Of a stretch of 64,000 nt of DNA, positions 1 to 64,000 are shown piece by piece. Numbering within the stretch: position 1 is the first letter of the stretch; each line of letters starts with the position of its first letter. The stretch is taken from positions 21,472-85,471 of the IMG/VR virus record IMGVR_UViG_3300015370_000516; one strand, 5' to 3'. Both the position numbers and the translations under genes were made by a program. The DNA is from a virus (lineage: Duplodnaviria > Caudoviricetes). A model generated the notes under the pieces. The model had not been told where the DNA came from and made no database searches. It was given only the letters and a program-made list of their open reading frames with translations.

Positions 1-793
1 CCAATCCTCTGTTTATCAATTCTTGCTGCGTAGTCAGTTGAACATGTTGGCTATAGATACCGAGACGGCTATGGGTATTTTTAATCGCATTGCTCAGGTA
101 GTCATGTCTTTCTTTTATGTTGACCAGGCTGGGAATCTACGCTATGAATATCCGCGTTATGCCACTGTGCCCAGTTCCGATCCGGATCCAATGGCTCCTG
201 GATTAAAGGCAGGTGCTCCTGATCCTGAAACCCCGTGGCACTCGCTTAACTATTGGATTTCAGCCGGAGATTTCTCCTTTATTAGCTATCAAGGTGGTGA
301 AGACGAATCTGAACGAGTGGCCACGCGGGTTGTGGCAGTACAGGATTACGCCTATTTGTCTGGGGCTTTGACAGAGCTTGTAAAGGCTTCCTTGTACAAT
401 GGTTATGCCGTAGTTGAGCCAAACGATTTATTACGCTACGGGTTACGGGAAGTTAATTTATCTACCTTCTATATGCGGACGCAGATTTCCAAAGATGTGA
501 TGAATAAATATGCTAAGGCCGCTCTGTATCATCTTAATTCTGCCTCCCGATCTTTTTCTATAGTGTTGAATCAACGCCCCGATACCATGCTAAATCGTTG
601 TCTGGTATTTTCAGAACGTAGCAGAGTGGGGCTGATAACTGATATTAGCGATTCATTTTCCCCCCAGAGTGGGCATCAGCGTACCCACACTTGTAGATTT
701 GTTCGTTACTTAGGTGAAAAGATAGAATACCCATGGGTCGCTATTCTGGATGCTTCAGTTAATTCCATGCCAGGCGAGAAGCAGGTGCGTTAA
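1..793 (+). CDS. Tail/baseplate hub-like structural protein, 5'-truncated by window edge
   Basis: Frame is open from position 2 with no upstream stop; TAATG-coupled to the next baseplate gene; call rests on position only. Confidence 0.4.
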   Translation, partial: QSSVYQFLLRSQLNMLAIDTETAMGIFNRIAQVVMSFFYVDQAGNLRYEYPRYATVPSSDPDPMAPGLKAGAPDPETPWHSLNYWISAGDFSFISYQGGEDESERVATRVVAVQDYAYLSGALTELVKASLYNGYAVVEPNDLLRYGLREVNLSTFYMRTQISKDVMNKYAKAALYHLNSASRSFSIVLNQRPDTMLNRCLVFSERSRVGLITDISDSFSPQSGHQRTHTCRFVRYLGEKIEYPWVAILDASVNSMPGEKQVR

Positions 794-1887
794 TGTCAAT
801 CGTAATACCCAGAATTCAGCAGCATGATGGTCTAACCGCCGGTTATATGAACGCCGATGTTGGTCTGGTTGTGGCTGTTGAACGAGTATCAGAACAAATA
901 GAATATGGTCTTCAAGTAGATGAAATCGGACTGGAAACTCATGAATTTGATAATTATGCTTCAAGATTCTCCTATACACTGTCTATTCAGCTTATGAGCC
1001 GCGTAGGGCAATTAGTCCAAGTTCCTTATATTTTCAATGGTCAGGCAGCGGCTTCCATGAGCGGACAGATTCCAGTACGAGGTCAGATAGTTATAATTCT
1101 ATACGTTGGTCAACGGCGCATCCCTATGGCATTTGGGGGATTTAATCTGTGGACGGTGATGCGCCGTTTAATTGCCGAGGAGTTGTTCCCAGAATTTAAA
1201 CCCGGCGAGGTCTTTAGCCAAGCGGCCATTCGGGAAGACCCCATGAGCCTATTGAATTCTTCATTAGATGAAGGATCACAAGAACAAGAATTCAAGGAAC
1301 AGTTTCGGGGCGGGTCTATTTATCAGGATTTCAAAGGCAGGGTCTTTATTGAATCCAGACATTATCGTGCTGATGGATCTGACGGGGCTTTTATTCAGCT
1401 TGTACTTGGCAACCCAGCAGCTTCTACTACCGCCGATGAAGCTAACGATTTTAATGAAGAGGATGCTACTGGCGAAGCTCTAATAGCTATGCGTATAAAG
1501 CTATCTCCCAAGCCTGACCAGGATCCAACCTTCATTATGAACGTTACACAGGAAGGCAAAGTCATTATTGAAACTCCCCATGCTTGGCTTGGTCGTGCAC
1601 CTGGGGAAGGTCCTGAGCCGGAAACTACCGTAGAAGTTGATGTAGCTGCCAAAAAGGTAATTATTGATGGTCAGAAGATTTATCAAGGAAGAGCCGCAGA
1701 ACAACAGGCTGTTTTTGGTAACATTCTGCATCAACTTTTATCTGACTTGATAGATGCCGTAATTCAAACCAGACAACCGGTGGCTGGAGCTGGTCCAACC
1801 GCAGGCCCCCCAATGAACTTACAGAATTGGTTGAACATAAAATACCAGCTTCCGCAGATATTGTCTAACACAAATCTGGTGGAGTGA
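793..1887 (+). CDS. Baseplate spike / gpV-like protein
   Basis: N-terminal OB-fold-like segment followed by short beta-repeats; C-terminal VFGNILHQLLSDLIDAV...GPTAGPP motif typical of spikes; lies upstream of gp25-like and J-like genes. Confidence 0.55.
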   Translation: MSIVIPRIQQHDGLTAGYMNADVGLVVAVERVSEQIEYGLQVDEIGLETHEFDNYASRFSYTLSIQLMSRVGQLVQVPYIFNGQAAASMSGQIPVRGQIVIILYVGQRRIPMAFGGFNLWTVMRRLIAEELFPEFKPGEVFSQAAIREDPMSLLNSSLDEGSQEQEFKEQFRGGSIYQDFKGRVFIESRHYRADGSDGAFIQLVLGNPAASTTADEANDFNEEDATGEALIAMRIKLSPKPDQDPTFIMNVTQEGKVIIETPHAWLGRAPGEGPEPETTVEVDVAAKKVIIDGQKIYQGRAAEQQAVFGNILHQLLSDLIDAVIQTRQPVAGAGPTAGPPMNLQNWLNIKYQLPQILSNTNLVE

Positions 1888-1890
1888 TCC

Positions 1891-2298
1891 ATGCCATTAG
1901 TAGCAGACGATCTCTATAACGCGATTTATCCCCCTATCAAGGAGGACATATACCAGCCGCTTTATGATGCTTTCTACGCCATCACCGGCTACATGATAGA
2001 ACCAGGCAACTTTTGGAAAGTTCAGGGAACTCAGGCAGCCCCGGATCCCGCGTATTATCAGGCTGCAATTGACGAAGCAAGCAGACGAGCAACAGAAATA
2101 GCCACGGTGCTGTCAGACGCTTTAGCCGATAAAATATCCAGAACTATAGCTGACCAAATTCGCCCATGGATTGTACAAGGTTCAGAAATTACTTGTACTA
2201 TTCCAGCTACGTCAATTGGTACGGTAGGTGGATCCAATGCCCAGAGTGGTCCCCAGAGTAATTTAGAAATTGCTGGAATTGTTGACGAGGGTCCCTAA
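1891..2298 (+). CDS. Hypothetical baseplate-region protein
   Basis: 135 aa ORF coupled between the spike and wedge genes. Confidence 0.5.
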   Translation: MPLVADDLYNAIYPPIKEDIYQPLYDAFYAITGYMIEPGNFWKVQGTQAAPDPAYYQAAIDEASRRATEIATVLSDALADKISRTIADQIRPWIVQGSEITCTIPATSIGTVGGSNAQSGPQSNLEIAGIVDEGP

Positions 2299-2759
2299 TG
2301 GCAAATCTCAAAGACATAAAATTAGTCCCCAGAGATCTAACCAGCGATTCGTTTACTACTGGTAGCATGACCATAGAACTTGACGAACGGGGAGAGCCCA
2401 GATTGTTGGATGATTCCGCAGCTTTGAATCAAGACATTCTGAAAGCCATTTTTACCGGAGTACAGCCCGATGGCTACGGCACGGTCATTCGCAACGTAGT
2501 AGGTGAAAAGAACACCGGAGTAGTAAAAGCTATGCTTAGTTTTACAATTATTTCTTCATTACAGGTTCTTAGAAAAATACATAATGAGCTGCGCAAGGAA
2601 TTCCCTACACAGTTCAGGGGTAGAAGATGCTTAGCCAACGTGGATTTTATACATGTCGAGGACGTTACGGTTACAAGCGTTTTGATTAAAGTGGACCTCC
2701 GAGATAGAGAAAATACCATGATTGCCCAGGCTGTTCAATATAACAATACAAAGGAGTAG
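2298..2759 (+). CDS. Baseplate wedge subunit, gp25/gpW-like
   Basis: 153 aa with L.QDILKAIFT...YGT pattern; immediately upstream of the J-like gene. Confidence 0.6.
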   Translation: MANLKDIKLVPRDLTSDSFTTGSMTIELDERGEPRLLDDSAALNQDILKAIFTGVQPDGYGTVIRNVVGEKNTGVVKAMLSFTIISSLQVLRKIHNELRKEFPTQFRGRRCLANVDFIHVEDVTVTSVLIKVDLRDRENTMIAQAVQYNNTKE

Positions 2760-2761
2760 GC

Positions 2762-4351
2762 ATGCTGCCTATCCAGACCAGAGAAGCTATTCTCAGCAAA
2801 CTACGGGCAGACATTCGGGGACTCAACTCGGATATAAACGTCGGGGAGCACTCCGTAGCTTTTGACATAGCTTTATACCCAGCAGCATCACTCGGAGAAG
2901 ATTTGTGGATGTTGGCAGATTTTATCACCCGGCTGCAGAGCTTGAACAGCATTGTCGCTATGCAGGAAGATGACGTTTACAAGGAGAAGCTGAGAACCTT
3001 ATTTCAGTACAATACGATTGCCGACGTCGAGAATCTTATTTCCAGTATGCTGGATGCCAAGGTAGGTAACTGGAACGTTGCCCGCGGCTCCGCAGTGGCT
3101 GCCCGAGCCTTAGTTCGTTTTTATGGAAGTGATAATACCCCAATCACGGTAGCCGCTGGCAAGCGGGTGTCCACACGGGGTCAGAACTCCGTAACATTTA
3201 CCGTCCTGGATGGCTGTAGCAGCGCCCCAGTTCAATTTGATTCCTATTCTGGTCTGTGGTATACGGAGTTGCTGTGTCGAGCCACCACGGGCGGCACAGT
3301 GGGCTTAGTTGCCGAAAATACTATAACCTATTTAGTTGACAACGTTCCTGGCGTGATTCAATGCCGCAACGCCTTAGCATCATTTGGTGGCAAGAACGCC
3401 GAAAGCGATGTTGACTTGGCTGACCGCGCCAAGGCAGCCTGGAAATCATGGTCTTTGGATACTACTGGCGGGCTACAGGCTTTCTTTCGCGGCCAGCCTG
3501 GTGTTGACGATGCCTATGTCGCTGGTCCTGGCAATCCTTTGGTGGGGCGCAACCGTCAAATGGGAGTTCCCACAGATATTTTTGTGCAGGTGGCTCCCGA
3601 TCCACTGTCTGAAGTAGATGTATTTGTTTCCACATTAGCGTATCCAGTAACTGCCAGAGAAGCTCTTTTACTTCCGCAGATGTATGCAATAGCATCGTCA
3701 TTTCAGCTTCAGGGTATACCTAATTATCCCATAACTGGAGAAACTCAGACCATAACCTATTACCCCAACAAGCAGCCGGTCATTGAGGTCTTGTCAGTTT
3801 CAGGAACCAGTTCAGGTAACATAGACTTTGAAGTACATTATGATACTACGAATATGTATTCTGGATCAGTCCGTGCACATACTTACATTGATCTTACTCT
3901 GGATTTGGCGGTGGCTACAACTGGGGAGACAATTACCGTTACCTATAATTATGACGGGGTGATCATGGCTCTCCAAAACACCATTGACGATCCTCAATAT
4001 GATTTAATGTCCCAGGATTTATTAGTACGGTCAGGATTACAAATAGATGTTGACATAACTGCACAGATTACGCTTTTGCCTAATTTCTCGGCAACTACGG
4101 TACAATCTATAATTCAGCAGGACTTGCTTAAACTGTTTGCCGGTGGCCGTGCATCTACAGGTAAATGGTATCCTCGCTATAAACTTGGGCAGCGTATTGA
4201 CTATTCAGATATTTATGCAGTTATTACTAACGTGTATGGTGTTGATCGGATTGATTCTCTGAGAATCATGGTGGGGGGTCGTTTAGTTACAAATTACAGG
4301 AATTTACAGATGAGCGAGTACGCTCGGTTGGGAACCATAACATGGATTTAA
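2762..4351 (+). CDS. Baseplate J-like (gp47/gp6) wedge protein
   Basis: Motifs GTVGLVAENTIT, GGKNAESDVDLADRA and PRYKLGQRIDYSDIYAVITNVYGVD are typical of Baseplate_J. Confidence 0.85.
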   Translation: MLPIQTREAILSKLRADIRGLNSDINVGEHSVAFDIALYPAASLGEDLWMLADFITRLQSLNSIVAMQEDDVYKEKLRTLFQYNTIADVENLISSMLDAKVGNWNVARGSAVAARALVRFYGSDNTPITVAAGKRVSTRGQNSVTFTVLDGCSSAPVQFDSYSGLWYTELLCRATTGGTVGLVAENTITYLVDNVPGVIQCRNALASFGGKNAESDVDLADRAKAAWKSWSLDTTGGLQAFFRGQPGVDDAYVAGPGNPLVGRNRQMGVPTDIFVQVAPDPLSEVDVFVSTLAYPVTAREALLLPQMYAIASSFQLQGIPNYPITGETQTITYYPNKQPVIEVLSVSGTSSGNIDFEVHYDTTNMYSGSVRAHTYIDLTLDLAVATTGETITVTYNYDGVIMALQNTIDDPQYDLMSQDLLVRSGLQIDVDITAQITLLPNFSATTVQSIIQQDLLKLFAGGRASTGKWYPRYKLGQRIDYSDIYAVITNVYGVDRIDSLRIMVGGRLVTNYRNLQMSEYARLGTITWI

Positions 4352-4352
4352 G

Positions 4353-7300
4353 ATGAGCTTGAGAGTTTGGGTTGAGGCTTCCCCACTAAACAGCTTCGAC
4401 AATCCTGAACACCGCCGTTTTAAGCAGAAAATGGTGGATGCCAACGTCTACGACTGCTCGGTGCAGGCCTATCCGATGACGACATCTGCACTTACCATGT
4501 CTGTCTCTGGTTGCACGGCTGATGAGATAACTCAAGTTTACCATAATGGAGCAATTGTTCAAACCCTACAGAACAACGCAACTTATATTTTTAAGTTAAA
4601 ACCTGTAGTTGGTAGAAACGTAGTTAATGCTATATGTGGAGGAGTCAATTCCAATCAGATTATTTTCTCGGCGGATTTATTGCATACTATGGTTTATGCT
4701 ATTCCATGGGTAATAGAGGAATACGATAATGAATTACGTCAGGCTTGGGCTAACGGGTTTTTGGCTGAAAACGTAGTTTCCGGTCTATCAGGTGGGACGC
4801 TTTCTCCAACTCAGCAATCTCTGGTAGATACTTGGGGAGAATGGTTAGGGGTTCCCAGACTAACTGGGTGGACGGTTTCACAGTACATAGTTGCTCTTCG
4901 TTCTATTCTGGGAATTTACCAGCGTGGTGCAACTGTGCAAAGTATGCGAGATATTGCAATAGCTCTGGGAGATATAAGTGGTGAAACTACCGCTGTAGTT
5001 CCCATGCGCCAGATTCACGCTACGGCCACTGAAATCATGCCCAGAGTGTTTGGGTGTCAGGATTCGTTTGGAGACGTAACCCAGCTAACTGTGTACCCAA
5101 CTAAGGTCAAGATGGGTAATAGATGGTACAATGTTGGCTATCAGTCTGGAGTAACTATTCCAGCCACGACCAACCGGATGCTTGATGCTACTGGCGAGGC
5201 TTTCGCTGTCTTGGATCCTAATATGTCAACGGTTGTGTTGAGCGGAGATACCTATATCGAGGACGCTTGGCTCAACTCAGGAAATACGGGGTATAATTAT
5301 GGTAATTTTACTGGTGCAACAAAAATTGATCTATCTACAGGATCATCCTATCTGATACGTCTTAAGAATTTGCCAGCGGCATTAGGAAGTGGTAAAACTA
5401 TTTCTACATGTACTTTATATTGTTGGGTATTGGGTGGAGGTGGTCCAGTGCCGATAGACAATAAAAAGTCTATTGCTATAAAGCGAGTTTTAAAACCATG
5501 GGTGGCTGGTTCTTATACCGGAGCAACGCCCGCAGTGGGTTGTGGTTGTACGTTTAGTTCCTGGAATGGGAATGATAAACTCTGGGCAATTGCTGGAGGC
5601 CACAACGAAGCAGACGCTGATCAGAATGAAGGTAATGGCACAGGTGCAGATTGTTGGGCAACCCCGGAGAGCACAGTTCAATTATTAACAACAGGCTCAA
5701 CTTATCCAAGGATTGTTCCAGGTTATCGAGCTCTAACTATTAGATCTGATTTAGTGCAATCTTGGTACAATGGGTCTATGAGTGGTAATGGTGTATTAAT
5801 GTTAATTGACCAACCTTCTGGTTGGTATGACATTGCTGGGTTGGAATATAGCGGAGACACAAAAAGACCTTATTTCGAGATTTCTTATTACGACCAAAGC
5901 AGTGCTGCCGAGATACATCAAGATTTTGCCCAAGAACTTCTCATGGTCGTGGTCTCTGGAGAACCCAGACAGGTTATCGGAACTTACGTTGATTACTTTA
6001 CTACTGGCAGTGTGCTTACTGATAGCACCGGTGAGATAACCGGTGTAGAAGACGGCAAATACGTTATTTTGGAACGTACCCCCATGGAAATCGTTTGGGC
6101 TGGGGATGTTTCTGGGGGCACTGGTAGTACGATCTATCCAATAACTAATTCATGTATAATTATAACTGATTATAGAACCGGAAATACTCCGTATGTCTTT
6201 TTAGGAACGAGATTGGACGTTGACCAGATTATTGCCCAGGATTCTCAATTAGCCGTTTATTACAGGGCAGTGCGCCGCGACCTGCGCGTTGTGGCTCGAA
6301 TAGTTTGTGACCTTGATAGCGGTGGGACAGTTACTGGAATTAGGGAAATACACCGCCCCAATGTTCCCAGCTGTGGAGCTATTGACTGGTCTCCAGCTTG
6401 GCGCAGACGAGTATATTCCGTTTGCTTGGGAAGACCTACCAGCGGATCACCTTATTCCCAGGAAGAACAGGACTGGGCTAACCGCGTTTTTCAGACGTTA
6501 GCACCGTTTGGAGCAATAGGATTTCTTAATTTCTATTTACCGGCTGAGCTGGATCCATTTACGCTGGATGCTGATTACTTTGGGTTTTGGTTTAGATCGC
6601 TATCCCTAAGTGGACTGACCAGCGGTAACGAGGTTCAATCCTGGACTTCGGAAGTATCTGGGGGAACTGGGGCCGGCGGAACTACCGGCTATGTTACGGC
6701 TACCCAGACCAGTGGGTTGGGAATATGCCCCATTTATCTTACAGGCGTTACCCCGTCCAATAGTCCGGTATTGCGCTTTGGTGGTACTGGCAGTGTGTTA
6801 TCCTATTTGAACTTGCCAAGCGATATTACCAAAGACGTGAGCGGTTATACGTTAATATCAGTGCATCGCAGCAATTACTATGATGGCAGTGGACAAACGA
6901 TCTTTCACACCACTACGTCTGGAAGCACCGGATTAACCCGGATGCGGATGGGACGTGGTGATTCTGGATTACCGCGCCTACAAGCTGCCGGACGTCGCCT
7001 GGAATCAGATGACGAGGCTGGTGTTACCGGTGGTACGTTTATCCTAACTGGCTGGAGCGTAGACGCTGCGGTGTTTGATTTTGTAGGCAATACGCTCAAG
7101 ATTTATCGTAACGGTCATCTGGTTGCCGAGAACTCCGATTTTCAAACAACTGGAACTTTGGAGAACTCTAATTCCTCTGGGGCTACTTTGGGAGCGCGAG
7201 CCGATGCTGCCGGAGGTCTTTGTGGTGACCTGGTGGAAATCTTTGGCTATAAACAGGCTTTAAGCGATGCCCAAGTAGCCGGATTATCAAGTTACTTTCA

Positions 7301-7394
7301 CAACTATAACCTGGTAAACAGGAATATCTTATACCGGCGGGGCTATGAACAGTACGACTCACGTGGACCAGCAGAGGTTTCGGAAGAGGAATAA
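4353..7394 (+). CDS. Multidomain baseplate/tail protein: gpI-like N-terminus, DNRLRE-like domain, C-terminal LamG/ConA-like domain
   Basis: WGEWLGVPRLTGW..SQY (baseplate I-like); EDAWLNS...YNYG...YLIRLKNLP and GNGVLM...D.TKRPYFEISY (DNRLRE-like); LKIYRNG...GDLVEIFGYKQALSDAQV (LamG-like). Confidence 0.6.
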   Translation: MSLRVWVEASPLNSFDNPEHRRFKQKMVDANVYDCSVQAYPMTTSALTMSVSGCTADEITQVYHNGAIVQTLQNNATYIFKLKPVVGRNVVNAICGGVNSNQIIFSADLLHTMVYAIPWVIEEYDNELRQAWANGFLAENVVSGLSGGTLSPTQQSLVDTWGEWLGVPRLTGWTVSQYIVALRSILGIYQRGATVQSMRDIAIALGDISGETTAVVPMRQIHATATEIMPRVFGCQDSFGDVTQLTVYPTKVKMGNRWYNVGYQSGVTIPATTNRMLDATGEAFAVLDPNMSTVVLSGDTYIEDAWLNSGNTGYNYGNFTGATKIDLSTGSSYLIRLKNLPAALGSGKTISTCTLYCWVLGGGGPVPIDNKKSIAIKRVLKPWVAGSYTGATPAVGCGCTFSSWNGNDKLWAIAGGHNEADADQNEGNGTGADCWATPESTVQLLTTGSTYPRIVPGYRALTIRSDLVQSWYNGSMSGNGVLMLIDQPSGWYDIAGLEYSGDTKRPYFEISYYDQSSAAEIHQDFAQELLMVVVSGEPRQVIGTYVDYFTTGSVLTDSTGEITGVEDGKYVILERTPMEIVWAGDVSGGTGSTIYPITNSCIIITDYRTGNTPYVFLGTRLDVDQIIAQDSQLAVYYRAVRRDLRVVARIVCDLDSGGTVTGIREIHRPNVPSCGAIDWSPAWRRRVYSVCLGRPTSGSPYSQEEQDWANRVFQTLAPFGAIGFLNFYLPAELDPFTLDADYFGFWFRSLSLSGLTSGNEVQSWTSEVSGGTGAGGTTGYVTATQTSGLGICPIYLTGVTPSNSPVLRFGGTGSVLSYLNLPSDITKDVSGYTLISVHRSNYYDGSGQTIFHTTTSGSTGLTRMRMGRGDSGLPRLQAAGRRLESDDEAGVTGGTFILTGWSVDAAVFDFVGNTLKIYRNGHLVAENSDFQTTGTLENSNSSGATLGARADAAGGLCGDLVEIFGYKQALSDAQVAGLSSYFHNYNLVNRNILYRRGYEQYDSRGPAEVSEEE

Positions 7395-7419
7395 AAACTA
7401 AATCTAATGGAATGATACC

Positions 7420-10404
7420 ATGCTTCGAGTCATTTTCTCAGATGGGGTTGAATTGTTTGCAGCCGATCTTCAGGCTGTTGAAGAATACCAAGCCACCGAG
7501 GTCAAGACCCGCTGGAATCACCTGGTGGAAACACCTGGCATCGTTGCCAAGACCTATGATGCCAATATTCTTATGCCCACCTCCGGAGCCACGAGTGGGA
7601 CGGTCACGGTGTCAGCCGGAGGGGTCTATTTTCCAAATGGTGAATATGTATATTTTACTGGTGGATCTTTGACCGGTCTTACTGATGCAGATATGTTCCC
7701 CACAGGAAATACTTATGTAGCTGTTGAACAGGTTGATACCACTGGAGCAACCCGACCCCACGTAGTCTACTTTACGGACAATTTGCTGCCCACCAGGGGA
7801 TGGAATGATAATGGGGTGGTTGCTCTGGCTCTGGTCAATGCGGCTACCGGAGCAGCTTTTATTATAGTTGGCAAGGTGGATGACATTAGTGTCGGCGGTG
7901 ATGTAACCCTAAACACAGGTGAGACCTATCGCCGGACGATGATGATGCCACTACGGACTTTGCCTACAACGCCTGTAATTACGTCCGTAGGGATCGGCAG
8001 CGAAGTAGATAGCTTTGAACATTCTGGAACGCCCAGGGCAAGGAGAACTGAATTTACTCCAGCCTATTTATCTGTTGCCTGGAACGCCTCTGAACACGAG
8101 GATGGGATTCTGGGGTACTATGCTGTTCTGGACTTTCTTGACAACAGTAATAATGTGCTTACTGGAGCTTCTCAATCACAGCTTCAGTACATCGGAACTG
8201 GGATGGGTGTCACCCATACCGGCATGACTTTTCATCAACTATCTCCGGGATCTAAATGTCAACTTAGGCTTTATGCTCTTTCTAATAGTTCAATCCCAGT
8301 CTTGAGTCAGGCTGCCACTGGTGGCCCTTACTATGTAGGCTCTGGGCTTACCTTGACTATGCCAGAAATAGTCCTGGAGGAAACCTACGGAGGTCTGTTA
8401 GTCACCTGGGAAGCCACTGGGACGACCAATGCAACTCTATTCGAGGTCTTTGCCAGCACGGGGGCGTCTCTGACTGGGTCAACTGGTTCATCCATAGATT
8501 ATAATCAACTATCCTATCGCGGCTATGGCAGCCGGGCTTTTATTCCTGGACAAATAGACGATGTGGTTTACATTGTAGCCCGTGCGCTGGACTACTCCGG
8601 GGCCTTGAGTAGCAATGCACAGATTACTTCTACAACTCTGCAGGGACCAACAGCCCCACCAGCGCCCGTTAGTGTGCGCCTGACTGGAGTGCGCAATCCA
8701 GAAATATCTGACTTGGAATGCGATCCGGATTGGAAGAATGACAAGTTTTCCATTGCCATGCGGGGTGGCATCATCTGGGACAAGGCCAATACCGTCTGGG
8801 AATGGAATTATAACGATCTTACCGGAACTGGCGACACCGGTGGCATCTTCAGAGTATCCGCTAACGGAACTGGAATAACTTCAAACTTACTTGTAGATTT
8901 ACATCTATATCTAAATGCCAATACAACCGATTATCTGATTACGGCAAACACAGCGTCCAATGCAGCGGGCAAATTAGCAATAGGGGTCTGTAACCTGGAT
9001 GGGTCTGTCGCCAACGTCAATGGTGTTGAAGCCACTGCATTATTACCAGCTATTGTCCATTCCAACGCTGACGAGTACGAAGTTGAGTTCCGAGTTTATA
9101 CCGATGATGGGCTTAGCTACGAAATTCCTGTACGGCGCGCCAGAAGCGTTCCGCTGGCTTGGAAAGACCCCATTGTTCCCCAGACCGTAGAAGCTGAGTT
9201 ACCCATCGGAATTCGAGCACAATGCAACGTTAAATCTATAGAGCGGGGAACGCATCGGAGTTCGATTCGTACCTATTCAGACGTGGAACGTGTTGAGTAC
9301 GCCGACAACGACGTTTGGAATGATACCGGATCACTGACCTGTGTGGGTACGGAATACGGTTTTGAAATTATCATGTCACCGGCTTCGATGCTGCCGGACA
9401 TTTCCGGATGGGAAATAGCTTATTGTCAGGATACACAAGGAACTCCGAGCTTCTCAAATCGGTCGCACAATCCGCAAGTAATTTCTGCTGTGGATCATTT
9501 CAGGATAGCTATTGAGCGCGTAGCTGTCTACAACGTGGCCGTGCGACCAGTTAAAGGCGGGCAGGCGGTTGGCGTGACCAGGTATACTTCGGTGGGTGCG
9601 GGTGGTGGTGGCTATGTGTCTAACATAAAGCACTTTGAAGTTCCGGTAGATTTGATGCCGATGGGACTTGTTCTAAAATGCCCAGACGTAAATACAGCCC
9701 CCAAAGTGAGTGTTGTTGTTTATTCTGGTGGTACTCCAACATCTTCCGGTAATCCATGCCCATTTCCAAGAGTTGGCCAAAGGGGTGGAATATCTTACTT
9801 TAATTACCCAGTTTATAAAATCGTAAGTGTACACAATTATGCTGCGACAGGGACAGCCTTCGCTGGTTTGGGGAATCCCACGGCATGTGCTATAGGCTTA
9901 GATGAAGAAACTACTTACAATTATGACTTGACTGCTATGACTCATACTGCAGCAGTTTGTATGGTAGATGGTGGGCCAGTCGGATCACTTCCCCAAGTGC
10001 AAATCAAAATGTTACGACAAATTGCCAAGATTCCTATTTATCGCCCCATTCAAGTAATCAAGGTTGGTTTTGATTGTACTTACACGGATGCGAGCAGTGG
10101 TAATCCAGCATTACTGAGAATATACCAACAAGGTTTGGAAGCAAGCGGGGCTACTTTATCTGTTTCGTCGTTCAAAACTGGCCCAATTATGGGGAATGCC
10201 AATGTAATAATAGATTCACAGAGCATAGGAACTTTTGCAAGTTTGTGTATTGATGCCTACAATTCGGATAGTGGTGTGACTTATAGCAATGCTATACGAA
10301 TCCAAGGAACACTCCACATCTATTACCGTGATCTGCGCATAGATGACCAGACTATCTATGCCTATACGAAACAGCCAATAACTTCACAGGGACAATCACA
10401 ATAA
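7420..10404 (+). CDS. Large tail fibre/virion protein with FN3-like beta-sandwich domains
   Basis: 994 aa, Thr/Gly/Ser-rich; LSVAWNAS..., LLVTWEAT...FEVFAS...YIVARALDYSG and YNVAVRPV FN3-like strands. Confidence 0.55.
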   Translation: MLRVIFSDGVELFAADLQAVEEYQATEVKTRWNHLVETPGIVAKTYDANILMPTSGATSGTVTVSAGGVYFPNGEYVYFTGGSLTGLTDADMFPTGNTYVAVEQVDTTGATRPHVVYFTDNLLPTRGWNDNGVVALALVNAATGAAFIIVGKVDDISVGGDVTLNTGETYRRTMMMPLRTLPTTPVITSVGIGSEVDSFEHSGTPRARRTEFTPAYLSVAWNASEHEDGILGYYAVLDFLDNSNNVLTGASQSQLQYIGTGMGVTHTGMTFHQLSPGSKCQLRLYALSNSSIPVLSQAATGGPYYVGSGLTLTMPEIVLEETYGGLLVTWEATGTTNATLFEVFASTGASLTGSTGSSIDYNQLSYRGYGSRAFIPGQIDDVVYIVARALDYSGALSSNAQITSTTLQGPTAPPAPVSVRLTGVRNPEISDLECDPDWKNDKFSIAMRGGIIWDKANTVWEWNYNDLTGTGDTGGIFRVSANGTGITSNLLVDLHLYLNANTTDYLITANTASNAAGKLAIGVCNLDGSVANVNGVEATALLPAIVHSNADEYEVEFRVYTDDGLSYEIPVRRARSVPLAWKDPIVPQTVEAELPIGIRAQCNVKSIERGTHRSSIRTYSDVERVEYADNDVWNDTGSLTCVGTEYGFEIIMSPASMLPDISGWEIAYCQDTQGTPSFSNRSHNPQVISAVDHFRIAIERVAVYNVAVRPVKGGQAVGVTRYTSVGAGGGGYVSNIKHFEVPVDLMPMGLVLKCPDVNTAPKVSVVVYSGGTPTSSGNPCPFPRVGQRGGISYFNYPVYKIVSVHNYAATGTAFAGLGNPTACAIGLDEETTYNYDLTAMTHTAAVCMVDGGPVGSLPQVQIKMLRQIAKIPIYRPIQVIKVGFDCTYTDASSGNPALLRIYQQGLEASGATLSVSSFKTGPIMGNANVIIDSQSIGTFASLCIDAYNSDSGVTYSNAIRIQGTLHIYYRDLRIDDQTIYAYTKQPITSQGQSQ

Positions 10405-11792
10405 TGGCTTCTACATCGGGCAGGAAGAAGCACAGCCAGCCGGGGGTTCGCTCTCGTCGGTTTAGGAACTGGGATCATCTCAACGATAACAGCTTTTCCC
10501 CACAAGATTTGGGTCCAGTGCAAAGGGTATTTCATCCAGGCACAGAACTCCAAATTACCGGCGCAACTATCCCCGATGCTCAAGGAGATCAGAACAGAAC
10601 CGTTCATACAGGACGAGCCTATAAAGGCGATGGTTCAGCGAGAATTTTGATTACTGGATTAGTAACAGGATTTACAATTGAGGCTGTTTGCGGTAGTCCG
10701 GTTATCGGTGCAGGAAGAATACAATTGATCTCTGGAGAAACTGTTTGTGGCATTTCTATATCCGGTGCGGATGGCTCTGTTTTTGGATTCTATAAGTGTG
10801 ATGAAGGTACTGGAACTACTTGTTACGATAGTTCTGGAAATGAGAATCATGGAACAATAGACAGCATAACCGGCAGCACTTTTTTCACAACCCAGAATTT
10901 TATCAGCTACCAGAATGAAGTTGGCTACAACATTGGAACTACTACTGGAGGAGCCTTAGTATACATCCCCCGCGACGAGAGCAATCCCAGTTATGACGTG
11001 CTTGGCGCTTCATTGGCTTTTACTGGACGGGTAAAATACAATCTAATACTCGGCAGTACCTTTTGTGGTAATGTTCCAACCACGTCCGGAACTGCTGTGA
11101 TTTTTGATAATTCTATATCCGCAGGAGCCGTCCTAACAAATCGTGGCTTGACCGGAGCCACACTGACACCCAGTTCAAGAACTATTTCATTTACAGGTAC
11201 AGGGCACTTTTTTGACGTAACTATTGTGAATTCAAGTGGGGATATGATAGTACATCTGCCCTGTGCCGAGGGCGGTGGGTTGCGATTGTATGATGATTCA
11301 GGAAATAATAATCATGCTACCATCTCCGGTATAACTGAGGAAGCTTTCTGGGAAGACATTTATCAAGCGGAATATTTCAAGAACTTAGTAGAGGGATTTA
11401 GTCTTTTCACCGGAACAGGATTAAGAAGTATTTCAATACCATTTCATAAATATAAGTATCCACTAAATGCAGCAATACCAACTGGACACAGTTTTGCCGG
11501 TCACCATTTCCCAGGCACTTGGCACAATGGATGTGAGACCAGTATGTATCAAGCAGCAGCACCGGAACTTATACAAGCAGATCTAATCAGCGGTAGTAAT
11601 TTCTGGTTCTCTGTGGTCGGCGGTTTTAAGGAAATATGGAATTATAATTTGAGTGGGGACGTTAATCATAGAATTTTTGCGGATATTCATTTGGAATCTG
11701 AAAATAAATGGCTTAATTTTATCCTTATGGGCAGTGGTCTGACTGCTACCGATCTATTCGATCTGCAAGTTTTTCTATGGCAAGCCCCATGA
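10404..11792 (+). CDS. Virion protein with two LamG-like repeats
   Basis: Duplicated motif YKCDEGTGTTCYDSSGNENHGTI / LPCAEGGGLRLYDDSGNNNHATI. Confidence 0.55.
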   Translation: MASTSGRKKHSQPGVRSRRFRNWDHLNDNSFSPQDLGPVQRVFHPGTELQITGATIPDAQGDQNRTVHTGRAYKGDGSARILITGLVTGFTIEAVCGSPVIGAGRIQLISGETVCGISISGADGSVFGFYKCDEGTGTTCYDSSGNENHGTIDSITGSTFFTTQNFISYQNEVGYNIGTTTGGALVYIPRDESNPSYDVLGASLAFTGRVKYNLILGSTFCGNVPTTSGTAVIFDNSISAGAVLTNRGLTGATLTPSSRTISFTGTGHFFDVTIVNSSGDMIVHLPCAEGGGLRLYDDSGNNNHATISGITEEAFWEDIYQAEYFKNLVEGFSLFTGTGLRSISIPFHKYKYPLNAAIPTGHSFAGHHFPGTWHNGCETSMYQAAAPELIQADLISGSNFWFSVVGGFKEIWNYNLSGDVNHRIFADIHLESENKWLNFILMGSGLTATDLFDLQVFLWQAP

Positions 11793-11822
11793 TCAAGCGA
11801 TTTTGCCACAAAAAATGGCAGA

Positions 11823-11858
11823 AAGTTAGCTCCTGCACATGTTAAGGAGATACTTCCG
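11823..11858 (+). mobile_element. Right-end relic of family-2 tnpB element (copy D) carrying the SD of the sigma gene
   Basis: aagttagctcctgcacatgttaaggagatacttccgtg matches 39120-39157 at about 31 of 38 nt. Confidence 0.55.
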
Positions 11859-12571
11859 TGGCAGGAACCGTAATTCTAACAACTGGAGGCATACTCAACG
11901 ACCTCCCCCAAAAACAGCTTAGCAATTCTGAAGAGCATGAACTGATAGCCAGCTCCCAGAAAGGCGATATAACTGCCCGCAATAAACTAATTTTAGCCCA
12001 CCTCGGTTTCATCATCTCAGCCGCAAATCACATTTTAGGTCCGTACAATCCCCTACTTGAAGACATGATCCATGAGGGCATTCTTGGTGACATAATTGGC
12101 ATCGAGCGGTTTGATATAAATCGTACCAATATTCGCTATTGTGCCTATGGGTACTGGTGGGTACGGGATGCCATTACTTCGGCAAATCGAGCTGAAAAGA
12201 AGTATCTAAACCAACATGTCTTTTCCGTATTCGATAGCGATGTTGAAACTTTGGATAAACAAACAGCCGAGACCTTTTATCGTGGCCCAACCACAATACC
12301 AACACCAATTCTAAAAGACAGAGACCTTTGGGAAGAATATAAAGCCGGTGGTAGACTACAGGGTATTGATCTTTTGACAGAATTATTGAATCTAACTAAC
12401 GGTGGTTTAGACCAGAGGCAAAGACAAATCCTCATACGTAGTTATCATGATGGTTGGAACTCCACGCAAATTGCCAAAGCAACGGGACTATCCAGCCGCT
12501 GGGTTGCTGTACTTAAAAAGCGCGCCATCGAAGAGATCAAAGCTCGCGTAGCAGATAAGATGAGTGGATAG
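11858..12571 (+). CDS. Phage sigma70-family RNA polymerase sigma factor
   Basis: Region 2 (LILAHLGFII...EDMIHEGILG...ERFD...YGYWWVRDAI) and region 4 HTH (LDQRQRQIL...STQIAKATGLSSRWV...RAIEEIK); GTG start with AAGGAG SD. Confidence 0.9.
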   Translation: MAGTVILTTGGILNDLPQKQLSNSEEHELIASSQKGDITARNKLILAHLGFIISAANHILGPYNPLLEDMIHEGILGDIIGIERFDINRTNIRYCAYGYWWVRDAITSANRAEKKYLNQHVFSVFDSDVETLDKQTAETFYRGPTTIPTPILKDRDLWEEYKAGGRLQGIDLLTELLNLTNGGLDQRQRQILIRSYHDGWNSTQIAKATGLSSRWVAVLKKRAIEEIKARVADKMSG

Positions 12572-12641
12572 AAGAAATAGAAGTTTTTGTTTGTTTTCTA
12601 TAAGTTTTAATTTTATATTTAGTGCACGAGAAGGAATCGAG

Positions 12642-14192
12642 ATGTCTAAAGTGACCATAGGACGCGACCGAATTAAAATTGTTGCCCCAGAAGGTTTAAC
12701 TAAGGAACAGCTTGCTACCAGAAATCTCATTGTTGAATCTCTGAGTTTCAGGAAAAATGACTTCTTCTTCAGCGAGGAATATCAAAGGGGTAACTGGGAC
12801 GGATATTACTGTCTATACCGCAAGGGTAAGATCAAACTGCCCAACGGCCGCTTTTCCTATAACGGTGACAAAGATTGGTATTCAACAGGTCATTTGCAGA
12901 ATACGCTGGGAAGTTGGATAAGGCTTGGTCTGGAGATAGAGGACCAGCGCAACCTTCCGGTTCTAAAGATTAATCCTGATTTATCTATTTTTGCTGGTTT
13001 GCGGGAATATCAACGAGAGGCTGTATCAGCCATAATAAACAACAAAAAGCACGGACTGCCCACCCCCAGGGGAATAATTCATCTACCACCCAGAACGGGT
13101 AAGACGAGAATAGCTATAGCCCTGTTGGAGCAGGTACAAAGCAGGCCTGCGGTGTTCATAGTTGAACGAGTTGACTTGGCTCGGCAAACTCAGGCGGCTA
13201 TGGCTGAGTTGCTATCCGAGCCAATTGGCTTAGTTGGCGATGGTAATTCCGATATTAGGGATATTACAGTAGTTACCATTCAAAGTCTACACGCAGCCTT
13301 TGGGATGCGGTTTGATACCCGTAGAGGTGAATATAAAGAAGCTACCCCAAACAGGAAAATAAAACTCGATTTGGTTAAGCTAATTCGTGGCTGTGAAATT
13401 CTGATCATAGATGAAGCTCACCACATTGTTTCGAGATCATACAGAGAAGCCTTTCGTAAAGCGGTCAATGCTTGGTGTGTTATTGGTCTATCCGGAACAC
13501 CATGGATAGACGATGGTTCTGATCTGCTGCTTTCAGACGGTATAGGTCCTATAATCTATCATCGTGGTTATTCATACATGGTAAGAAACAAGTTTCTTGT
13601 TCCCCTTAACATTTACTTCTATAGGTTGCCAAAAGTTCTGTGTTATTCAGGCAATTACCAAGCGGTTTATAGGGCTGCTGTAGTAGATAACCCAATCAAG
13701 GAATATTTAATTGTAGGCGCTGCCAAATCGCTAATTAAGGCTGGAAAATCGGTAGCTATCTTAGTTACCCAGATCCAACACGCCAAACGCTTAGGAAGGC
13801 TTATACCTAATTCCGTGGTGCTTACCGGACAGGAACGCGGAGTGTACCGTTACAAGGTTTTTCGCCAGTTAGACAAAAAGCGGGTCATGTGTATTATCAG
13901 CACGGTTTTTAGCGAGGGCATAGACGTGCCCAGCCTGGACGCCGGTATTAATGCGGATGGGGGAATGGATAGCCGCAGAATCTTTCAGCGGATGCGCATG
14001 ATGACCCCCAGCCCAGGAAAAACAAAAGGCATTTTTATAGACTTTTACCACTTGGAGAAGTACTTGAAAAAACATTCTAAAATCAGATTGAGCTATTATC
14101 AAAAGGAACCAAGCTTTCAGATTATAGAAAAGGATCTAAGAGCTTCTCTAATGCTTAGATTTAGAAACCAAGTGCCCCTGGAGGATCTATGA
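12642..14192 (+). CDS. SF2 DEAH-box helicase (UvsW-like)
   Basis: LREYQREAV, PPRTGKT (motif I), DEAH (II), GLSGTP (III), FSEGIDVP (V), QRMR (VI); start moved to ATG 12642 after GAAGGA SD. Confidence 0.9.
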   Translation: MSKVTIGRDRIKIVAPEGLTKEQLATRNLIVESLSFRKNDFFFSEEYQRGNWDGYYCLYRKGKIKLPNGRFSYNGDKDWYSTGHLQNTLGSWIRLGLEIEDQRNLPVLKINPDLSIFAGLREYQREAVSAIINNKKHGLPTPRGIIHLPPRTGKTRIAIALLEQVQSRPAVFIVERVDLARQTQAAMAELLSEPIGLVGDGNSDIRDITVVTIQSLHAAFGMRFDTRRGEYKEATPNRKIKLDLVKLIRGCEILIIDEAHHIVSRSYREAFRKAVNAWCVIGLSGTPWIDDGSDLLLSDGIGPIIYHRGYSYMVRNKFLVPLNIYFYRLPKVLCYSGNYQAVYRAAVVDNPIKEYLIVGAAKSLIKAGKSVAILVTQIQHAKRLGRLIPNSVVLTGQERGVYRYKVFRQLDKKRVMCIISTVFSEGIDVPSLDAGINADGGMDSRRIFQRMRMMTPSPGKTKGIFIDFYHLEKYLKKHSKIRLSYYQKEPSFQIIEKDLRASLMLRFRNQVPLEDL

Positions 14193-14686
14193 AACGGGAC
14201 GTTTACCGAGGCATAGATCCATTAATAAATGACTTAGTACACACAGTTTTTTCCCAACGTGAACAGATTAAACAACTTAAACTTGCCTTGGATTCCCACA
14301 TACCAAAAGAAGAAAAAAAAGAAGATGTTAGTGAATGGAATGGCAGTAGATTTTTGCGGGAGTTCCGAGAACAATTCAAGTTGAGCAAAGGATATGACTT
14401 TCCCGACGGGGCTTACGATGACGTGTATGCAGCGAGACAGATAATACAGTTTATCAACAGACAAGAAGTTACCAAAAATGATTATTATGATTATCTTTTA
14501 TTTCTTATCAATAACCCCAATTTAAAAGTGATGACTTTTTCTTGGCTTTGGAATAAGAGATACTTCTACTCCTTTCACAGACAGAGATCATTACAAGTAG
14601 TTAAAACACACAGACAGACAAAGAAACTCGATTTATCACCACAACTTAGCCAACTGGCTGAGGCACGTGGATTGTCAGATGATTAG
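14189..14686 (+). CDS. Hypothetical protein directly upstream of the iteron array (possible origin-binding factor)
   Basis: 165 aa, ATGA-coupled to the helicase; function inferred only from position. Confidence 0.5.
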   Translation: MKRDVYRGIDPLINDLVHTVFSQREQIKQLKLALDSHIPKEEKKEDVSEWNGSRFLREFREQFKLSKGYDFPDGAYDDVYAARQIIQFINRQEVTKNDYYDYLLFLINNPNLKVMTFSWLWNKRYFYSFHRQRSLQVVKTHRQTKKLDLSPQLSQLAEARGLSDD

Positions 14687-14704
14687 ATATACAAGTATAT
14701 CTTG

Positions 14705-14904
14705 CTAAGATTATCTTCTATTTCTTATCAATTTTTACTAAGATTATCTTCTATTTCTTATCAATTTTTACTAAGATTATCTTCTATTTCTTATCAATTT
14801 TTACTAAGATTATCTTCTATTTCTTATCAATTTTTACTAAGATTATCTTCTATTTGTTGATAAGATTATCTTCTATTTCTTATCTTAGTTTATCTTCTAT
14901 TTCT
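14705..14904. repeat. 33-bp tandem repeat array: 4 perfect copies plus 3 partial copies
   Basis: CTAAGATTATCTTCTATTTCTTATCAATTTTTA at 14705, 14738, 14771 and 14804, then degenerate copies of the TTATCTTCTATTT core to about 14904. Confidence 0.95.
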
Positions 14905-15200
14905 CTTCGGATTTTGCTTACAAGAGCGCCTATAAGCGTACTTACAAGAGCGCCTTATTGTTAACTACTATAGGATATAATATATTTATTATTATTATTG
15001 TAATTACAAGGGCTTCTTATAAGCGGCTCTTAAAGGCTTTCTATAAGCGGCCATTACAAGCGTTTCTTATAAGGCGCATTATGATAATCAACAATTCCTT
15101 AGGCTACGACTTTCTAACGAAAGATCGTAGCCATTCACAAAGATTCTCTTGAAGCAAGAGAATCTTTATGAATCTGTAACTTTCACACATCGCGCGCGCG
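14705..15200. promoter_or_regulatory. Putative phage replication origin
   Basis: The only long non-coding gap in the replication module; two repeat arrays, an AT-rich core (about 14956-15003) and two strong hairpins, directly upstream of the DnaC-like and DnaB genes. Confidence 0.65.
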
Positions 15201-15220
15201 CATGAGCAAGAATCCCGAAG

Positions 15221-15976
15221 ATGGCTAAACTAACTCCAGAAGAACTCAAGACACGGATCTTCGATTCATGTCAAGACCCAGAATGCGGAACTGGCAAGAC
15301 TGGCTATGTCCTGGAACCTGGGAAAAAGGCGCATTTCCGAGATTGTCGGTGTATGACATTATACAAACAGCAAGTTGGTTATCTGCTGGCTGGCATTCCG
15401 GAACGGTTCTGGTCTTTTACATACCGAGATCTGACCAAAACTTTTAGACAGGCTAATAGCGCCAGCTTAGGCTTGTTCAAGATTTGGTCTGATGATCTTG
15501 CTTCTATCCTGCAGATAGGTGCAAGTCTTATGCTCTGGTCAGCGGATCATGGCACAGCTAAGTCCGCCTTGGCTTCAGTCCCTGCCAGAAAAGCATTGGA
15601 CGGAAACAAGCGGGTTCTCTGGCTATCCGGTATGACTTTGTTCGATGAATTGTGCCTGCGGGATACCAGCATGCTTCTGTGGGCTAAGATAGATCAGACA
15701 GATTTGTTAGTTCTGGACGAGATAGACAAAGTTTTTGCTCCAGGAGAGACCAAGTATGCATGGGGGCATTTAACTGAATTCTTCAATCGGCTGTACGAAC
15801 AGAAAGTGCCAGTTATAAGCACAGCCAACCAACCGTTGGCGGATTTGTCTAATATTTACCCCACTGCCGTCTTTGACCGGATACAGGAATGGGACTCTCT
15901 GGAATTCTACGGAGTGAATTACCGTTTCCAGATTTCTTATCTGGAGCAGATCGCCAAAAAGACTTATGGAAAATAG
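15221..15976 (+). CDS. DnaC/IstB-like helicase loader ATPase
   Basis: N-terminal Cys cluster (C..PEC...CRC), GIPERF, atypical Walker A SADHGTAKS, Walker B LLVLDEID, ISTANQ...FDRI. Confidence 0.8.
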   Translation: MAKLTPEELKTRIFDSCQDPECGTGKTGYVLEPGKKAHFRDCRCMTLYKQQVGYLLAGIPERFWSFTYRDLTKTFRQANSASLGLFKIWSDDLASILQIGASLMLWSADHGTAKSALASVPARKALDGNKRVLWLSGMTLFDELCLRDTSMLLWAKIDQTDLLVLDEIDKVFAPGETKYAWGHLTEFFNRLYEQKVPVISTANQPLADLSNIYPTAVFDRIQEWDSLEFYGVNYRFQISYLEQIAKKTYGK

Positions 15977-17348
15977 CCAATATCCAACCGAATCCAGACA
16001 AGCCGAACAGTACGTGCTCGGATTAGCCTTGCAGGACCCCAAGAACTTCCAAGAGTTTTTAAAGCTCCCATCATCCGCTTTCGTATTTTATGGTAATTTG
16101 TGTGAATCCCTGAGAACGTTTTGGTCTGAATTCAACGCTGTCCCCACCTCGGCAGCATTCCAATCCTGGTGTCCTAATCCCGAAGCCTTGAAAGAACTGG
16201 CTCAAATACTTTCTAAAACTATCCCAGAAGGGGCAGAGATAGGGCTATTTGCCCAGATCTTAGGCGATGCGGGTCTTGGTAGGGGTCTGCTGGAGATCGC
16301 GGCTTACGTGGCAGATTTTACGGGTCATGAGCCACACCGCAAATTATTGACTTCGGTTCAGCATAGAATTACCGATTTATCGTTGAAATCGAGTCATAAA
16401 GCTAATACCACCCGCGCTTGGTATTGGGAAACTGCGCCAGACCGTTGGAAGCGTTATAGGTTCTTACAGGATCATCCAGAATCCTTGTGCGGTATCAAGT
16501 TTGGGATTCCGTCCTTGGACAAAAGCACCGGTGGTCTTCATGCTTTTGTTGGCGAAGCTGATTTAATAGCTATTTTTGGCAAGCCTGGCGTTTATAAGTC
16601 TCGGATGATGCTCAATATGGCTTATAATCAAGCGCGGAGAGGTATTCCGATATTGTACATATCACGGGAAATGAGCGCCCAGCGAATAGGTTTACTTTTA
16701 GATGCTCTGGAGTCTTTGCTAACTGATGCCCAGGGTGGTTCGGAACGTCTTGACTACATTTGGCTGCAAGAGGGGAATTTACAGGGACGTTACCGGCGCA
16801 GGTATAAGAATCTCCTGAAGACTTTGCATGACCAGCGCCAGTACCCCCTGTGGTTGGTTGACTGCCCAGACGTTATTACAACTGGTGATGTGGCTGTAGA
16901 AGTGGAACTATATCATGGGCAATACGGGGATTTTCCTAAAGTTATTTATCTGGACTACGCCAATCTCATTGATCCGCTTTCTGCCTATGATCATGAAAGT
17001 CAAAAGATGGATCGTATTTTCTTGGAACTTTTGGGCATTACCAAGGGCTACGGAATCCCGCTGGTTACTGCGGTGCGGGAATCGAGAACTGGATCGTTGA
17101 TAAAAGACCGCGGAGATATGGGCATTGAGCATGTTGGGTTATCACAAGCTATTGCCTATCATGTACACCAACTATGGCATTTGGATTTTAGCAAAGAAGA
17201 CGCTGCCCAGAATCGGCTGTGGGTACGCGCCAAGAAGAATCGCTATGGTGAACTGTTTGAAATACCTCTATTCGCGGCCCCTGAATACGCCTATGTTGGC
17301 GATAGGGAGTTAGATGTTCAAGATGGGTATGAGGGACAGTTTGGGTAA
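15966..17348 (+). CDS. dnaB: Replicative helicase, DnaB family
   Basis: GIKFGIPSLDKSTGG, Walker A GKPGVYKS, YISREMS, IYLDYANLI, KKNRYGE. Confidence 0.88.
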   Translation: MENSQYPTESRQAEQYVLGLALQDPKNFQEFLKLPSSAFVFYGNLCESLRTFWSEFNAVPTSAAFQSWCPNPEALKELAQILSKTIPEGAEIGLFAQILGDAGLGRGLLEIAAYVADFTGHEPHRKLLTSVQHRITDLSLKSSHKANTTRAWYWETAPDRWKRYRFLQDHPESLCGIKFGIPSLDKSTGGLHAFVGEADLIAIFGKPGVYKSRMMLNMAYNQARRGIPILYISREMSAQRIGLLLDALESLLTDAQGGSERLDYIWLQEGNLQGRYRRRYKNLLKTLHDQRQYPLWLVDCPDVITTGDVAVEVELYHGQYGDFPKVIYLDYANLIDPLSAYDHESQKMDRIFLELLGITKGYGIPLVTAVRESRTGSLIKDRGDMGIEHVGLSQAIAYHVHQLWHLDFSKEDAAQNRLWVRAKKNRYGELFEIPLFAAPEYAYVGDRELDVQDGYEGQFG

Positions 17349-17369
17349 TGTTATGTTGATAATAAATAC

Positions 17370-17410
17370 TTGTAAATGTATTTGGATTCTTGATAGTTTT
17401 GGATTAAATT
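17370..17410 (+). promoter_or_regulatory. Tandem sigma70-like promoters
   Basis: TTGTAA(17370)-N18-TAGTTT with TGn, and TTGGAT(17382)-N17-TAAATT(17405). Confidence 0.55.
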
Positions 17411-17412
17411 AT

Positions 17413-17583
17413 GAATCGAACAGGACAATTCTTCAGGTGTAGAAGCTGTGGCTACTCCTTGGACGCTGACCTCAATGCATCACGAAACATTCTCAATAGA
17501 TTTCTCTTCCAGGAGTCTTCAGACCCTGGGCAACAAGTTAAACCTAATCACAAACCTGTGGGTTTGTTAAAGGTATAATTCCG
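17413..17583 (+). ncRNA. Orphan tnpB 3'-end / omega-RNA-like unit (copy A)
   Basis: Translates as NRTGQFFRCRSCGYSLDADLNASRNILNRF (TnpB zinc finger plus RuvC-III) with no upstream tnpB; 48/50 nt identical to copy B over 17465-17514; ends in the shared end motif. Confidence 0.65.
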
Positions 17584-17629
17584 CAGAATAATTACTTACG
17601 GATTTGAAAACCTAAAGGAGAAAATTGAC

Positions 17630-18184
17630 ATGAAACAGCAATATCGTAACCTTGTTTCGTACGCAGCGGCAATTGCTATAATTTTCGGATTGTTTGTTGC
17701 TTACCTGTTCTATGATATACACAGGGAGGATATTGCATATAAGAGGCAGTTTTTTGATCCACCGCCAACGGATACTTCTCTGGTAGCGCTTTTACAAAAA
17801 GGTATGAACCCAGACGACCTTGAAAGTGCGATACTCATCCACAGTTCTCCATTGGCTTACGTTAGGATAGGAAAACGGAATCCTTACTACATTGAACCTG
17901 CAATACTCTCAGCGCGTTTCTGGGAAAAGCCTGGTCTATATCACAATATCGCTGCGGCTGTCGGGGCTTGTGATGCTGTTGAACCGTTGCTTGACGGAGT
18001 TTATAATCCTCATGCTGGCGTTGGGGGACTTTCTCAGGGTAGTCCTTATGAAAACCTGAGTAAACTGATAGAATACAAATCGGATTGCGAACGAATTTAC
18101 CGCAAATACGGGAACTATGGGTATAAGGTTAAGGCTGATTCTTTGGCTAAAAGGGTAGAAGAGCTTAGGGTACGTCTTAAATAG
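17630..18184 (+). CDS. Membrane-anchored hypothetical protein
   Basis: Strong AAGGAG SD; N-terminal TM helix LVSYAAAIAIIFGLFVAYLF. Confidence 0.7.
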   Translation: MKQQYRNLVSYAAAIAIIFGLFVAYLFYDIHREDIAYKRQFFDPPPTDTSLVALLQKGMNPDDLESAILIHSSPLAYVRIGKRNPYYIEPAILSARFWEKPGLYHNIAAAVGACDAVEPLLDGVYNPHAGVGGLSQGSPYENLSKLIEYKSDCERIYRKYGNYGYKVKADSLAKRVEELRVRLK

Positions 18185-18231
18185 GTTTGGAAATATGTTT
18201 GGGGTGGGATTATAGAAACGACTGCTGATTC

Positions 18232-18921
18232 ATGAAGTTACTTAAAAAGACAGCGTCCCGCATACAGCTTGACAACCTGGACATTCCAAGCGTCATTTCA
18301 AAGTTGGGGTTGCGGATAAAAGATGCACGCGGCACGTGGATCACGGCTTGGTGCATATTTCACGATGATGGCAAGAACCCCAATCTAAGGATTCGCACAG
18401 ATTCTGGTGGAGTATTCCGCTGCTTTTCCTGTGGTGCTAAAGGTAACATTCTTAATCTTGTTGAACGCGCCAAGAATTTAGACCGTGAAGCTGCTTGGCA
18501 ATACTTAGCTACATTAGGAAAACGCGGAGTTACCTTAGAGGGGTTACGCCGCAAGCTGGAACGGAGAAAGAATTCAAATCCATTAGTTTGGAAACAGGTA
18601 CTGAATCAGAGTTTAATTGGAGTTTGTGATTTATTATTAGCAATACCGCCAGGCGTTAGAGCAGAGCAGGAAAAAGCTCATGTTACCAATGACGTAAATA
18701 GATTTTTCAGGTTGCAAGATCCAGATTACTTCTTACTTCGTGATTTGATAGATGCTGTAATGGTAAGAATGGAATACGGCTGTGATGCTGATAGTTTTTC
18801 AGATTTGTTGTTTGATATTCAGGGCATTTGGGAAGTAGCTGAAAGCGTTGGATATTTGGAACGTTACCCAGTGATTTTTCATCAAACGTTAGGTCGGTGT
18901 TGGACAACTCCAACCCATTAA
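18232..18921 (+). CDS. CHC2 zinc-finger protein (DnaG primase N-terminal domain only)
   Basis: CIFHDDGKNPNL...FRCFSCGAKGNILNLV; no TOPRIM EG..D or DxD motifs seen. Confidence 0.8.
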   Translation: MKLLKKTASRIQLDNLDIPSVISKLGLRIKDARGTWITAWCIFHDDGKNPNLRIRTDSGGVFRCFSCGAKGNILNLVERAKNLDREAAWQYLATLGKRGVTLEGLRRKLERRKNSNPLVWKQVLNQSLIGVCDLLLAIPPGVRAEQEKAHVTNDVNRFFRLQDPDYFLLRDLIDAVMVRMEYGCDADSFSDLLFDIQGIWEVAESVGYLERYPVIFHQTLGRCWTTPTH

Positions 18922-18939
18922 AAGAAACGTAAAAAATAC

Positions 18940-18968
18940 TTGTAATTTATATCTATTCTTGCTAAATT
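18940..18968 (+). promoter_or_regulatory. Sigma70-like promoter
   Basis: TTGTAA-N17-TAAATT with extended TGn. Confidence 0.7.
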
Positions 18969-18977
18969 GGGGATAAC

Positions 18978-19079
18978 GGGGTGGGACTTCAAGGAATAAA
19001 ACCAGAATGATTGTAGTATCGGTTGTCTGGTGGGTAGCCTTGGTACAGTTTGTAGAAGCGGGGCTGTACGTTCCACCCC
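18978..19079 (+). ncRNA. Candidate structured RNA / leader (three-way junction)
   Basis: Stems GGGGTGGGAC/GTTCCACCCC, CAAGG/CCTTG, ACCAGA/TCTGGT and GTACAG/CTGTAC, starting about 10 nt after the -10 box. Confidence 0.5.
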
Positions 19080-19102
19080 AAATTTAAAGTTGAGATAAAC
19101 CC

Positions 19103-19456
19103 ATGAATATCAGAGATGGTGTAGCCGGAAAGTTCTATCTGAGTCCCAAGGGGCTAAAGATTCAGTTTCTCAGGAAACGCGTAGACAGTGACTACGTAGT
19201 TATCAAGAATCTCGCTTCTGGTGGGCATGAGTTAGTCGTTCCAGGTGATATGCAGGTTGAAGCAGATGTGTCCTTCGATCAAGTGATTATTACTCCAGAG
19301 GAGCAACCAACTGGCAGACGTAGGTTAGCTTTGCTTGTGCAACGGATACTCCAGGAATCCGGCATGGCAGTAGCAGAGATTGCTGACATTACCGGAATAG
19401 TTCCAGGCGTGGTACAGGATCATTTAGACAAATTGCTATCTCAGGAAGGTAATTAG
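19103..19456 (+). CDS. Small protein with C-terminal HTH
   Basis: LQESGMAVAEIADITGIVPGVVQDHL is HTH-like. Confidence 0.55.
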   Translation: MNIRDGVAGKFYLSPKGLKIQFLRKRVDSDYVVIKNLASGGHELVVPGDMQVEADVSFDQVIITPEEQPTGRRRLALLVQRILQESGMAVAEIADITGIVPGVVQDHLDKLLSQEGN

Positions 19457-19457
19457 T

Positions 19458-20924
19458 ATGCCTGCCCAATTTCAAGACTACCAAGCATTAATTAGATCGA
19501 TGCGTCCCAGGAGCTGGGATGATGTTATCGGGCAGTTACAAGTAGTCAGGCCTCTACGTAATATGATTTTGCGTGGCAAGATTCCCCAGACTATTTTGTT
19601 GGAGGGGGATCGTGGGCTTGGCAAGACCACTTGCGCTCGGCTACTGGCTGCTCGGATAAACTGCCGAGAAGTCCCCAAAGACCAGGCCGATCCCTGTGGT
19701 AAATGCCCATCATGTGTGGGTATTATCGGTGGGGCAACAGATTTTGTGGTTTCGGAAATTGATTGCGGGACCAGCAATAAAGTTGACGATATTGTTAGTC
19801 TTATTGGGCAGTCCGGGTACGGCTCTGGAAATAGAACCAGAGTATTTATCTTGGACGAGTTTCATCACGTAACCACCGCTGGCAAGACTGCGCTTTTAAA
19901 GCCTCTGGAAGAACCCAATCCCAACGTTCGCTGGATCTTATGCACCACCGAGGGACACAAGATTACGGGCACAATTAGGTCTCGATGCACCGCTCTTCAG
20001 TTCAGACCGATCAACGAAAAGACGATCAAGGCGTTTATTCAGCAGATCATCGAACGCTTAATCATCACCGGAGAAACTGAGGTCAAAGAGTTTGATGATG
20101 CCGCACTGGTAGCACTATCCGAACTATCAGATGGTTCGGTACGACAAGCTCTGTCCTTAGTTGAGCAGGTCTTGGCATTTGGGGGGGAGATTTTAACACC
20201 TGCAGTCGTTGAATTAGTATCTGGCAAAGCAACCTCTGAGCAGATTAGTCGATTTGTCATGGCTATTGTCAAAGGTCGTTTGGCTGCTGCAGACCGTCTA
20301 ATTCGAGAGGCTTATACCGATGAATTTACCGATGCTCTGTTGACTTATCTCTATCGGGTGTATATTCCTGGCAGGGGTGGTTCAGATGAGGTTGGAAGAA
20401 GGCAGTCAGCCCTAATGGTTCGAGCAGTTCAGACGTTTCAACCACATTATTCACATTCTGTAAATCGGGATGGATTACTCTTCGCTTTGTATGATGCACT
20501 TCATGGAATTGACGATGTTAAGGTATTTGAAGCCTCACCGGAAGCCAAAACAACTTCAGCAATCCCAGAAATGGATGAGTTAGAGCATATTAATCAATTA
20601 GTTGCTCTGGCTGGCAAGACTGGTCCTGTTGCCGTAGCCGAAGTTTGGGATGGTAATCGGATGATTATAGAACTTGGAAAGAAGAAAGTACCGGTTATGG
20701 TTATGCGCCCCGATCTTGTTTGGAATGGTATGATATACAAAGTTCCTGAGATTCCGGAACAGGTACGTTATGTAATTCTGGTTAAGCATATTGATAAAAT
20801 CATAAATATTGGAGAATTCCAGCCAAAGGAATTGATAGCAAACAAACTCATGTACACCAACGAGGAAGCTCGTGATAAACTCGCCAAGAAAGCAGCTCTT
20901 GAAAATGAGAAGGCATCCACATAA
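19458..20924 (+). CDS. dnaX: Clamp loader, DNA polymerase III gamma/tau-like
   Basis: RPRSWDDVIGQ, GDRGLGKTT, C..C..C Zn site, ILDEFH, LLKPLEEP, TIRSRC, GSVRQALSL. Confidence 0.93.
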   Translation: MPAQFQDYQALIRSMRPRSWDDVIGQLQVVRPLRNMILRGKIPQTILLEGDRGLGKTTCARLLAARINCREVPKDQADPCGKCPSCVGIIGGATDFVVSEIDCGTSNKVDDIVSLIGQSGYGSGNRTRVFILDEFHHVTTAGKTALLKPLEEPNPNVRWILCTTEGHKITGTIRSRCTALQFRPINEKTIKAFIQQIIERLIITGETEVKEFDDAALVALSELSDGSVRQALSLVEQVLAFGGEILTPAVVELVSGKATSEQISRFVMAIVKGRLAAADRLIREAYTDEFTDALLTYLYRVYIPGRGGSDEVGRRQSALMVRAVQTFQPHYSHSVNRDGLLFALYDALHGIDDVKVFEASPEAKTTSAIPEMDELEHINQLVALAGKTGPVAVAEVWDGNRMIIELGKKKVPVMVMRPDLVWNGMIYKVPEIPEQVRYVILVKHIDKIINIGEFQPKELIANKLMYTNEEARDKLAKKAALENEKAST

Positions 20925-20945
20925 TAGCACGTTGGGAGAATACAA

Positions 20946-22103
20946 ATGCAATCATTTACCGTAACGTTTAATCGTCAGCAGTTGGCTGATATACTGTCCA
21001 AGATGGTAAAGAATCTGAAACCTAAGCCGACTGAGACGGTGATTCGTAGGATGGTTCTCATTAAGCCTACAGAAGATGGTGGCATGGTTGTCATACTGGC
21101 GACCAATGAGAAACAGACTTATTTGTTCCGTAATATAGCCTATCAGACGGATTCTGGAGAACTATACCCCATTGCAGTTGACTTGATAAAACTTTCCAAG
21201 TTTGTGAGCTGTTCGGGTGGGGAAACGGTTAGTTTCCGGGCTGATTCTGACAAGGATAAACTATCGCTCAAGGCTGGCAATACTAAAGCCGATCTTGCTT
21301 ACTTGCCGGGAACTGACTATATTGAGCGACTTGGCCAGGACGAAACAGCCTTCATGCCACGCGGTGCAGCTGTGGGTGAAATTTCAGACCTACCATCGTT
21401 TGTCAAGACGCTTCAAATCATGAGCAGATGCACCGATGATGATCCGCTCAAATCCTTTCTTGACGGAATCTATACGGATGGGGAAGGAAATTTCATGGCT
21501 ACCGATCTGCTGCGCGGCATGTTAGTTCCGATGGAAGACCATCGGTGGAAAATCAGAACTGTGGTCCCCAACGATTTAGTAAATATGCTGGGGGACTTAT
21601 CTGCCGACAGAGTCTTGATATTCTGGGATCAGGATGAGATTTGGTTCTCTGATTTAGAAGGCAATGTTATTATTTCAGGGTTCTGCCGAGAGATTGAAAA
21701 GTTCCCACAAGCAGAACTCCAGAAGGTCTTCCAGGAGGCCGATAAAGCAACCATTGGCATCGTCCTCGACGCCGCAGAACTTAAAACGGTACTGGACAGA
21801 ATACGCACTTTCTTCAGCGATAATGTTCTGTGCACCCTTGCGTTTGGGGATAAGCTCAAACTCGTGGGGGTGGGAAATAACAAAGACCGCATGCAGGATG
21901 TTATTTCCTATTCGCTGTCCGATGGCGAGATTCCGGAGGAAATGTCGTTCCAGTTATACCTTTCCGCGCTGGAGTTGATTACTTCTGTGTACGAGGGAGA
22001 ATTTAAGCTGGACATCGTTTCCTTGCACAAGTCTATCCACTGTGAGAGTTCTTCGCTGGGGATTAAGATGTTCGTCGTTCCATATATTAGGATGGAGAGT
22101 TGA
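20946..22103 (+). CDS. dnaN: Sliding clamp, DNA polymerase III beta-like
   Basis: 385 aa three-domain size; FLDGIY...FMATDLLR, KFPQ, LKTVLDRI; follows dnaX. Confidence 0.8.
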   Translation: MQSFTVTFNRQQLADILSKMVKNLKPKPTETVIRRMVLIKPTEDGGMVVILATNEKQTYLFRNIAYQTDSGELYPIAVDLIKLSKFVSCSGGETVSFRADSDKDKLSLKAGNTKADLAYLPGTDYIERLGQDETAFMPRGAAVGEISDLPSFVKTLQIMSRCTDDDPLKSFLDGIYTDGEGNFMATDLLRGMLVPMEDHRWKIRTVVPNDLVNMLGDLSADRVLIFWDQDEIWFSDLEGNVIISGFCREIEKFPQAELQKVFQEADKATIGIVLDAAELKTVLDRIRTFFSDNVLCTLAFGDKLKLVGVGNNKDRMQDVISYSLSDGEIPEEMSFQLYLSALELITSVYEGEFKLDIVSLHKSIHCESSSLGIKMFVVPYIRMES

Positions 22104-22393
22104 TGCAGCGAACTACAGAAATGGTAGTAGCTACCATGATCAATGCCATTCCAATTAACAGGCTAATGGCAATCTGTGAAGATTTTGCTCTGGGGTCGGA
22201 ACCAACCGAGACCATAGACGTACTAAGGCAGCGGGTTAGGGCACACGTGGTCAATCTATCAGACGGGTTGACCCCAGTAGTTGCGCCGCCAGTAGATCCA
22301 GAGAAGAAGTCGGGGCTAAGAATAAAGAAATCCTCTCAGGACTTCGACCCCTTTGCACCCAAACGTCGGATTGTGCTCCAGAGACGAAAATAA
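22100..22393 (+). CDS. Hypothetical protein
   Basis: 97 aa ORF coupled to the clamp gene. Confidence 0.55.
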   Translation: MMQRTTEMVVATMINAIPINRLMAICEDFALGSEPTETIDVLRQRVRAHVVNLSDGLTPVVAPPVDPEKKSGLRIKKSSQDFDPFAPKRRIVLQRRK

Positions 22394-22394
22394 A

Positions 22395-23525
22395 CTACCC
22401 ACGAGTAACTTCGTGGATTTTAACCCTGTCATGGGACGAGTCTTCGGGCTGGTTTATAGCAGCCCCGACCGCGGCGATGTTCCGTGCCGCATTAACATCG
22501 GCATTTAGAACAGCACTACAGTTTGCACAGGAAAAGATTTGACCAGAACGATGCCCCAGACTGCCACAAAAAGAGCATATCTGGGATGTATAAGCGGGGT
22601 TAATTTTAATCACAGCGACCCCGGTTCGCATGGCCTTGTAGATAATCATCTGCTGAAGGGCGTAGAATGCCCAGCTATTGTGCAGACCTCGTTGGGATCT
22701 GCGCAGTTTTGGATTGGTGCGTTTCCGAATGTCCTTCAAGTTCTCCAGGGCGATGCTTCTGCCAGAAGCAGCAGCAGTTTCTACAATCTTTTTGCTGATG
22801 GTATGGTTGACGTTCTTGACGGCGCGAGATTCTTTGCCACTAAGCTGTTTGAGGGTACGACGGGCGTTTTTGCAAGTGCTCCGTTTTCCCGTTCCTGCCT
22901 TCGATTGAAGCGATCTGCGAGTTTTGTGCTGTTTCAATCGGTAAGTATTAAGAATCTCTCCACCAAACTGAACGCCATCCGATGTAGTTGCGATATTCTT
23001 AATTCCCAAATCCACCCCCAGAATTCCATCCGAAGTAGAGGATTCTGGGACATCCTCCTTAATCTGTATATTTATAAAATAATGCTTTTTGCCTTTGGTC
23101 AATTGTGCCGAAGTGGGATGTTGACCCGACAATGCTTGTCTTTGGTAATCTCCCAAATGAAGGTAAAACTTCTCTCGGCTCTCCAAGAGGGTAAGTTTCA
23201 CGCTCCAGTCATGTTCGTTGAAGGAAAAAATCCGTTCGTCAAAATCAACGCTGGAAGGTTTAAATCTGGAATTGGGGTTCCGTCTTAAAGCCACTGCTGT
23301 ACGTGCGATGGCACGGGATGCAAGATTAGCCTTCAGTTTAAAAATGGAACGTAGATTATAGTAGCATCCTCGATGAAGTGTGAATTGTCGTTTTTTGTCT
23401 GTCTTGCGTCCGTAATCCGCCACAAAATTGCAGGCTGCTGAAAAGGCTTTAAGGGTTCTTTCAATATGTTCCTGTTGTGGCTTTGTAGTCAACAATTTAC
23501 AGGATATAGTGCGGATGGCTTTCAT
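22395..23525 (-). CDS. tnpB: TnpB RNA-guided nuclease, catalytic residues intact
   Basis: GVDLG (RuvC-I), ALENL (RuvC-II), CSFC/CANC zinc finger, ADVNAARNI (RuvC-III). Confidence 0.95.
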   Translation of the reverse strand: MKAIRTISCKLLTTKPQQEHIERTLKAFSAACNFVADYGRKTDKKRQFTLHRGCYYNLRSIFKLKANLASRAIARTAVALRRNPNSRFKPSSVDFDERIFSFNEHDWSVKLTLLESREKFYLHLGDYQRQALSGQHPTSAQLTKGKKHYFINIQIKEDVPESSTSDGILGVDLGIKNIATTSDGVQFGGEILNTYRLKQHKTRRSLQSKAGTGKRSTCKNARRTLKQLSGKESRAVKNVNHTISKKIVETAAASGRSIALENLKDIRKRTNPKLRRSQRGLHNSWAFYALQQMIIYKAMRTGVAVIKINPAYTSQICSFCGSLGHRSGQIFSCANCSAVLNADVNAARNIAAVGAAINQPEDSSHDRVKIHEVTRG

Positions 23526-23531
23526 GCTCCA

Positions 23532-23560
23532 AATATAGCAAAACTTTCACTAAAAATCAA
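23532..23560 (-). promoter_or_regulatory. tnpB1 promoter
   Basis: TTGATT-N17-TATATT with TGn on the minus strand. Confidence 0.6.
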
Positions 23561-23638
23561 GAAGAATTTGAGAAATTTAACCAGAGCGGATGGCATAATT
23601 TCTACGATTGGAATCGTGGGGCTATTGTCATAAATATC

Positions 23639-26137
23639 ATGAGATGTACAGAATGTTCTCTATCCAAGACAGCAACACAGGAAGTAGAAGGCACTGGCCC
23701 CGTTAATACAGATACCCCAATTATGCTTATTGGGGAAGTTCCTGGAGAGGACGAGGATAAGCGGGGCGTTCCTTTTGTTGGTATAGCTGGTCAGCAAGTG
23801 CTGGATCCAATACTAAAGGCAGTTGGTCTGGATCGTAGAAAGATATGGATATTCAACGTATTGCGCTGCCGCCCGCAGAACAATAACATTGATTCTCCAG
23901 AAGCAAAAGATGGCTTAGGGATATGTCCTGGGCTATTTCTTTTTCCAGCTATAGAAGAACTCAGGCCCAAGATCATAGTTACTTTGGGTGCAATTTCCTC
24001 TAATCTACTTCTGGGCAGTAAGCGAGGTACTCGGCTGGCTGATTTACGGGGTCGCCCAGTTGAGAAATCCTTCGGGGAACACACCTGTTACGTAATGCCT
24101 TCCTATCACCCAGCATCGTTGTTACCAGGTCGTAATCCAGCTAACTATCAGATATTGCTTGAGGATATGCACCGAGCCGTTTCTTGGCTTAATGGTGCTC
24201 AGGTAGTAATTGCTGAGAAATATCGTACTTTAAAGTCGCGTACAATGGTTGATAAGTTTTTTGATTGGATGCATAATGGTGAAATGAATGATTTTATTTA
24301 TGACGTGGAAGCACAAGTATATGATGCTAACAGCAAACGCCCCAATATTTATAAGGACAAAATTCTGGGCATTAGTATTTCCTGGAGAGCTGGTCACGCT
24401 GTTTATCTTCCGTTACGTACCAGACCAGCTTTTAGTTATGAGTTGGAATCCTATTGGGGGGAGGATCAGGATTATGTAGTTGGTAGATTGAAAAAGGCTT
24501 TGGAAACTAATATAAGCAAAGGTGGGCAAAATGCTAAGTATGATAATATGATTTTAGAATGTGATTTAGGTATTAAGGTTTCTGGTTATAGTTTTGATAC
24601 TATGATTGCTTCTCATTTGCTTGATGAGAATCGAATGTCCCATGCCCTGGACGAACAGGTGCGTATTCATATACCAGAGAAATCGGGCTGGAAGGGCATG
24701 GCCCAGAAGGGAGACATGGCATCATTGTCTCTGGATACTATTGCGCAGTATTGTTGTTTAGACGCTGATTTAGAGCTTAGACTCAGAGACATTTATGCTG
24801 AACGTTTATGTAAGTACCCGCAATTTGAGCATCTATTTTATCATCATTGTATTCCTTACCAGCGCACTTTACAACGCATGGAATTAACCGGCGCACCGGT
24901 TGATGTATCAGCAGTTATCAAACTCAAAGCGGATTTGGAAGCTGAGATAACTAAAGCTGAAATCAGAATGCGTAAGGTTTTTGGAAGCACGGTTAATGTA
25001 GATTCCCCGACCGATGTTTATTTAGCGCTGAAGCAGAATGGCGTAGACGTAACGGCTTTAGAGGAAACCGATGATGATGATGTTCCTATTCTGGATGCTA
25101 AAGGGAATCCTAAGATAAGTACGAAAAAAGCTATGTTGGGTAGTTTATCGCAATCTTCGGGGTTGGTACAGTTGATTATGAATACCAGAGTGTTACAGAA
25201 AATGTTAAGTACCTATGTGATACCTATTGAGAGATTTCAGATAAACAATAGAATTCATGGATCATTTAAAATAACCGGAACGAAAACGGGGCGAATATCA
25301 AGTTCTGAACCCAATCTCCAAAACATCCCACGTGGTGGTGAACTTGATAATATAAGTCATGTTTGGGGCAAGCGGGTAAAGAGTGTTTATTGTGCTCAGG
25401 CTGGCTGGAAATTGATACAGGGCGATTTTTCACAAATGGAAGTTGGGGTATTGGCTGATTATTCCAGAGATGCAGCTCTGGTGGCTGCTTGTTCTACCGA
25501 AGATGTTCATTTTGCTGCAGCTTGTTCCTTATTTGGTTTGGATTTTAAAGAGGCGTATTCACGCTTTTTGCGGGGAGATCCATACTTGGCGAGTAGGCGG
25601 CAAATGATAAAGAGTATTGTATTTGGTCTTATTTACGGATCATCAGATGATTCTCTGGCAAAGTCTTATGGTCTTGACGTATCAGTGTTCAAAGATTTCC
25701 GGGCTAAATTCTTTCAGCGGTTTGGTGGGGTAGAGAAGTTTATTGGTAACACTCACCAGCAAATTGATGCTAATAAAGAAGTGATTTCCAAGTTTGGTCG
25801 GCATCGGAGAATACCCTACGCGGGACAAAAAGATAAATTGGGGAGAGCTCACCGGCAGGCGGTCAATAGTTTAATCCAAGGAACTGCCGCTGATATATGT
25901 GCCCAAGCTATCTATCGATTGGAAGATGAGTTAATAAAGTATAAGTACAGAGCCAGGCCAGTTTTAACAGTTCATGATTCTATTGTTACTGAAGTTCCTG
26001 ATGAGGAAGTGAACGAGGTTTGTGCTTTACAGCGTGAGATTATGCTGATGAAGCCGTTGCCGGATTTTAGCGTATCTTTGCGAGTCGATATTGAGGTAGG
26101 AGAACGCTGGAGTGAACTCAAGAAGGTGGGGGTATGA
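23639..26137 (+). CDS. polA: Family A DNA polymerase with N-terminal uracil-DNA-glycosylase (family 4-like) domain and 3'-5' exonuclease
   Basis: UDG: CTECSL...GEVPGEDED..G.PFVG...NVLRCRP...YHPA; exo: YDVE, NAKYD, YCCLDA; pol: TGRISSSEPNLQNIP, DFSQME, RQMIKSIVFGLIYG, TVHDS. Confidence 0.95.
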   Translation: MRCTECSLSKTATQEVEGTGPVNTDTPIMLIGEVPGEDEDKRGVPFVGIAGQQVLDPILKAVGLDRRKIWIFNVLRCRPQNNNIDSPEAKDGLGICPGLFLFPAIEELRPKIIVTLGAISSNLLLGSKRGTRLADLRGRPVEKSFGEHTCYVMPSYHPASLLPGRNPANYQILLEDMHRAVSWLNGAQVVIAEKYRTLKSRTMVDKFFDWMHNGEMNDFIYDVEAQVYDANSKRPNIYKDKILGISISWRAGHAVYLPLRTRPAFSYELESYWGEDQDYVVGRLKKALETNISKGGQNAKYDNMILECDLGIKVSGYSFDTMIASHLLDENRMSHALDEQVRIHIPEKSGWKGMAQKGDMASLSLDTIAQYCCLDADLELRLRDIYAERLCKYPQFEHLFYHHCIPYQRTLQRMELTGAPVDVSAVIKLKADLEAEITKAEIRMRKVFGSTVNVDSPTDVYLALKQNGVDVTALEETDDDDVPILDAKGNPKISTKKAMLGSLSQSSGLVQLIMNTRVLQKMLSTYVIPIERFQINNRIHGSFKITGTKTGRISSSEPNLQNIPRGGELDNISHVWGKRVKSVYCAQAGWKLIQGDFSQMEVGVLADYSRDAALVAACSTEDVHFAAACSLFGLDFKEAYSRFLRGDPYLASRRQMIKSIVFGLIYGSSDDSLAKSYGLDVSVFKDFRAKFFQRFGGVEKFIGNTHQQIDANKEVISKFGRHRRIPYAGQKDKLGRAHRQAVNSLIQGTAADICAQAIYRLEDELIKYKYRARPVLTVHDSIVTEVPDEEVNEVCALQREIMLMKPLPDFSVSLRVDIEVGERWSELKKVGV

Positions 26138-27186
26138 TATTTCCTAAAGACTATGAAAATAAAGTTATTTGTGGTGACTGTCTTAGTATTATGAAGGGGA
26201 TGCCGGATAAGTGCGTTAGTCTGGTGATTGCTGACCCGCCATATTATCGGATTGCTAACGAGAGTTGGGATAAGCAACATTCCAGCATTGCGGAATACAT
26301 AAAATGGCTTGAGCCTATCGCTATTGAATTAAAACGCTTACTTTGTGATCGTGGGAGTTTGTTTATCTTCGGTGATGATCGCAATATTGCCTATGTTCAA
26401 GTGCTATTTGATCAATATTTTGTCTTTTTGAATCATCTCGTTTGGCACAAAACAAACAATTTACCCCAGAAGAATGCTGCTAATCTGAAGTCTTTTCCAG
26501 TAATGAGTGAGCGTATTCTATACTATGGTCTTTATGGTGATAGAACTGGCTTACAATCTATCTATGAAAACCCAGATTGCTTTAATGCTATTAAGGCTTA
26601 TATGCGCCAAGAGAGAGATGCGCTTATGAAACATTTAGGACATAGTACGCTGGATCAATTCAACCAATATATCAATGATCTTACGGATACAAAAAGTGTA
26701 GTATCTCGTCATTATTTCTCTGACTCACAATGGGTATTCCCAACCGCTGAAATCTACGCTAAACTACAGACGGCGGGTTATTTTCAGCGTGAGTATAAAG
26801 GTTTTCAACGCGAGTATGAAAGTCTTAGACGCGAGTATGAAAGCCTTAGACGCGAGTATGAACCACAAAAAGGTATTCACGAAATTATTGCGCTGCCTAT
26901 TATATCAGGAAATGACAATACTGCACACCCGACAACTAAGCCGCTTGCACTTATGAAGATATTGATAAAGAGCGCCTCACGCGTTGGTGATTTAGTATTA
27001 GACCCGATGTGCGGCTCTGGCACAACCGCCGTTGCCGCGAAGCAACTCGGACGTCGTTTTATAGGAATTGAGATCAACCCCGACTATTGTAAAATTGCCA
27101 AAGATAGATTAGCCAATTTCATAGATGCAACAACAGAAGAACGTGCCCAAGCCGGACTTCCCATGAACTTTATGGATTTGCTATGA
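26134..27186 (+). CDS. Beta-class DNA amino-methyltransferase 1 (likely m6A)
   Basis: ADPPY, HPTTKP, VLDPMCGSGTT. Confidence 0.93.
   Translation: MIFPKDYENKVICGDCLSIMKGMPDKCVSLVIADPPYYRIANESWDKQHSSIAEYIKWLEPIAIELKRLLCDRGSLFIFGDDRNIAYVQVLFDQYFVFLNHLVWHKTNNLPQKNAANLKSFPVMSERILYYGLYGDRTGLQSIYENPDCFNAIKAYMRQERDALMKHLGHSTLDQFNQYINDLTDTKSVVSRHYFSDSQWVFPTAEIYAKLQTAGYFQREYKGFQREYESLRREYESLRREYEPQKGIHEIIALPIISGNDNTAHPTTKPLALMKILIKSASRVGDLVLDPMCGSGTTAVAAKQLGRRFIGIEINPDYCKIAKDRLANFIDATTEERAQAGLPMNFMDLL
26787..26862 (+). repeat. 21-bp in-frame tandem repeat (REYESLR heptads)
   Basis: acgcgagtatgaa at 26808, 26829 and 26850, plus a degenerate copy at 26787. Confidence 0.9.
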
Positions 27187-27995
27187 TTTGGGAACGAGAT
27201 TATATTGGTAAAGTTATTTGTGCTGATAGTTTGCAGGCACTAAGTTCTATACCAGAAAAGAGTATTGATCTTATTGTTACAGATCCTCCTTATGGTCATA
27301 ATAACAATGACGGTGATTTGATTGCTAATTGGGAAGCTGTTTTTGGTGGGGACAGAACTAAATCTAAGCCGCGTCCCATTGCCCAGGATGGGGTAGAGGC
27401 AAATGAACTTTATAAACAATTTCTGAAGGAAGCCTTTCGGGTTTTAAAGCCTGGCAGTTGTTGTTGTTGTTGTGGTGGTGGTGGTGGGCCAGACCCACAG
27501 TTTGCTCGGTGGTCTTTGTGGATGGATGAGGTGTTTCAATTTAAGCACATGGTTGTATGGGACAAAGGAGGGATGGGCCTAGGCCATCATTATCGGCGTA
27601 GTTATGAGACTATTCTGGTGGGGCAAAAGCCTGGGGCAGCTTGTAAATGGTATGATAAGTCCAAGAGGATTGAAAACGTAATCCGACCAGGTATGTACGG
27701 AATTCATAAAATAATACCCAATGAAAATCAGCATCCTACTGAGAAACCAGTAGAATTGATGCAATTTTTTATTGAGTTACATTCAACGGGGAATGACATT
27801 GTTCTCGATCCTTTTTGCGGTCATGGATCAACTCTGCTGGCTGCCAGAAAACTGGGAAGGCGGTTTATAGGCATAGACGTAGATGCTGGCTTTTGTGAGA
27901 TAAGCAGGAAAAAATTGGCAGAATTACATGGAGCTACAACAGAGGAACGTGCCGCCGCTGGGTTGCCAATGACTTTCTTGGACACACTTACATAA
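27183..27995 (+). CDS. Beta-class DNA amino-methyltransferase 2
   Basis: TDPPY, HPTEKP, VLDPFCGHGST. Confidence 0.93.
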   Translation: MIWERDYIGKVICADSLQALSSIPEKSIDLIVTDPPYGHNNNDGDLIANWEAVFGGDRTKSKPRPIAQDGVEANELYKQFLKEAFRVLKPGSCCCCCGGGGGPDPQFARWSLWMDEVFQFKHMVVWDKGGMGLGHHYRRSYETILVGQKPGAACKWYDKSKRIENVIRPGMYGIHKIIPNENQHPTEKPVELMQFFIELHSTGNDIVLDPFCGHGSTLLAARKLGRRFIGIDVDAGFCEISRKKLAELHGATTEERAAAGLPMTFLDTLT

Positions 27996-28014
27996 AAAAT
28001 TTAATAGATAGTAT

Positions 28015-28043
28015 TTGTAATATACAAGTAAAAGTATTATATT
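28015..28043 (+). promoter_or_regulatory. Sigma70-like promoter of the recombination operon
   Basis: TTGTAA-N17-TATATT upstream of recA. Confidence 0.7.
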
Positions 28044-28065
28044 ACCATAAAGCGATGATACTGAG

Positions 28066-29346
28066 GTGTTTGTGGCGGATCATAAACCATTAGTTGAAGC
28101 CTTCACCAAGAAATTCAATGCTCAGGTGGTTGTACCTTGGGACGGCAGCGCCCAGCAGGTAGACATAGGTCCTACACGCGTGACGCTGGCCAGTAACGTC
28201 AGGCAGGTACTGCCGGGCAGTGACTTTCTGATTCGTCTGAAGTCTATCCCAGAGATTATGAAACGGGATGTGTGGGATATTCCCGCACTAAGGAGTTCTG
28301 GTTTAATAGAGCCACAAGTTTCCAGAACCGTTCCTGTTGGGGCGTATAGACCTATGGGCAAGAAGCCAAAGATTATTTACCCCACCGGTATTCTTAGCGT
28401 TGACTTGGCATTGAGCGGTGGATTTATGGGTAGTATTCTATCACGTATTTGGGGAGCTTCCACCGGTGGTAAATCCGTTATTCTGTACATGGCGATGATT
28501 ACTGCTTGGCAGTTGTACGGAAAGAAAAGTTTGCTGATAAACCCTGAGTTTGACTTTGACGAAGATCGCTTTTCAGTTTTGCCAGGTGGCAAGACTATGC
28601 TGGAAAGCGAAGGGCTTTTAGTGTACGATCCGGGGGCAAGTGCCGATGCTTATGATAAAGTTATTGATTTAGTCGGAAGTGCCGCGTATGCTATTATTGG
28701 GTTTGATAGTCTAACTCCCCTAAAGTCAGAATCTGAACTATCTAAATCATTCAGTGATGAACCGCGCGTGGCTGACAAGGCCAAGGCACAGACTCGGTTT
28801 TTGGAAGACGTTTTGCCTCATTTATATCATAAAAGTAAATCTGCTCTTATTATGATTGTACAGTCCAGAAAACGATTGGGTGATACTCGTAGTGGAATGA
28901 TGTCTCAGTTCGATGAAGTTAGTGGTAGCTACGGAGCTTCTGGAGATAAACCTGCATCTGGGGATGCCCTGCAATTTTACACACAGCAGTCTCTAAAAGT
29001 CTTTCCCCCTACTAAGCTGGTCTACGAAAAGGGAACACGTAATATTCTCGGACATCAGATAACTGGTCTGGTTGACAAGAACAAACGAGCGCCACAGGGA
29101 ACTCGCTTTGGGTTTTACATTGATTACCGTACCGGGTTGGACTTGGATCTTCAGATTGTTAATGCTGCTATTGAGGCTGGGATCATAGAACTTAGAAAGC
29201 AGAAGCATGTGGTTCAATTAGATGGGCAAGAGCAGATATTTGATTCCGGGCGGGAATGCCGATTAGCTCTATCGGCAGATCGAGAATTGCGCAAGGCAGT
29301 CTATTTGGGGGTACTAAAGCACGTGAATCCAGATTTCAGGATTTAG
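28066..29346 (+). CDS. recA: RecA/UvsX-like recombinase with N-terminal extension
   Basis: TGILSVDLALSGG, Walker A GASTGGKS, IGFDSL, SGDALQFY, VDKNK. Confidence 0.92.
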   Translation: MFVADHKPLVEAFTKKFNAQVVVPWDGSAQQVDIGPTRVTLASNVRQVLPGSDFLIRLKSIPEIMKRDVWDIPALRSSGLIEPQVSRTVPVGAYRPMGKKPKIIYPTGILSVDLALSGGFMGSILSRIWGASTGGKSVILYMAMITAWQLYGKKSLLINPEFDFDEDRFSVLPGGKTMLESEGLLVYDPGASADAYDKVIDLVGSAAYAIIGFDSLTPLKSESELSKSFSDEPRVADKAKAQTRFLEDVLPHLYHKSKSALIMIVQSRKRLGDTRSGMMSQFDEVSGSYGASGDKPASGDALQFYTQQSLKVFPPTKLVYEKGTRNILGHQITGLVDKNKRAPQGTRFGFYIDYRTGLDLDLQIVNAAIEAGIIELRKQKHVVQLDGQEQIFDSGRECRLALSADRELRKAVYLGVLKHVNPDFRI

Positions 29347-29361
29347 AAGAGGGACTATAAC

Positions 29362-29679
29362 ATGGTAACAAGAATTACTGGCGTAAGCGTCTCCTCTAAG
29401 ATGGCTTGCATGTACAGCAAAGAAGAAATAATCACCTTTGAAGTACAAGCTAATGCCGTCTTTGCAGAAATCAACGAAGAGCCAATTGACGGGGGTTGGG
29501 TCAAGGCTGAAATCCAAAGGCTTTTCAATGAAGTAGTTGATCCAGCTATCCGAGAGGAGTATAGGGCGTATGGTCAAAAGAATGAACTATTTCGTTTAAC
29601 TGCTCAAGTAGTCAGACCACAGGCTATCAAACATTACAAATTGTTACTGGAGAGGCAGAATTCAAGTACCCACGATTGA
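29362..29679 (+). CDS. Hypothetical protein; C-terminal residues (SSTHD) encoded by the IS relic
   Basis: 105 aa ORF ending inside the 46-bp element. Confidence 0.6.
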   Translation: MVTRITGVSVSSKMACMYSKEEIITFEVQANAVFAEINEEPIDGGWVKAEIQRLFNEVVDPAIREEYRAYGQKNELFRLTAQVVRPQAIKHYKLLLERQNSSTHD

Positions 29680-29706
29680 AGTCATGGGTTTCCTGTCACA
29701 AGAATC
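29661..29706 (-). mobile_element. 46-bp collapsed IS200/IS605 relic (right end fused to left end)
   Basis: First 20 nt identical to 52123-52142; last 26 nt match 53318-53343 with 1 mismatch. Confidence 0.9.
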
Positions 29707-30300
29707 ATGAAAATTACTAAATCAACGGTTGCTGGTCCTGTATCTCGGTTGCTTGGTAACCCGGAGCTTGTTCCAATACCATATATAGGATACCGAAGTC
29801 TCGAAGAAATAAGTTCATCCCTTGAAGATGTTCAGTTGCCTGATTTCAGTCAGATGCACTCTGAACTTGTGAGAATTGGAGATGTTACAATTTCTGATGA
29901 TCCTACCGCGATGGGGCTAAAGGAATTTAATGCAAATCTTGCTAAGGCTGCCGAGGGTTACAGGAAATTGACGGTCTACCGTGCTGAGTGTATTGCCATT
30001 CGATCGGAGTGGGCGAGTTTGAAGATTGATTTTAATCGGTTATTGGATCAGATGAAAAGAGATGGTATGAAAACCGCTGGGTACGAGGTCTGCAAGAACG
30101 TTCAAGATAGAACAGCTTATCTGGATAATTTCGTTTCCGACTATAATTTGGAAATGGCTGTGGTTGAGCAGGCATTACAGAGATGTGCAGACTTTGTGGA
30201 AGTGTGCCGCGTCTTAGGAAAGGGACTGGATGCTCTATTATTGGTATTAAGTAAACAAGTAGAAATCCTAAAAATACAAGCAAAAGTAGAAGGAGTCTAA
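29707..30300 (+). CDS. Helical hypothetical protein (possible recombination mediator)
   Basis: 197 aa helical pattern between recA and the SSB-like gene; function is inference only. Confidence 0.45.
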   Translation: MKITKSTVAGPVSRLLGNPELVPIPYIGYRSLEEISSSLEDVQLPDFSQMHSELVRIGDVTISDDPTAMGLKEFNANLAKAAEGYRKLTVYRAECIAIRSEWASLKIDFNRLLDQMKRDGMKTAGYEVCKNVQDRTAYLDNFVSDYNLEMAVVEQALQRCADFVEVCRVLGKGLDALLLVLSKQVEILKIQAKVEGV

Positions 30301-30301
30301 C

Positions 30302-30853
30302 ATGAAGGTTACCAAGAAGGCTGGGGTTTTTATCCCTACAGGGGGATATACAGCCGAGTTCACCAAGGTTGAACAGGTCACCCGGACGGGCAAGAAGGGT
30401 GAGAAGTTTAATGCTATCCAGGTGGACTTCGAGCTCTGTGACACTGAGGGCCAGGAAGAATATGCTGGAATTATTCTTAACCAAACACTGTGGGCTACTC
30501 TTGACAGTGACGGGGAAATTGAGGTTGGACGTAAGGGGTTCCAGGTAATCGAGGCCATTCAGGGAAGCGATACAGATGATGGGCAGAAGTCTGAAGAACT
30601 TGAGGACATGATTGGCAACAAGGTAACTTTGCAAATCATTGCTCCGGAGCAAGAAGGTGGCTTCCCCAAGATCCTGCGCGTGGACAGATTTATCGAGAAA
30701 GCTCCCAAGGGAAAGGCTGCACCACGCAATCGAAACACCGACGAGAAGAAACCATTACCGTCGTCAGCTAAACCTACCGAGGAGCCAGCGGCAGAGTCAA
30801 AGGCAAAAACCAAAGGCAAGAACCCAGACGATTTCGATGACTGGGATGATTAA
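30302..30853 (+). CDS. Single-stranded DNA-binding-like protein
   Basis: OB-like N-terminus (YTAEFTKVE...IQVDFEL), flexible linker, acidic tail DDFDDWDD. Confidence 0.6.
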   Translation: MKVTKKAGVFIPTGGYTAEFTKVEQVTRTGKKGEKFNAIQVDFELCDTEGQEEYAGIILNQTLWATLDSDGEIEVGRKGFQVIEAIQGSDTDDGQKSEELEDMIGNKVTLQIIAPEQEGGFPKILRVDRFIEKAPKGKAAPRNRNTDEKKPLPSSAKPTEEPAAESKAKTKGKNPDDFDDWDD

Positions 30854-31403
30854 TGATGAACTGGTGGTTATGTCTTTGGATCTGGGTCCTAATCACACCG
30901 GTTTCATGATATTTTGGGGTGAGGAGCGTATTGCCGAGTTTGGCACGCTCCTTCCCCAACTGAGTTTGTCGATGCCTAAACGGATTCAGTATACCACCGG
31001 AATTTTAAACGTCTTGTGTCGAGTATACGGAGTGCATGAAGTGGCTATCGAAGATTATGCCCACAAGCTGCGTAGTGCCAGCGTGACCTGTATCCGGGAA
31101 CAGGGTGGCGCAATAAAGAATATGCTTATTGAATCAGGTATAAAGGTGTTTATTTATAATGTATCAGTGATCAAAAAGTTTGCCACTGGCTTAGGCAGGG
31201 CTACTAAGAAGGACATGGCACGTTCTTTTGACATTATTGGAAAAGAAGGTAAGCGTATTACTTTTAGAAGAGAAGCCAGGCGTAAACAAAGTTTATTCAC
31301 AGAGGATGAAATTGATGCTTGGTTCATAGGACAATTGCACTATGACAATGTGCGCCGCAGTTTGTTAGGTAATGAACTATGGTCATTTGAACAGATCGCT
31401 TGA
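30846..31403 (+). CDS. ruvC: RuvC-like Holliday junction resolvase
   Basis: SLDLGPNHTG, VAIEDY, IKKFATG.GRATKKDM, DEIDA; start at ATG 30846. Confidence 0.85.
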   Translation: MINDELVVMSLDLGPNHTGFMIFWGEERIAEFGTLLPQLSLSMPKRIQYTTGILNVLCRVYGVHEVAIEDYAHKLRSASVTCIREQGGAIKNMLIESGIKVFIYNVSVIKKFATGLGRATKKDMARSFDIIGKEGKRITFRREARRKQSLFTEDEIDAWFIGQLHYDNVRRSLLGNELWSFEQIA

Positions 31404-32569
31404 AAATGCCAATCCAAAAACTCATCATACAGAATTTCCAAGCCATAGCCAAAACTAAGCTTGATCTATCTCCCAACCTGAACGTCATCTTTGGAGAAAA
31501 CGGGATGGGCAAGAGTATTTTAATTCGGGCTTTGCGATGGGTTTACAGAGATGCCTTTCGGGGTACTTGGTTTGCCAAGACGGGGGAAGAGCGATGTCGT
31601 GTTGGCATTCAGTTGTCTTCAGATTTGATGGTCATCAGAGACATTGAACGTTCTCTGGATGATAGTGGAGCCACTAAGGTTTTAAAAGTAAATCGTTATA
31701 TTATCAAAAGAAGGGGGCTTGAGGACGTTGAGTTCAACAAGTTCAAAGATTTGCCTCCAGACGTACAAGAAGTGCTGGATATAAGTCCGGCTTTAATTTT
31801 AGGAAAAACCAGCGATGAAATTATTGACTTGAATTTTGCGCATCAACAAAATGATGCTGTCTTTTTGATGAATAAGCCTAAAAGTTTATCAGCTCGTCTG
31901 CTGTCCCACGTAGTCGGAGTTGATCCGGTGTACAAGGCCATGCGCGAATTAGCCAGAGAACAGCGTGCGGACCAGCAGGAAATTGGGCGTTTAGGAGATC
32001 AAGCAGAGGAACTTCAGACTGAGATAGCAGCCTTTCCAGAACAGCAATTGCGGATGATATTCGCTAAATTGGAATCTCAGGTTTCAGCTTTAAGAGATCT
32101 TAATACTCATATTGAAACTGTAACTTTCCTGGGCGATGATTTAGAACGTATTAACCAAGAAGGCAGGACAGCGGTGTCTGAGGTAAAAGCCTGTAAAAAT
32201 GCTTTGGAGAATTTGCCTTGGCAAGAAGCAGAACAACTTTGTACGTTGTTGGTCAATCTTGAAGCTGGGTACGAGGAATATAAAACTAAAAGTACTGCAC
32301 TTGAACAAGCAGAACTAAGTCAAAGTTCTTGTACTGTTGCTTTTGATACAGTAAACTCATTTCTTGACGACTGGGAACAGGTTGTTCCCTTGATGCAAAG
32401 CTGGGCATCTGCTTATAATGATGAAGCAACTCTCGTCATACATCTTGAAACTTTGTGTGTTGCCAAAAATGATGCATATACTGAATACCAGAAACTACTC
32501 AGCGAATTAGGTCTTTGTCCTACTTGTGGGGCTGATAAAGAACACTGGAATTTGCAAGGGGATATGTGA
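31400..32569 (+). CDS. sbcC: SbcC/Rad50 N-terminal half (Walker A, coiled coil, Zn hook)
   Basis: IQNFQAI, GENGMGKS, Q-loop region, coiled coil, terminal CPTCG. Confidence 0.88.
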   Translation: MKMPIQKLIIQNFQAIAKTKLDLSPNLNVIFGENGMGKSILIRALRWVYRDAFRGTWFAKTGEERCRVGIQLSSDLMVIRDIERSLDDSGATKVLKVNRYIIKRRGLEDVEFNKFKDLPPDVQEVLDISPALILGKTSDEIIDLNFAHQQNDAVFLMNKPKSLSARLLSHVVGVDPVYKAMRELAREQRADQQEIGRLGDQAEELQTEIAAFPEQQLRMIFAKLESQVSALRDLNTHIETVTFLGDDLERINQEGRTAVSEVKACKNALENLPWQEAEQLCTLLVNLEAGYEEYKTKSTALEQAELSQSSCTVAFDTVNSFLDDWEQVVPLMQSWASAYNDEATLVIHLETLCVAKNDAYTEYQKLLSELGLCPTCGADKEHWNLQGDM

Positions 32570-32769
32570 TGAATTTTATCAATTGTAGCACAGACGACCT
32601 TGTTGATGAACTGCAAAAACGACTGGAGCTTCGGTACGGCAACAGGTATAAAGTTAAAATTGCATATCAGGCATCGGTGGTATGTTTTACAAATATACCT
32701 CCTGCGTTTGGTGCTGATCCATATAATTGGTGTACACTAACAGACCCCAAAAACGTTATTTTCCGATGA
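32566..32769 (+). CDS. Small hypothetical protein
   Basis: 67 aa, coupled at both ends. Confidence 0.55.
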   Translation: MMNFINCSTDDLVDELQKRLELRYGNRYKVKIAYQASVVCFTNIPPAFGADPYNWCTLTDPKNVIFR

Positions 32770-33764
32770 CTCCCATTCTAAAAGCAGTGTTCTTTACTGA
32801 CACCCATATAAAGGGGGTATCCCCCCGTTCCCGAATTGATGACTACCCACGTGCCATTCTGGAGAAGGTCAAGTGGGTCATTGACTTCGGGATAGAAAAT
32901 GGGGTAGACGTATTTCTTCATGGTGGGGATTATTTTGATACCTACAGCGTAGAGAACTCGGTTCTAAACGCCTTTGTGGGCGCGTTAGATAAGGCCAGAG
33001 ACCACAAAATCCCCATCGTGGGTACAGTGGGCAGCCATGACCAAGTAGGCTATCAAATCGGGGCTATGCATAGATCCTCGGTGGGGGTCTTGGAAGCAAC
33101 TGGGGTTATTACGATATTACGTCAAGGCGAGACGTGGGAACGTAATGGAGTTTTTATCATAGGCTGCCCCCACAAAATAGATTTGGATTTGGGGAACAAT
33201 TCTGATTATGACGTTATCCCAGACAAATCTCATCCTGGTATCAAGAGCACCATATTAATGGCTCATGGCTATATTACGGATAAGCCTTTGTCTTATGCCT
33301 GCACTTTAATTGATGATGTTAAGACTGCCGCCGACGTCGTGTTATCCGGTCATTATCATACTGGATTTTCACCTTACGTGCGTCAGGATGGCAAGATTTT
33401 CTGTAATCCAGGATCACTATCCCGTGATGAGGATAACAAGATAAATCGGGTACGTAAACCGTCATGTCTGTACCTTGAAATATTTGATGGTGCGCCGCCT
33501 TCGTTGAAGATAGTACCTATATCCTGTGCTCACACAGGTCAGGAAATTTTTGGGGACATCGAGCCTATCTCTGAACCTGATGCTGGAGATATAGCCAGAA
33601 TGGTTGAGTATCTGAAACAAGAAACCGAGGCAGCCGGCAAGACCTTTGACATAGAGCGAGCCATTGCCAATGTGCCGGTGGGTAAAGACCCTGTTTTAGT
33701 TGCCGAAGCTCGGAGTATGGCTTTGGCGATGGTTCAGAAAGTAACCACGGAGTCAGGACAATGA
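32766..33764 (+). CDS. sbcD: SbcD/Mre11 metallophosphoesterase nuclease
   Basis: FTDTH, GGDYFD, GSHD, MAHG, SGHYH, NPGSL. Confidence 0.92.
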   Translation: MTPILKAVFFTDTHIKGVSPRSRIDDYPRAILEKVKWVIDFGIENGVDVFLHGGDYFDTYSVENSVLNAFVGALDKARDHKIPIVGTVGSHDQVGYQIGAMHRSSVGVLEATGVITILRQGETWERNGVFIIGCPHKIDLDLGNNSDYDVIPDKSHPGIKSTILMAHGYITDKPLSYACTLIDDVKTAADVVLSGHYHTGFSPYVRQDGKIFCNPGSLSRDEDNKINRVRKPSCLYLEIFDGAPPSLKIVPISCAHTGQEIFGDIEPISEPDAGDIARMVEYLKQETEAAGKTFDIERAIANVPVGKDPVLVAEARSMALAMVQKVTTESGQ

Positions 33765-34006
33765 ATGCTGAAGAACAATTAGGAGCTCTGCAAAAGAAGC
33801 GGCAAAAGCTGTCTGAAGATAAAGCCAGAGCAGAGGCACGTGTTGAGGGCGCGCGTAAAGCCCAGCAAGAGGCCTTGGCTAAGTTAGCTAAACTGGGTAT
33901 AACCGATCCCCTGGTTATTCCCGCCAAGTTAGTCGAGTTTCAACAACAGGCTACAAGTCTTGCTCAGGAGATTGATAGTGGTATCCCAGACAGGTACCGG
34001 GTTTAA
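33761..34006 (+). CDS. Small coiled-coil protein
   Basis: 81 aa heptad pattern, ATGA-coupled to sbcD. Confidence 0.6.
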   Translation: MNAEEQLGALQKKRQKLSEDKARAEARVEGARKAQQEALAKLAKLGITDPLVIPAKLVEFQQQATSLAQEIDSGIPDRYRV

Positions 34007-34616
34007 CACACAGAGCTATCGTCTGGCTTACGACGGCTACCAACGGGATTTGGGTGCGCACCAGCAACGTCAGGGGGAACTGGGCAAGGTTCTGCAGCGC
34101 AAGGCAGAAATATCTCGTCAGGTAGCCGTCCGAGAAATTGCTATGCAGATCATGGAGGCTGTATCTCTGTCTGCCCAGGAGCTCATCCACCAGAAGATAG
34201 ACGTTCCGGTGACTGCGGCTCTCAGGACTATCTATCAGGATAATTCTTTATCGTTTAGCACCGAGTTAGAGCGCAGTGCCGACCGCATGGAAGTTGACTT
34301 TCGTTTCCGTCGTGGGGATGAACCTATACCTGGCCCTATCTTGGATTCGGAAGGTGGGGGGCTGGTGGATGTAGCCGGTTTCACTTTACGTCTATGTCTT
34401 TTCAGGTTGTTGGGTTGTAAAGGTCCAATTTGTCTGGATGAACCTTTCCGGCAAGTTGACAAGAGCGCTTGGCCTCGTGCCATTGAGTTTGCCCAACAAA
34501 TATCTTTGGGCATGGGGATTCAATTGTTCATAGTTTCCCACGAGACCGCATTTACCGATGTGGCTGGCAGAATAATTCGCGTGGTTGGGCGAGGTATAGT
34601 TAGACAGGAAGCATAG
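33978..34616 (+). CDS. sbcC: SbcC/Rad50 C-terminal half (signature, Walker B)
   Basis: SEGGG signature, ICLDEPF (Walker B/D-loop), IVSHE (H-loop); GTG start after AGGAG. Confidence 0.85.
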   Translation: MVSQTGTGFNTQSYRLAYDGYQRDLGAHQQRQGELGKVLQRKAEISRQVAVREIAMQIMEAVSLSAQELIHQKIDVPVTAALRTIYQDNSLSFSTELERSADRMEVDFRFRRGDEPIPGPILDSEGGGLVDVAGFTLRLCLFRLLGCKGPICLDEPFRQVDKSAWPRAIEFAQQISLGMGIQLFIVSHETAFTDVAGRIIRVVGRGIVRQEA

Positions 34617-35297
34617 ATGTCTCGTAAACAGGAACTACATGGGGCTGCGCTGTACCGCAGTAAGTATTGCAGTTTTGTAACTCTGTGGCTTTACAACAAT
34701 CCGCGTATGACCCCCAGCAAGGTACGGGATCTGCTGATTGATAAATTCGGGCCAGAAGCCTCTTTTTCCGAGCCCCATATTCGGGCTTTTATGAAGAATT
34801 ATTACCCTGAGATTTACAATGCTGCTATAAGTACTGGAGAAGGTGGTTTTGTAGCTGTTGCCAGTTTGACGGAAAGCAAGTTATTTGGTAGCGTTGTAGA
34901 CCCGATGGACTATCACCAGCTTATGATTGGGCTGTTGGAGACCAAGTTCAAGGAAGCTGAAGAAGAGTATAACGTTATTAGAGACCGTTTGGTTGACAAG
35001 ACAACCCCTGCAGAAGATGTTGTTAAGATCGGTACAACAGTGGTAAAGTTACGCGATCAGATGACCAAGCTTTCACGTGAAATCAGGGAGTATAAAAAGT
35101 ATGCAGATGAATGGCAGAGGACTTTTGACTTCGGGGATAAAATGGGGGATTTAATTTATCGTATGACTGAGTTGATTGTGTCTATAATATACCCAGAGGT
35201 TACATCTGATCGGCTTTTTACCGTGCGCGATGAATTCACGATAGCGCGTAGACAGTTAGCCAGAGAGTTCAAAGTTCCGCCGGAGAAACTGGGATGA
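34617..35297 (+). CDS. Hypothetical protein, possible terminase small subunit
   Basis: HTH-like N-terminus plus helical C-terminus, one gene upstream of TerL. Confidence 0.3.
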   Translation: MSRKQELHGAALYRSKYCSFVTLWLYNNPRMTPSKVRDLLIDKFGPEASFSEPHIRAFMKNYYPEIYNAAISTGEGGFVAVASLTESKLFGSVVDPMDYHQLMIGLLETKFKEAEEEYNVIRDRLVDKTTPAEDVVKIGTTVVKLRDQMTKLSREIREYKKYADEWQRTFDFGDKMGDLIYRMTELIVSIIYPEVTSDRLFTVRDEFTIARRQLAREFKVPPEKLG

Positions 35298-36952
35298 GCC
35301 TGGAACGTAATAAAATATACGCGATGCATGCACTGGACGGACTCAGGGAGATGCCGGATGAGAGTGTACAACTGTGTTTTACCAGCCCGCCATATTTTAA
35401 CTTAAGAGACTACAAATCAGAGCCACAGATTTGGGATGGAGATTCATCGTGTCATCATGTTTGGAGGGGGGTGATTAGCCCAAGACCAAATCAAACTGGA
35501 GGGGTGGGATATAGATCGGCAACGCAATTAGCAAATAGAGGTTCTCACTGTGTAGAATATAATAATCGTGTTAGTTTAAGTAATGTCTGTTCTCTCTGTG
35601 GTGCATGGAGAGGAGAACTTGGTCAGGAACATACGGTAGAGTTGTATGTTAAGCATCTTAAGGATATTTTTCATGAAGTACATCGAGTTTTGCGTAGAGA
35701 CGGGATTTTTTATTTGAATCTGTCTGATAGCTACGCTACCCATGCAAGCAACCGAGCTGGTCAATTTGGCAAGGAAATTAAGGAAGGATTCGATGATGTT
35801 TTTACTCGTTCCAAACCCCCAGCCAGTCAAATGGGGCTTAAAGAAAAAGACCTTTGTGGTATTCCCTGGCGCGTTGCCTTCGCATTACAAGGATTCGCTG
35901 TCATTCCAGGCAAGGAACTTAACCGAGCTGCTGACCTGCTGAAGATCGCCAGAGAAACCCGAGACTGGGAGATGGTAACTGCAGTTGAGGGAATGCTACG
36001 TGGTTGGTCATTCCTATCTGAAATACTTGATCCTTATTGGCTGCGGTCTGACATTATCTGGTCAAAGAGAAATTGTATGCCATCCAGTGCTACGGATAGA
36101 CCTACAACTTCGCATGAGTACATTTTTATGCTTACCAAAAGCGGAACTACTCAATTCTGGACACATCGTGATTTGAATGGAGTCAGGAAACAGCCAAAGC
36201 CTGATTATCGTTGGATACATGAAACAACTGGAGAAGAGGTGTCAGTTAAACCGATTGGCTGGACTCCTCAGAATAAAATGGGGTGGATTAGAGTCAATCT
36301 CTGGGAGGGACATGATTATCTTTATGATGCTGTGGCTGCGCGAGAGAGATCAATAACGGATCCAAATAGTAAATCCTCTATGACATTTGGGGCAAAACAT
36401 GGAAAATATAATACTATCGAATTGGCACATGCCGCCAATCTTGGGCATAAATGGGTATACGAATCAACTCGCAATCTTCGTTCCGTTTGGACGCTTAGTA
36501 TTAAGCCCAGACCCGAAAATCATTTTGCCTCTTTTCCAGACGAACTTTGTAGCTTAGTTATCGAAGCTGGGAGCAGTCACAAGGCTTGTTCTAAATGCAG
36601 AGCGGCGTGGATGAGAGTGGTGGGAAAAAATGAGAGTGATTGGGAAGAAAGGAAAAGACGGGGGGAACCTAATCGGGCAGGTCTTGCTGGTGCTGCACAA
36701 ATTGGGTCTGGTAATTATAAAAATCGGGAACCCAAAACTCTCGGTTTCCGTCCGTCTTGTGATTGCGAGAACGATGGCTCCGGTCGTTGTCTGGTTCTTG
36801 ATCCTTTCATGGGGCGTGGTACGGTTGCCGACGTGGCTCGCAAATTAGGCCGTGATTTCATTGGCTTTGACTTAAATCCTGAATATGTAAAGATGGCATA
36901 CGATAATTTAGGATCGAAGACGTTTCTGGAACTATTAGATGGCATCGATTAA
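35294..36952 (+). CDS. Beta-class DNA amino-methyltransferase 3 (SPPY, likely m4C) with large insertions
   Basis: TSPPYF, HFASFP, VLDPFMGRGT; extra CxxC pairs. Confidence 0.9.
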   Translation: MSLERNKIYAMHALDGLREMPDESVQLCFTSPPYFNLRDYKSEPQIWDGDSSCHHVWRGVISPRPNQTGGVGYRSATQLANRGSHCVEYNNRVSLSNVCSLCGAWRGELGQEHTVELYVKHLKDIFHEVHRVLRRDGIFYLNLSDSYATHASNRAGQFGKEIKEGFDDVFTRSKPPASQMGLKEKDLCGIPWRVAFALQGFAVIPGKELNRAADLLKIARETRDWEMVTAVEGMLRGWSFLSEILDPYWLRSDIIWSKRNCMPSSATDRPTTSHEYIFMLTKSGTTQFWTHRDLNGVRKQPKPDYRWIHETTGEEVSVKPIGWTPQNKMGWIRVNLWEGHDYLYDAVAARERSITDPNSKSSMTFGAKHGKYNTIELAHAANLGHKWVYESTRNLRSVWTLSIKPRPENHFASFPDELCSLVIEAGSSHKACSKCRAAWMRVVGKNESDWEERKRRGEPNRAGLAGAAQIGSGNYKNREPKTLGFRPSCDCENDGSGRCLVLDPFMGRGTVADVARKLGRDFIGFDLNPEYVKMAYDNLGSKTFLELLDGID

Positions 36953-38948
36953 AGAGATTGAACAAATGGATGCACTCAGGTCAGCCGACTTGGAAGGTCA
37001 TGAGGTTGATCCGAGTGTCATTTGGGAAGAGGAGCCGGCTGCGTCCTTTAGGGAATTTAACGAATCCCAGGCGTATCTGGGGGCGTTTCCCCTATCCGGC
37101 AGGCAATACTACGACGTGGAGCAATTGGTGGGCTTAGAGCCTAAGAATACTTTTAATCCTAACCGTAAATACGATCAGCTTGTTCTGGTTTATGGCAAGG
37201 GTGGTGGCAAAGACGAGGTAGCTTCCAGAATTGCTCTGTATATCGTTCATCTGCTATTGTGCCTGCGCAGCCCACAAGAATATCTTTTAGGTATTCGCAG
37301 TCGTTCTAATTTACACTTGATTAACGTTGCCAAGAAGGGTAGACAGGCAGAAAAAGTATTTTTTCAATACTTTAAGAACAACTTGTTGGGGTCTCGTTGG
37401 TATAAAGACCGGTTTGATATCACGGAACGAAATCAATGGTATTCCAAGGTAGTCAAACGTTCTAAAGTACGTGGCAAGATTATAGTAACCGGAAACGGAA
37501 TTATTTTCCCAAAGAACATAGAGGCGGTTGCCGAAACGACCGAGAACGAATCTTGGGAAGGTTACAATCCGGTGCTTTACGTTCTGGATGAGATTTCTGG
37601 GTTCACTTCTGCGGTGGAACTGGAGAAGGCTTGGAAGATTTATAATACCGCCAAATCATCTACTGATAGCCGAGTAACTCGTAATTTCAAGGGTCTGGGT
37701 GTGGTAATGTCCTATCCACGCCAGGACGAAGGCGATGTTATTCTTGAACTGTTCAAACAATCTCAAGAGGGTGGTAGATGTTTTGGTAGTTTAGCTTATC
37801 CCTGGCAGTCTAAGGGTATGCACAATTTTTCAGCAGATACTTTTGTGCTGAGTCATCCTCGTATTAGTTCCTATTTTGATTTAGAGAGTTGTGGCATAGA
37901 GATTCCAGTAAATTTCTTAGGCTCTTTTGACTCTCACGACCCGCGTACTCTGGACGATTCTATAACCAAGTTTTTATGTATCCCCCCACCTACGTCTGGT
38001 GGGTGGCTGGAATACCCTGAACGAATTAAGCCTTTGATTTCCTCTAAGACAGATCCAGAATCACCGCGCCACAGGCTTCCCTTGTTTGAGACCCGCGATA
38101 TAATTGAGCATACCGCTGACCAGGACGGTAACGTAGTTCACTACTTGATTAAACAATTACAATACTGCCGAGCAAGATCGCCGTATGAACGTCTTGAGAT
38201 TCCTCGTGTAGCTTGGCTGGATGCTGCTCAGAAGCACTGTGATGCCGTACTTAGTATTGGGCATCTTGAGCAACGGGTGATTGATTCAGGTGGCCAAGCG
38301 GTTAGTATTGAGACTGTTGTGGTTGATGATGAGCTTACTTGGAGACCGGATGCCAGTCGGGGAATTCAAGTTTCATTAAGTAATATAGAACAATGGTTGA
38401 CTGTTATTATCCCAGATAGCATCCGTTTGGTTGCGGTTGGGGCAGATGCCTGGAACTCAGCTCATCTGGAGGAGAAACTTCGCAAACGTGGGATTAAGGT
38501 TGAAATTCATAATCTTAATTTAGAGGACTACGATTTGCTGAAACGGCAAATCTACTTAGGGGGCATGGATTTTATAGAAGGTGAAACCCCTGGGCAGCTT
38601 AGAAATCTTATCTATGCGGGTGTTAATCATAAGCCAGTTAGGAAGCCTGGCTTTCTTCAGGATTTAGCTGACGGGGTTTGTGGTTTAGTTCGTCTGCTGA
38701 CTGGCCGAGATGCTCGCGGACATCTATCCGCCGGCCGCCGAGCAATTGAATCTTTGCCGGTTCCGGTAATTGGGGGGATGTCTCCGGTATCAAATCCTAT
38801 GGATCGCATCGAAGGAGCTCCATCAATGGGGTCGGGTGGAATAAGAAATATACCACTGCCACGCGGATCGGGGGTACAACGATCTTCCACTCCACCAGCG
38901 CAAGGACCCAGCAGAGGATTGCCAAGACCGGTTACTTTGGGTAGGTAA
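36939..38948 (+). CDS. Terminase large subunit
   Basis: Walker A GKGGGKD, Walker B VLDEI, C-terminal RNase H-like nuclease (LDAAQKHCD, DAWNS, DLADGVCG). Confidence 0.88.
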   Translation: MASIKEIEQMDALRSADLEGHEVDPSVIWEEEPAASFREFNESQAYLGAFPLSGRQYYDVEQLVGLEPKNTFNPNRKYDQLVLVYGKGGGKDEVASRIALYIVHLLLCLRSPQEYLLGIRSRSNLHLINVAKKGRQAEKVFFQYFKNNLLGSRWYKDRFDITERNQWYSKVVKRSKVRGKIIVTGNGIIFPKNIEAVAETTENESWEGYNPVLYVLDEISGFTSAVELEKAWKIYNTAKSSTDSRVTRNFKGLGVVMSYPRQDEGDVILELFKQSQEGGRCFGSLAYPWQSKGMHNFSADTFVLSHPRISSYFDLESCGIEIPVNFLGSFDSHDPRTLDDSITKFLCIPPPTSGGWLEYPERIKPLISSKTDPESPRHRLPLFETRDIIEHTADQDGNVVHYLIKQLQYCRARSPYERLEIPRVAWLDAAQKHCDAVLSIGHLEQRVIDSGGQAVSIETVVVDDELTWRPDASRGIQVSLSNIEQWLTVIIPDSIRLVAVGADAWNSAHLEEKLRKRGIKVEIHNLNLEDYDLLKRQIYLGGMDFIEGETPGQLRNLIYAGVNHKPVRKPGFLQDLADGVCGLVRLLTGRDARGHLSAGRRAIESLPVPVIGGMSPVSNPMDRIEGAPSMGSGGIRNIPLPRGSGVQRSSTPPAQGPSRGLPRPVTLGR

Positions 38949-38978
38949 CAACTTGGCTTGGTTCATTTTGCACCTGAA

Positions 38979-38993
38979 TTTACTATAACCTAA
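38979..38993 (+). promoter_or_regulatory. TTTACTATAAYCTAA motif, candidate phage promoter
   Basis: Same 15-mer at 54899 and 63390, always intergenic. Confidence 0.6.
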
Positions 38994-38997
38994 AAGA

Positions 38998-39155
38998 GAA
39001 TCGTAAGAATGAGATGTTTCGATGTATTAGTTGTGGGTACACAGAGGATGCTGACCTCAATGCATCTCGAAACATTCTCAATAGATTCCTCTTCCAGGAA
39101 CATACAGACCCTGGGCAACAAGTTAAATCCTTGGTATGTTAAGGAGATAATTCCG
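38998..39155 (+). ncRNA. Orphan tnpB 3'-end / omega-RNA-like unit (copy B)
   Basis: Translates as NRKNEMFRCISCGYTEDADLNASRNILNRF; homologous to copy A; ends tgttaaggagataattccg. Confidence 0.65.
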
Positions 39156-39697
39156 TGTCCAATGCTGGGTTAATAGCCCCTGATGGCACTCCGGTCACTG
39201 TAGATGAGACTACCGGCAACGTGGTGCGCGTTCCTGATCCTACAATAGAAGCTGCCAAGCGTTCATGGTCTGATCTTGGTTATCTTGCTGAATGTTTTAG
39301 CAATTTCTTAATGGCGATTCAGAAAGGCATTCCAAAGGATTATCATTATAAGGATAAGCTGGATTGGGTTTCAGCGGGAGCTCCGCGTTGGTGTGACAAG
39401 GACGTTTTTGAGTCTTGGCTTAAAGACCAAGAGGCTATGTTAGAATGGCGGTTGGTTGAGCTGGAACAAAAGTTTGGCTCTGGAAAACCAGCGGATCTTC
39501 AGTTAATAAAAATGCTTGATGGTGGGGAATTATCTGATTCAGCCCCGTTTCTGGGTAGGCGGATTAGCGCGGAGCATCGAGAAATCTATGAATGGATTCT
39601 GCGCAAATCACAGGAGGCAATCAAAAAATACAAACTTGGTGCTTACTGCTTAAACGATGTAGTAATTGAATTTCAGAGATTGAACGATGCCGCGTAG
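39155..39697 (+). CDS. Hypothetical protein, first gene of the head cluster
   Basis: GTG start with AAGGAG SD. Confidence 0.6.
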   Translation: MSNAGLIAPDGTPVTVDETTGNVVRVPDPTIEAAKRSWSDLGYLAECFSNFLMAIQKGIPKDYHYKDKLDWVSAGAPRWCDKDVFESWLKDQEAMLEWRLVELEQKFGSGKPADLQLIKMLDGGELSDSAPFLGRRISAEHREIYEWILRKSQEAIKKYKLGAYCLNDVVIEFQRLNDAA

Positions 39698-40163
39698 CAT
39701 TAAACAAGGATCTTCCAGAGCCCTGGATGAAAAGTTAGTTCGTGGTGGTGGCATTACCCAGGCAGTTCGTATAGACGGGGAGGTACGCCATATACCGGTT
39801 GCTCCAGATAGTTTATCGGGGTATGAAGAAGATCTGTCAGAGGGTTTAGATGATCCCAATATTTTAGATGATCCCAGAAGAACGGGGGTTGGTGAGCATT
39901 TATATCATGATTCTCCAGGAGCAGCGTTACCTTCTGATGGATTTAGTCTTGATGGCTTTCGCCGTCAGCAGTCCAACAGTCAATTAGCTCAGATTATAAA
40001 CCAGGCGGTTAATGAAATTGTAGCTCAACAAGGAGACATATACTTTATGGGGTGGGAACAGGATGATGAATTTGTGCAGGTTACTACGGACTTGGTATTG
40101 GCCTCTTTTGATTTCAATCGAGAAGAGGTTATAAGAGCTATTCGTTCTCGGAGGGTTAGATGA
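39687..40163 (+). CDS. Hypothetical protein
   Basis: 158 aa, overlapping and coupled. Confidence 0.6.
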   Translation: MPRSIKQGSSRALDEKLVRGGGITQAVRIDGEVRHIPVAPDSLSGYEEDLSEGLDDPNILDDPRRTGVGEHLYHDSPGAALPSDGFSLDGFRRQQSNSQLAQIINQAVNEIVAQQGDIYFMGWEQDDEFVQVTTDLVLASFDFNREEVIRAIRSRRVR

Positions 40164-40552
40164 TTGTTCCTGGTCTTTCTGAGTTAGAAGCGGTTGACCC
40201 GCGTATTATGAACAAGATTGTTGATGTTGTTTATGGATTGCTGCGTGGTAGACGCTTCTGTTCCCCAGTGGCATTTAATCTTAAGCGTATCAGGTTTAGT
40301 AGTTTCTATGCTGACGGTACTGCCGATGGTGGGTCTATGGAATGGTCTATAGACGTTCAGCCCATCGAGGCAGATTATACACTTACGGCTTACGTAGATG
40401 TCGACTGGATCGGTGATATAGTCAAAATTCCGGCAATTTTTAGGGATAGTCTGGGCAAGCAACGGGGATTTTCTGAGGTATCTCTCAAACGCTTTCTGTA
40501 CGCTGGGGCGGACTTGTCTGAAAGCGTTCCACCAATAAGGCCAAGACACTGA
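40160..40552 (+). CDS. Hypothetical protein
   Basis: 130 aa, coupled to the portal gene. Confidence 0.6.
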   Translation: MIVPGLSELEAVDPRIMNKIVDVVYGLLRGRRFCSPVAFNLKRIRFSSFYADGTADGGSMEWSIDVQPIEADYTLTAYVDVDWIGDIVKIPAIFRDSLGKQRGFSEVSLKRFLYAGADLSESVPPIRPRH

Positions 40553-43500
40553 TGCCGCTGATCAAAACAAATCTGGGTGAGGAATTTAAGAGGGCGAGAA
40601 CCGGGGCTGAATCAGGCCAACTCCAAAATGTCATAGCTGCCCCGATGCCTCTTATGGTAAGAGGTGGCCCCGGCAAAGCGGCTTCTATGTCTCGTACTGC
40701 CGTAGATGTTGAAAAGTTATCCCCCTTGATACGTGACCCACGTCTAAGCCCAGATAATTTCTATTTGCCTTATTATGACCCTACCAGTGGAGAGCCTTCA
40801 GCTATATTAAATGAATGGATTTCTTACTATTATCGGTATCAGCCTTTGGTGGGCAACGCCATAGACATTCATTCCCAACTACCCATCTCTCGCTTTGGGC
40901 TAACAGGTGTGCAGGATCCAGCTATTATGCGGGTTTACGAGGAAACCGCAGAGGACTTGAATCTCATTGAGAATATGTACTATTTTCTACATTGTTGGTT
41001 TCTGTTTGGCGAGGTCATGCCTTATTTTTGGTGGTCAGAGAAATATAATCGTTTTGTACACATGACATTTATTGATACTTCCAAGGTAAGAGTATTGGGG
41101 CATTATCTTTCCTTCTCGGACGAAGGGGATTCCACCTTTCGGTATGAATTAATGCCTGATGATTGCTTAAGACATTTAGTCAATTCTTCTGACTCCTACG
41201 ACCGAGAAATTATAAGAAATTTGGATCCGGTGATAGTTAGTGCTGTACGGAGAGGCATGAACTTGGAGTTAGACAATTTCAGCACCGAGTTGATTGCCAG
41301 TACTTCTAACCCCTGGGAGATTCGGGGAACTCCGTTGTTGCTTGGAATACTCAAAGATTTGGTCTATGGAGATACTTTGAGGATGGCGCAGACCGCTGTG
41401 GCACAGCGGCTTATAACTCCAATATGGTTGTGGAAATTAGGCACACCTGGACCAGATGGGTATATGCCCACAGATTCAGACTTGCAAGCCTTCCGAGAGA
41501 CGCTCATTGCTGCTAACGAAGATCCCTCCTTTACGATTGTCAGTCACTATGCTGTCACTGCCGAGGTTATCGGGGCTGCTGGTAAGATACTTCCGATAAC
41601 TAATGAATTGACTTGGGTGGATAAGCGGATAATGACCAGGCTGTTCACTAATGAGGCGATAACTACGGGTCAGGGCCCTACGTTTGCTACTGCCTCAATA
41701 GCTCTGCGGGCGCTGATGAGCCGGTATCTTCCTATTAGGGCGATGATGGAGCGGGTATTCAAGCGCAAGGTATTTTTGCCAATAGCGTTAGCAAATGGCT
41801 TTTTGGACAAGGATGGGAATCCAATTATACCAGACTTTAACTGGAGGCATAAGCAGAGCTTACTTGATGATTCCAGCATTCGATCCTCTCTTTTAGAGTT
41901 GCGCAGGAACGGTGAGATGCCTTTAAAGGTTATTGCCGATTCTATGGATTTGGATTATGAAGAAATGCTTATGTGGCTTGAGAAAGAGCAGGGTACTATT
42001 GTGGACCGCCCACTTTACCAGGCCAGAACAACTTTTGTAGCTAATGCAGTTGCTCAAGCTAAAGAGGGATTCAAGGGGCTATTGGAAGTTGTCAAGAGTA
42101 CGTTCTTACGTAGTTCTCAGGAAGAGACGGTTAAAGAGGATGATAAAGGCAAGAGCGTTCCGGATGGTTATGACGCTGATCAGAATGCAACTTTACCGCA
42201 GCCAGGTACAAGTGATAATTTAGGGGCTCCTAATGTTCCCAAAGGAGATAGCCCACGCGCAAAGCCACCCCAAAAACCCAAAGATCCAACTGGTCCAACT
42301 CAAGCCCCAGTAGGTGGGGAAACTGGTGAAAGGGTACTTGGTAGATCATTCTTGCGAGATAAACAAATCCAGCGGGCAAGAAAACCATCCAATTACCAAC
42401 CTTTTGTAGTTAAACAAAGTCAACGGACTTCCGAGCAACAGGTAGAGCCTATTAATGATTGGCAGGAGCGCCTATTAACTTCTCCGATGGATCGGAGTTG
42501 CCAAGACAGTGTGCTTGGTGCTGAGAATCATATTCTCAATGTGTATACTCAGATGGGAGATGATTTCGCTCGGCGTTTAGTGGATACGTGGAAGAGCAAA
42601 GGCAATGTTTCCCTCTCTGATTTTGAACATGCTGTACGTGATAGTATTTCTCAGGTTAATGATCAATCGGCCACAGATTTTAGAGATCGATTGGTCTATC
42701 TATATGAGAAATCACAGGCAGCGGTTACAGAACAATTAAAGCGTTCCGGGAGGGGCAGACGTTATCTTGGTCGTCGGGCAGCATTGCAAGATGATCGCCA
42801 GCGTAATATGGAAGATGCTTTAGACGGTGCTTTTTCCAGGGTAACTACGGTATCCTCCGAAGTCTTAGATAAGTTGCGGGATATGTTGCATGCTAATCAG
42901 GAGAGCATACCAGCCGACGTTGTTAGTACACTTTTTGCAGAATTGGACATGGCTGGTGTGGAGAATCTGTCTGAAGCTGACTTGATCGCCAAGTTCAAGG
43001 AAATATGGGATAAACAACGTTACATCTATCAGCGGATTGTAAGAACAGAAACCATTAATATGTACAGCCACGCAAGTCTTATGGAGTGGCACGATGCTGG
43101 CTATAAGCGAGTTACTCGCAGAGAGATTAACGACTTTCGCACTTGTGGGTATTGTCGTGCCTTAGATGGTCTGGACTTTGATTTGAATAAGTTGCTCGAA
43201 CTGGACTATCCTTTGATTCAGAATCCTGATACTAAGGCTTATGACGGTCATCCTCAATGTCGCGGTTATTTTCTACCATCATTATCCATAGATGACTGGG
43301 ATGAATTCGTACTGCCGCCTGGTGCTAATTTTGATAATGTAGAAGATATATCTATTGGAAATACCCAAGTTACTGGTGCACCTGTTGGGATAGCTGATGC
43401 GATTACAGAAGCACTTCAGGAAAACGACATTCAAAAGTCTGTGAGCATAGTTCCCGACGTGGTAGATACTCCGGCGTGGTTAGATAGTGAACGTCAACGG

Positions 43501-43986
43501 ATTCTGCGGGAGATCGAGGATTCTGGGAAAGCCAGGCCATCAAACATGCAGCTTGATTTGATGGTGGACGAGTTAAGAGAAGATCAGCGAGGTAATATCG
43601 CTCTGTACGAGTTGCCCAACGGAGATGCTTTAGTTTCAGGGTTTTCTTTCTATGCTGATGATCCTCATTGGTTTGTAGTTCGTGAACAGGCTAAGAAGCA
43701 GTGGGAGACTTTGACAGAAATTCAGAAAAGCACTGTGCAGCAGCTTTATGATTATAAAATTGTTGAGAGTAAGTCTACCATAGACATGGACGGGGTAGAA
43801 ATCATTGGCGGTACGTCCGGTGGTTTTCCCAAAGGCTTTATCACCCCGGCAGCCAGTCAGGACGTTCTTAACTACTTTGTGGAATCAAGTTTTCTCTATC
43901 AGGAAGATTCCTATAAACTGGAATTCCTGGATCCTCCAATGTATCAATTCTTGCGTGATGAGATATTTATCAAGGAGTATCGTTGA
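40552..43986 (+). CDS. Portal protein fused to a MuF (SPP1 gp7-like) minor head domain and a degenerate zincin-like C-terminal domain
   Basis: Portal-like NAIDIHSQLP, WCLFGEV-like and GTPLLLGILKDL segments; Pro-rich linker; MuF RIVRTET...RTCGYCRALDG...HPQCR; C-terminal NYFVESSFLY...DPPMYQFL. Confidence 0.75.
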   Translation: MPLIKTNLGEEFKRARTGAESGQLQNVIAAPMPLMVRGGPGKAASMSRTAVDVEKLSPLIRDPRLSPDNFYLPYYDPTSGEPSAILNEWISYYYRYQPLVGNAIDIHSQLPISRFGLTGVQDPAIMRVYEETAEDLNLIENMYYFLHCWFLFGEVMPYFWWSEKYNRFVHMTFIDTSKVRVLGHYLSFSDEGDSTFRYELMPDDCLRHLVNSSDSYDREIIRNLDPVIVSAVRRGMNLELDNFSTELIASTSNPWEIRGTPLLLGILKDLVYGDTLRMAQTAVAQRLITPIWLWKLGTPGPDGYMPTDSDLQAFRETLIAANEDPSFTIVSHYAVTAEVIGAAGKILPITNELTWVDKRIMTRLFTNEAITTGQGPTFATASIALRALMSRYLPIRAMMERVFKRKVFLPIALANGFLDKDGNPIIPDFNWRHKQSLLDDSSIRSSLLELRRNGEMPLKVIADSMDLDYEEMLMWLEKEQGTIVDRPLYQARTTFVANAVAQAKEGFKGLLEVVKSTFLRSSQEETVKEDDKGKSVPDGYDADQNATLPQPGTSDNLGAPNVPKGDSPRAKPPQKPKDPTGPTQAPVGGETGERVLGRSFLRDKQIQRARKPSNYQPFVVKQSQRTSEQQVEPINDWQERLLTSPMDRSCQDSVLGAENHILNVYTQMGDDFARRLVDTWKSKGNVSLSDFEHAVRDSISQVNDQSATDFRDRLVYLYEKSQAAVTEQLKRSGRGRRYLGRRAALQDDRQRNMEDALDGAFSRVTTVSSEVLDKLRDMLHANQESIPADVVSTLFAELDMAGVENLSEADLIAKFKEIWDKQRYIYQRIVRTETINMYSHASLMEWHDAGYKRVTRREINDFRTCGYCRALDGLDFDLNKLLELDYPLIQNPDTKAYDGHPQCRGYFLPSLSIDDWDEFVLPPGANFDNVEDISIGNTQVTGAPVGIADAITEALQENDIQKSVSIVPDVVDTPAWLDSERQRILREIEDSGKARPSNMQLDLMVDELREDQRGNIALYELPNGDALVSGFSFYADDPHWFVVREQAKKQWETLTEIQKSTVQQLYDYKIVESKSTIDMDGVEIIGGTSGGFPKGFITPAASQDVLNYFVESSFLYQEDSYKLEFLDPPMYQFLRDEIFIKEYR

Positions 43987-44339
43987 TGCTGTGGCAATTT
44001 GCCGTTCTAAACGAGGGTGAACGTGAAGCCCCGCTGGGCATTGTTGTTCACCAGATTGGCCATGTCCCCAAATGGATTACTACCAACAAGCAAGCCGAAA
44101 CGGTTTTTGGGGTATTGTTTAATCGTGATACGGTTTATGCTAATGTCTTGGGTCCTGGCGGGTCTTACTCCAGAGTAAAAAAGACTTATAGCGATGCAGA
44201 CTATTTGGATTATGCAAGTACCAAAGTGAGTCTGCCAACGTACATACAAATACGAGGAAGTTGGAACACGGAAGTATCAGATTTAGATCAAGTACTGAAA
44301 CAGTTGAGCGTTAAATTTCTCGGAGACGATCATGTCTAA
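43983..44339 (+). CDS. Small hypothetical protein downstream of the portal-MuF fusion
   Basis: 118 aa, overlapping stop/start. Confidence 0.6.
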   Translation: MMLWQFAVLNEGEREAPLGIVVHQIGHVPKWITTNKQAETVFGVLFNRDTVYANVLGPGGSYSRVKKTYSDADYLDYASTKVSLPTYIQIRGSWNTEVSDLDQVLKQLSVKFLGDDHV

Positions 44340-45174
44340 GACTCTGGCTGGTATAGATGTACGGGACTTGAGTCGGCTATCTGACGGAACTGCTTTGAAT
44401 TTGGTTGAAGAAGTAGTTTCCTTTGTGCGCCAAGCTACTGGACGTCGTGGTAATAGTTTGGTGTCATTGCTTGATGTCATTGATGACGTCGTAGCTGCTA
44501 CCGGATGCCCACCTGGGGAGGTACAGAGTGCGTTTGACATTGCTTATCAGGATCATCGTATTATCATTGACAAGGATGGCTACGTGCGTCTGGTTGACGG
44601 GCGGAAGCGCCGGTCGGCTATGCTAAGAACTCCGGATTCACAGGTGCTTGATGTTGATTTATGGCATAAGGCTAAAAAACAGATAGGTATTTCACCTGGG
44701 AGTAAGGATTACTGGAAGAAGGTCTTGGGGTTGTATTCAGCTTCCGGCGGTAAATTTATAGGCCCTCCGCCAACTTGTAGAACTGCTGTTTTACACAGCA
44801 TGGTGTCTCATTTTCAAATTCCTATTTGGGTTAAGGATGCCCAAATTTGGTCTAAGGCACTGCTGGAGAATAATCCCGAAGATACTTTATACTGGGGTAA
44901 GGTACATCTTGCCTATCTGAGGGCAGGTGGTAGGGTTGCTGAGGTGCATAGTAAGTCTGCACAGATTCAGCCACGCCCTTTTGACGTGCATCCTCCTATT
45001 TGGACAGTGACCACGGACGGTTTCTTGTCCAGAGATTTAGCCGCTATCCAAGCATTTATCGGGGATGGGGTGGAACCGGAAGATTTGGTATCTGAATTGG
45101 TATCAGTTGGGGCTTCTAATGTAGATGCAAGACGGATTGTTACCGAGGCGTTGGAGGGTCCGATTCTGATTTGA
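44332..45174 (+). CDS. Hypothetical protein with an internal duplicated motif
   Basis: W.KA...P....YW.KV...Y...GG occurs twice. Confidence 0.6.
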   Translation: MSKTLAGIDVRDLSRLSDGTALNLVEEVVSFVRQATGRRGNSLVSLLDVIDDVVAATGCPPGEVQSAFDIAYQDHRIIIDKDGYVRLVDGRKRRSAMLRTPDSQVLDVDLWHKAKKQIGISPGSKDYWKKVLGLYSASGGKFIGPPPTCRTAVLHSMVSHFQIPIWVKDAQIWSKALLENNPEDTLYWGKVHLAYLRAGGRVAEVHSKSAQIQPRPFDVHPPIWTVTTDGFLSRDLAAIQAFIGDGVEPEDLVSELVSVGASNVDARRIVTEALEGPILI

Positions 45175-45185
45175 TAAAAAAGTGC

Positions 45186-45214
45186 TTGTATTTTTAATAG
45201 GAATTGGCTAAATT
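45186..45214 (+). promoter_or_regulatory. Sigma70-like promoter of the glycosylation cluster
   Basis: TTGTAT-N17-TAAATT. Confidence 0.65.
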
Positions 45215-45242
45215 AACTTGAGAGGATACTGAGGAGACATTT

Positions 45243-46025
45243 GTGTGGTGTAATTGTGATAAACCAGAAGTTGACATTTTTGTAACCACCTGTAATCATG
45301 CTTCCTGGATTGAGAAGGCTATGGCCAGCGCCGCTGATCAGGAGTTCAGACGCGCACATAATATTTATCTTTATGATGATCATTCCACAAAAGAAGCCTT
45401 TCACCCCATTTCTGGTCTAAAATTAGGTGGGGCGCGCCAGGTGCTATGGAAACTTCAGGAGGTAGGTTTTGACGTTGTTATTTCCAGAGATAACGTCGGA
45501 GTGTGTAAAGCTCGTAATGATTTGGCTAAACGCGGCTCAGCTCCATGGATGCTATTTTTGGATGGAGATGATTATATTGACAGTAAATTTTTGGAGATGG
45601 TGTGGCGTAAGGCGCAGACCGAGCAAGCTGACGTTGTTTATCCTAAAGTAGCTATATTTACGGATCAGGGTTTAGCTCAGCATGGGACTATTGACCAAGG
45701 GGTTGAGTTTGATCGGGTCAGGTTATTGCGCAGTAACTATATTCCGGTAACGGCTTTAATACGCCGGGAGCTTTTTTTATCTTGTAACGGCTTTGATGAG
45801 AATATGAAGTATGGCTTCGAAGATTGGTCCCTATGGATCACTCTTTTGGGTCTGGGGGCTAAATTCGTTTTTGAACCTGCTGCTGTGCTGTACTACAGAC
45901 ACCACGCAGCAGCCAGAAGCCACACCGCAAATGCTAAGTTTAGGGAAATTTTTGAGTATATTAAGGCTGACCACGCCGAACTGTACAATATGATTATGCA
46001 ACCCAGAGTTGAATGGTTGGAGTAA
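45243..46025 (+). CDS. Glycosyltransferase family 2
   Basis: YLYDDHS, NVGVCKARN, LFLDGDD, GFEDWSLW. Confidence 0.92.
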   Translation: MWCNCDKPEVDIFVTTCNHASWIEKAMASAADQEFRRAHNIYLYDDHSTKEAFHPISGLKLGGARQVLWKLQEVGFDVVISRDNVGVCKARNDLAKRGSAPWMLFLDGDDYIDSKFLEMVWRKAQTEQADVVYPKVAIFTDQGLAQHGTIDQGVEFDRVRLLRSNYIPVTALIRRELFLSCNGFDENMKYGFEDWSLWITLLGLGAKFVFEPAAVLYYRHHAAARSHTANAKFREIFEYIKADHAELYNMIMQPRVEWLE

Positions 46026-46047
46026 CCCACTGACCAGAAGGATTTCG

Positions 46048-46839
46048 ATGGAACAGGCTTATCTGTCAGACGTTAATCTATTCAAAAGCCCATCTTCCCA
46101 GAGTGATATGTTCGATGTTCCTATTAAAGGTCACCACGCCTTTGCCAGTGTAGTGGGCACATTCTTTAATATTCTGGGAGCCAGGGTAGTGTCTGGTGAG
46201 TTGTTAGCTACCTGCAATGGTTTTACTCTATGCCCTGATTTAGTTGTAAGAGATGCTTGTACCGTATTAGAAGTTAAGGCAGCGTCTACCAAGACTATGT
46301 TCAGAGTGGCAGTGGAGCAGCTTAACAAGTATAAGGAATTAGGTTCTCGTGGGTTTAGGGTCTTGTACGCTTTATTTGAACATGGGATGCGGGACGGTTT
46401 TAAACGGCTGCCACAAAAAACTATAAAATCGGCTATGGGGCAATTGGCGTTGAACACGCGATTTCTACTGGTGCTGGATCTTTCCATAATTTGTAGAGGA
46501 TTGGAGATTGCCAGAAGTACAGATAATCCCAGAATGGCATTTGTTGAAGAGGGTGTTTTCTATGGCGCTCACTTGAGCTTATCGCATACCAAAGTTCGTA
46601 AGTTTTTGAATACCCCGGTACAGGCATTAGCTGAGTTGGGGCTTTCTTTGTCTGATTACTTTACGATTCAGAGCGCAGTTACTGGGGTCAGCGTGGGCGA
46701 TTTTGGAGTGTCTGATTTCCCTATAACTTACATCTTGAGAAAGGATCAGTTGACTAAGAAGAAAACACCCATGAGTGCCAAGGAAATAGAAATACTTATA
46801 GGACCAGCAGAGCCACAGGTGGACAATGCCCCATTTTAG
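46048..46839 (+). CDS. PD-(D/E)xK nuclease-like protein
   Basis: CPDLVV...LEVKAAS...EQLNKY. Confidence 0.6.
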   Translation: MEQAYLSDVNLFKSPSSQSDMFDVPIKGHHAFASVVGTFFNILGARVVSGELLATCNGFTLCPDLVVRDACTVLEVKAASTKTMFRVAVEQLNKYKELGSRGFRVLYALFEHGMRDGFKRLPQKTIKSAMGQLALNTRFLLVLDLSIICRGLEIARSTDNPRMAFVEEGVFYGAHLSLSHTKVRKFLNTPVQALAELGLSLSDYFTIQSAVTGVSVGDFGVSDFPITYILRKDQLTKKKTPMSAKEIEILIGPAEPQVDNAPF

Positions 46840-47779
46840 AAAAATCCTTTTTTGTGCCCCCAGATTCGATTACGGCTTGCCTGAGTTGGGAGCTTCTCCG
46901 GAGGAGTTGCACATGGTACATACTCTTCTGGACATGGGTGTGCAGGTGGAACGCTTTGACTTCCGCAAGCTTATTCAGGAGTTGGGTTCTCCTCAAATTG
47001 TAAATGAGGCGCTAAGGACTGAATTAGACAATGACTACGATGCTGTCTTTTACGTTCCTTTTGAGGGATGGGAAATTAGTGATGAAACCTGGGTTTTTGG
47101 AACTGACGTTATTAAAATTATTTGGTTGTTTAATGATGCTTGGCGTTACCCCCAGCTTGGCAAAGAGAAGTGTTGGAGTTTTAACGTAGTTGTCTCGGAT
47201 GACCCCAGAGCAGTTGATAAATATAAAAGTATTTCTTATGACGGTAAAGTTGTGTATTTGCCAAGAGCTTGTCGGACTGGCTGGCTTTCTGGGGCTGCCC
47301 CAGAAGATGTCCGACTCTACGATCTAACTTTTATAGGCAGTCCTTATGGGCAGCGTACCCAAATTGCCACAGCCATCAAAGAGCTTCTGCCAGACTTAAA
47401 CATTTTTATTGGGCATGTTGATGGTCGTAAACTACCTTGGGAAGAATATATTAGGGTGCTACGTTCAACTAAAATAGGGCTTAGTCTGGGCATGGCCTCC
47501 GGGGGTACGGAAATGCAGATAAAAATGCGGGACTTCGAGATCTCTGCCTCCGGGGCTATGTTGTTATCAAATAATCCTGGCTTAGAGGAAGTCTACGATC
47601 TTGGTGTAGAGGCAATACTCTTTGGGCAAGCAGAGGACATCTTGACTAAGGTGCGGTATTTTCTGGATCATCCGGACGATAGGATTAAGGTAGCAACGGC
47701 TGGGCAGTCAAGAACGTTAGCTGAGCATGATTATACAAATAGGTTCACAACTTTGTTTTCTTTACTTGGAAATTCTTGA
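46826..47779 (+). CDS. CgeB-like GT-B glycosyltransferase
   Basis: WLFNDAWR, DLTFIGSPYGQR, KMRDFEISASGAMLL, EHDYTNR. Confidence 0.85.
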   Translation: MPHFRKILFCAPRFDYGLPELGASPEELHMVHTLLDMGVQVERFDFRKLIQELGSPQIVNEALRTELDNDYDAVFYVPFEGWEISDETWVFGTDVIKIIWLFNDAWRYPQLGKEKCWSFNVVVSDDPRAVDKYKSISYDGKVVYLPRACRTGWLSGAAPEDVRLYDLTFIGSPYGQRTQIATAIKELLPDLNIFIGHVDGRKLPWEEYIRVLRSTKIGLSLGMASGGTEMQIKMRDFEISASGAMLLSNNPGLEEVYDLGVEAILFGQAEDILTKVRYFLDHPDDRIKVATAGQSRTLAEHDYTNRFTTLFSLLGNS

Positions 47780-48591
47780 TGTACAATTTGAATGAAATAG
47801 TTAATAAAGTGCATTGTGCTGATTGTCTTGAATTCTTACGAGATATGCCAAGTGCTTGTATTCCTTTGATAGTGACCAGTCCGCCTTATTTTGCATTTCA
47901 AGAATATGAGAATTTGGTGGGGTATGCTGATTACCCAGCTTTTATGCAAGGACTCTTAGATCGATTCAGGGAATGTTGTCGGGTTCTGATTCCTGGTGGA
48001 AGGTTGGTCATAAATATTGATGATAAACATGGGGGGATTACAACGCATAAAGAATCTTGTTGCTATCCTACGCATGCATCTCTTATTCAGGGTATTTTGA
48101 GCAGCAATGATATAATTTATAAAGGTAATATTTTTTGGGATAAGGGCGCACGTGGGGGACATGCTACCGGAGGAGCATCTCACATGTTGGGTAGTTATCC
48201 ATATCCTTCTGAAATTCCTATTATAACGAATTATGAGTATATTTTGGTATTCAAAAAGCTGGGCAAACGTGTGATTGTTGACAAGAGCACATCTCGTTTG
48301 ACTTATGATGATTTCAAAACTGCAATAGGAATTTGGAAGATAGCTGCTGAGAAAAAGAGAGATGATCACCCCTGTCCGTTTCCAATAGAAATACCTGGTC
48401 GAATTATAAAGCTATTCTCTTTTGTCGGCGATGTTGTGCTTGATCCTTTTATTGGTTCTGGTACAACAGCGTTGGCTGCGCGTAAACTGGATCGTAAATT
48501 CTTGGGCATTGATCTTAGTCCTGAATACTGTGCTTTTGCCCAAGAACGAGTTGCGAGTCTTCCTAAGACTTTCTTGGACTTGCTAAAATGA
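47776..48591 (+). CDS. Beta-class DNA amino-methyltransferase 4 (SPPY, likely m4C)
   Basis: TSPPYF, HPCPFP, VLDPFIGSGTT. Confidence 0.93.
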   Translation: MMYNLNEIVNKVHCADCLEFLRDMPSACIPLIVTSPPYFAFQEYENLVGYADYPAFMQGLLDRFRECCRVLIPGGRLVINIDDKHGGITTHKESCCYPTHASLIQGILSSNDIIYKGNIFWDKGARGGHATGGASHMLGSYPYPSEIPIITNYEYILVFKKLGKRVIVDKSTSRLTYDDFKTAIGIWKIAAEKKRDDHPCPFPIEIPGRIIKLFSFVGDVVLDPFIGSGTTALAARKLDRKFLGIDLSPEYCAFAQERVASLPKTFLDLLK

Positions 48592-49367
48592 AAAATCCGA
48601 GTATAAACATTGGACCCACCGCGGCTCCGATAGTTTCAATCCTGATGCCGGTGTATAATGCAGAAAAGTATCTGCATCAGTCCGTTGCCTCGATCTTAGA
48701 ACAAAAGGGCGTGTCTAAGTTTGAGGTGATCATCATTGATGATGGCTCCACCGATAAATCGTTTGACATCCTGCAGGAGATGGGTGACGAGCGTTTTTTA
48801 ATCCTGCGCCAACGTGAAAACAAGGGCATAGTTCGTTCTCTTAATATTGGCATGCTCCGCACCACTGCTCCGTTAATTGCCCGCATGGATGCAGATGATG
48901 TAATGCACCCAGAGCGGTTGATAAAGCAAATTAACTTCATGCGACAGAATCCTTTTTTGACAGCTTGTGGGACTTATTTCGATTATATTAACGAGGATAG
49001 TAGGGTTACTGGGGCAGCTATGCAATTTCCTATTCAACCACCTGATGTCAGAGAGGCGTTTAAGAAGTTTACGGCTATAGGTCATCCTACTGCGATGTTT
49101 AGGAAGGACTTCTTGTTCAAATTGGCTCCGGATTTATACTCTTCTAAGTACCCGTATTGCGCTGAGGATTTGGGGTTGTGGCTTAAGTTGTTGTCCAGAA
49201 AAGCGCTTCTGGCAAATCTCGGAGAAGTACTTTTACATTATAGAGTACATTCCGGTCAAACGGGGGCAAAGGTACGTGGAAGAGAAAAGGAACAGGTAGC
49301 ATTGGTCTATCAAGATTGGGCGCATTTGGTGTGGCCTGCAAAAGAAGAGATTGAGGTGCAAGCATGA
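48588..49367 (+). CDS. Glycosyltransferase family 2
   Basis: SILMPVYN, IIDDGSTD, ARMDADD, CAEDLGLW, YRVH. Confidence 0.93.
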   Translation: MKNPSINIGPTAAPIVSILMPVYNAEKYLHQSVASILEQKGVSKFEVIIIDDGSTDKSFDILQEMGDERFLILRQRENKGIVRSLNIGMLRTTAPLIARMDADDVMHPERLIKQINFMRQNPFLTACGTYFDYINEDSRVTGAAMQFPIQPPDVREAFKKFTAIGHPTAMFRKDFLFKLAPDLYSSKYPYCAEDLGLWLKLLSRKALLANLGEVLLHYRVHSGQTGAKVRGREKEQVALVYQDWAHLVWPAKEEIEVQA

Positions 49368-50143
49368 GCCTATATCACGACCATTATGATTTAATCCATT
49401 CTCAGAAGGACTACTCCGCTGAGGTGGAAACGATTGTACAGGCTTACAGGCAAACCGCTAATACTAAATTTTTGGGTCGGGTGCTGGACGTGGGATGTGG
49501 AACAGGCAATCATAGCCTGGAATTGGCTAAGCAGGCTGCCGGAGTCCTTGGAATAGATACTGACCCCCCTATGGTGGAGAAAGCCCAGCAGAAGGCATCG
49601 TGTGGGGCTGGAAAGGCTAAATTCCTTTATACATCTGTCCAAGAGCTAATGGATTTTGGATTCGATCTGACAATTTCCATGTTTAACGTGGTAAATTACA
49701 TTGAAACGCTTCCTGAGTTGTTGTCTTTCTTTGCAGCTATCTACAGGCGCTTGAATCATAATGGGGTATTCGTTTTTGATGTCTGGAACGGAACAGCAGT
49801 TTTAAGAGATCCTCCTAAAAAGGAAGAACGCAACATTCAGGTGGGGGGTATAACGGTTACAAGAAAGACAATAATTCAGAAAATTGATCCTATTGTGGTA
49901 GGTGACACAATTCATATAAATAATCATTGTAATGTTCTTCAGTTACCAGCCGCTGCTGGTGGGCAATATGTAGTAGACACAAACTTTGACTATGTTACAA
50001 TCATGCGGCTATGGTCAAAAACGATCTTGGAAGAAGTGGCATTGATTGCCGGATTCACTACGGAGTTTTTCAAATGGTATGATTTGACTGTTCCAGCCGA
50101 CCACGACACCTGGAAACTTCTGGGTGTATGCCACAAGAAATAG
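49364..50143 (+). CDS. Class I SAM methyltransferase resembling amino-sugar N-methyltransferases (TylM1/DesVI-like)
   Basis: YDLIHSQKDYSAEV, VLDVGCGTG, FDLTISMFNVVNY, LNHNGVFVFD. Confidence 0.75.
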   Translation: MSLYHDHYDLIHSQKDYSAEVETIVQAYRQTANTKFLGRVLDVGCGTGNHSLELAKQAAGVLGIDTDPPMVEKAQQKASCGAGKAKFLYTSVQELMDFGFDLTISMFNVVNYIETLPELLSFFAAIYRRLNHNGVFVFDVWNGTAVLRDPPKKEERNIQVGGITVTRKTIIQKIDPIVVGDTIHINNHCNVLQLPAAAGGQYVVDTNFDYVTIMRLWSKTILEEVALIAGFTTEFFKWYDLTVPADHDTWKLLGVCHKK

Positions 50144-50156
50144 AAGAGAAACTATA

Positions 50157-51254
50157 ATGAAAGTCCCACACATGATCCCCCTTATCGGGGAAGAAGAATA
50201 TGTTCAGATCAAGGATTGCTTGGATTCCAAATGGTTATCCGAGGGTACTAAAGCTGACCAGTTTTTACGTATCTTTAAAAAGCTCACAGGGGCTAAGTAT
50301 GCAGTTCTTGCACCTAACGGTACTTTGGCTCTTTATATGGCGCTGAAGGCTGTTGGGGTGGGGGAAGGTGACTATGTTATGGTTCCGGATAGCACTTTCA
50401 TGGGGTCTGCTACCGCTGTAGTTCTTGCCGGAGCTACTCCGGTTTTTGTGGATGTGAACTTGGATTCTTGGCAACTTGACTTTGTTGCGTGTAAAAGTCT
50501 TAAATATGATCATAGCATTAGGGCAATAATGCCGGTACATCTGTGTGGCCATTCTGTGGATATGCCTACATTTATGGAAATGATGGGTGGGTATGCTCCG
50601 GTAATTATAGAAGATGCCTGCCAAACGGTTGGCGTTACCTTTGCTGGTAAGCACACCGGTACATTTGGCAAGGTGGGGGCTTTTAGTTTCTACAGTGATA
50701 AGTCATTTACTATGGGGGAGGGTGGGGCTGTAATTACTGATGATCCGGAGGTATATGCTAAGCTGAGATACTTACGGTGTCTGGGGAGACTCAGCAAGGG
50801 CAGCTACGTGCATGTGGAAAATGGATTCAACTTTTACATTACTGATTTGCAAGCTGCCATAGGTATAGCTCAGTTGGAGAGGATCAATAAGATAAAAAGT
50901 CGTAAAATGGTTTTGTATCAGCATTATAGAGCAAACCTGCTTGACTTAGCCGCTGCTGAAAAAATACATTTTCCGGTTATTCCTAAAGAATCATCGCTCA
51001 TACCATTTCGTATGTTTATACGTACAGAGGCGTTGGCCGATGATTTGATCAAATATCTGGCCAGTAAAGAAATAGGTGCTCGTGGGTTTTACTACCCACT
51101 GCACCGGCAGCCTTGTTTTTCTCATCTAATGGATTCGAGAAAGTTTCCCAACGCGGATTTGCTTTATCATCATGCTCTGCTGCTTCCGCTCTATCCTGAC
51201 TTGACCGAAGAGCAGGTAGATTATGTATGTGCCGCGCTAAAGGAATATTTTTAA
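50157..51254 (+). CDS. DegT/DnrJ/EryC1/StrS PLP sugar aminotransferase
   Basis: NGTLAL, AIMPVHLCG, IEDACQ, FSFYSDKSFTMGEGG. Confidence 0.93.
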   Translation: MKVPHMIPLIGEEEYVQIKDCLDSKWLSEGTKADQFLRIFKKLTGAKYAVLAPNGTLALYMALKAVGVGEGDYVMVPDSTFMGSATAVVLAGATPVFVDVNLDSWQLDFVACKSLKYDHSIRAIMPVHLCGHSVDMPTFMEMMGGYAPVIIEDACQTVGVTFAGKHTGTFGKVGAFSFYSDKSFTMGEGGAVITDDPEVYAKLRYLRCLGRLSKGSYVHVENGFNFYITDLQAAIGIAQLERINKIKSRKMVLYQHYRANLLDLAAAEKIHFPVIPKESSLIPFRMFIRTEALADDLIKYLASKEIGARGFYYPLHRQPCFSHLMDSRKFPNADLLYHHALLLPLYPDLTEEQVDYVCAALKEYF

Positions 51255-52141
51255 TGAAAAACAGGGTTTATACTGCCGAAGAATTGGTCCAGCTTTTACG
51301 CCAAAAATATAGTAGTCCAGACCGTTATGTGGTACTTGAACAGGTTGCTGATAGTACTGGGATAGGTTGGCATTCTTGGATTGATGCTGTTGTCTTGTGG
51401 CTTTGGCCTTCGGATGGTATAAAGCGTGCTGCTTTTGAGGTTAAAGTATCCAGGCAGGATTGGCTGCATGAAATTCAGCGCATTAACAAGAATGCTTGGG
51501 CTCGTGAGTACTTTCATGAGTTTTGGTTTCTTGCTCCTGATTTTGTAATTCAGATTGAGGAATTGCCCGAAGGTTCCGGGTGGATGAAACCGGTTGGATC
51601 GGGTCTTCGCATTATGCGTGCCGCATCACGTAAGGACAATCCGGCTTGTGACGATGCATTGATTTCGTCTTTGGCAAGATCTATGCAAAAGTACATCGCC
51701 AAGTCTGGGAAAGAGGCTTATAGATCAGCAAAGGAAGACGATATTGACTACAGCTCTGCCAAGAAATGGGAAGAGGTTGGCCGGGCTTTTCTACAGAGCC
51801 ATGGTATAATGAATGTGTATACGGTGGAAGTTTCTGACTTTGAACGTGCCAGTGGGGATGCCGGGACTCGAAGGACTGCGGAACAGATGCAAGATGTTCT
51901 GATTGGCCTACGTAGTAAAATGCAGAATTCCTTAGCGCATCATATAGCGATGGCCTATTTAGCACTTGATGCCACAGACGAAGCCGGTCAGTATCTTCTA
52001 AATATGTGGAATTTGGGGGTTGAAGCACGTGGCGATGTTGCCGCTTCGCTTGTTAAACAAAAAGAACTAATTCTAATACAAGTGCAAGATATTTTAAAAA
52101 GTCTTAAACTTAGCAGTCAATTTTCAAGTACCCACGATTGA
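51254..52141 (+). CDS. MmcB-like PD-(D/E)xK protein; C-terminal residues (SSTHD) encoded by the IS end
   Basis: WIDAVVL...AFEVKVSRQDWLHE...EFWFLAP...ELPEGSG. Confidence 0.7.
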   Translation: MKNRVYTAEELVQLLRQKYSSPDRYVVLEQVADSTGIGWHSWIDAVVLWLWPSDGIKRAAFEVKVSRQDWLHEIQRINKNAWAREYFHEFWFLAPDFVIQIEELPEGSGWMKPVGSGLRIMRAASRKDNPACDDALISSLARSMQKYIAKSGKEAYRSAKEDDIDYSSAKKWEEVGRAFLQSHGIMNVYTVEVSDFERASGDAGTRRTAEQMQDVLIGLRSKMQNSLAHHIAMAYLALDATDEAGQYLLNMWNLGVEARGDVAASLVKQKELILIQVQDILKSLKLSSQFSSTHD

Positions 52142-53236
52142 AATCGTGGGATTGTAAGTCATCGTTAGTTTGATGCCTACGATAGGTTGCTTGAAATCAA
52201 CCCGTTTAGAAATAACTTTAGCAGCATTAAGGTCAGCATTTTCAGAATGTCCACAACTACAGCAAACAAATTCAGCTTGATTTTTCCGGTTAGCTTTGTC
52301 TGTATAGCTGCAGCAAGAACATTCTCTTGATGTGTTTCTTGGATCAACCAGAACGACAGGGATGCCGTCTCTTAATGCTTTGTAGCTCAGAAATGTTCTT
52401 AATTGAAAGAATGCCCAACTACTGTGTTTAGCTCGTTCCGATTTCCTTACCGTGACTCTTGTTCGGATGCCTTTGAGGTCTTCAAGAGCGAATCCTTGTT
52501 GAGTGTCTTTAGCTTTCTGAACGAGTTTCTTGGAAACGCAATGGTTTACATCTGTTCTGAATCGAGATTCATTTCGTCTGATTTTTTTAAGGTGACGTTT
52601 AGCCGATTTGGTTCCTTTGGCTTGGAGATTGGCTCTGAGATTAGAGTATCGTTGTCGTACTTGTTCGACTTGCTTACCGGAGAACGATTCTCCTGTACTA
52701 TCGGTAGCGATGTTGATTATGCCAAGGTCAATGCCAATGAATCCGGTAGGTACTATTGGTGGTATTTCGGTAGTTTCAACGGTAGCCAGCAGGTAGAAGA
52801 TGCTATCTACGAGAACTAAATCAGCTTGTCCTCGTGCATGTTTCATTCTTTCAAGTTGGTAGCCGGAAAGAATCATGGGAATGGTTTGACGACCGACAAG
52901 AGTCCAGAGGCTAACGGATTCCAAGCCTTTGAATCGCATGATTCGACTATCATAGATAACAGCCCCAAGTGGCTTAAACTGGAGTTGAACTCGTTTCTTA
53001 CGCCCGGCATCGCAAACTTTACCTATAGCGCGAGCAGCCATTTGAGCAGAAAGTTCAAATTTAGATTTAACATTATAATATACAATTTTATGAAGGTTGA
53101 ATGCAGACCAGTTATTTTCATTGAAAGCAACTTCAGCAATGTAATTACAAGCAGCATTAAATTGTATCATCGTCTGCTTGAGAATCTCATGCTGTTCAGC
53201 AGACGGGCAAAGTTTTATTTTGAGTGTAGTCTTCAT
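52124..53236 (-). CDS. tnpB: TnpB RNA-guided nuclease, catalytic residues intact
   Basis: GIDLG, ALEDL, CSCC/CCSC zinc finger, ADLNAA. Confidence 0.95.
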   Translation of the reverse strand: MKTTLKIKLCPSAEQHEILKQTMIQFNAACNYIAEVAFNENNWSAFNLHKIVYYNVKSKFELSAQMAARAIGKVCDAGRKKRVQLQFKPLGAVIYDSRIMRFKGLESVSLWTLVGRQTIPMILSGYQLERMKHARGQADLVLVDSIFYLLATVETTEIPPIVPTGFIGIDLGIINIATDSTGESFSGKQVEQVRQRYSNLRANLQAKGTKSAKRHLKKIRRNESRFRTDVNHCVSKKLVQKAKDTQQGFALEDLKGIRTRVTVRKSERAKHSSWAFFQLRTFLSYKALRDGIPVVLVDPRNTSRECSCCSYTDKANRKNQAEFVCCSCGHSENADLNAAKVISKRVDFKQPIVGIKLTMTYNPTISIVGT

Positions 53237-53248
53237 ATTTTTATGACC

Positions 53249-53277
53249 AATATACTCATAAGATTTGAAGAAGTCAA
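53249..53277 (-). promoter_or_regulatory. tnpB2 promoter
   Basis: TTGACT-N17-TATATT on the minus strand. Confidence 0.65.
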
Positions 53278-53343
53278 GTACTATTTAACTGGAGGTGGCA
53301 TTCCTCCCACGACTGAAGTCATGGGTTTCCTGCCACAAGAATC

Positions 53344-54075
53344 ATGAATCCAGAAGTACAAGCTGTTCTTGATGGTCAAAGTAGTGGTTGTGTGGTTTGT
53401 GGTGATTGTCTTAGCATCATGCACGAGATGCCCGATAATTCCGTTGATTTGCTATTGACCGATCCTCCATACGGGATTGGTGTAAACAATATGGGACTTG
53501 GGCTTGGTGGGGGTCTTTATCGTAAAATTGACCGCCGGGGTGGGGCATGGGATGACCAAAGGATTACCACAGAATGTCTAAACGAAATGATCAGAATATC
53601 CAAGAATCAAATTATTTGGGGTGGTAACTACTACGCTGATTTACTTGCACCATCGCGGGGGTGGTTGGTATGGGATAAACGGCTGGATCAATTGCCAGAC
53701 GATTATGGAGATTGTGAGTTAGCATGGACTTCTTTGGATAAAGTGGCAAGGATTTTTCGCTATTTATGGCGCGGGTTTCAACAGGGTGATATGAAACATA
53801 AGGAAGTTAAGTTTCATCCGACCCAAAAGCCTGTTTCTTTAATGAAGTGGTGTTTAGGATTTGGTAATGAATCTGATCTTATCCTCGACCCTTTTCTTGG
53901 TTCTGGTACCACGGCAGTAGCAGCCAAACTATTAGGACGTCGTTTTATAGGAATTGAAATCAATCCTGATTATTGTAAAATTGCCAGTGATAGGTTATCT
54001 CAATTTGCAGATGCAACAGTAGAAGAACGCATCTGTGCTGGGTTGCCGCTAAACTTTATGGACTTGTTGGGGTAG
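53344..54075 (+). CDS. Beta-class DNA amino-methyltransferase 5, paralog of MTase 1
   Basis: TDPPY, HPTQKP, ILDPFLGSGTT. Confidence 0.93.
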   Translation: MNPEVQAVLDGQSSGCVVCGDCLSIMHEMPDNSVDLLLTDPPYGIGVNNMGLGLGGGLYRKIDRRGGAWDDQRITTECLNEMIRISKNQIIWGGNYYADLLAPSRGWLVWDKRLDQLPDDYGDCELAWTSLDKVARIFRYLWRGFQQGDMKHKEVKFHPTQKPVSLMKWCLGFGNESDLILDPFLGSGTTAVAAKLLGRRFIGIEINPDYCKIASDRLSQFADATVEERICAGLPLNFMDLLG

Positions 54076-54079
54076 GACA

Positions 54080-54874
54080 ATGATAGGATTTCAGCTAACA
54101 CAGGGGATGGGTAATAACTTCTATCAGATCGCTCTCACGACAACACAAGCGTGCAAACTGGGTGTTCCTGCAAAATTCTCTCCTTCCCCATGGATGCCAG
54201 CCAGTCAATATGCTGCGATTTTCAAAAATAACCTCGATTGGACTTTCAACCATGAAGAAGTCAAGGCTATCTATTCTGAACCACATTATCATTATGCTCC
54301 GATTCCAATTCAGGATGGCCTGGAGTTACGCGGTTATTTTCAGTCTCCAAAATACTTTGACAAGGAAATCGCTTTGGAACTGTTTGAGCCGCGTGCCTCT
54401 ATAATAGATGCAATAAAGGCAGAACGTTCTAATCTGCTGGCTTTGGCTCCGGTTTCCATACACGTGCGCAGGGGAAATTACATAGAGCAGAGCAAGTGGC
54501 ATCCGGTACACGGCATGGACTTTTTCAATAAGGCTATGGCCTTGTTCCCAAACCGGATTTTTGTAATTTTCAGTGATGATATGCCCTGGTGCTACGAGCA
54601 GTTTGGGGGAAGAGACGATGTTGTATTCATTGATCATACAGTATGTTACAGTGAATTCTTTGCCGTAGACTTTTTCCTTATGGCAATGTGCCAAGATAAC
54701 ATCATAGCTAATTCAACCTTCAGTTATTGGGCGGCGTACCTGAATCCCAACCCAGATCATCGTGTGATAGCTCCACTGCCTTGGTTTGGACCAGCTTACG
54801 ACCAGCACAACATCAAGGACTTACTGCCAAGAGAATGGGAAATCATAGAAGCAATCCCGTGGAAGATTGGTTAA
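54080..54874 (+). CDS. Glycosyltransferase family 11 (alpha-1,2-fucosyltransferase-like)
   Basis: GMGNNFYQ, GYFQS, SIHVRRGNY, FSDD, IIANSTFSYWAAYL. Confidence 0.92.
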   Translation: MIGFQLTQGMGNNFYQIALTTTQACKLGVPAKFSPSPWMPASQYAAIFKNNLDWTFNHEEVKAIYSEPHYHYAPIPIQDGLELRGYFQSPKYFDKEIALELFEPRASIIDAIKAERSNLLALAPVSIHVRRGNYIEQSKWHPVHGMDFFNKAMALFPNRIFVIFSDDMPWCYEQFGGRDDVVFIDHTVCYSEFFAVDFFLMAMCQDNIIANSTFSYWAAYLNPNPDHRVIAPLPWFGPAYDQHNIKDLLPREWEIIEAIPWKIG

Positions 54875-54898
54875 TCATACTTCCAAATTTTTAAGATT

Positions 54899-54913
54899 TT
54901 TACTATAACCTAA
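54899..54913 (+). promoter_or_regulatory. TTTACTATAAYCTAA motif, candidate phage promoter
   Basis: Identical to 38979-38993. Confidence 0.6.
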
Positions 54914-54939
54914 AGAGGCAATGCAAAAGAGGCAACGCT

Positions 54940-55530
54940 GTGGATTGGACTCCCATACAGAACAGACGATTTGAATACCCCTTGACTGAAGAATCTATCG
55001 TGCTTGACGTCGGCGGGTACGTTGGTGATTTTGCAGCCAGAATATATGATACACACGGCTGCTACGTTTATGTCTACGAGCCTTCCCAGCGGTATTATGA
55101 TGAACTATTGCGAAGGTTTAATGGTAATTCCAAAATAGCTGTATTTCATTATGGGTTGGGATACCGTGACGGTCATACGTTTATTCGTGGCTCTGGGGAT
55201 GCCTTATCTATTCATAATGGAAATGCAACCCAAGAGACGGTATTAATCAAAGATGCTGCCGAGGTATTGGATCATTTGAAAAAGCATCATGGGGTGCATT
55301 CAATTGATTTAATGAAGTTGAACGCTGAGGGTTCGGAATTTGAAATACTTCCACGTCTGGTAGAAACTTCTTATATTACCAGAATCGGATTCTTGCAGAT
55401 TCAATATCATGATTTCTATCCAAATTCCAGGGAGTTGGCTGCCCAGATTACTTTGGAACTGGAAAAGACACACAATATCATGTGGAACTACCCATTTACT
55501 TGGGAAAGCTGGAGTAAGAAAAATTCATGA
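54940..55530 (+). CDS. FkbM-family methyltransferase
   Basis: VLDVGGYVG, YVYEP, IDLMKLNAEGSEFEIL, LQIQYH. Confidence 0.9.
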   Translation: MDWTPIQNRRFEYPLTEESIVLDVGGYVGDFAARIYDTHGCYVYVYEPSQRYYDELLRRFNGNSKIAVFHYGLGYRDGHTFIRGSGDALSIHNGNATQETVLIKDAAEVLDHLKKHHGVHSIDLMKLNAEGSEFEILPRLVETSYITRIGFLQIQYHDFYPNSRELAAQITLELEKTHNIMWNYPFTWESWSKKNS

Positions 55531-56322
55531 ATATTGCCATCATCACTTTAGACAGCCTTCGCTTTGACGTAGCAGAGGCGGCTGCTACTCCGAACTTTCG
55601 TCAGTTGATAGCTCTGGCTGGACTGCCAAATTGGGTTAGGGTGGGGTGTCATGGGACATACACCCTGCCATCTCATTTTGCGATGTTTGCCAACGGGTAC
55701 TTGCCTAACCGCAATGAGCCTGACGTTCCTGGACCTTATAATAGCGACAAAGTACGCCTCTTCCGAGTAGTTCTTAATGAGCTTCCTAATACCAAAATAG
55801 TATATCCCACATCCCCCAATTACCCCAATATCGTAAGAGGTTTTGCTGGCATTGGTTATCGTACTGTAGCTGTTGGTGGGGTTGGTTGGTTTCGTAATGA
55901 TGTTCCTACATCCTCCTTCTGGGAACGTGATTTCTTTGATGAGGTGTATTGGAACACCGGGTTTCATGAGGCGGTCGCGGAGTCGTTTGAGAATCAGATT
56001 AATCTATGTCATATCCTACATCTTGGTGATAGTGCCATTCCGTTGTTTTTTTTTCCTGAACGTGGCTTCTACCCATTTTCCTTATAGAGTTGCAGAAGTT
56101 GATAACGGTCTCATAGATCCAAAACGGGAACATCAGCAGGATGCCTTGCAATATGTGGATTCTCATTTTCCTGAGTTATTGGATATGCTACCCAGACCCC
56201 TACATCTGATTATATTCGGTGACCACGGTGACTGCTTTGGTGAAGATGGTAAATGGAGTCACGGGTTTTTTCATCCCAAGGTTATGGAGGTTCCGATGCT
56301 AAGTTTAATTCTGGAAAGCTGA
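55527..56322 (+). pseudogene. Alkaline-phosphatase/sulfatase-superfamily hydrolase (STM4013-like), frameshifted at a T9 tract
   Basis: IITLDSLRFD, T.PSH, VGGVGWF in frame 1; THFPY, GDHGDCFGEDG.WSHG in frame 2; T9 at 56046-56054 joins the two if shortened to T8. Confidence 0.8.
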
Positions 56323-56951
56323 TGGTTGAGTTACCAATGTTAGGTGGAAATTCTCTACGTGGTTTGGGGCAACTTCAGTACGGGGAACGATTGAAGATCA
56401 TAAATCTTTTTGTGGTAGGGTGGGAACAATCGATTTTTATAGAGACTGGAACCTATTGCGGGGATATGGTTAATTCCGTTATGCATCTATTTTCCAGAGT
56501 CATCTCCATCGAGTACGGAGCCACACTGGCCACCAACGCACAGCGGCGTTTTTCCGATAAGTCTCATGTTGAAATTGTGCAGGGCGATAGTGCGCTGGAA
56601 CTACCCAAAATTCTTGATAGTCTGTGGCAGGATGATAGATTAAAAAATATCTTATTCTTTCTGGACGGTCATTTCTCAGGGGGTGACACCGCCCACGCTA
56701 ACTTGGACACTCCTATTGTTGCTGAGCTTAAAGCAATCTCCGCAGCTAATTCCAAATGGGGTATAGACCCCATGGTGATTCTGATAGACGATGCCGTAGA
56801 CTTTGGGCGTGCCAAAGACTATCCGACTGAGATGGAACTGTGCTTACTTCACCAAGAGCTTTTCCCAGGATTTACGATAGATAACTACCGCGGGATTTAC
56901 CGAATTTATGACTCCTCGCGCAGAAAGCCCACGACTTCAGTTGTGAGATGA
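56322..56951 (+). CDS. Class I SAM methyltransferase
   Basis: FIETGTYCG, VISIE, VQGDS, FFLDGH, ILIDDA; TGATG-coupled start; 3' end supplied by the MITE. Confidence 0.8.
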   Translation: MVELPMLGGNSLRGLGQLQYGERLKIINLFVVGWEQSIFIETGTYCGDMVNSVMHLFSRVISIEYGATLATNAQRRFSDKSHVEIVQGDSALELPKILDSLWQDDRLKNILFFLDGHFSGGDTAHANLDTPIVAELKAISAANSKWGIDPMVILIDDAVDFGRAKDYPTEMELCLLHQELFPGFTIDNYRGIYRIYDSSRRKPTTSVVR

Positions 56952-57038
56952 ATGCTGCGATCAACATTCCCAGGTTGGGACTACAACCTGTTGGTAAAAT
57001 CCATAGAAGCCCACGAATTCATTCGTGGGAGTAGTCAC
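56910..57038 (+). mobile_element. 129-bp non-autonomous IS200/IS605 derivative (PATE/MITE)
   Basis: TTTAT left flank; left hairpin CCCACGACTTCAGTTGTG; internal CAGGTTG/CAACCTG hairpin; right hairpin CCCACGAATTCATTCGTGGG; TCAC terminus. Confidence 0.85.
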
Positions 57039-57052
57039 AGAGGGTCTTGCAT

Positions 57053-58021
57053 TTGATCACCTTTACAATACTGGCATCTCAACAAATGACGGTGCAGGAT
57101 TACTTCGATCTTTATCGAGTACAGACTCCTGGCTGCATTGGTATTTGGGACAATAAGCTAAAGTTTGTAGTTAATAAAGATGAGGCTGATTTCTATGTAG
57201 GTCTTGACCATATACCCGATCCAGCGTTATTTGATCCTGATCGTACCATTGTGCTTGGAAGGGAGCCAAAATCTGTGAGTTGGCTATACTGTGATTTATC
57301 TCAAGCAAGGGTTAAGTACCCCCTACATTATGATTTAGGAAATTGTTATCATACTGCACGCTGGTGGGTTCAAAGAACCTATGATTATTTGATGGGTTGT
57401 GGTTTGTCTATGTGTTTAAAGTCAGGTAATCTTGGGGCGGTGCTTAGTTTTCATCTTAATCGTTTTCCTGGGCATGCACACCGTGTGGAAATTGCCAGGC
57501 GGCTGCTGAAGGATTTTGATTTTGATTTATATGGTAAGCTGTGTAAGACTATCTTTCCGGTTGATAATCCTATGGGTAGGCTTATGGGGGCTGTGAACGA
57601 TAAATTTGATGCGCTGTCTTCCTATAAGTACGCTTTCTGTTCTGATAATTCTTCGTACCCAGGATTTTTCGGGGATACGCTGGTGGATGCTTATCTTTCC
57701 TGGTGTCTTCCGATTTACTGGGGATGCCCCAATTTGGGAGATTATTTTCCAGAGGATTCATTTGTTAATATTACTGGTATGTCAATTGATGATGCTATTA
57801 TGCTTATCAGAGAGACGGTTGAACGTCCTCCTACATTAACCCAATTGGATGCCATTAGACATGCACGTGATTTGGTTCTTAACAAGTATAATTTATGGCC
57901 TACACTGTTGGAGGTTATTGAAACTGGAAAAGTGACATGGGGCCCCGACCTTAACCCCAAAATCCCCCATAGACCTGATAAATGCTTTTTATTTCATTCT
58001 AATTTGCGGTGGTACACTTAG
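57053..58021 (+). CDS. Glycosyltransferase family 10-like (alpha-1,3-fucosyltransferase-like)
   Basis: REPKS, DLYGK, YKYAFCSDNS...AYLSWCLPIYWGCPNL; TTG start after AGAGGG. Confidence 0.8.
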   Translation: MITFTILASQQMTVQDYFDLYRVQTPGCIGIWDNKLKFVVNKDEADFYVGLDHIPDPALFDPDRTIVLGREPKSVSWLYCDLSQARVKYPLHYDLGNCYHTARWWVQRTYDYLMGCGLSMCLKSGNLGAVLSFHLNRFPGHAHRVEIARRLLKDFDFDLYGKLCKTIFPVDNPMGRLMGAVNDKFDALSSYKYAFCSDNSSYPGFFGDTLVDAYLSWCLPIYWGCPNLGDYFPEDSFVNITGMSIDDAIMLIRETVERPPTLTQLDAIRHARDLVLNKYNLWPTLLEVIETGKVTWGPDLNPKIPHRPDKCFLFHSNLRWYT

Positions 58022-58801
58022 ATGCTCGTTAATCTGTTGAGTTTCCCACGTACCGGTAGTTGTTGGTTAGCTTATTGTATCCACTGGCTGACCGGACTTA
58101 GATCGCGTACTGATCTAATCCATGAAGGTGTGTCTAAGGAAGAGGCTTGGAATCTGGACGAGTTTGATCCTAAGTATGATTTGTTCAAGACTCACGGGCA
58201 TTGGGGTGGTTTGCCATCGTTAATAGAGCAACAAAAGCAGCGCTATGGTGGTTTAGCTCTGGTGGTCATTCTGCGGGATTATAAAGAGGCTATTCCCCGC
58301 GAGCTTAGACAGTACGGTTTAGAGGCTATCAAATCGAAATTAACTGGTAATTGGAATAATGGTACAGATTATATGGCGGTGCTTAAGACTTTTCATGAGC
58401 AAAGTTTACAAGTAAGCAACAAAACTTTTTTGGTATACTACGAGGATTTGATTCAGAAACCACAAGAGGTGCTGACGCAGCTATCCGAATACTTAATTGG
58501 CCTTGGTTTTGCGGTGCAGCCGGTAGCAGATTTTATGGTGGATTATGCAGAGCATCGTAACAGGTCTTTGGCTTTATATGAATTTGGAGATCCACATCTG
58601 TTCACCAGGATAGGGGAACAACAGCTTCAAACAACTCAGGTTCGACCGTGCATTACCAAAGGTGAAGCTCTAAAATTTCATGCCTTGAACATACCAGAGC
58701 CTGGGAGAATAGAATTGGATCTTTATCTTCAGAACAATTTCGCAGAGCTCTATAACCTTTATCTATCCAGATACTCAGAAAGTGCTAACGAGGTTACCTG
58801 A
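58022..58801 (+). CDS. Sulfotransferase-like protein
   Basis: PAPS-binding-like SFPRTGSCWL, FKTHG, ILRDYKEAI, LVYYEDL. Confidence 0.75.
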   Translation: MLVNLLSFPRTGSCWLAYCIHWLTGLRSRTDLIHEGVSKEEAWNLDEFDPKYDLFKTHGHWGGLPSLIEQQKQRYGGLALVVILRDYKEAIPRELRQYGLEAIKSKLTGNWNNGTDYMAVLKTFHEQSLQVSNKTFLVYYEDLIQKPQEVLTQLSEYLIGLGFAVQPVADFMVDYAEHRNRSLALYEFGDPHLFTRIGEQQLQTTQVRPCITKGEALKFHALNIPEPGRIELDLYLQNNFAELYNLYLSRYSESANEVT

Positions 58802-58802
58802 T

Positions 58803-59312
58803 ATGAAAAAGTTGGCTTGGTTAATAATTCCCCTCTTGGCAATCATAGGTAATTGTCAAGGGCTGACGGAAATGGGTACAGCGGTCTTTTACATCGGCAA
58901 AGCGACATTTAGCACTGACACCGTGGTCATGGGGGTTGGCCGCAACGACATCGCTCCGTATGTTATTTTAACTGCTATGATAGACTCGCTGGACGGCTTT
59001 CCTGATGGAATAGACAGTACCAGGTTCTTAGTCTGTCCTGGCAAGAATTGGCTTAGCCATGCGATTTTCTACAATGCATCGGCAACTCTAATAGACTTCT
59101 GGGAGACCAATATTTTTGTTGGGAATGACCTCTTTGAACCCGCTGGGTGGGATGCTACGTATCATAGCGGGGGGCTGGTGGTGATGCAGATTTCACAAGG
59201 TGGGTTCCCGTGGTTTAACTTCTTGATATGTGTGCAACACAAAGATAACATGGTACCCCCACAAGATAGCGCAAGGGTAACTGTAACCGGGTGGTACTCC
59301 GACCGTCCATAA
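58803..59312 (+). CDS. Secreted/exported hypothetical protein
   Basis: Signal peptide MKKLAWLIIPLLAIIGNCQG. Confidence 0.6.
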   Translation: MKKLAWLIIPLLAIIGNCQGLTEMGTAVFYIGKATFSTDTVVMGVGRNDIAPYVILTAMIDSLDGFPDGIDSTRFLVCPGKNWLSHAIFYNASATLIDFWETNIFVGNDLFEPAGWDATYHSGGLVVMQISQGGFPWFNFLICVQHKDNMVPPQDSARVTVTGWYSDRP

Positions 59313-59333
59313 TAAAATAGGAATTAACCTGCT

Positions 59334-60839
59334 ATGGTACATAAAAACTTAGTTTCTTATCTTCTATTTTCTTTGTTGTGCTGGTTTTCTGCCTGGGCTG
59401 GAGATCCCTATGGTGGCAAGACCACACAGCGGATGATCTCTGATTCGCTGGCGGTGTACTGGGATAGCACCAGAGTTGCGCCGTCTAACGACAGCACAAT
59501 ATGGGTTTCCAGCAGCAGCACGTACACGACGATCGCGGCGGCGGTGGCAGCAGCGGGTGATAATTACACGATCATACTGGCTCAGGGTATCTACACCGAT
59601 CAGGTCGTCAATATAAACAAGAAGCTCACCATCATTGGCGAGGGGTATTATCCAGAGGCTACAAAATGGGTGTCAGATACAACTCTATTTCGGATCACCG
59701 TAGATAGCGTGCGAATTGCTAATTTGTGGCTGCAATGTAACAGCAGCGACTCAATGGCGGTCATCACGAATAGCCGCTACTCGTTAGAACATTGCGTCAT
59801 CGCTTGCAGCACCTTTGTAGCTGCGAACGGCGATTCTGTTTTCTGGCGTAGTTGTCAGATTTTCGCACTAAATCAAAATGGGATCAAGGTAACGAATGGG
59901 GTCTTGAAACTTGAAGATAATGTTCATCTGAATAATTCTCCAATTCATTTAGACCCCGCAAGAGAATACTATGGAATTCTGGTTTCGGATGGCGGTCTGA
60001 TCTGGGCAATGAACTGTGCCTTCAACGCCGATAGCACGGTGTTCACGGTAGACGGTGCAGGAGCGAAGGTTTCTCTATACAACAGCATAGCGATCACCAC
60101 AGGCGCACCGGATACACCTTGCATAAAGTGCGATAACGGGGGAGGGTTAGACGGTTGGTATTCACAATTCAGAAATGAAGACGATAATCGTGCCACGATT
60201 ATCATGATGGACGATTCGGATGCTGACAATTATCGCTACTGCGTAATTTTCAACAAAAGTGCTGCTTCAGGAGCCTTGTCATACTCTGGATCAGCTTCTG
60301 GCGCAACGAATATGCTCGGCTGTCAGTTGAATGGGAATCTAATTGCTGGCGGCAACGATGTGATTGTCAATACTACTGTGGTCAGACCGACCGGAAGCAT
60401 TTATACCTATGTGGGTACGGATTCTCTGATGTTCATGGACGACAATCGCTCTATGAAGTCGAAGTTGTTTATGGAGGCTTCAGGTGCAGATACAACCTAC
60501 GAATTGAACGTGGATACGGTCAAGACTTTCGCGCTGATTGTGGGGACTGGGGCGGGGACGATGCTGAATCTGATTGCCTGCGGAACAGGTACGTTCAATG
60601 GTACGGCTCAGTTTTCAACAGTAGCTGTTCCTGGACTACTATTTGATACTACTACCCCAACAGATACAATCGTAGTCATCAATGCAAAACCCAACATGAC
60701 GCCTGGAACGACTAACGTTGGGGATATCTTCCCCTATATCTACCAAAATGCTGCTGGGGCATTTATCATTCAACGTTACAATGCGACGGGGACTTCTGGG
60801 CTTACTTTTACTTGGGAAGTGCATCAATATAAACCGTAG
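59334..60839 (+). CDS. Signal-peptide-bearing right-handed beta-helix (pectin lyase-like) protein
   Basis: Signal/TM N-terminus; YTTIAAAVAAAGDNYTIILAQGIYTDQVVNINKKLTIIGEG cap followed by PbH1-like repeats. Confidence 0.7.
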   Translation: MVHKNLVSYLLFSLLCWFSAWAGDPYGGKTTQRMISDSLAVYWDSTRVAPSNDSTIWVSSSSTYTTIAAAVAAAGDNYTIILAQGIYTDQVVNINKKLTIIGEGYYPEATKWVSDTTLFRITVDSVRIANLWLQCNSSDSMAVITNSRYSLEHCVIACSTFVAANGDSVFWRSCQIFALNQNGIKVTNGVLKLEDNVHLNNSPIHLDPAREYYGILVSDGGLIWAMNCAFNADSTVFTVDGAGAKVSLYNSIAITTGAPDTPCIKCDNGGGLDGWYSQFRNEDDNRATIIMMDDSDADNYRYCVIFNKSAASGALSYSGSASGATNMLGCQLNGNLIAGGNDVIVNTTVVRPTGSIYTYVGTDSLMFMDDNRSMKSKLFMEASGADTTYELNVDTVKTFALIVGTGAGTMLNLIACGTGTFNGTAQFSTVAVPGLLFDTTTPTDTIVVINAKPNMTPGTTNVGDIFPYIYQNAAGAFIIQRYNATGTSGLTFTWEVHQYKP

Positions 60840-60849
60840 GAGGATCGAA

Positions 60850-61161
60850 ATGGAATCCTTGAATATCGCAACGATCATTGGACTCTATGCGATGATGTTC
60901 GTGGGAGTGTTTCTGCACGTTGTCAAGCGGATCAAGGGCAATCGGCTGAAGAACCTCAAGGGATATATCGAAGCGAACTCGCTGCGAATCTTGGTCTCGT
61001 GGATTACAGGAACGTCTCTGTTTTTCGGATGGCTCTGGCAACCTGAAGTGGCGACCACGCTGGGTTTCAGCTATGCGCCAGGACTTCTGTCCTCGTTGCT
61101 CTTAGGTTACGTAGCAGACAGCGTCTGGGCGATGATTCCGGAGAACAAATCTGGTAATTAA
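60850..61161 (+). CDS. Holin-like small membrane protein
   Basis: 103 aa, three hydrophobic segments, GGAGG SD. Confidence 0.55.
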   Translation: MESLNIATIIGLYAMMFVGVFLHVVKRIKGNRLKNLKGYIEANSLRILVSWITGTSLFFGWLWQPEVATTLGFSYAPGLLSSLLLGYVADSVWAMIPENKSGN

Positions 61162-61193
61162 CTCAGCTACACAGAAGCAGAAACGAGGTTTAT

Positions 61194-61517
61194 ATGGAAG
61201 AGGTCTACATGCCCTTTGCAATCAGTTTCCAACAATCCTTGAGAAAAACCTTTGCGGAGGGCTTAATGTACAAGTTACCCATCCTGATAATCCTAATGGT
61301 AACTTGGTATGAGTTTGCCTTTATGCGAATGCTGCTGGGGGGATGGGATGTAGTCTATCTGGCTCTGGTAATTGCGATGACGCTGGATACGATAACCGGA
61401 GTATCGAAGGCGATCTATCTGCACAATTTAAAGAGTACCTTGATGCACAAGGCCGTGGGGAAATGGTCTTGCTATTTCGTGTTGCTGATTCTGGATTCCT
61501 CAATAACGAGGAATTAG
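61194..61517 (+). pseudogene. Phage holin (toxin secretion/lysis holin type), apparently 3'-truncated
   Basis: LVIAMTLDTITGVSKA...STLMHKAVGKW..YFVLLIL, then sequence switches into element relic C. Confidence 0.6.
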
Positions 61518-61553
61518 AAGAAGCCCTGCGGGTTTGTTAAAGGTATAATTCCG
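61494..61553 (+). mobile_element. Right-end relic of family-2 tnpB element (copy C)
   Basis: gggtttgttaaaggtataattccg identical to the copy A end; gattcctc...aggaa...ccctg as in copy B. Confidence 0.7.
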
Positions 61554-61577
61554 TTAAGTAAACAATGGTGCAGAGGA

Positions 61578-62015
61578 ATGATCACTCATAAATTAGATTT
61601 ACGAGATAATCTTGAAAGAATAAAGGAGTTAACAGCGGAATTAGATTGGGAATACGTTGTCGCTTCTTTTGACACGGAGATTATGAATATGTTTTTGGAA
61701 TATAGTCCAATTGTAAGTTGGATAAAGGATAGCGACGGTCGCTTTGTTTTTGCCAATAAATCTTTTTTGAGACGATTTAACATTGAAGAGGACATCAGGG
61801 GTAAAATGGATAAGGATTTTTGGCCAGAAGTGGCAGAAACATTGAGAGAAAATGATTTAATGGTCTTAGAAAGAAATGAGAAAATAGAATTATATGAGAA
61901 TGTTCCCACGCCTAACGGAAAAATGCATAAATGGTATGTTATTAAATTTCCTTTAAAATTACAAAATAAATCCTATGTAGGTGGATTTGCAGTCAGTTTA
62001 AAAGATATAGAATAA
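61578..62015 (+). CDS. Stand-alone PAS-domain protein
   Basis: LEYSPIVSWIKDSDGRFVFANKSF...IRGKMDKDFWP...LRENDLMVLE...WYVIKFPL...VGGF (PAS_4-like); AT-rich. Confidence 0.88.
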   Translation: MITHKLDLRDNLERIKELTAELDWEYVVASFDTEIMNMFLEYSPIVSWIKDSDGRFVFANKSFLRRFNIEEDIRGKMDKDFWPEVAETLRENDLMVLERNEKIELYENVPTPNGKMHKWYVIKFPLKLQNKSYVGGFAVSLKDIE

Positions 62016-62028
62016 ATTTTGGGGTTTG

Positions 62029-62258
62029 CTATGGATAAAGTAACAACAAACGGGTGGATTGAGTATAAACAAAGGATATTCTTTCAATTAGAGCAACTAG
62101 CAGAAAGAATGGAAAAAATTGAAGATAAGTTGGATAAACTTCGTGAAGATGTTCTCATTTTAAAGACGAAAGCGTGGCTCTTTGGTATTTTGGGTGGCGT
62201 TATTGTTACTGCTTTATCTCAATTTATAATTGGTGCTTTAAATAAATACTATCAATGA
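62029..62258 (+). CDS. Coiled-coil plus C-terminal TM protein (XhlA/holin-accessory-like)
   Basis: LEQLAERMEKIEDKLDKLREDV followed by the hydrophobic AWLFGILGGVIVTALSQFII. Confidence 0.6.
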
Positions 62259-62274
62259 CGCCAAACACGAGAGC

Positions 62275-62337
62275 GGAATAGTTTTAGACCCTATGCGCGG
62301 AGTTGAAACTACTGTATTGGCAGTAAAAGAACTTGGA
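62275..62337 (+). pseudogene. Relic of a DNA methyltransferase motif I
   Basis: VLDPMRGVETTVLAVKELG matches MTase 1 VLDPMCGSGTTAVAAKQLG at 12 of 19 residues. Confidence 0.55.
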
Positions 62338-62362
62338 CTTAATGAGAAGAAGAAAAATGTAA

Positions 62363-62488
62363 ATGAGCATACCAAATTGCCTAAAAGTTCGACGTGGCAC
62401 ACGCAACGAGGATCGGCGCAACCGGATCGTGCGCAAGCGGGAACGGGAAAGAGAACAAGAGCGGGTCAAGAAAGCCGAGGAGAAATGA
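62363..62488 (+). CDS. 41-aa Arg/Glu-rich micro-ORF
   Basis: MSIPNCLKVRRGTRNEDRRNRIVRKREREREQERVKKAEEK, ATGA-coupled to the next gene. Confidence 0.45.
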   Translation: MSIPNCLKVRRGTRNEDRRNRIVRKREREREQERVKKAEEK

Positions 62489-62778
62489 GCATAATTGACA
62501 AAGCCAAATACAAACTGATCGCTTTTGCGGTCGAAAGGATGGTTGACATGGGATCAATCTTGAAGGTATTGCAGGGCTGGAAGGGTTACATCGTTTGCGC
62601 TTCCGGAATTCTGACGGCGTTGTTAGCTTACATTGACGGGACGCTTACGCTTTCGGGGTTTATCGCAGCTATCTTTGCCGGAACCGCCGGGATGACCTTT
62701 AGCGCCAAAGGAAACCGCATAGCGAAAAGCCTTAGCTCATCTGCTTTAAAGACTTCCCGGCATTCACCGAGCGAATGA
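62485..62778 (+). CDS. Holin-like membrane protein
   Basis: LQGWKGYIVCASGILTALLAY...LSGFIAAIFAG, two TM helices; start moved to ATG 62485 after GAGGAG. Confidence 0.6.
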   Translation: MSIIDKAKYKLIAFAVERMVDMGSILKVLQGWKGYIVCASGILTALLAYIDGTLTLSGFIAAIFAGTAGMTFSAKGNRIAKSLSSSALKTSRHSPSE

Positions 62779-62864
62779 TCTTAGACGGTGCTGCTTATCG
62801 CTTCACCTTCTTCTGGAATAAGCGCGGCGGGAAGTCGAGATTTGTTAAGAGGGACGAGAAATGA
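62775..62864 (+). CDS. 29-aa micro-ORF coupled at both ends
   Basis: MILDGAAYRFTFFWNKRGGKSRFVKRDEK with ATGA overlaps on both sides. Confidence 0.4.
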   Translation: MILDGAAYRFTFFWNKRGGKSRFVKRDEK

Positions 62865-63349
62865 AGAGCTTTTGGATGGGGGTTGTCTTTGGCGCGTTGA
62901 TCTTGTTCCTGGGCTTTCAGGGCTACAATCTCTGGGTCAAGCCGCAGAAGCCCTTGATCGTTACTGAAACGATCTTCGACACGCTGACTGTGCATGACAC
63001 GGTTACGGTTTCTATCCCGCGCAAGGTCTACGTCGAAAATGCGCCAGCGGTCATCGCGCCGGACGCGCCGGACGTAGCCTATCTTGATACTCTGATTTCC
63101 ATCTCCCAAGACGATCTGCGCATTGATACGCGGTTGAGCCTGGGCTTCGACATGAAACAGCGACTCTTCGGCGTGGCTCTGGATTTCCCGCTCATAGAAT
63201 ATCCGCGGGATACGGTTTACATAAAGACGACCGCGCGCGTTCTCTATCTGTTGCCCACCAAGTCTAAGGCGTGGACTTACGTCGGGGTGGCTCTGTGCGG
63301 TGCTGCGGCGGGCATCATAGCTTACACCTTAATCACAGCGGGGAGATAA
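62861..63349 (+). CDS. Spanin-like protein (N- and C-terminal TM)
   Basis: N-terminal TM, ETIFDTLTVHDTVTV repeats, C-terminal TM YVGVALCGAAAGIIAYTLI. Confidence 0.45.
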   Translation: MKSFWMGVVFGALILFLGFQGYNLWVKPQKPLIVTETIFDTLTVHDTVTVSIPRKVYVENAPAVIAPDAPDVAYLDTLISISQDDLRIDTRLSLGFDMKQRLFGVALDFPLIEYPRDTVYIKTTARVLYLLPTKSKAWTYVGVALCGAAAGIIAYTLITAGR

Positions 63350-63356
63350 TATGAAC

Positions 63357-63380
63357 CGGAATTATCTCCTTAACAGACCC
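63357..63380 (-). repeat. Inverted copy (E) of the family-2 end motif; candidate left terminal inverted repeat
   Basis: cggaattatctccttaaca is the exact reverse complement of 39137-39155. Confidence 0.75.
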
Positions 63381-63389
63381 ATTTCCGTT

Positions 63390-63404
63390 TTTACTATAAT
63401 CTAA
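63390..63404 (+). promoter_or_regulatory. TTTACTATAAYCTAA motif upstream of tnpB3
   Basis: Contains TATAAT; 14/15 match to the other two copies. Confidence 0.6.
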
Positions 63405-63427
63405 GCACAGAAACAATCACTTGAACC

Positions 63428-64000
63428 ATGCTTCGTAAATTCACAGTAAGTCTAAATCTTGGTAACACTGGTAAGCTCAACCAGCTTAGAGCTTATGCTG
63501 TGGAATATGTTCAGGTAGTTCAGTCTTACATAGACATTCTCTGGGAACAGGAAATATTTATCGGATCATTCATTTCCAAAGAAATATAAGATCAAGTTGG
63601 CACTTGGTTAGGTTCAGCATCCCAGCAATGTGCTGGGAAACAGGCATTGGCCATAGTCAAATCCCAGAGAAAGAAACCGGAGAATGAAAGAACTAAACCC
63701 GAATTCAAAGGTAACTCCCTGGATTTGAATGCTAACATTGTCATGATTTCAGATGGTGATAATTCCTTTGATTTATGGATCAAATTTAAAGGAGTAGGTA
63801 AGCATATCATCTTTGAAATTCCAGCTAAAAAACATCACCATTTCAACAAATACCTGGATTGGATTCGTAAGAAATCTGCCAGACTTAGAATATCAACTAA
63901 AGGTAACTTTTACCTTGACATCTTCTTTGAAAAAGAACAACCAGAACCTAAACAGGATGGTAACATCATTGGACTTGATTGTGGTTTCAATAAGTTACTG
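63428..64000 (+). pseudogene. tnpB: Family-2 tnpB with an in-frame TAA at 63587, truncated by window end
   Basis: MLRKFTVSL...SKEI*DQVGTWLGSASQQCAGKQAL...FYLDIFFEKE...IIGLDCGFNKLL (RuvC-I); missed by the ORF track. Confidence 0.85.

Follow-up and report, generated by a model that had tools for sequence, protein, structure and literature searches.

Two short pieces of tnpB sequence in a groundwater phage, here called fragments A and B, raise the question of why a virus should carry the very end of a tnpB gene twice, each time without the gene and each time cut at nearly the same place. The initial annotation of this locus took both for promoter-fronted omega-RNA genes, kept by the phage as dispersed guides for a TnpB acting in trans. 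Here, we analysed the window, a stretch of 64,000 nucleotides comprising bases 21472-85471 of an 85,471-bp IMG/VR virus record whose completeness is estimated at 46%; coordinates are in window numbering unless they are marked as contig bases or belong to a metagenome contig (L with a number). The phage is present in groundwater metagenomes of about 12 studies, and a run-level search listed no RNA runs containing it. No match was obtained in Rfam and tRNA scans of the whole window, in megablast against phage records, or in IMG/VR searches with exact and codon-degenerate DNA patterns and with P0001, a 287-aa TnpB protein of the family concerned (family 2).

Both fragments encode only the C-terminal part of a TnpB. 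Fragment A matches the Pfam family Cas12f1-like_TNB (E 3e-7), and the peptide of B is the C-terminus of P0001 bar one residue. Each holds the last ~45-55 TnpB residues, followed by a shared terminus that ends in ATAATTCCG; A ends at 17583 and not at 17584. The identical blocks noticed earlier (48/50 nt and 23/23 nt) were confirmed, as was the covariation of the terminal stem (ACCT/AGGT versus TCCT/AGGA). The divergence reported for the zinc finger is real as well; it consists mostly of synonymous differences and marks two allele types, both of which occur in full-length genes. The tnpB homology of A begins exactly at 17413, where the contigs of full-length copies from four other groundwater runs diverge from it. 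In B two further tnpB bases are retained for certain (GA, 38996-38997) and possibly five (AAAGA). Because of these extra bases, the idea of a common cut stands at the level of the same E-N-R codons and not, provably, of the same base.

To describe what is retained in these fragments, the right-end regions of twelve family members were aligned and folded with RNAalifold. The alignment and the structural model indicate that the family has a conserved omega-RNA of six helices (P1-P6, 35 pairs), in which 91% of cells are paired, versus 28-49% when the partners are slid, and in which 13 pairs covary by two-sided changes, versus 2-4 in the slid controls. RNAalifold gave P1-P4, and P5 and P6 were added to the pair count. 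Column 1 of the alignment corresponds to the G of GAATCG. The structure did not grow when 60 nt of coding sequence from further upstream were included, and nothing is conserved upstream of GAATCG. Since P1 starts there, the 5' base of the outermost omega-RNA helix is where A and B both begin. This coincidence is new here and is what speaks most for the initial annotation: the unit retained is indeed the predicted omega-RNA gene. The same unit of 153-158 nt, from the E-N-R codons to the terminus, is found in the full-length copies L054, L053, L051a/c, L012, L015 and L019, and it is encoded over the tnpB 3' end and the element right end, as a TnpB omega-RNA requires. The first 91 nt of six relatives fold at -25 to -34 kcal/mol (z -2.7 to -3.9). 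A covariance model, R1, for which seven full-length copies alone were used, gave 159-168 bits for full copies, 166.5 for B, 115.7 for A and 24.8 for the shorter remnant E. Like the omega-RNAs of ISDra2 and ISGst (IS200/IS605), the unit overlaps the last ~45 tnpB codons, runs to the right end, has a multi-helix scaffold with covariation and would take its guide from the flank; it differs in that two copies stand here without tnpB and in that the parent element has terminal inverted repeats and 8-bp target duplications.

The parent of both fragments is a family-2 tnpB element, of which the window holds the copy F1. The last 573 bases of the window are the 5' part of this gene (99% identical over residues 1-118 of P0001), and the remainder, with the right end, was found on metagenome contig L054. 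In F1 codon 54 is an in-frame TAA where aligned relatives have Gln. Relatives have ~350 aa, and because of the TAA gene callers give only 287 aa. A TAA was also found at codon 229 in L053 (about 409-411) and in P0033, a 9-aa deletion removes part of the RuvC region in L051a and P0002, and P0092 is frameshifted. Most full-length family-2 copies are thus pseudogenes. In two different copies, F1 and L053, the TAA falls exactly at a Gln position of the relatives. Recoding of TAA as Gln was considered and rejected, as TAA ends ordinary genes of this phage (e.g., 17346-17348 and 63347-63349); since TAA is an ordinary stop here, the two look like independent nonsense mutations. An intact family-2 copy exists in L051, only 57% identical, and several family-2 copies coexist within one metagenome. 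The family has the features expected of a TnpB, namely matches to PF07282 (zinc ribbon) and a RuvC D-E-D triad, present in P0001 as D (GLDCG), E (VVEDL) and D (DADLNAS). With just ~46% of the genome on the contig, a close and intact TnpB gene may be present in the remainder. Two intact TnpB genes of other families lie on the minus strand of the window (22395-23525 and 52124-53236; Pfam), with 35% mutual identity, and their 3' ends are unrelated to the A/B family.

The scaffold occurs in two allele types that differ in their pairing arms. In allele alpha (L053, L051a) CAGGA..ATTCTT pairs with AAGAAT..TCCTG, while in allele beta (F1/L054, L051b and B) GAGATGTTTCGA pairs with TCGAAACATTCTC, so that the arm changes between alleles are compensatory. 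Both are present in full-length genes and differ at many synonymous sites in the block that A and B share. Both fragments carry beta in this block; because alpha differs there synonymously, its near-identity in A and B reflects shared beta ancestry and does not speak for RNA constraint. Fragment A is itself a mosaic, with an alpha 5' part, a beta middle and a tail of a third type. Loose contig ends from other runs change from alpha-like to beta-like exactly at 17455-17461, and the mosaic is spanned by a single contig in independent assemblies. The first 91 nt of A fold at only -10.8 kcal/mol (z +2.14), which is worse than all 200 shuffles, and on R1 it lies ~50 bits below its relatives and does not fit the family structure. 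Since an alpha 5' arm faces a beta 3' arm, P2, and with it the 5' domain, cannot fold. By this model A is a recombinant between allele types and, as an RNA, a dead relic. In its terminal stem, at 17545-17567, A carries a 13-nt insertion that forms a perfect 7-bp hairpin (ACAAACC/GGTTTGT), flagged in a scan as terminator-like on the minus strand. A promoter-like TTGTTA-17-AATAAT at 17564-17592, found by a sigma-70-type scan, lies across the tail and flank of A.

These results bear directly on the proposal that the phage keeps A and B together as dispersed guides for a TnpB in trans, serving inter-phage competition or repression. The same omega-RNA unit is retained twice, its terminal stem covaries, and P0001 has its RuvC residues. 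However, A cannot form P2 and loses the ~50 bits mentioned above, the shared block is explained by ancestry, no promoter was seen before A, F1 is interrupted by a TAA, and a flank-derived guide has no match but the locus of the phage itself. A nuclease-dead protein is needed for repression of the TldR kind, whereas the catalytic residues are present here. We therefore regard this proposal as very improbable in the form given. Its structural premise stands for B, with an intact scaffold behind a promoter-like motif, and fails for A, a mosaic in which P2 cannot form.

Fragment B presents a different picture. Over its first 91 nt the folding energy is -27.5 kcal/mol (z -3.3), and on R1 it fits the family structure. 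In comparison to the full-length L054/F1 copy there are five differences in 158 nt (97% identity) and no pair is broken; five pair-sparing differences are expected by chance about one time in 10. Immediately upstream of B stands the motif TTTACTATAACCTAAA, which recurs at 54899-54914, at 63390-63405, at contig base 389 and in L051 and L054. At 63390, and likewise in L054, it is within the element left end, ahead of the tnpB ATG. It was also found in front of other phage genes, 25-45 nt ahead of their start codons. The sigma-70-type scan gave no promoter 5' of either A or B, and A has no counterpart of TTTACTATAACCTAAA in front of it; the fragments can thus not be called promoter-fronted as a pair, B alone abutting the motif. 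TTTACTATAACCTAAA is possibly a promoter of the phage's own sigma factor, which is encoded at 11858. If it is a promoter, the transcript would start a few bases at most from P1. For its GTG start codon, ORF 39155 uses the final G of the element. Since the AAGGAG upstream of this GTG is paired in helix P6, translation of the ORF could be controlled by structure. Origin of B by an internal deletion that kept the left end was rejected, as what lies 5' of the motif bears no relation to the left end. An empty B site was sought through homologues of ORF 39155 in IMG/VR and none was found. As modelled, B is a structurally complete omega-RNA gene, positioned for transcription, whose RNA may be used by a TnpB made in trans. 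Coordinates of these features are collected in the table below.

Table. Family-2 features of the window, junctions of the truncated copies and helices of the predicted omega-RNA (positions in window numbering, or alignment columns where stated).
Feature	Position	Strand	Breakpoint offset from P1 start (nt)	Remarks
Fragment A	17413..17583	+	0	5'-truncated right end of family-2 TnpB element
Mosaic of A	17413-17455; 17461-17540; tail			alpha 41/43; beta 77/80; third-type tail with 13-nt extra hairpin
Flank of A	17584..17603	+		would-be guide, then Shine-Dalgarno (SD) sequence and ATG of ORF 17630
TTTACTATAACCTAAA upstream of B	38979..38994	+		recurrent promoter-like motif, 16 nt, directly 5' of B, 2-5 nt before B
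Fragment B	38996..39155, possibly from 38993	+	-2 to -5	predicted intact beta-type omega-RNA scaffold and right terminus
P1 in B	38998-39002/39084-39088			
P2 in B	39011-39021/39068-39076			
P5 in B	39094-39098/39110-39114			
P6 in B	39128-39132/39141-39145			
Tail of B	39141..39175	+		AAGGAG SD 39141-39146 in P6 3' arm; GTG of ORF 39155; would-be guide flank
Tail remnant E	11793..11858	+	+96	P5-P6 and terminus only; Pfam Sigma70 r2/r4 gene downstream
Tail remnant C	61525..61553	+	+129	last ~29 nt of right end; tail type of A
Left end of full-length element	63357..63380	+		reverse complement of right terminus
F1, full-length family-2 tnpB	63428..64000	+		runs off contig; in-frame TAA 63587-63589
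L062			-8	
L051 copy at 14.8 kb			-45	
L061			about -90	
L086			about -110	
L051b			-125	
L051 mini-element			+61	two-ended
Family helix P1	columns 1-5 with 87-91			RNAalifold
Family helix P2	columns 14-24 with 71-79			RNAalifold
Family helix P3	columns 26-30 with 40-44			RNAalifold
Family helix P4	columns 49-54 with 65-70			RNAalifold

Fragments A and B are not the only truncated copies. Beyond those listed in the initial annotation, tail copies are present as remnants E and C, at contig bases 1-49 and, inverted, at the left end of the F1 element. The terminus of E gives the AAGGAG SD sequence, likewise paired in P6 so that structure could control translation, and the G of the GTG to a sigma-factor gene (layout 11841-11860), as that of B does to ORF 39155, and in L013 and L019 the start codon abuts the element terminus. 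Ten remnants with ten breakpoints could be placed in relation to P1, and three of them (A, B and L062) lie within 8 nt of its base. If breakpoints are confined to a range of ~250 nt, the probability that two more cuts fall near that of A is about 0.1; taken over the whole 1.2-kb element it is about 0.006. The three breakpoints at P1 hint at selection for the whole omega-RNA, or at a mechanism tied to it.

Three of these orphans come from other viruses. In L062 (588-1650), an unrelated 21-kb viral contig, a homing-type Endonuclease VII gene (PF02945) replaces tnpB residues ~90-310. The first 90 tnpB codons remain, as does the omega-RNA region in full, and the stop codon of the Endonuclease VII gene overlaps the H-K-E codons just 5' of P1. 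The orphans of L061, a complete 144-kb phage, and of L086, a 95%-complete 232-kb phage, belong to a sister subfamily, and no full-length TnpB of the family was found in these two phage genomes. All three fold well, with model scores like those of full-length relatives. A compensatory change in P1 of L061 was considered as proof of selection after orphaning and rejected, since the NILNL[YG]L variant concerned is common to the full-length proteins of its subfamily. A further small copy in L051 (10573-10780, minus strand) is a two-ended mini-element of ~210 bp, MITE- or PATE-like, in which the left end and 27 tnpB codons are joined to the 3' half of the omega-RNA and the right end; the 5' arms of P1 and P2 are absent from it.

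One may ask whether the boundary at P1 is merely mechanical. If the stable fold of P1-P4 (91 nt) stalled replication or recombination, whether in single-stranded DNA or in RNA, junctions of deletions and replacements would pile up at the base of the fold. The three junctions within 8 nt of the helix base each have a different partner (a phage intergenic region, the promoter motif with AAA microhomology, and the Endonuclease VII gene), and the domain is strongly structured (z -2.7 to -4.1). However, imperfect DNA hairpins of such a kind are weak and the other junctions are spread over 250 nt, so that we hold this explanation to be improbable. An origin of the fragments by copying of an RNA is unlikely too, because ordinary phage sequence, instead of a parental guide, follows them on the 3' side.

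The boundary could also be a functional one. B, L062, L061 and L086 would then be working solo omega-RNA cassettes, minimal selfish homing units that borrow TnpB from another phage copy, a co-infecting phage or the host: alleles without the cassette would be cut and the cassette copied in by repair, with A as a failed copy. Since deletion in such a unit could go only to the base of P1, this would explain the boundary in A, B and L062. It agrees with the intact folds and good model scores of the four orphans, with a promoter-like motif that ends 2 nt before B and would start a transcript at about the P1 base, and with the presence of several family-2 copies in the same metagenome; protein-less omega-RNA elements that need TnpB in trans have been discussed for PATEs (PMC10055086). 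However, no intact close TnpB was seen and four close copies are broken, two complete or nearly complete phages carry orphans without a full-length TnpB, seven of the ten breakpoints lie elsewhere (with the clustering probability of about 0.1), and the recency of B, indicated by its 97% identity to F1, can explain its intactness. On balance, working cassettes seem to us to be on the unlikely side, though less so than a mechanical boundary. In its boldest form, which we think unlikely, phages would carry solo cassettes trimmed exactly to the P1 base behind a phage promoter, borrow TnpB in trans and use them to home or to exclude rivals; the parent would be a TnpB element of a kind not yet described, having inverted termini and 8-bp target duplications, and L062 would have swapped the nuclease gene for an Endonuclease VII homing gene while keeping the guide-RNA gene.

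The explanation we find probable is that A and B are decaying, recombining remnants of TnpB elements, A being dead and B a decayed copy with an intact scaffold, with a role as a guide in trans possible for B only. Both are right ends, truncated on the 5' side, of a TnpB insertion element that this groundwater phage carries in multiple copies; the survivor in each is the predicted omega-RNA gene (P1-P6, about 158 nt) with the right terminus, and both would be products of decay in a family most of whose copies are broken. B is a structurally intact beta-type copy, presumably recent, fused 2-5 nt behind TTTACTATAACCTAAA. In this reading it has become the 5' leader of ORF 39155, to which it gives the SD sequence and the G of its GTG. 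The tails presumably persist since downstream genes rely on their expression signals and since the deletions are recent. The supply of translation signals can account for the survival of tails, but not for that of a whole scaffold: the last 20-60 nt would suffice for expression signals, while B keeps a 158-nt scaffold, and this speaks against decay as a full account. Random truncation points and the lack of an intact TnpB had been named in advance as findings that would tell against guide genes, and both are in part what we see, because breakpoints are scattered, F1 and three close copies are broken and orphans occur without a full-length TnpB of the family. The sequence facts of the initial annotation thus hold, and its guide-RNA interpretation holds only in part.

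The remnants can be compared to several known systems. PATEs are protein-less IS200/IS605 derivatives, often with omega-RNAs that need TnpB in trans (Meers et al., PMC10055086). They resemble B in being a protein-free omega-RNA unit, workable only with a TnpB made elsewhere; however, a PATE keeps both ends and stays mobile, whereas A and B have no left end, their 5' sequence being unrelated to it, and in the two-ended L051 mini-element the 5' arms of both P1 and P2 are gone. Solo or truncated insertion-sequence remnants, whose ends are exapted as promoters or ribosome-binding sites, are similar in being one-ended, in occurring at many loci with varied breakpoints, and in tails that give an SD sequence and start codon to the next gene; B differs from them by retaining a complete structured RNA gene. 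TldR proteins are nuclease-dead TnpB repressors with adjacent guides, some of them phage-borne (bioRxiv 10.1101/2023.11.30.569447), and are alike as a domesticated TnpB-guide pair acting on gene expression. Family 2, in contrast, keeps D/E/D, and its would-be guide genes are not adjacent to the protein gene.

Viruses can also carry mini-CRISPR arrays or solitary repeat units, which serve inter-virus conflict through guides that match rival viruses. The likeness is a virus with the guide part only; the difference is that the would-be guides here are the phage's own flanks. A functional orphan of the B type would rank as the smallest RNA-guided selfish unit known from a virus and would show that a guide-RNA gene can outlive the nuclease gene, a possible step toward systems of a nuclease plus an array. 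Even as relics, such orphans mark the 5' edge of the family omega-RNA without RNA-seq and show free recombination of element copies inside the phage population. Phage genes, namely the sigma factor and ORF 39155, take their translation start from the element terminus.

The ends of the element deserve separate attention. The left end matches the right terminus in reverse complement, which gives the element an 18-bp terminal inverted repeat; over the copies the inverted repeats measure 18-24 bp (CGGAATTAT... / ...ATAATTCCG), with termini of the form CGGAAYTAT...ATARTTCCG, and the inverted left end is also present in L051, L054, L015 and L012. Direct repeats of 8 bp flank three insertions: TAACCTAA in L051 (11531-12681), AAAAACAT in L054/L053, where the left end of L054 (640-660) is paired with the right end of L053 (806-825), and AAATGATA in L015 (around 2980 and 4093). 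The duplication is absent at two other copies. By definition IS200/IS605 elements have neither terminal inverted repeats nor target-site duplication (PMC13565253), and the family-2 element thus differs from them, including the IS1341 group. No match to Y1 TnpA (PF01797) or to IS1595 and ISL3 DDE transposases was found in the 85-kb contig, which covers ~46% of the genome. Inverted termini together with 8-bp duplications suggest that this TnpB element does not move by the peel-and-paste of IS200/IS605 but by another route. One element was found inserted into TTTACTATAACCTAAA, with TAACCTAA duplicated.

Assembly breaks fall within family-2 repeats, at contig bases 1-49, window 63880-64000, L052 1-49 and both ends of L054, and the record itself begins in a tail copy and stops within tnpB. 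That the contig end and contig start are the halves of one circular tnpB was rejected, as on L054 the gene runs on into a right end with another flank; L052, with the same tail at yet another locus, contradicts such a join as well. L054 overlaps the 3' end of the window, adds ~7.7 kb and then reaches another family-2 copy.

Follow-up and report, generated by a model that had tools for sequence, protein, structure and literature searches.

The window analysed here is a stretch of 64,000 nucleotides from a virus of the Caudoviricetes (positions 21,472 to 85,471 of IMG/VR record IMGVR_UViG_3300015370_000516). The phage genome is one-directional and 97% coding. Direct reading of the window reveals two insertion sequences that carry a tnpB gene, here called E1 and E3, and one 46-nt relic, E2. 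All are on the minus strand, and in that orientation each reads TCAT followed directly by GAT. E1 and E3 have a subterminal hairpin at each end. Neither terminal inverted repeats nor a duplication of the target site are present, the flanks differing between the two sides of each element. The initial annotation, which was made from the letters without database searches, had given the positions of all three, their inverted orientation and their TCAT left flanks, and these were reproduced.

E1 (22390..23638, minus strand) is a TnpB-only element of the IS200/IS605 type, 1249 bp long and present as a single copy in the record. Its right end (22390..22420, minus strand) consists of a hairpin at 22397-22418 and an 8-nt tail; the tail, of type ...GTTTAT, is similar to the ...GTTTAC tail of 31 related elements flanked by TCAT. 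The left end (23526..23638, minus strand) has a degenerate hairpin at about 23602-23620, with A at several positions where the consensus has G, and a promoter-like TTGATT-17-TATATT at 23560-23532. There is an ambiguity of one A at the E1 boundary.

E3 (52123..53343, minus strand) is of the same type and is 1221 bp long. Its right end (52123..52150, minus strand) is formed by a hairpin at 52131-52150 and an 8-nt tail, and its left end (53237..53343, minus strand) by a hairpin at 53306-53325 and a promoter-like TTGACT-17-TATATT at 53277-53249. A hairpin identical to that of the left end also occurs in the metagenome loci L120-L122. A search of viral contigs for the exact left-end pattern gave no match. 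E2 (29661..29706, minus strand) contains one hybrid hairpin, at 29669-29688. It is made up of the first 26-30 nt of the E3 left end joined to the last 16-20 nt of the E3 right end, with 45 of its 46 positions matching the ends of E3 and the crossover inside the hairpin loop. E2 is best read as what remains of an E3-type copy after an internal deletion, comparable to a solo LTR.

The boundaries have independent support from a set of 114 parsed related elements, in which boundaries were found algorithmically and a few right ends were set by a short motif or by size. The TCAY after which the element directly begins precedes the left-end hairpin by 17-22 nt, and the element ends 8 nt past the right-end hairpin, as in 93 of the relatives.

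The tnpB1 gene of E1 (22395..23525, minus strand) encodes 376 residues and matches Pfam PF07282 at 1.6e-22 together with PF01385; its D/E/D and CxxC motifs align with those of TnpB2. The tnpB2 gene of E3 (52124..53236, minus strand) encodes 370 residues with Pfam matches, and its D170, E252, D335 and zinc-finger cysteines are invariant in an alignment. The two proteins are 35% identical, and the RuvC and zinc-finger residues are intact in both. There are 5067 homologues of TnpB2 at E≤1e-30; a protein identical to TnpB2 occurs in four contigs and an 85%-identical one in 22. Both genes look functional, each with its own promoter-like site. The matches to OrfB_IS605 and Cas12f1-like_TNB in Pfam bear out the earlier assignment of the elements to IS200/IS605. 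The 85-kb record (about 46% complete) was searched for a TnpA transposase (Y1_Tnp, PF01797), with positive controls that worked, and none was found. The elements would therefore be non-autonomous, like many members of the IS200/IS605 family, and E1 and E3 are classed, from these features, as two different TnpB-only, non-autonomous IS200/IS605-type insertion sequences.

The closest known design is that of ISDra2 and the IS1341-type TnpB-only elements (Karvelis 2021, PMC8612924). Shared with it are a TnpB with RuvC and zinc finger, subterminal hairpins without inverted repeats or target duplication, a tnpB reading frame extending into the right end, and a fixed tetranucleotide, doubling as TAM, 3′ of which the element inserts. 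The TAM of ISDra2 is TTGAT as against TCAT here, and the window elements differ from the ISDra2 system in having no TnpA in cis and in lying antisense within the operons of a virus. No Rfam family was found for an omega-RNA at gathering score; at the right end, relatives share a conserved hairpin and tail. On the TnpB model (PMC8612924), the predicted 16-nt guide and target of TnpB1 is the flank 3′ of the E1 right end (22374..22389, minus strand), which corresponds to the last codons of the upstream reading frame at 22100-22393. That of TnpB2 is predicted at 52107..52122 (minus strand), in the last codons of the reading frame at 51227-52141.

Excision of E1, E2 and E3 in silico restores three ATGA stop/start overlaps. 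The excised junctions read ...cga aaA TGA at E1, ...cag aaA TGA at E2 and ...caa ttA TGA at E3, and each overlaps the downstream ATG. With the elements removed, the frame that ends at the TGA stays open over 100 (E1), 105 (E2) and 308 (E3) codons, and the other two frames over only 3-50. All three ATGAs are on the plus strand: 23639..23642 is the start of a UDG-exo-PolA fusion gene, 29707..29710 the start of a 197-aa reading frame and 53344..53347 the start of an N6/N4 methyltransferase gene, and the complement of each is the TCAT flank 5′ of the left end of the respective element.

On the upstream side each element supplies a stop. The C-terminus of the reading frame at E1 (22100..22393, plus strand) is unchanged, being K followed by a stop, the TAA at 22391-22393 coming from the E1 right end. 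At E2 (29362..29679, plus strand) the last residue is changed from K to N and SSTHD is added before a TGA at 29677-29679. At E3 (51227..52141, plus strand) it is changed from L to F, and SSTHD is again added before a TGA at 52139-52141, in the loop of the right-end hairpin. The proteins upstream of E2 and E3 are otherwise unrelated. Both the restored overlaps and the replacement stops, including the identical ending of two unrelated proteins, had been pointed out in the initial annotation and hold at all three sites, while its label 'MmcB-like' is without Pfam support. We infer precise insertion into a pre-existing ATGA from these sequences. Close phage relatives that might carry element-free alleles were sought by megablast against phages, with polA, the methyltransferase and the 197-aa reading frame against viral contigs, and with TnpB2 and TnpB1 in single-protein searches, and none were found. 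Homologues of the 304-aa protein upstream of E3 are at most 43% identical, with C-termini too variable to confirm the ancestral stop.

All 114 relatives have TCAT (68 elements) or TCAC (46 elements) on the 5′ side of the left-end hairpin, at a distance of 17-22 nt. The last base of this motif covaries with a base beside the left-end hairpin, T pairing with A in 59/64 and C with G in 35/41 (Fisher p=8e-21), and there are at least eight supported switches of TAM on the TnpB tree. L121, an IscB element that shares its left-end hairpin with E3, also has a TCAT flank. The share of TCAT does not differ significantly between viral and cellular contigs (p=0.11). In IS608 the cleavage site is recognised through its pairing with bases that lie 5′ of the foot of the hairpin (PMC5934647, PMC3201880), and the T:A and C:G covariation is what recognition of this type predicts; for the window elements the pairing is known from comparative covariation only. 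The flanking TCAT thus appears to behave as the left cleavage site and TAM, a reading supported by the comparison. The same covariation predicts TAMs from sequence alone, and should aid the mining of compact genome editors.

The proposal that the TAM is TCAT fares differently for the individual elements. For E2 and E3 it is favoured by the fixed distance of TCAY in the 114 relatives and by their covarying base, an A just 5′ of the hairpin, the partner of T. For TnpB1 it is insecure, given that E1 carries G at this position and that its nearest relatives are of the TCAC type. The cognate TAM of E1 may be TCAC, its present TCAT flank reflecting either a GTGA junction (with a GTG start) that later became ATGA, or insertion at TCAT through a G:T wobble with the left-end guide base. 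We regard this as a tentative reading, somewhat less probable than its alternative. Besides the G, it draws on the position of the nearest sampled TnpB relatives (L219, L130 and L132), which are TCAC-type with 99% support, and on the occupation of GTGA junctions in the TCAC set, where the TGA ends a long frame in 10/33. Against this, those relatives are only 41-44% identical, the degenerate left end makes the alignment of the covarying position less certain, and one TCAT relative, L188, also carries G. Most sampled relatives of TnpB1 and TnpB2 carry TCAC with the same left-end architecture. AmaTnpB from Alicyclobacillus macrosporangiidus uses a 5′-TCAC TAM (PMC10278001, citing Altae-Tran 2021). 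Its TAM falls in the same TCAY class; the window elements differ in being flanked by TCAT, with an A in E2 and E3 that covaries with T.

A census of the phage gave 791 TCAT sites, 743 of them inside a CDS and 48 tolerated, meaning that no CDS is interrupted. ATGA overlaps account for 14 of the 791 sites and for 14 of the 48. The location of all three elements in overlaps has p=5.5e-6 against all 791 sites, and p≈0.02 against the 48 tolerated sites in a test that is post hoc. The suggestion that the three insertions fell in ATGA overlaps by coincidence, with the flanking motif unlinked to the class of site, can point to the small number of events and to a pattern spotted after the fact. The first of these p values, a TCAT that is fixed by the element, as the covariation indicates, and the same habit in 68 independent relatives make it scarcely credible. 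Orientation bias was considered as a separate signal and rejected, as 41 of the 48 tolerated TCAT sites are on the minus strand anyway.

Of the 68 TCAT relatives, 44 lie directly against the ATG of an antisense reading frame of at least 60 aa. Exact ATGA overlaps are found in 15/60 and junctions of up to 25 nt in 28/60. TCAT-type relatives occur at ATG starts and ATGA overlaps in both bacteria and viral contigs, and junctions are therefore a general landing niche. Not every relative follows this: in some of the closest left-end relatives (L120, L121) a gap of 17-20 nt separates the element from the start downstream of it, and L150 splits a long reading frame at an in-frame ATG. TCAT relatives lie inside reading frames at a frequency of 0.31 (18/59), compared to 0.72 for background TCAT sites (p=1.4e-10). 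Among sites outside reading frames, overlaps are enriched about 3-fold, 0.24 against 0.106 (p=0.018); the values are 0.30 against 0.081 for loci with GC up to 50% (p=0.0018) and 0.31 against 0.075 for TCAC elements (p=0.008). A first background test, with 36 elements, gave no enrichment of TCAT elements over tolerated sites, and the enrichment appeared in the larger set; both tests rest on crude ORF calls.

It is concluded that the junction habit is real, but largely predictable from known transposon biology. TAM identity and purifying selection would explain most of the pattern, with a modest extra preference remaining. The idea that junctions offer a ready supply of harmless sites is borne out by the same habit in relatives, though the enrichment over tolerated sites is modest. 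The accompanying caveat, that purifying selection may suffice, stands, with p≈0.02 for the phage and 0.002-0.02 for the relatives on crude ORF calls. We found no paper describing a habit of IS200/IS605 elements at start/stop codon overlaps, and none joining TnpB, TCAT and TAM.

The explanation that we consider quite probable is that these are TnpB-only elements mobilised in trans, plus a remnant, whose TCAT is the complement of ATGA and whose survivors have been filtered to junctions. ATGA is the commonest stop/start overlap, and its reverse complement is TCAT. In a one-directional genome every ATGA junction is therefore a potential target, and an element that lands there is necessarily antisense. 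A Y1 transposase acting in trans, presumably supplied by the host, would have inserted each element 3′ of a minus-strand TCAT. The insertion point would lie one base before the ATG, leaving the downstream start codon intact; of the upstream gene, only the stop and the third base of the codon preceding it would be lost. Read in reverse complement, the right end would then supply a stop, immediately at E1 and, at E2 and E3, five codons on, within the loop of the hairpin. Roughly 94% of TCAT sites are inside genes; elements landing there would disappear from the population, so that survivors pile up at junctions. In element-free alleles, on the established TnpB model, the guide RNAs would lead TnpB to cut a target made up of TCAT and the final 16 nt of the upstream gene. 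This amounts to a simple, testable rule for the harmless homes of one large TnpB/IscB transposon group, namely the ATGA and GTGA overlaps by which genes are joined in operons, and it would explain the antisense placement of such elements in one-directional phage genomes.

A stronger version holds that the TCAY clade is specifically adapted to [A/G]TGA junctions and is more than a passive survivor there. The TAM would be the complement of the junction, the right end would have evolved a stop in the frame of the gene ending at TGA, and the guide would target a conserved gene 3′ end beside a conserved start, favouring homing among co-infecting phages. The right end does provide a stop within six codons in the frame of the TGA-ended gene in 56/60 TCAT and 31/33 TCAC elements, immediately so in 33/60, compared with 28/60 and 6/60 (TCAT) and 20/33 and 1/33 (TCAC) in the other two frames. 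Three right-end types (...TTGAC with the stop in the loop, ...TTTAC and ...CATGAC) all place it in the relevant frame, and the 3-fold enrichment outside reading frames and the phage p≈0.02 point the same way. However, shared descent reduces the frame property to about three independent observations, with a chance probability of about 0.04. TnpA and the guide RNA both limit how long the right-end tail and stem can be, and the stop may be a by-product of this. Crude ORF calls also place small genes and regulatory DNA in the tolerated background, inflating significance, and the 18/59 TCAT relatives that still score inside reading frames, with L150, also count against it. We therefore think such adaptation rather unlikely, and a little more doubtful still the proposal that specialisation of the whole TCAY clade for [A/G]TGA operon overlaps has turned these elements into gene drives that work efficiently and do almost no harm in dense phage genomes. 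Should the stop in the right end and the junction preference prove adaptive, they would exemplify a transposon shaped to minimise host cost, and also a candidate RNA-guided homing system in phages.

The free-standing homing endonuclease genes that lie between conserved genes of T-even phages (reviewed in PMC13565253) are likewise selfish nuclease genes at junctions of dense operons, with the potential to cut an element-free allele in co-infection. The window elements differ in that they would arrive by transposition and their targeting would be RNA-guided. Alternatively, the units of TnpB and guide might be no selfish passengers but be retained by the phage, either to attack its competitors or in a regulatory role. 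Intact tnpB reading frames with their own promoter-like sites, and the presence of TnpB genes in hundreds of phage records, are compatible with such a function. Theoretical work has proposed non-restorative homing when phages co-infect (PMC13565253), and gene drive by an insertion sequence has been shown in plasmids (PMC11870625); both can also be counted in its favour. We nevertheless find it improbable, since no sign of conservation of these insertions across phages was seen, the intact catalytic residues argue against TldR-like repressors, and E2 shows that copies decay.

E2 resembles PATE- or MITE-like derivatives of IS200/IS605 in keeping only end sequences and a hairpin. Those derivatives are recognised by multiple dispersed copies with both ends functional, a description that E2 does not fit: it is a single 46-nt hybrid hairpin, found once in the record and with no match in viral contigs, and its appearance is that of a scar left by a deletion, not of a mobile miniature. 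Annotators should read short C-terminal tails shared between proteins, of which SSTHD is an example, as transposon scars, and likewise the 'orphan' hairpins that stand at junctions.

The window covers bases 21472-85471 of an 85,471-bp IMG/VR virus record. Once the three IS200/IS605-type elements E1 (22390-23638), E2 (29661-29706) and E3 (52123-53343), all on the minus strand, are taken out, it holds about 90 genes, every one on the plus strand, and coding sequence makes up 97% of it. The minus strand has no substantial ORF apart from tnpB1 in E1 and tnpB2 in E3. Both products contain Pfam OrfB_IS605 and Cas12f1-like TNB domains, match solved TnpB/Cas12f structures, and retain the RuvC D/E/D residues and zinc-finger cysteines that do not vary across their homologues; the two share 35% identity. 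A sigma-70-like promoter match lies inside the left end before each gene (TTGATT-17-TATATT at 23560-23532 in E1, TTGACT-17-TATATT at 53277-53249 in E3). No Y1 transposase was found in the record, which is rated about 46% complete, control searches having given matches, and the elements are therefore non-autonomous. The 46-nt E2 matches the ends of E3 at 45 of 46 positions. Its first 26-30 nt correspond to the E3 left end and its last 16-20 nt to the right end, with the crossover in a loop common to both E3 hairpins. E2 is thus no separate kind of element, being an E3-type copy with the interior deleted and one hybrid hairpin left. IS200/IS605 is a well-known family, to which the elements are new additions.

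The initial annotation placed all three insertions in ATGA stop/start overlaps, and a reading of the three places bears out both the coordinates and the overlaps. In element (minus-strand) orientation each opens with TCAT/GAT..., and the 3' termini are ...GTTTAT (E1) and ...CTTGAA (E2 and E3). Removal in silico of 22390-23638 gives the junction gacgaaaATGAgat, removal of 29661-29706 gives ggcagaaATGAaaa, and removal of 52123-53343 gives gtcaattATGAatc, each joining a long upstream frame to a downstream ATG. The frame ending at the restored TGA is open for 100 (E1), 105 (E2) and 308 (E3) codons; the remaining two frames at each junction are open for only 3-50 codons. The ATG opens, respectively, an 832-aa fusion of UDG, 3'-5' exonuclease and family-A polymerase, a 197-aa ORF and a DNA methyltransferase. 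As far as sequence can establish them, the element anatomy and boundaries are clear, and both flanking ORFs are preserved at each insertion. The downstream genes are deprived of their upstream Shine-Dalgarno context, which may affect their translation.

With the elements in place, the right end supplies an in-frame stop at all three sites, as had been proposed. At E1 the upstream ORF ends at TAA 22391-22393 with the protein unaltered. At E2 it ends at TGA 29677-29679, the last residue changing from K to N, and at E3 at TGA 52139-52141, with L changed to F; both proteins gain SSTHD, and this identical tail is their only similarity. The E3 upstream protein (51227-52141) had been labeled MmcB-like; a Pfam search relaxed to E=1 gives no match for it. 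Homologues of about 300 aa reach no more than 43% identity, and in their N-terminal half a block with an E-x-K...D motif is conserved.

The proposal that TCAT is the TAM was addressed using relatives of the transposons rather than of the phage, drawn from a genome scan, five whole genomes, two viral-contig scans and a search of metagenomes for exact copies of the left-end hairpin. After removal of duplicates, 114 elements were parsed algorithmically. All 114 are flanked by TCAT (68) or TCAC (46); the motif ends 17-22 nt away from the left-end hairpin on its 5' side, and sequence beyond this flank is unrelated. The right end terminates 8 nt past its hairpin with ...T[G/T]A[C/T]. The last flank base covaries with the base just 5' of the left-end hairpin stem (TCAT with A in 59/64, TCAC with G in 35/41; Fisher p=8e-21), and supported branches of the TnpB tree show at least 8 changes of TAM type. 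In IS608, recognition of the cleavage site depends on its pairing with bases beside the hairpin foot, a mechanism that predicts Watson-Crick covariation of this kind (PMC5934647, PMC3201880). The TAM of the characterised relative AmaTnpB is TCAC (PMC10278001), of which TCAT is a one-base variant.

E2 and E3 carry A at the covarying position, so TCAT is their cognate, element-encoded site. For E1 the proposal fares less well. Its left end (23577-23646) has G at this position, and the nearest sampled TnpB1 relatives on the tree are TCAC-type. E1 may therefore be cognate to TCAC and have used TCAT by wobble pairing, or the downstream polymerase gene polA may once have started with GTG. This left end has a weakened hairpin and several G-to-A departures from the family consensus (GGA to ATA, GGGAGG to AGAAAT), with the tnpB1 ORF intact; E1 may no longer be mobile.

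Three metagenome loci (L120-L122) share the exact hairpin of E3, and there too TCAT precedes it. L121 carries as cargo an IscB-like protein of 459 aa (RRXRR and HNH; 5762-7141, minus strand) reading towards that hairpin end, as expected for the cargo gene of IscB elements, and L120 holds an internally deleted copy (2842-3229). Since this gene uses the E3-identical hairpin and TCAT flank, a single set of transposon ends appears to serve both TnpB and IscB cargos.

Each parsed relative was excised in silico and the antisense strand read. An ORF of 60 aa or more has its ATG directly beside the element in 44 of the 68 TCAT cases. The right end is defined for 60 of the 68; of these, 15 lie in an exact ATGA overlap with long frames on both sides, the junction TGA closes a frame of at least 60 codons in 18, and 28 lie at a junction of at most 25 nt between co-directional genes. 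Junction-sited examples include L062 and L084 (Planctomycetes), L078, the viral L144, L182, L196 and L255, and 10/33 TCAC elements show the analogous GTGA pattern. The habit recurs among relatives. There are exceptions: L120 and L121 are placed 17-20 nt upstream of a start, and in the viral contig L150 a TCAT-type element (about 2391-3616) lies at an internal, in-frame ATGA and divides a long ORF into about 597 codons upstream and 253 downstream, both translatable, the right-end stop closing the first.

In a TCAT-type subset (L070, L176, L205, L206, L204, L084 and others) the reverse complement of the first 15 left-end nt contains GGAGG or GGAG 4-8 nt upstream of the flanking ATG, a motif that could replace the Shine-Dalgarno sequence displaced by insertion. 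The window's elements lack this motif.

The reverse-complemented right ends of relatives were read in the frame of the gene ending at the junction TGA. A stop occurs within 6 codons in 56/60 TCAT elements (immediately in 33) and 31/33 TCAC elements; for the other two frames the counts are 28/60 and 6/60 (TCAT) and 20/33 and 1/33 (TCAC). The stop comes from a loop TAA or TGA, from a ...GTTTAC end read as G/TAA, or from a ...CATGAC end read as G/TCA/TGA. Such a stop characterises the family and is no peculiarity of the three sites in the window. Its presence in the relevant frame, with about three independent observations, is suggestive of adaptation to the junction niche; it may also be a by-product of structural constraints. 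The right-end loop TTTAG of relatives such as L070, L072, L076, L090 and L091 often gives both the TAG ending the tnpB frame on the top strand and TAA on the bottom strand, a two-way stop.

After excision the phage has 791 TCAT sites, of which 743 interrupt a CDS. The 48 tolerated sites comprise 14 ATGA overlaps, 12 non-overlapping starts, 17 intergenic sites and 5 in the last two codons; 41 are on the minus strand, and for this reason orientation adds no signal. Having all three insertions in overlaps gives p=5.5e-6 when every TCAT site is counted, but p is only about 0.02 when the comparison is with tolerated sites, which upholds the earlier caveat that purifying selection may suffice. In relatives, the background was every other TCAT site in the same loci, with crude ORF calls. 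On these calls elements are depleted inside ORFs (0.31 against 0.72, p=1.4e-10) and enriched at overlaps (0.17 against 0.03, p=1.8e-5) and starts (0.31 against 0.09, p=3.7e-6). Among non-ORF sites only, generic non-coding TCAT sites are depleted and overlaps are still about 3-fold enriched (p=0.018; 0.0018 in loci with GC of 50% or less, 0.008 for TCAC), an excess over tolerated sites that was not found in a smaller first sample of relatives. Because the tolerated background takes in small genes and regulatory DNA, we read this as a modest residual junction preference that broad purifying selection can still explain.

By analogy with established family biology, the element would be inserted single-stranded by a host TnpA 3' of TCAT, gene-disrupting insertions would be lost, and TnpB would take its guide from the 16 nt flanking the right end and cut alleles lacking the element. 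The elements might also home between co-infecting phages. The predicted guides (22374-22389 for TnpB1, 52107-52122 for TnpB2) are the last codons of the upstream genes. In the literature searched, no account connects the right-end stop and RTGA gene junctions with the TCAY TAM class. This connection is interesting as a regularity and follows largely from known rules.

Elsewhere in the window, a different tnpB 3'-end or right-end-like tail is repeated at 17413-17583 and 38998-39155, and also at 11817-11860, 61525-61553 and 63357-63379. These repeats (families D6, D9, D10 and I2) are in sense orientation beside gene starts, and look like relics of a third IS type. Direct repeats of 33 bp (D1/D2), in 5-9 near-perfect copies and with an inverted partner, form an array at 14669-14933. 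The array resembles iterons and may serve as a replication origin or bind a regulator.

Follow-up and report, generated by a model that had tools for sequence, protein, structure and literature searches.

Five DNA methyltransferases encoded by one phage end in the same short motif, [TN]F[LM][DE][LT]L, and we put at about even the chance that these tails dock the enzymes on a sliding clamp, most likely the phage's own, for replication-coupled methylation. In this reading the tail, hydrophobic and acidic and set at the extreme C-terminus on a short linker, would be a short linear peptide that docks in the manner of clamp-binding motifs. It would tether each methyltransferase to the sliding clamp left on newly made DNA, and the phage genome would be methylated at several target sequences during replication. 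ORF 20946, the very divergent beta-type clamp of the phage, is the most likely partner, with the phage DnaX as its loader, and the lineage may have turned an ancestral canonical QxxLF into a private form without Gln. By comparison with homologous enzymes the docking reading of the tail is well founded; binding itself, the identity of the clamp, and replication-coupled protection against restriction are what we infer.

A shared tail on five methyltransferases

The five genes lie on the plus strand of the window, the stretch of 64,000 nucleotides that was analysed and whose coordinates are used throughout. M26134 (26134..27186; 350 aa, DPPY; PF01555 E 1.2e-46, domain end at aa 323) overlaps the stop codon of the PolA gene with its start (ATGA), and its tail NFMDLL (27166-27183) follows the linker ATTEERAQAGLP. 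M27183 (27183..27995; 270 aa, DPPY; PF01555 E 1.8e-34, domain end at aa 242) overlaps M26134, again by ATGA, and ends in TFLDTL (27972-27989), T and a stop. M35294 (35294..36952; 552 aa, SPPY with large inserts; PF01555 E 5e-35), which overlaps the terminase gene, has the tail TFLELL (36920-36937) followed by DGID and the stop, while M47776 (47776..48591; 270-271 aa, SPPY; PF01555 E 8.6e-37, domain end at aa 257) is surrounded by a glycosyltransferase cluster and ends in TFLDLL (48568-48585), K and the stop. In M53344 (53344..54075; 243 aa, DPPY; PF01555 E 7e-25) the linker ATVEERICAGLP leads to NFMDLL (54052-54069), with G before the stop. All belong to PF01555 (N6_N4_Mtase; E 1e-46 to 7e-25) and are beta-class N6A/N4C enzymes, with DPPY or SPPY (motif IV) aligned N-terminal to FxGxG (motif I) in each and a Rossmann-like model of M27183 that matches 8S9N, 6PBD (CcrM) and 1G60 (Z 26). 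No further ORF of at least 150 aa in the phage contains (D/S/N)PP(Y/F/W/H), so the five make up its complete N6/N4 DNA methyltransferase set. M26134 and M27183 are translationally coupled to the polymerase, and their replication module includes DnaX and the clamp as well; the other three are found elsewhere, with packaging and glycosyltransferase genes around them.

The tails stand at the C-termini of the five ORFs exactly as a sequence-only reading of this DNA had quoted them (its numbers 26134, 27183, 35294, 47776 and 53344 are ORF starts, the tails being the last residues), and its description of the bodies also held: DPPY and SPPY enzymes are both present, with 26-44% pairwise identity overall, and three of the five share ATxEERxxAG. 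The motif lies 0-4 residues before the stop in every case, tied to the bodies by linkers of 0, 2 or 15 residues. Across all six translated frames of the 85,471-base genome its strict form turns up five times, and only at these C-termini; mononucleotide shuffles gave 0.055 on average and never more than 2. The exact tail is absent from every other protein of a collection of 5.8 billion, where a 40-aa tail-region query matched only itself. Tail codons are unlike at synonymous sites between the methyltransferase genes, and recent gene conversion is therefore not the source of the shared tail. The phage, with a genome of 85,471 bases, comes from groundwater metagenomes; contigs from four groundwater/aquatic runs represent an almost clonal population and so carry no information on selection acting on the tail.

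To judge by sequence identity, the bodies that bear this tail are from different lineages. Foreign homologues match that of M27183 at 62-65% identity, in an alignment that stops at aa 247, whereas its paralogues in the phage reach only 30-52%, and the nearest foreign homologue of M47776, at 50% identity, lacks the phage tail. M53344 and M26134 differ in their N-terminal parts, but over the C-terminal 86 aa of M53344 the two share 71% identity. According to the tail list and a motif scan, the DNA polymerase (ending in SELKKVGV), DnaX and the other replication proteins are without the motif, the only resemblance among them being an internal RIFLELL in the DnaB-like helicase. We rejected this look-alike, which lies within the RecA-like domain and is probably buried, as well as the tail TTLFSLLGNS of a glycosyltransferase (46826-47779), which is inside its Pfam domain.

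Clamp-binding motifs on homologous methyltransferases

Within the last 15 aa, 47 of the 119 foreign homologues of M27183 (39%) contain Qxx[LMIV][FLWYM], a pattern found in 3.4% of internal windows and 4.4% of shuffled tails; the published beta-clamp-binding pattern is Q-phi-x-L-F / QL[S/D]LF (bioRxiv 10.64898/2026.05.27.728225). Counted from the last helix's conserved Arg, the Gln comes 3-22 residues later, and a median of 2 residues follows the motif; by this variable distance and closeness to the end the motif behaves as a short linear motif. Furthermore, the phage linker and tail, ATxEERxxAG-LPxxF, align column for column with a TGVPVKEARAG-QxxLF module in 10 homologues, which thus bear a clamp-binding motif where the phage enzymes bear their tail. 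Because canonical clamp motifs are enriched on homologous methyltransferases (39% vs ~4%), the sequences suggest a widespread phenomenon that is unrecorded in the literature searched, in which beta-clamp binding was not found described for any DNA methyltransferase of a bacterium or phage. A clamp-like tail is common in this enzyme group, yet not universal: the methyltransferase of mycobacteriophage Leozinho ends in QMCLDFREGA, and those of the cultured Gram-positive phages Emery, FP_Mushu, MMB025 and SEP9 are without clamp-like tails. A parallel case is a 216-kb IMG/VR phage with two clamp genes, in which seven methyltransferase ORFs share one private tail, LTGPF[HR][LI][FY]GN[IL]G.

The phage clamp and its possible competitor

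That the phage encodes its own beta-like clamp and DnaX, as had been read from the sequence, is backed by profile matches to both and by a DnaN-like model of the clamp. The clamp gene, ORF 20946 (20946..22103, plus strand; 385 aa), matches phrog_947 (E 2.1e-17, aa 3-335), and directly upstream lies the DnaX-like clamp loader (19458..20924, plus strand; 488 aa; PF13177 E 3.3e-29, PF22608, phrog_5846 E 2.7e-62). In the ESM Atlas, ORF 20946 has a feature similarity of 0.96 to beta-clamp clusters, and its model (pTM 0.80) superposes with TM 0.83 over 356 residues on a DnaN cluster with PF00712, PF02767 and PF02768, which predicts the three-domain beta-clamp fold; it folds at pLDDT 90 in ESMFold2. 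A single-sequence AlphaFold2 model, at pLDDT 34, did not yield a fold. ORF 20946 is nevertheless a very divergent beta-type clamp. It matched nothing in Pfam or, by sequence, in the PDB, and no relatives were found among 5.8 billion proteins, in IMG/VR pattern scans, by tblastn against 50,697 phage records (E up to 5), or when Pseudanabaena phage Pan1 and Nodularia phage 2AV2 were searched directly. A scan of IMG/VR for DnaX likewise gave no relatives of the phage, and all DnaX tblastn matches were at most 38% identical. A reverse-strand TnpB gene separates the clamp gene from that of the polymerase, a UDG / 3'-5' exonuclease / PolA fusion (23639..26137, plus strand; 832 aa; PF00476 E 3e-80, PF03167 E 7e-21).

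Clamp-binding peptides of bacterial clients occupy the hydrophobic cleft between clamp domains II and III. Structure prediction of the tail with ORF 20946, which the sequence-only reading had proposed as a check, came out above the controls: ESMFold2 gave the clamp with a 45-aa tail scores of 0.54, 0.54 and 0.51, against 0.00 for the best of three controls, with at least 64% of contacts in common between runs and a partner pLDDT of at least 52. The tool itself rates this as weak support. Of 80 solved complexes 58 reach its mark, as do 2 of 110 mismatched pairs, but passes at scores of 0.60 or less comprise 7 of the 80 solved complexes and both mismatches, and the pass may reflect memory of solved beta-clamp/peptide complexes. 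Strong support for a clamp-docking motif comes by comparison, from the clamp motifs that homologues bear at the corresponding C-terminal position; the tail also lies outside the conserved fold.

Against docking, the tails are without Gln. Canonical positions 1, 4 and 5 weigh most for binding in E. coli (bioRxiv 10.64898/2026.05.27.728225), and the homology alignment shows the tails to have lost both 1 and 4; set against Q-phi-x-L-F / Q-phi-x-L-x-L, only positions 2-4 of the tails fit. The polymerase is tail-less, only two of the five genes belong to the replication module, and the tail may pack on the enzyme. It is conceivable, if unlikely, that the tails dock on the host beta clamp, their odd motif reflecting an unusual host clamp pocket or relaxed requirements. 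The core [LM]-[DE]-L-L does fit positions 2-5 of QLDLF with Phe replaced by Leu, and the polymerase of the phage is without the tail. Canonical tails are found on methyltransferases of phage genomes that are at least 90% complete (QLQLF in L080, QLPMF in L087, GLF in L035, KDMF in L077) and in which the PF00712 and phrog_947 models detected no clamp; a phage clamp is thus not needed for the general phenomenon, and the host clamp would be the default partner in this enzyme group. Against the host clamp in the present phage, however, stand the loss from all five tails of a Gln that is important for canonical binding and the presence of a clamp and loader encoded by the phage itself. Nothing points to an unusual host motif. 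A search for the host through TnpB gave matches of only 32-37% identity, from the MAGs of a Chloroflexia member and an archaeon. We infer that the phage clamp, and not its host counterpart, would be the partner, and that host DNA would be spared.

Other roles for the tail

The tail might instead be an intramolecular or oligomerisation element, an amphipathic C-terminal helix lying on the body or on a dimer partner and serving stability, autoinhibition or the formation of heteromers among the five, which we think rather unlikely. In the AlphaFold2 model of M27183 (pLDDT 86.8), residues 251-270 have a pLDDT of ~80 with short helices at 253-258 and 265-268, so the tail may indeed pack on the enzyme. 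In favour of a free terminus (beta-clamp-binding motifs stand at a terminus or in a flexible linker, outside the folded domain), the tails lie after the catalytic fold, as had been noted from the sequence: they are 14-29 aa past the end of PF01555, and the best-matching solved beta-class methyltransferases (Z 23-26) align only to ~aa 247-256 of the 270-aa M27183, stopping short of the tail. Moreover, homologues of 62-65% identity do without it and have a floating QxxLF instead, and linkers of such different lengths on bodies so divergent are hard to reconcile with a specific packing site.

Elsewhere, short peptides at the C-terminus mark proteins as cargo or for degradation. With this precedent, and with most of the tailed genes sitting among packaging and glycosyltransferase rather than replication genes, the tail could mark the enzymes for another partner or fate: a replisome protein, targeting to the capsid, or degradation that times methyltransferase activity. 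We regard this as quite improbable, given that the tail is found on no further phage protein, that relatives hold clamp motifs at the homologous position, and that the clamp prediction scored above all controls. A functionless neutral remnant of common descent or module shuffling, to which the C-terminal module common to M26134 and M53344 might point, is very improbable indeed: the amino acids are conserved despite synonymous divergence, the SPPY enzymes bear the tail while their nearest relatives do not, and a non-DNA class-I methyltransferase of the same phage (49364-50143) lacks it.

Relation to known clamp clients

Docking on a clamp would place the tails beside several known systems. Bacterial beta-clamp clients with the Q-phi-x-L-F / QL[S/D]LF pentapeptide or the Q-phi-x-L-x-L hexapeptide include Pol II, Pol IV, PolC, DnaE, MutS, Hda and Pol I (bioRxiv 10.64898/2026.05.27.728225; PMC5397184). 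Like their motifs, the phage tails are short and hydrophobic with an acidic third position, terminal and outside the fold; the canonical form occurs at the same place in homologues, and the candidate partner is a beta-type clamp. Unlike them, the tails are without Gln at position 1 and end in Leu-Leu instead of Leu-Phe, the clients are DNA methyltransferases, and the proposed clamp is a phage-encoded orphan. In the T4 family, gp43, gp33 and gp55 have C-terminal gp45-binding epitopes (PMC2988020), and there too a phage-encoded clamp is paired with several unrelated clients whose hydrophobic and acidic C-terminal epitope follows a variable, divergent linker. However, gp45 is a trimeric PCNA-like clamp, whereas the present clamp is beta-like with 385 aa, and the T4 clients are the polymerase, which here bears no epitope, and transcription factors, not methyltransferases. 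The phage Mu protein MuC binds the host beta clamp via a clamp-binding motif (PMC12867686) and is similarly a phage protein other than a polymerase with such a motif (a candidate one in our case), but MuC is a transcription activator that uses a well-defined canonical motif on the host clamp.

The closest functional parallel would be DNMT1 and PCNA, in which a PIP box mediates replication-coupled maintenance methylation (PMC9690074): in both, as proposed here, a DNA methyltransferase is tethered to a replication clamp and new DNA is methylated behind the fork. The likeness is functional only and implies no homology. DNMT1, a C5 enzyme of eukaryotes, has its PIP box at the N-terminus and PCNA as its clamp, as opposed to five beta-class N6A/N4C enzymes with a C-terminal motif and a beta-type clamp, and none of the tails contains the PIP-box pattern Qxx[LIM]xx[FY][FY]. 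Should the tails indeed bind a clamp, methylation coupled to replication would be no eukaryotic speciality but a common phage strategy too, DNA methyltransferases would join the clients of bacterial-type clamps, and there would be an explanation of how phages get each new genome copy methylated at many sites ahead of the host's restriction enzymes.

More tentatively, and in our view doubtful as a whole, clamp and peptide may form a private clamp code: an orphan clamp with a changed peptide pocket, and five methyltransferases that swapped QxxLF for F[LM]DLL and would ride only the phage clamp. Only phage DNA under replication would then be methylated, and clients of the host clamp would be excluded from that of the phage. 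A private pair of clamp and peptide would offer a natural system for orthogonal tethering.

A common tail on five DNA methyltransferases

The phage record is a single sequence of 85,471 bases, the 64-kb window being its final part, and the phage encodes five DNA methyltransferases, named here by ORF start: M26134 (26134-27186), M27183 (27183-27995), M35294 (35294-36952), M47776 (47776-48591) and M53344 (53344-54075). All five match PF01555 (N6_N4_Mtase, E-values 1e-46 to 7e-25) and have motif IV ahead of motif I, which is the beta-class order, with DPPY in three and SPPY in two; pairwise identity among them is just 26-44% overall. Their respective C-termini are ...GLPMNFMDLL, ...GLPMTFLDTLT, ...SKTFLELLDGID, ...LPKTFLDLLK and ...GLPLNFMDLLG. 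The pattern [TN]F[LM][DE][LT]L has five matches in a six-frame translation of the whole genome, all at methyltransferase C-termini, against 0.055 in shuffles, and so the sequence-only reading was right both about the divergence of these DPPY and SPPY enzymes and about their common tail. An ORF scan detected the (D/S/N)PP(Y/F/W/H) motif in no other phage ORF of 150 aa or more, and the sole further methyltransferase (49364-50143), which lies in the glycan cluster and is of the class-I small-molecule type, has no tail.

The best reading, in our view about as likely as not, is that the tails are clamp-docking peptides, which would couple methylation to replication. Clamp-binding peptides are already known, as are the coupling of DNMT1 to PCNA (PMC9690074) and the use of the host clamp by a phage transcription factor (PMC12867686); the literature searched contained no account of a bacterial or phage DNA methyltransferase acting as a client of the beta clamp. 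In the present phage the tails combine a non-canonical motif with a beta-type orphan clamp.

The phage clamp as candidate partner

The proposed partner is the product of ORF 20946 (20946-22103, 385 aa), a hit at E 2.1e-17 to phrog_947, annotated 'DNA polymerase processivity factor'. Its ESM Atlas model (pTM 0.80) superposes on a viral DnaN cluster over 356 residues at TM 0.83, and that cluster carries PF00712, PF02767 and PF02768. The protein has no Pfam match, no PDB sequence match and no sequence relative in large protein collections; among beta-type clamps it is highly divergent. Together with a DnaX-like loader directly upstream, this confirms the earlier claim that the phage encodes its own beta-like clamp and DnaX. 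The gene order continues from loader and clamp through a TnpB insertion to the DNA polymerase (23639-26137), followed by M26134 and M27183; the polymerase stop overlaps the M26134 start, and the M26134 stop overlaps the M27183 start. The polymerase is a tripartite fusion whose N-terminal part belongs to the uracil-DNA glycosylase superfamily, the other parts being a 3'-5' exonuclease and PolA.

The complex of the clamp with a 45-residue tail was predicted with ESMFold2, using an alignment of the five tails as input. The clamp itself folded at pLDDT 90, and the complex scored 0.54, 0.54 and 0.51 against 0.00 in three of three controls, with at least 64% of contacts in common between runs and partner pLDDT of at least 52. 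Of 80 solved complexes 58 reach the pass mark, as do 2 of 110 mismatches, but passes scoring 0.60 or less comprise only seven of those 80 complexes and both mismatches. Structure prediction, which had been suggested as a check, thus separated the tail from its controls, but at a level that the tool grades 'weak support', and the model may have passed by recalling clamp-peptide complexes already solved.

Clamp-binding motifs at the same site in relatives

The central result comes from relatives. The F[LM]DLL tail occurs in none of the best 119 homologues of M27183. Qxx[LMIV][FLWYM] is present in the last 15 residues of 47 of them, against rates of 3.4% in internal windows from these proteins and 4.4% in shuffled tails, and takes forms such as QEELF, QLSLF, QGDLF, QPDLF, QLNMF, QMSLL and AGQMPLF. 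The pattern is that of the published beta-clamp-binding motif, Q-phi-x-L-F or QL[S/D]LF (bioRxiv 10.64898/2026.05.27.728225). Its Gln lies 3 to 22 residues past a conserved Arg of the last helix, and the motif ends a median of 2 residues from the C-terminus; linear docking motifs behave in this way, as short peptides floating on a variable linker at the very C-terminal end. Representatives related to M47776 have a similar but weaker trend (AQGIL, SQEVLNF, SQLSPMF).

The phage linker, ATxEERxxAG-LPxxF, matches column by column a TGVPVKEARAG-QxxLF module found in 10 homologues. The three long phage tails therefore derive from a tail bearing a clamp motif, the changes being Gln to Leu, position-4 Leu to Thr or Asn, retention of the Phe and addition of [LM]D[LT]L. 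If the alignment is instead anchored on the Phe, F-[LM]-[DE]-L-L corresponds to positions 2-5 of QLDLF; the final Phe is then a Leu, and the Gln is missing. Binding to the E. coli clamp depends most on motif positions 1, 4 and 5 (bioRxiv 10.64898/2026.05.27.728225), so the tail is not a canonical clamp motif.

Phage or host clamp

Tails in other phages were compared across 80 IMG/VR loci with related methyltransferases, and clamps were sought in the 40 longest records. Clamp-type tails (QLQLF, QLPMF, GLF, KDMF, PTLF) occur in genomes rated at least 90% complete that match neither of two clamp models; such a tail can therefore in general do without a phage clamp, and its default partner is the clamp of the host. 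For the present phage, docking on the host clamp seems unlikely to us. The phage clamp is more probable as partner, since the five tails all deviate alike from the canonical motif and the phage owns an orphan clamp.

A phrog_947 clamp is encoded in four of the 40 records. One of these (G012, IMG/VR_UViG_3300028914_000054, 216 kb) has, within 48370-90327, two such genes and seven methyltransferase ORFs arranged in tandem pairs, all seven ending in LTGPF[HR][LI][FY]GN[IL]G. Another (G005, IMG/VR_UViG_3300036937_000041, 90 kb) has at 767-5702 (locus L019) an operon of phrog_947 clamp, an ORF, a PF01555 methyltransferase and PolA, with two methyltransferase tails, SLDPLL and VKGLL, and a PolA ending ...HSLDQV. 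These cases are few, and the seven G012 paralogues do not count as independent, but they would agree with private tails in phages equipped with a clamp of their own.

Some features fit less well. A motif scan found no tail motif in the polymerase, DnaX, primase, recombinase or nuclease genes; in T4-type systems the polymerase bears the shared epitope (PMC2988020), whereas here it does not. Three of the five methyltransferase genes adjoin the terminase or sit among glycosyltransferases, and a search of a 5.8-billion-protein collection turned up no further protein with the exact tail.

The only look-alike is internal, RIFLELL in a DnaB-like helicase domain (15966-17348; RIFLELLG at aa 352), the genome's sole other match to a loosened pattern and probably a buried helix. 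A glycosyltransferase (46826-47779, PF13524) ends tail-like in ...TTLFSLLGNS, but within the Pfam domain, and was taken as chance. A 118-aa ORF (43983-44339) lying immediately 3' of the portal-MuF fusion gene ends ...QLSVKFLGDDHV; six residues before its C-terminus it has Q-L-x-V-x-F, close to the canonical clamp-binding hexapeptide. Immediately upstream of the DnaX-like gene, a 117-aa ORF without a family match (19103-19456), which could be a small clamp-loader subunit, has HLDKLL six residues before its end, loosely like the phage tails and the SLDPLL of G005.

The tail outside the catalytic fold

The PF01555 boundary lies 14-29 residues ahead of the stop codon in the methyltransferases. An AlphaFold2 model of M27183 (pLDDT 86.8, 91 aligned sequences) matches solved beta-class enzymes at Z 23-26, best 8S9N (rotifer N4C enzyme), 6PBD (CcrM) and 1G60 (M.MboIIA), then M.BceJIV, TTHA0409, M1.HpyAVI and M.RsrI, the match ending near residue 247-256 of 270. 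The tail is thus an appendage outside the fold, as had been proposed. The last 20 residues of M27183 are modelled at pLDDT ~80 with two short helices and may pack to some extent on the enzyme body; we think it rather doubtful that packing or oligomerisation is what the tail is for, and improbable that it is a tag for some other partner or fate.

The M27183 body shares 62-65% identity with foreign metagenomic proteins, in alignments that end at residue 247, and only 30-52% with its phage neighbours; for M47776 the identity to a foreign protein is 50%. Over their C-terminal 86 residues M26134 and M53344 are 71% identical, while their N-terminal parts differ. The tail was thus acquired or retained on enzymes from separate lineages. 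Its codons vary at synonymous positions (TTT/TTC, GAT/GAC/GAA, TTG/CTA/CTT/TTA), so the peptide has kept its sequence with no recent gene conversion behind it, and a neutral remnant is highly improbable.

M26134 also carries, between the target-recognition region and motif I, an insert with about three copies of a tandem REYESLR repeat. M35294, at 552 aa, is twice as large as usual and contains large inserts, among them a Cys-rich stretch; its 3' end overlaps the start of a large-terminase-like gene (36939) by 14 bases. A near-identical phage recurs in groundwater and aquatic metagenomes from 11 studies (2017-2025), with very few variant positions in four runs.
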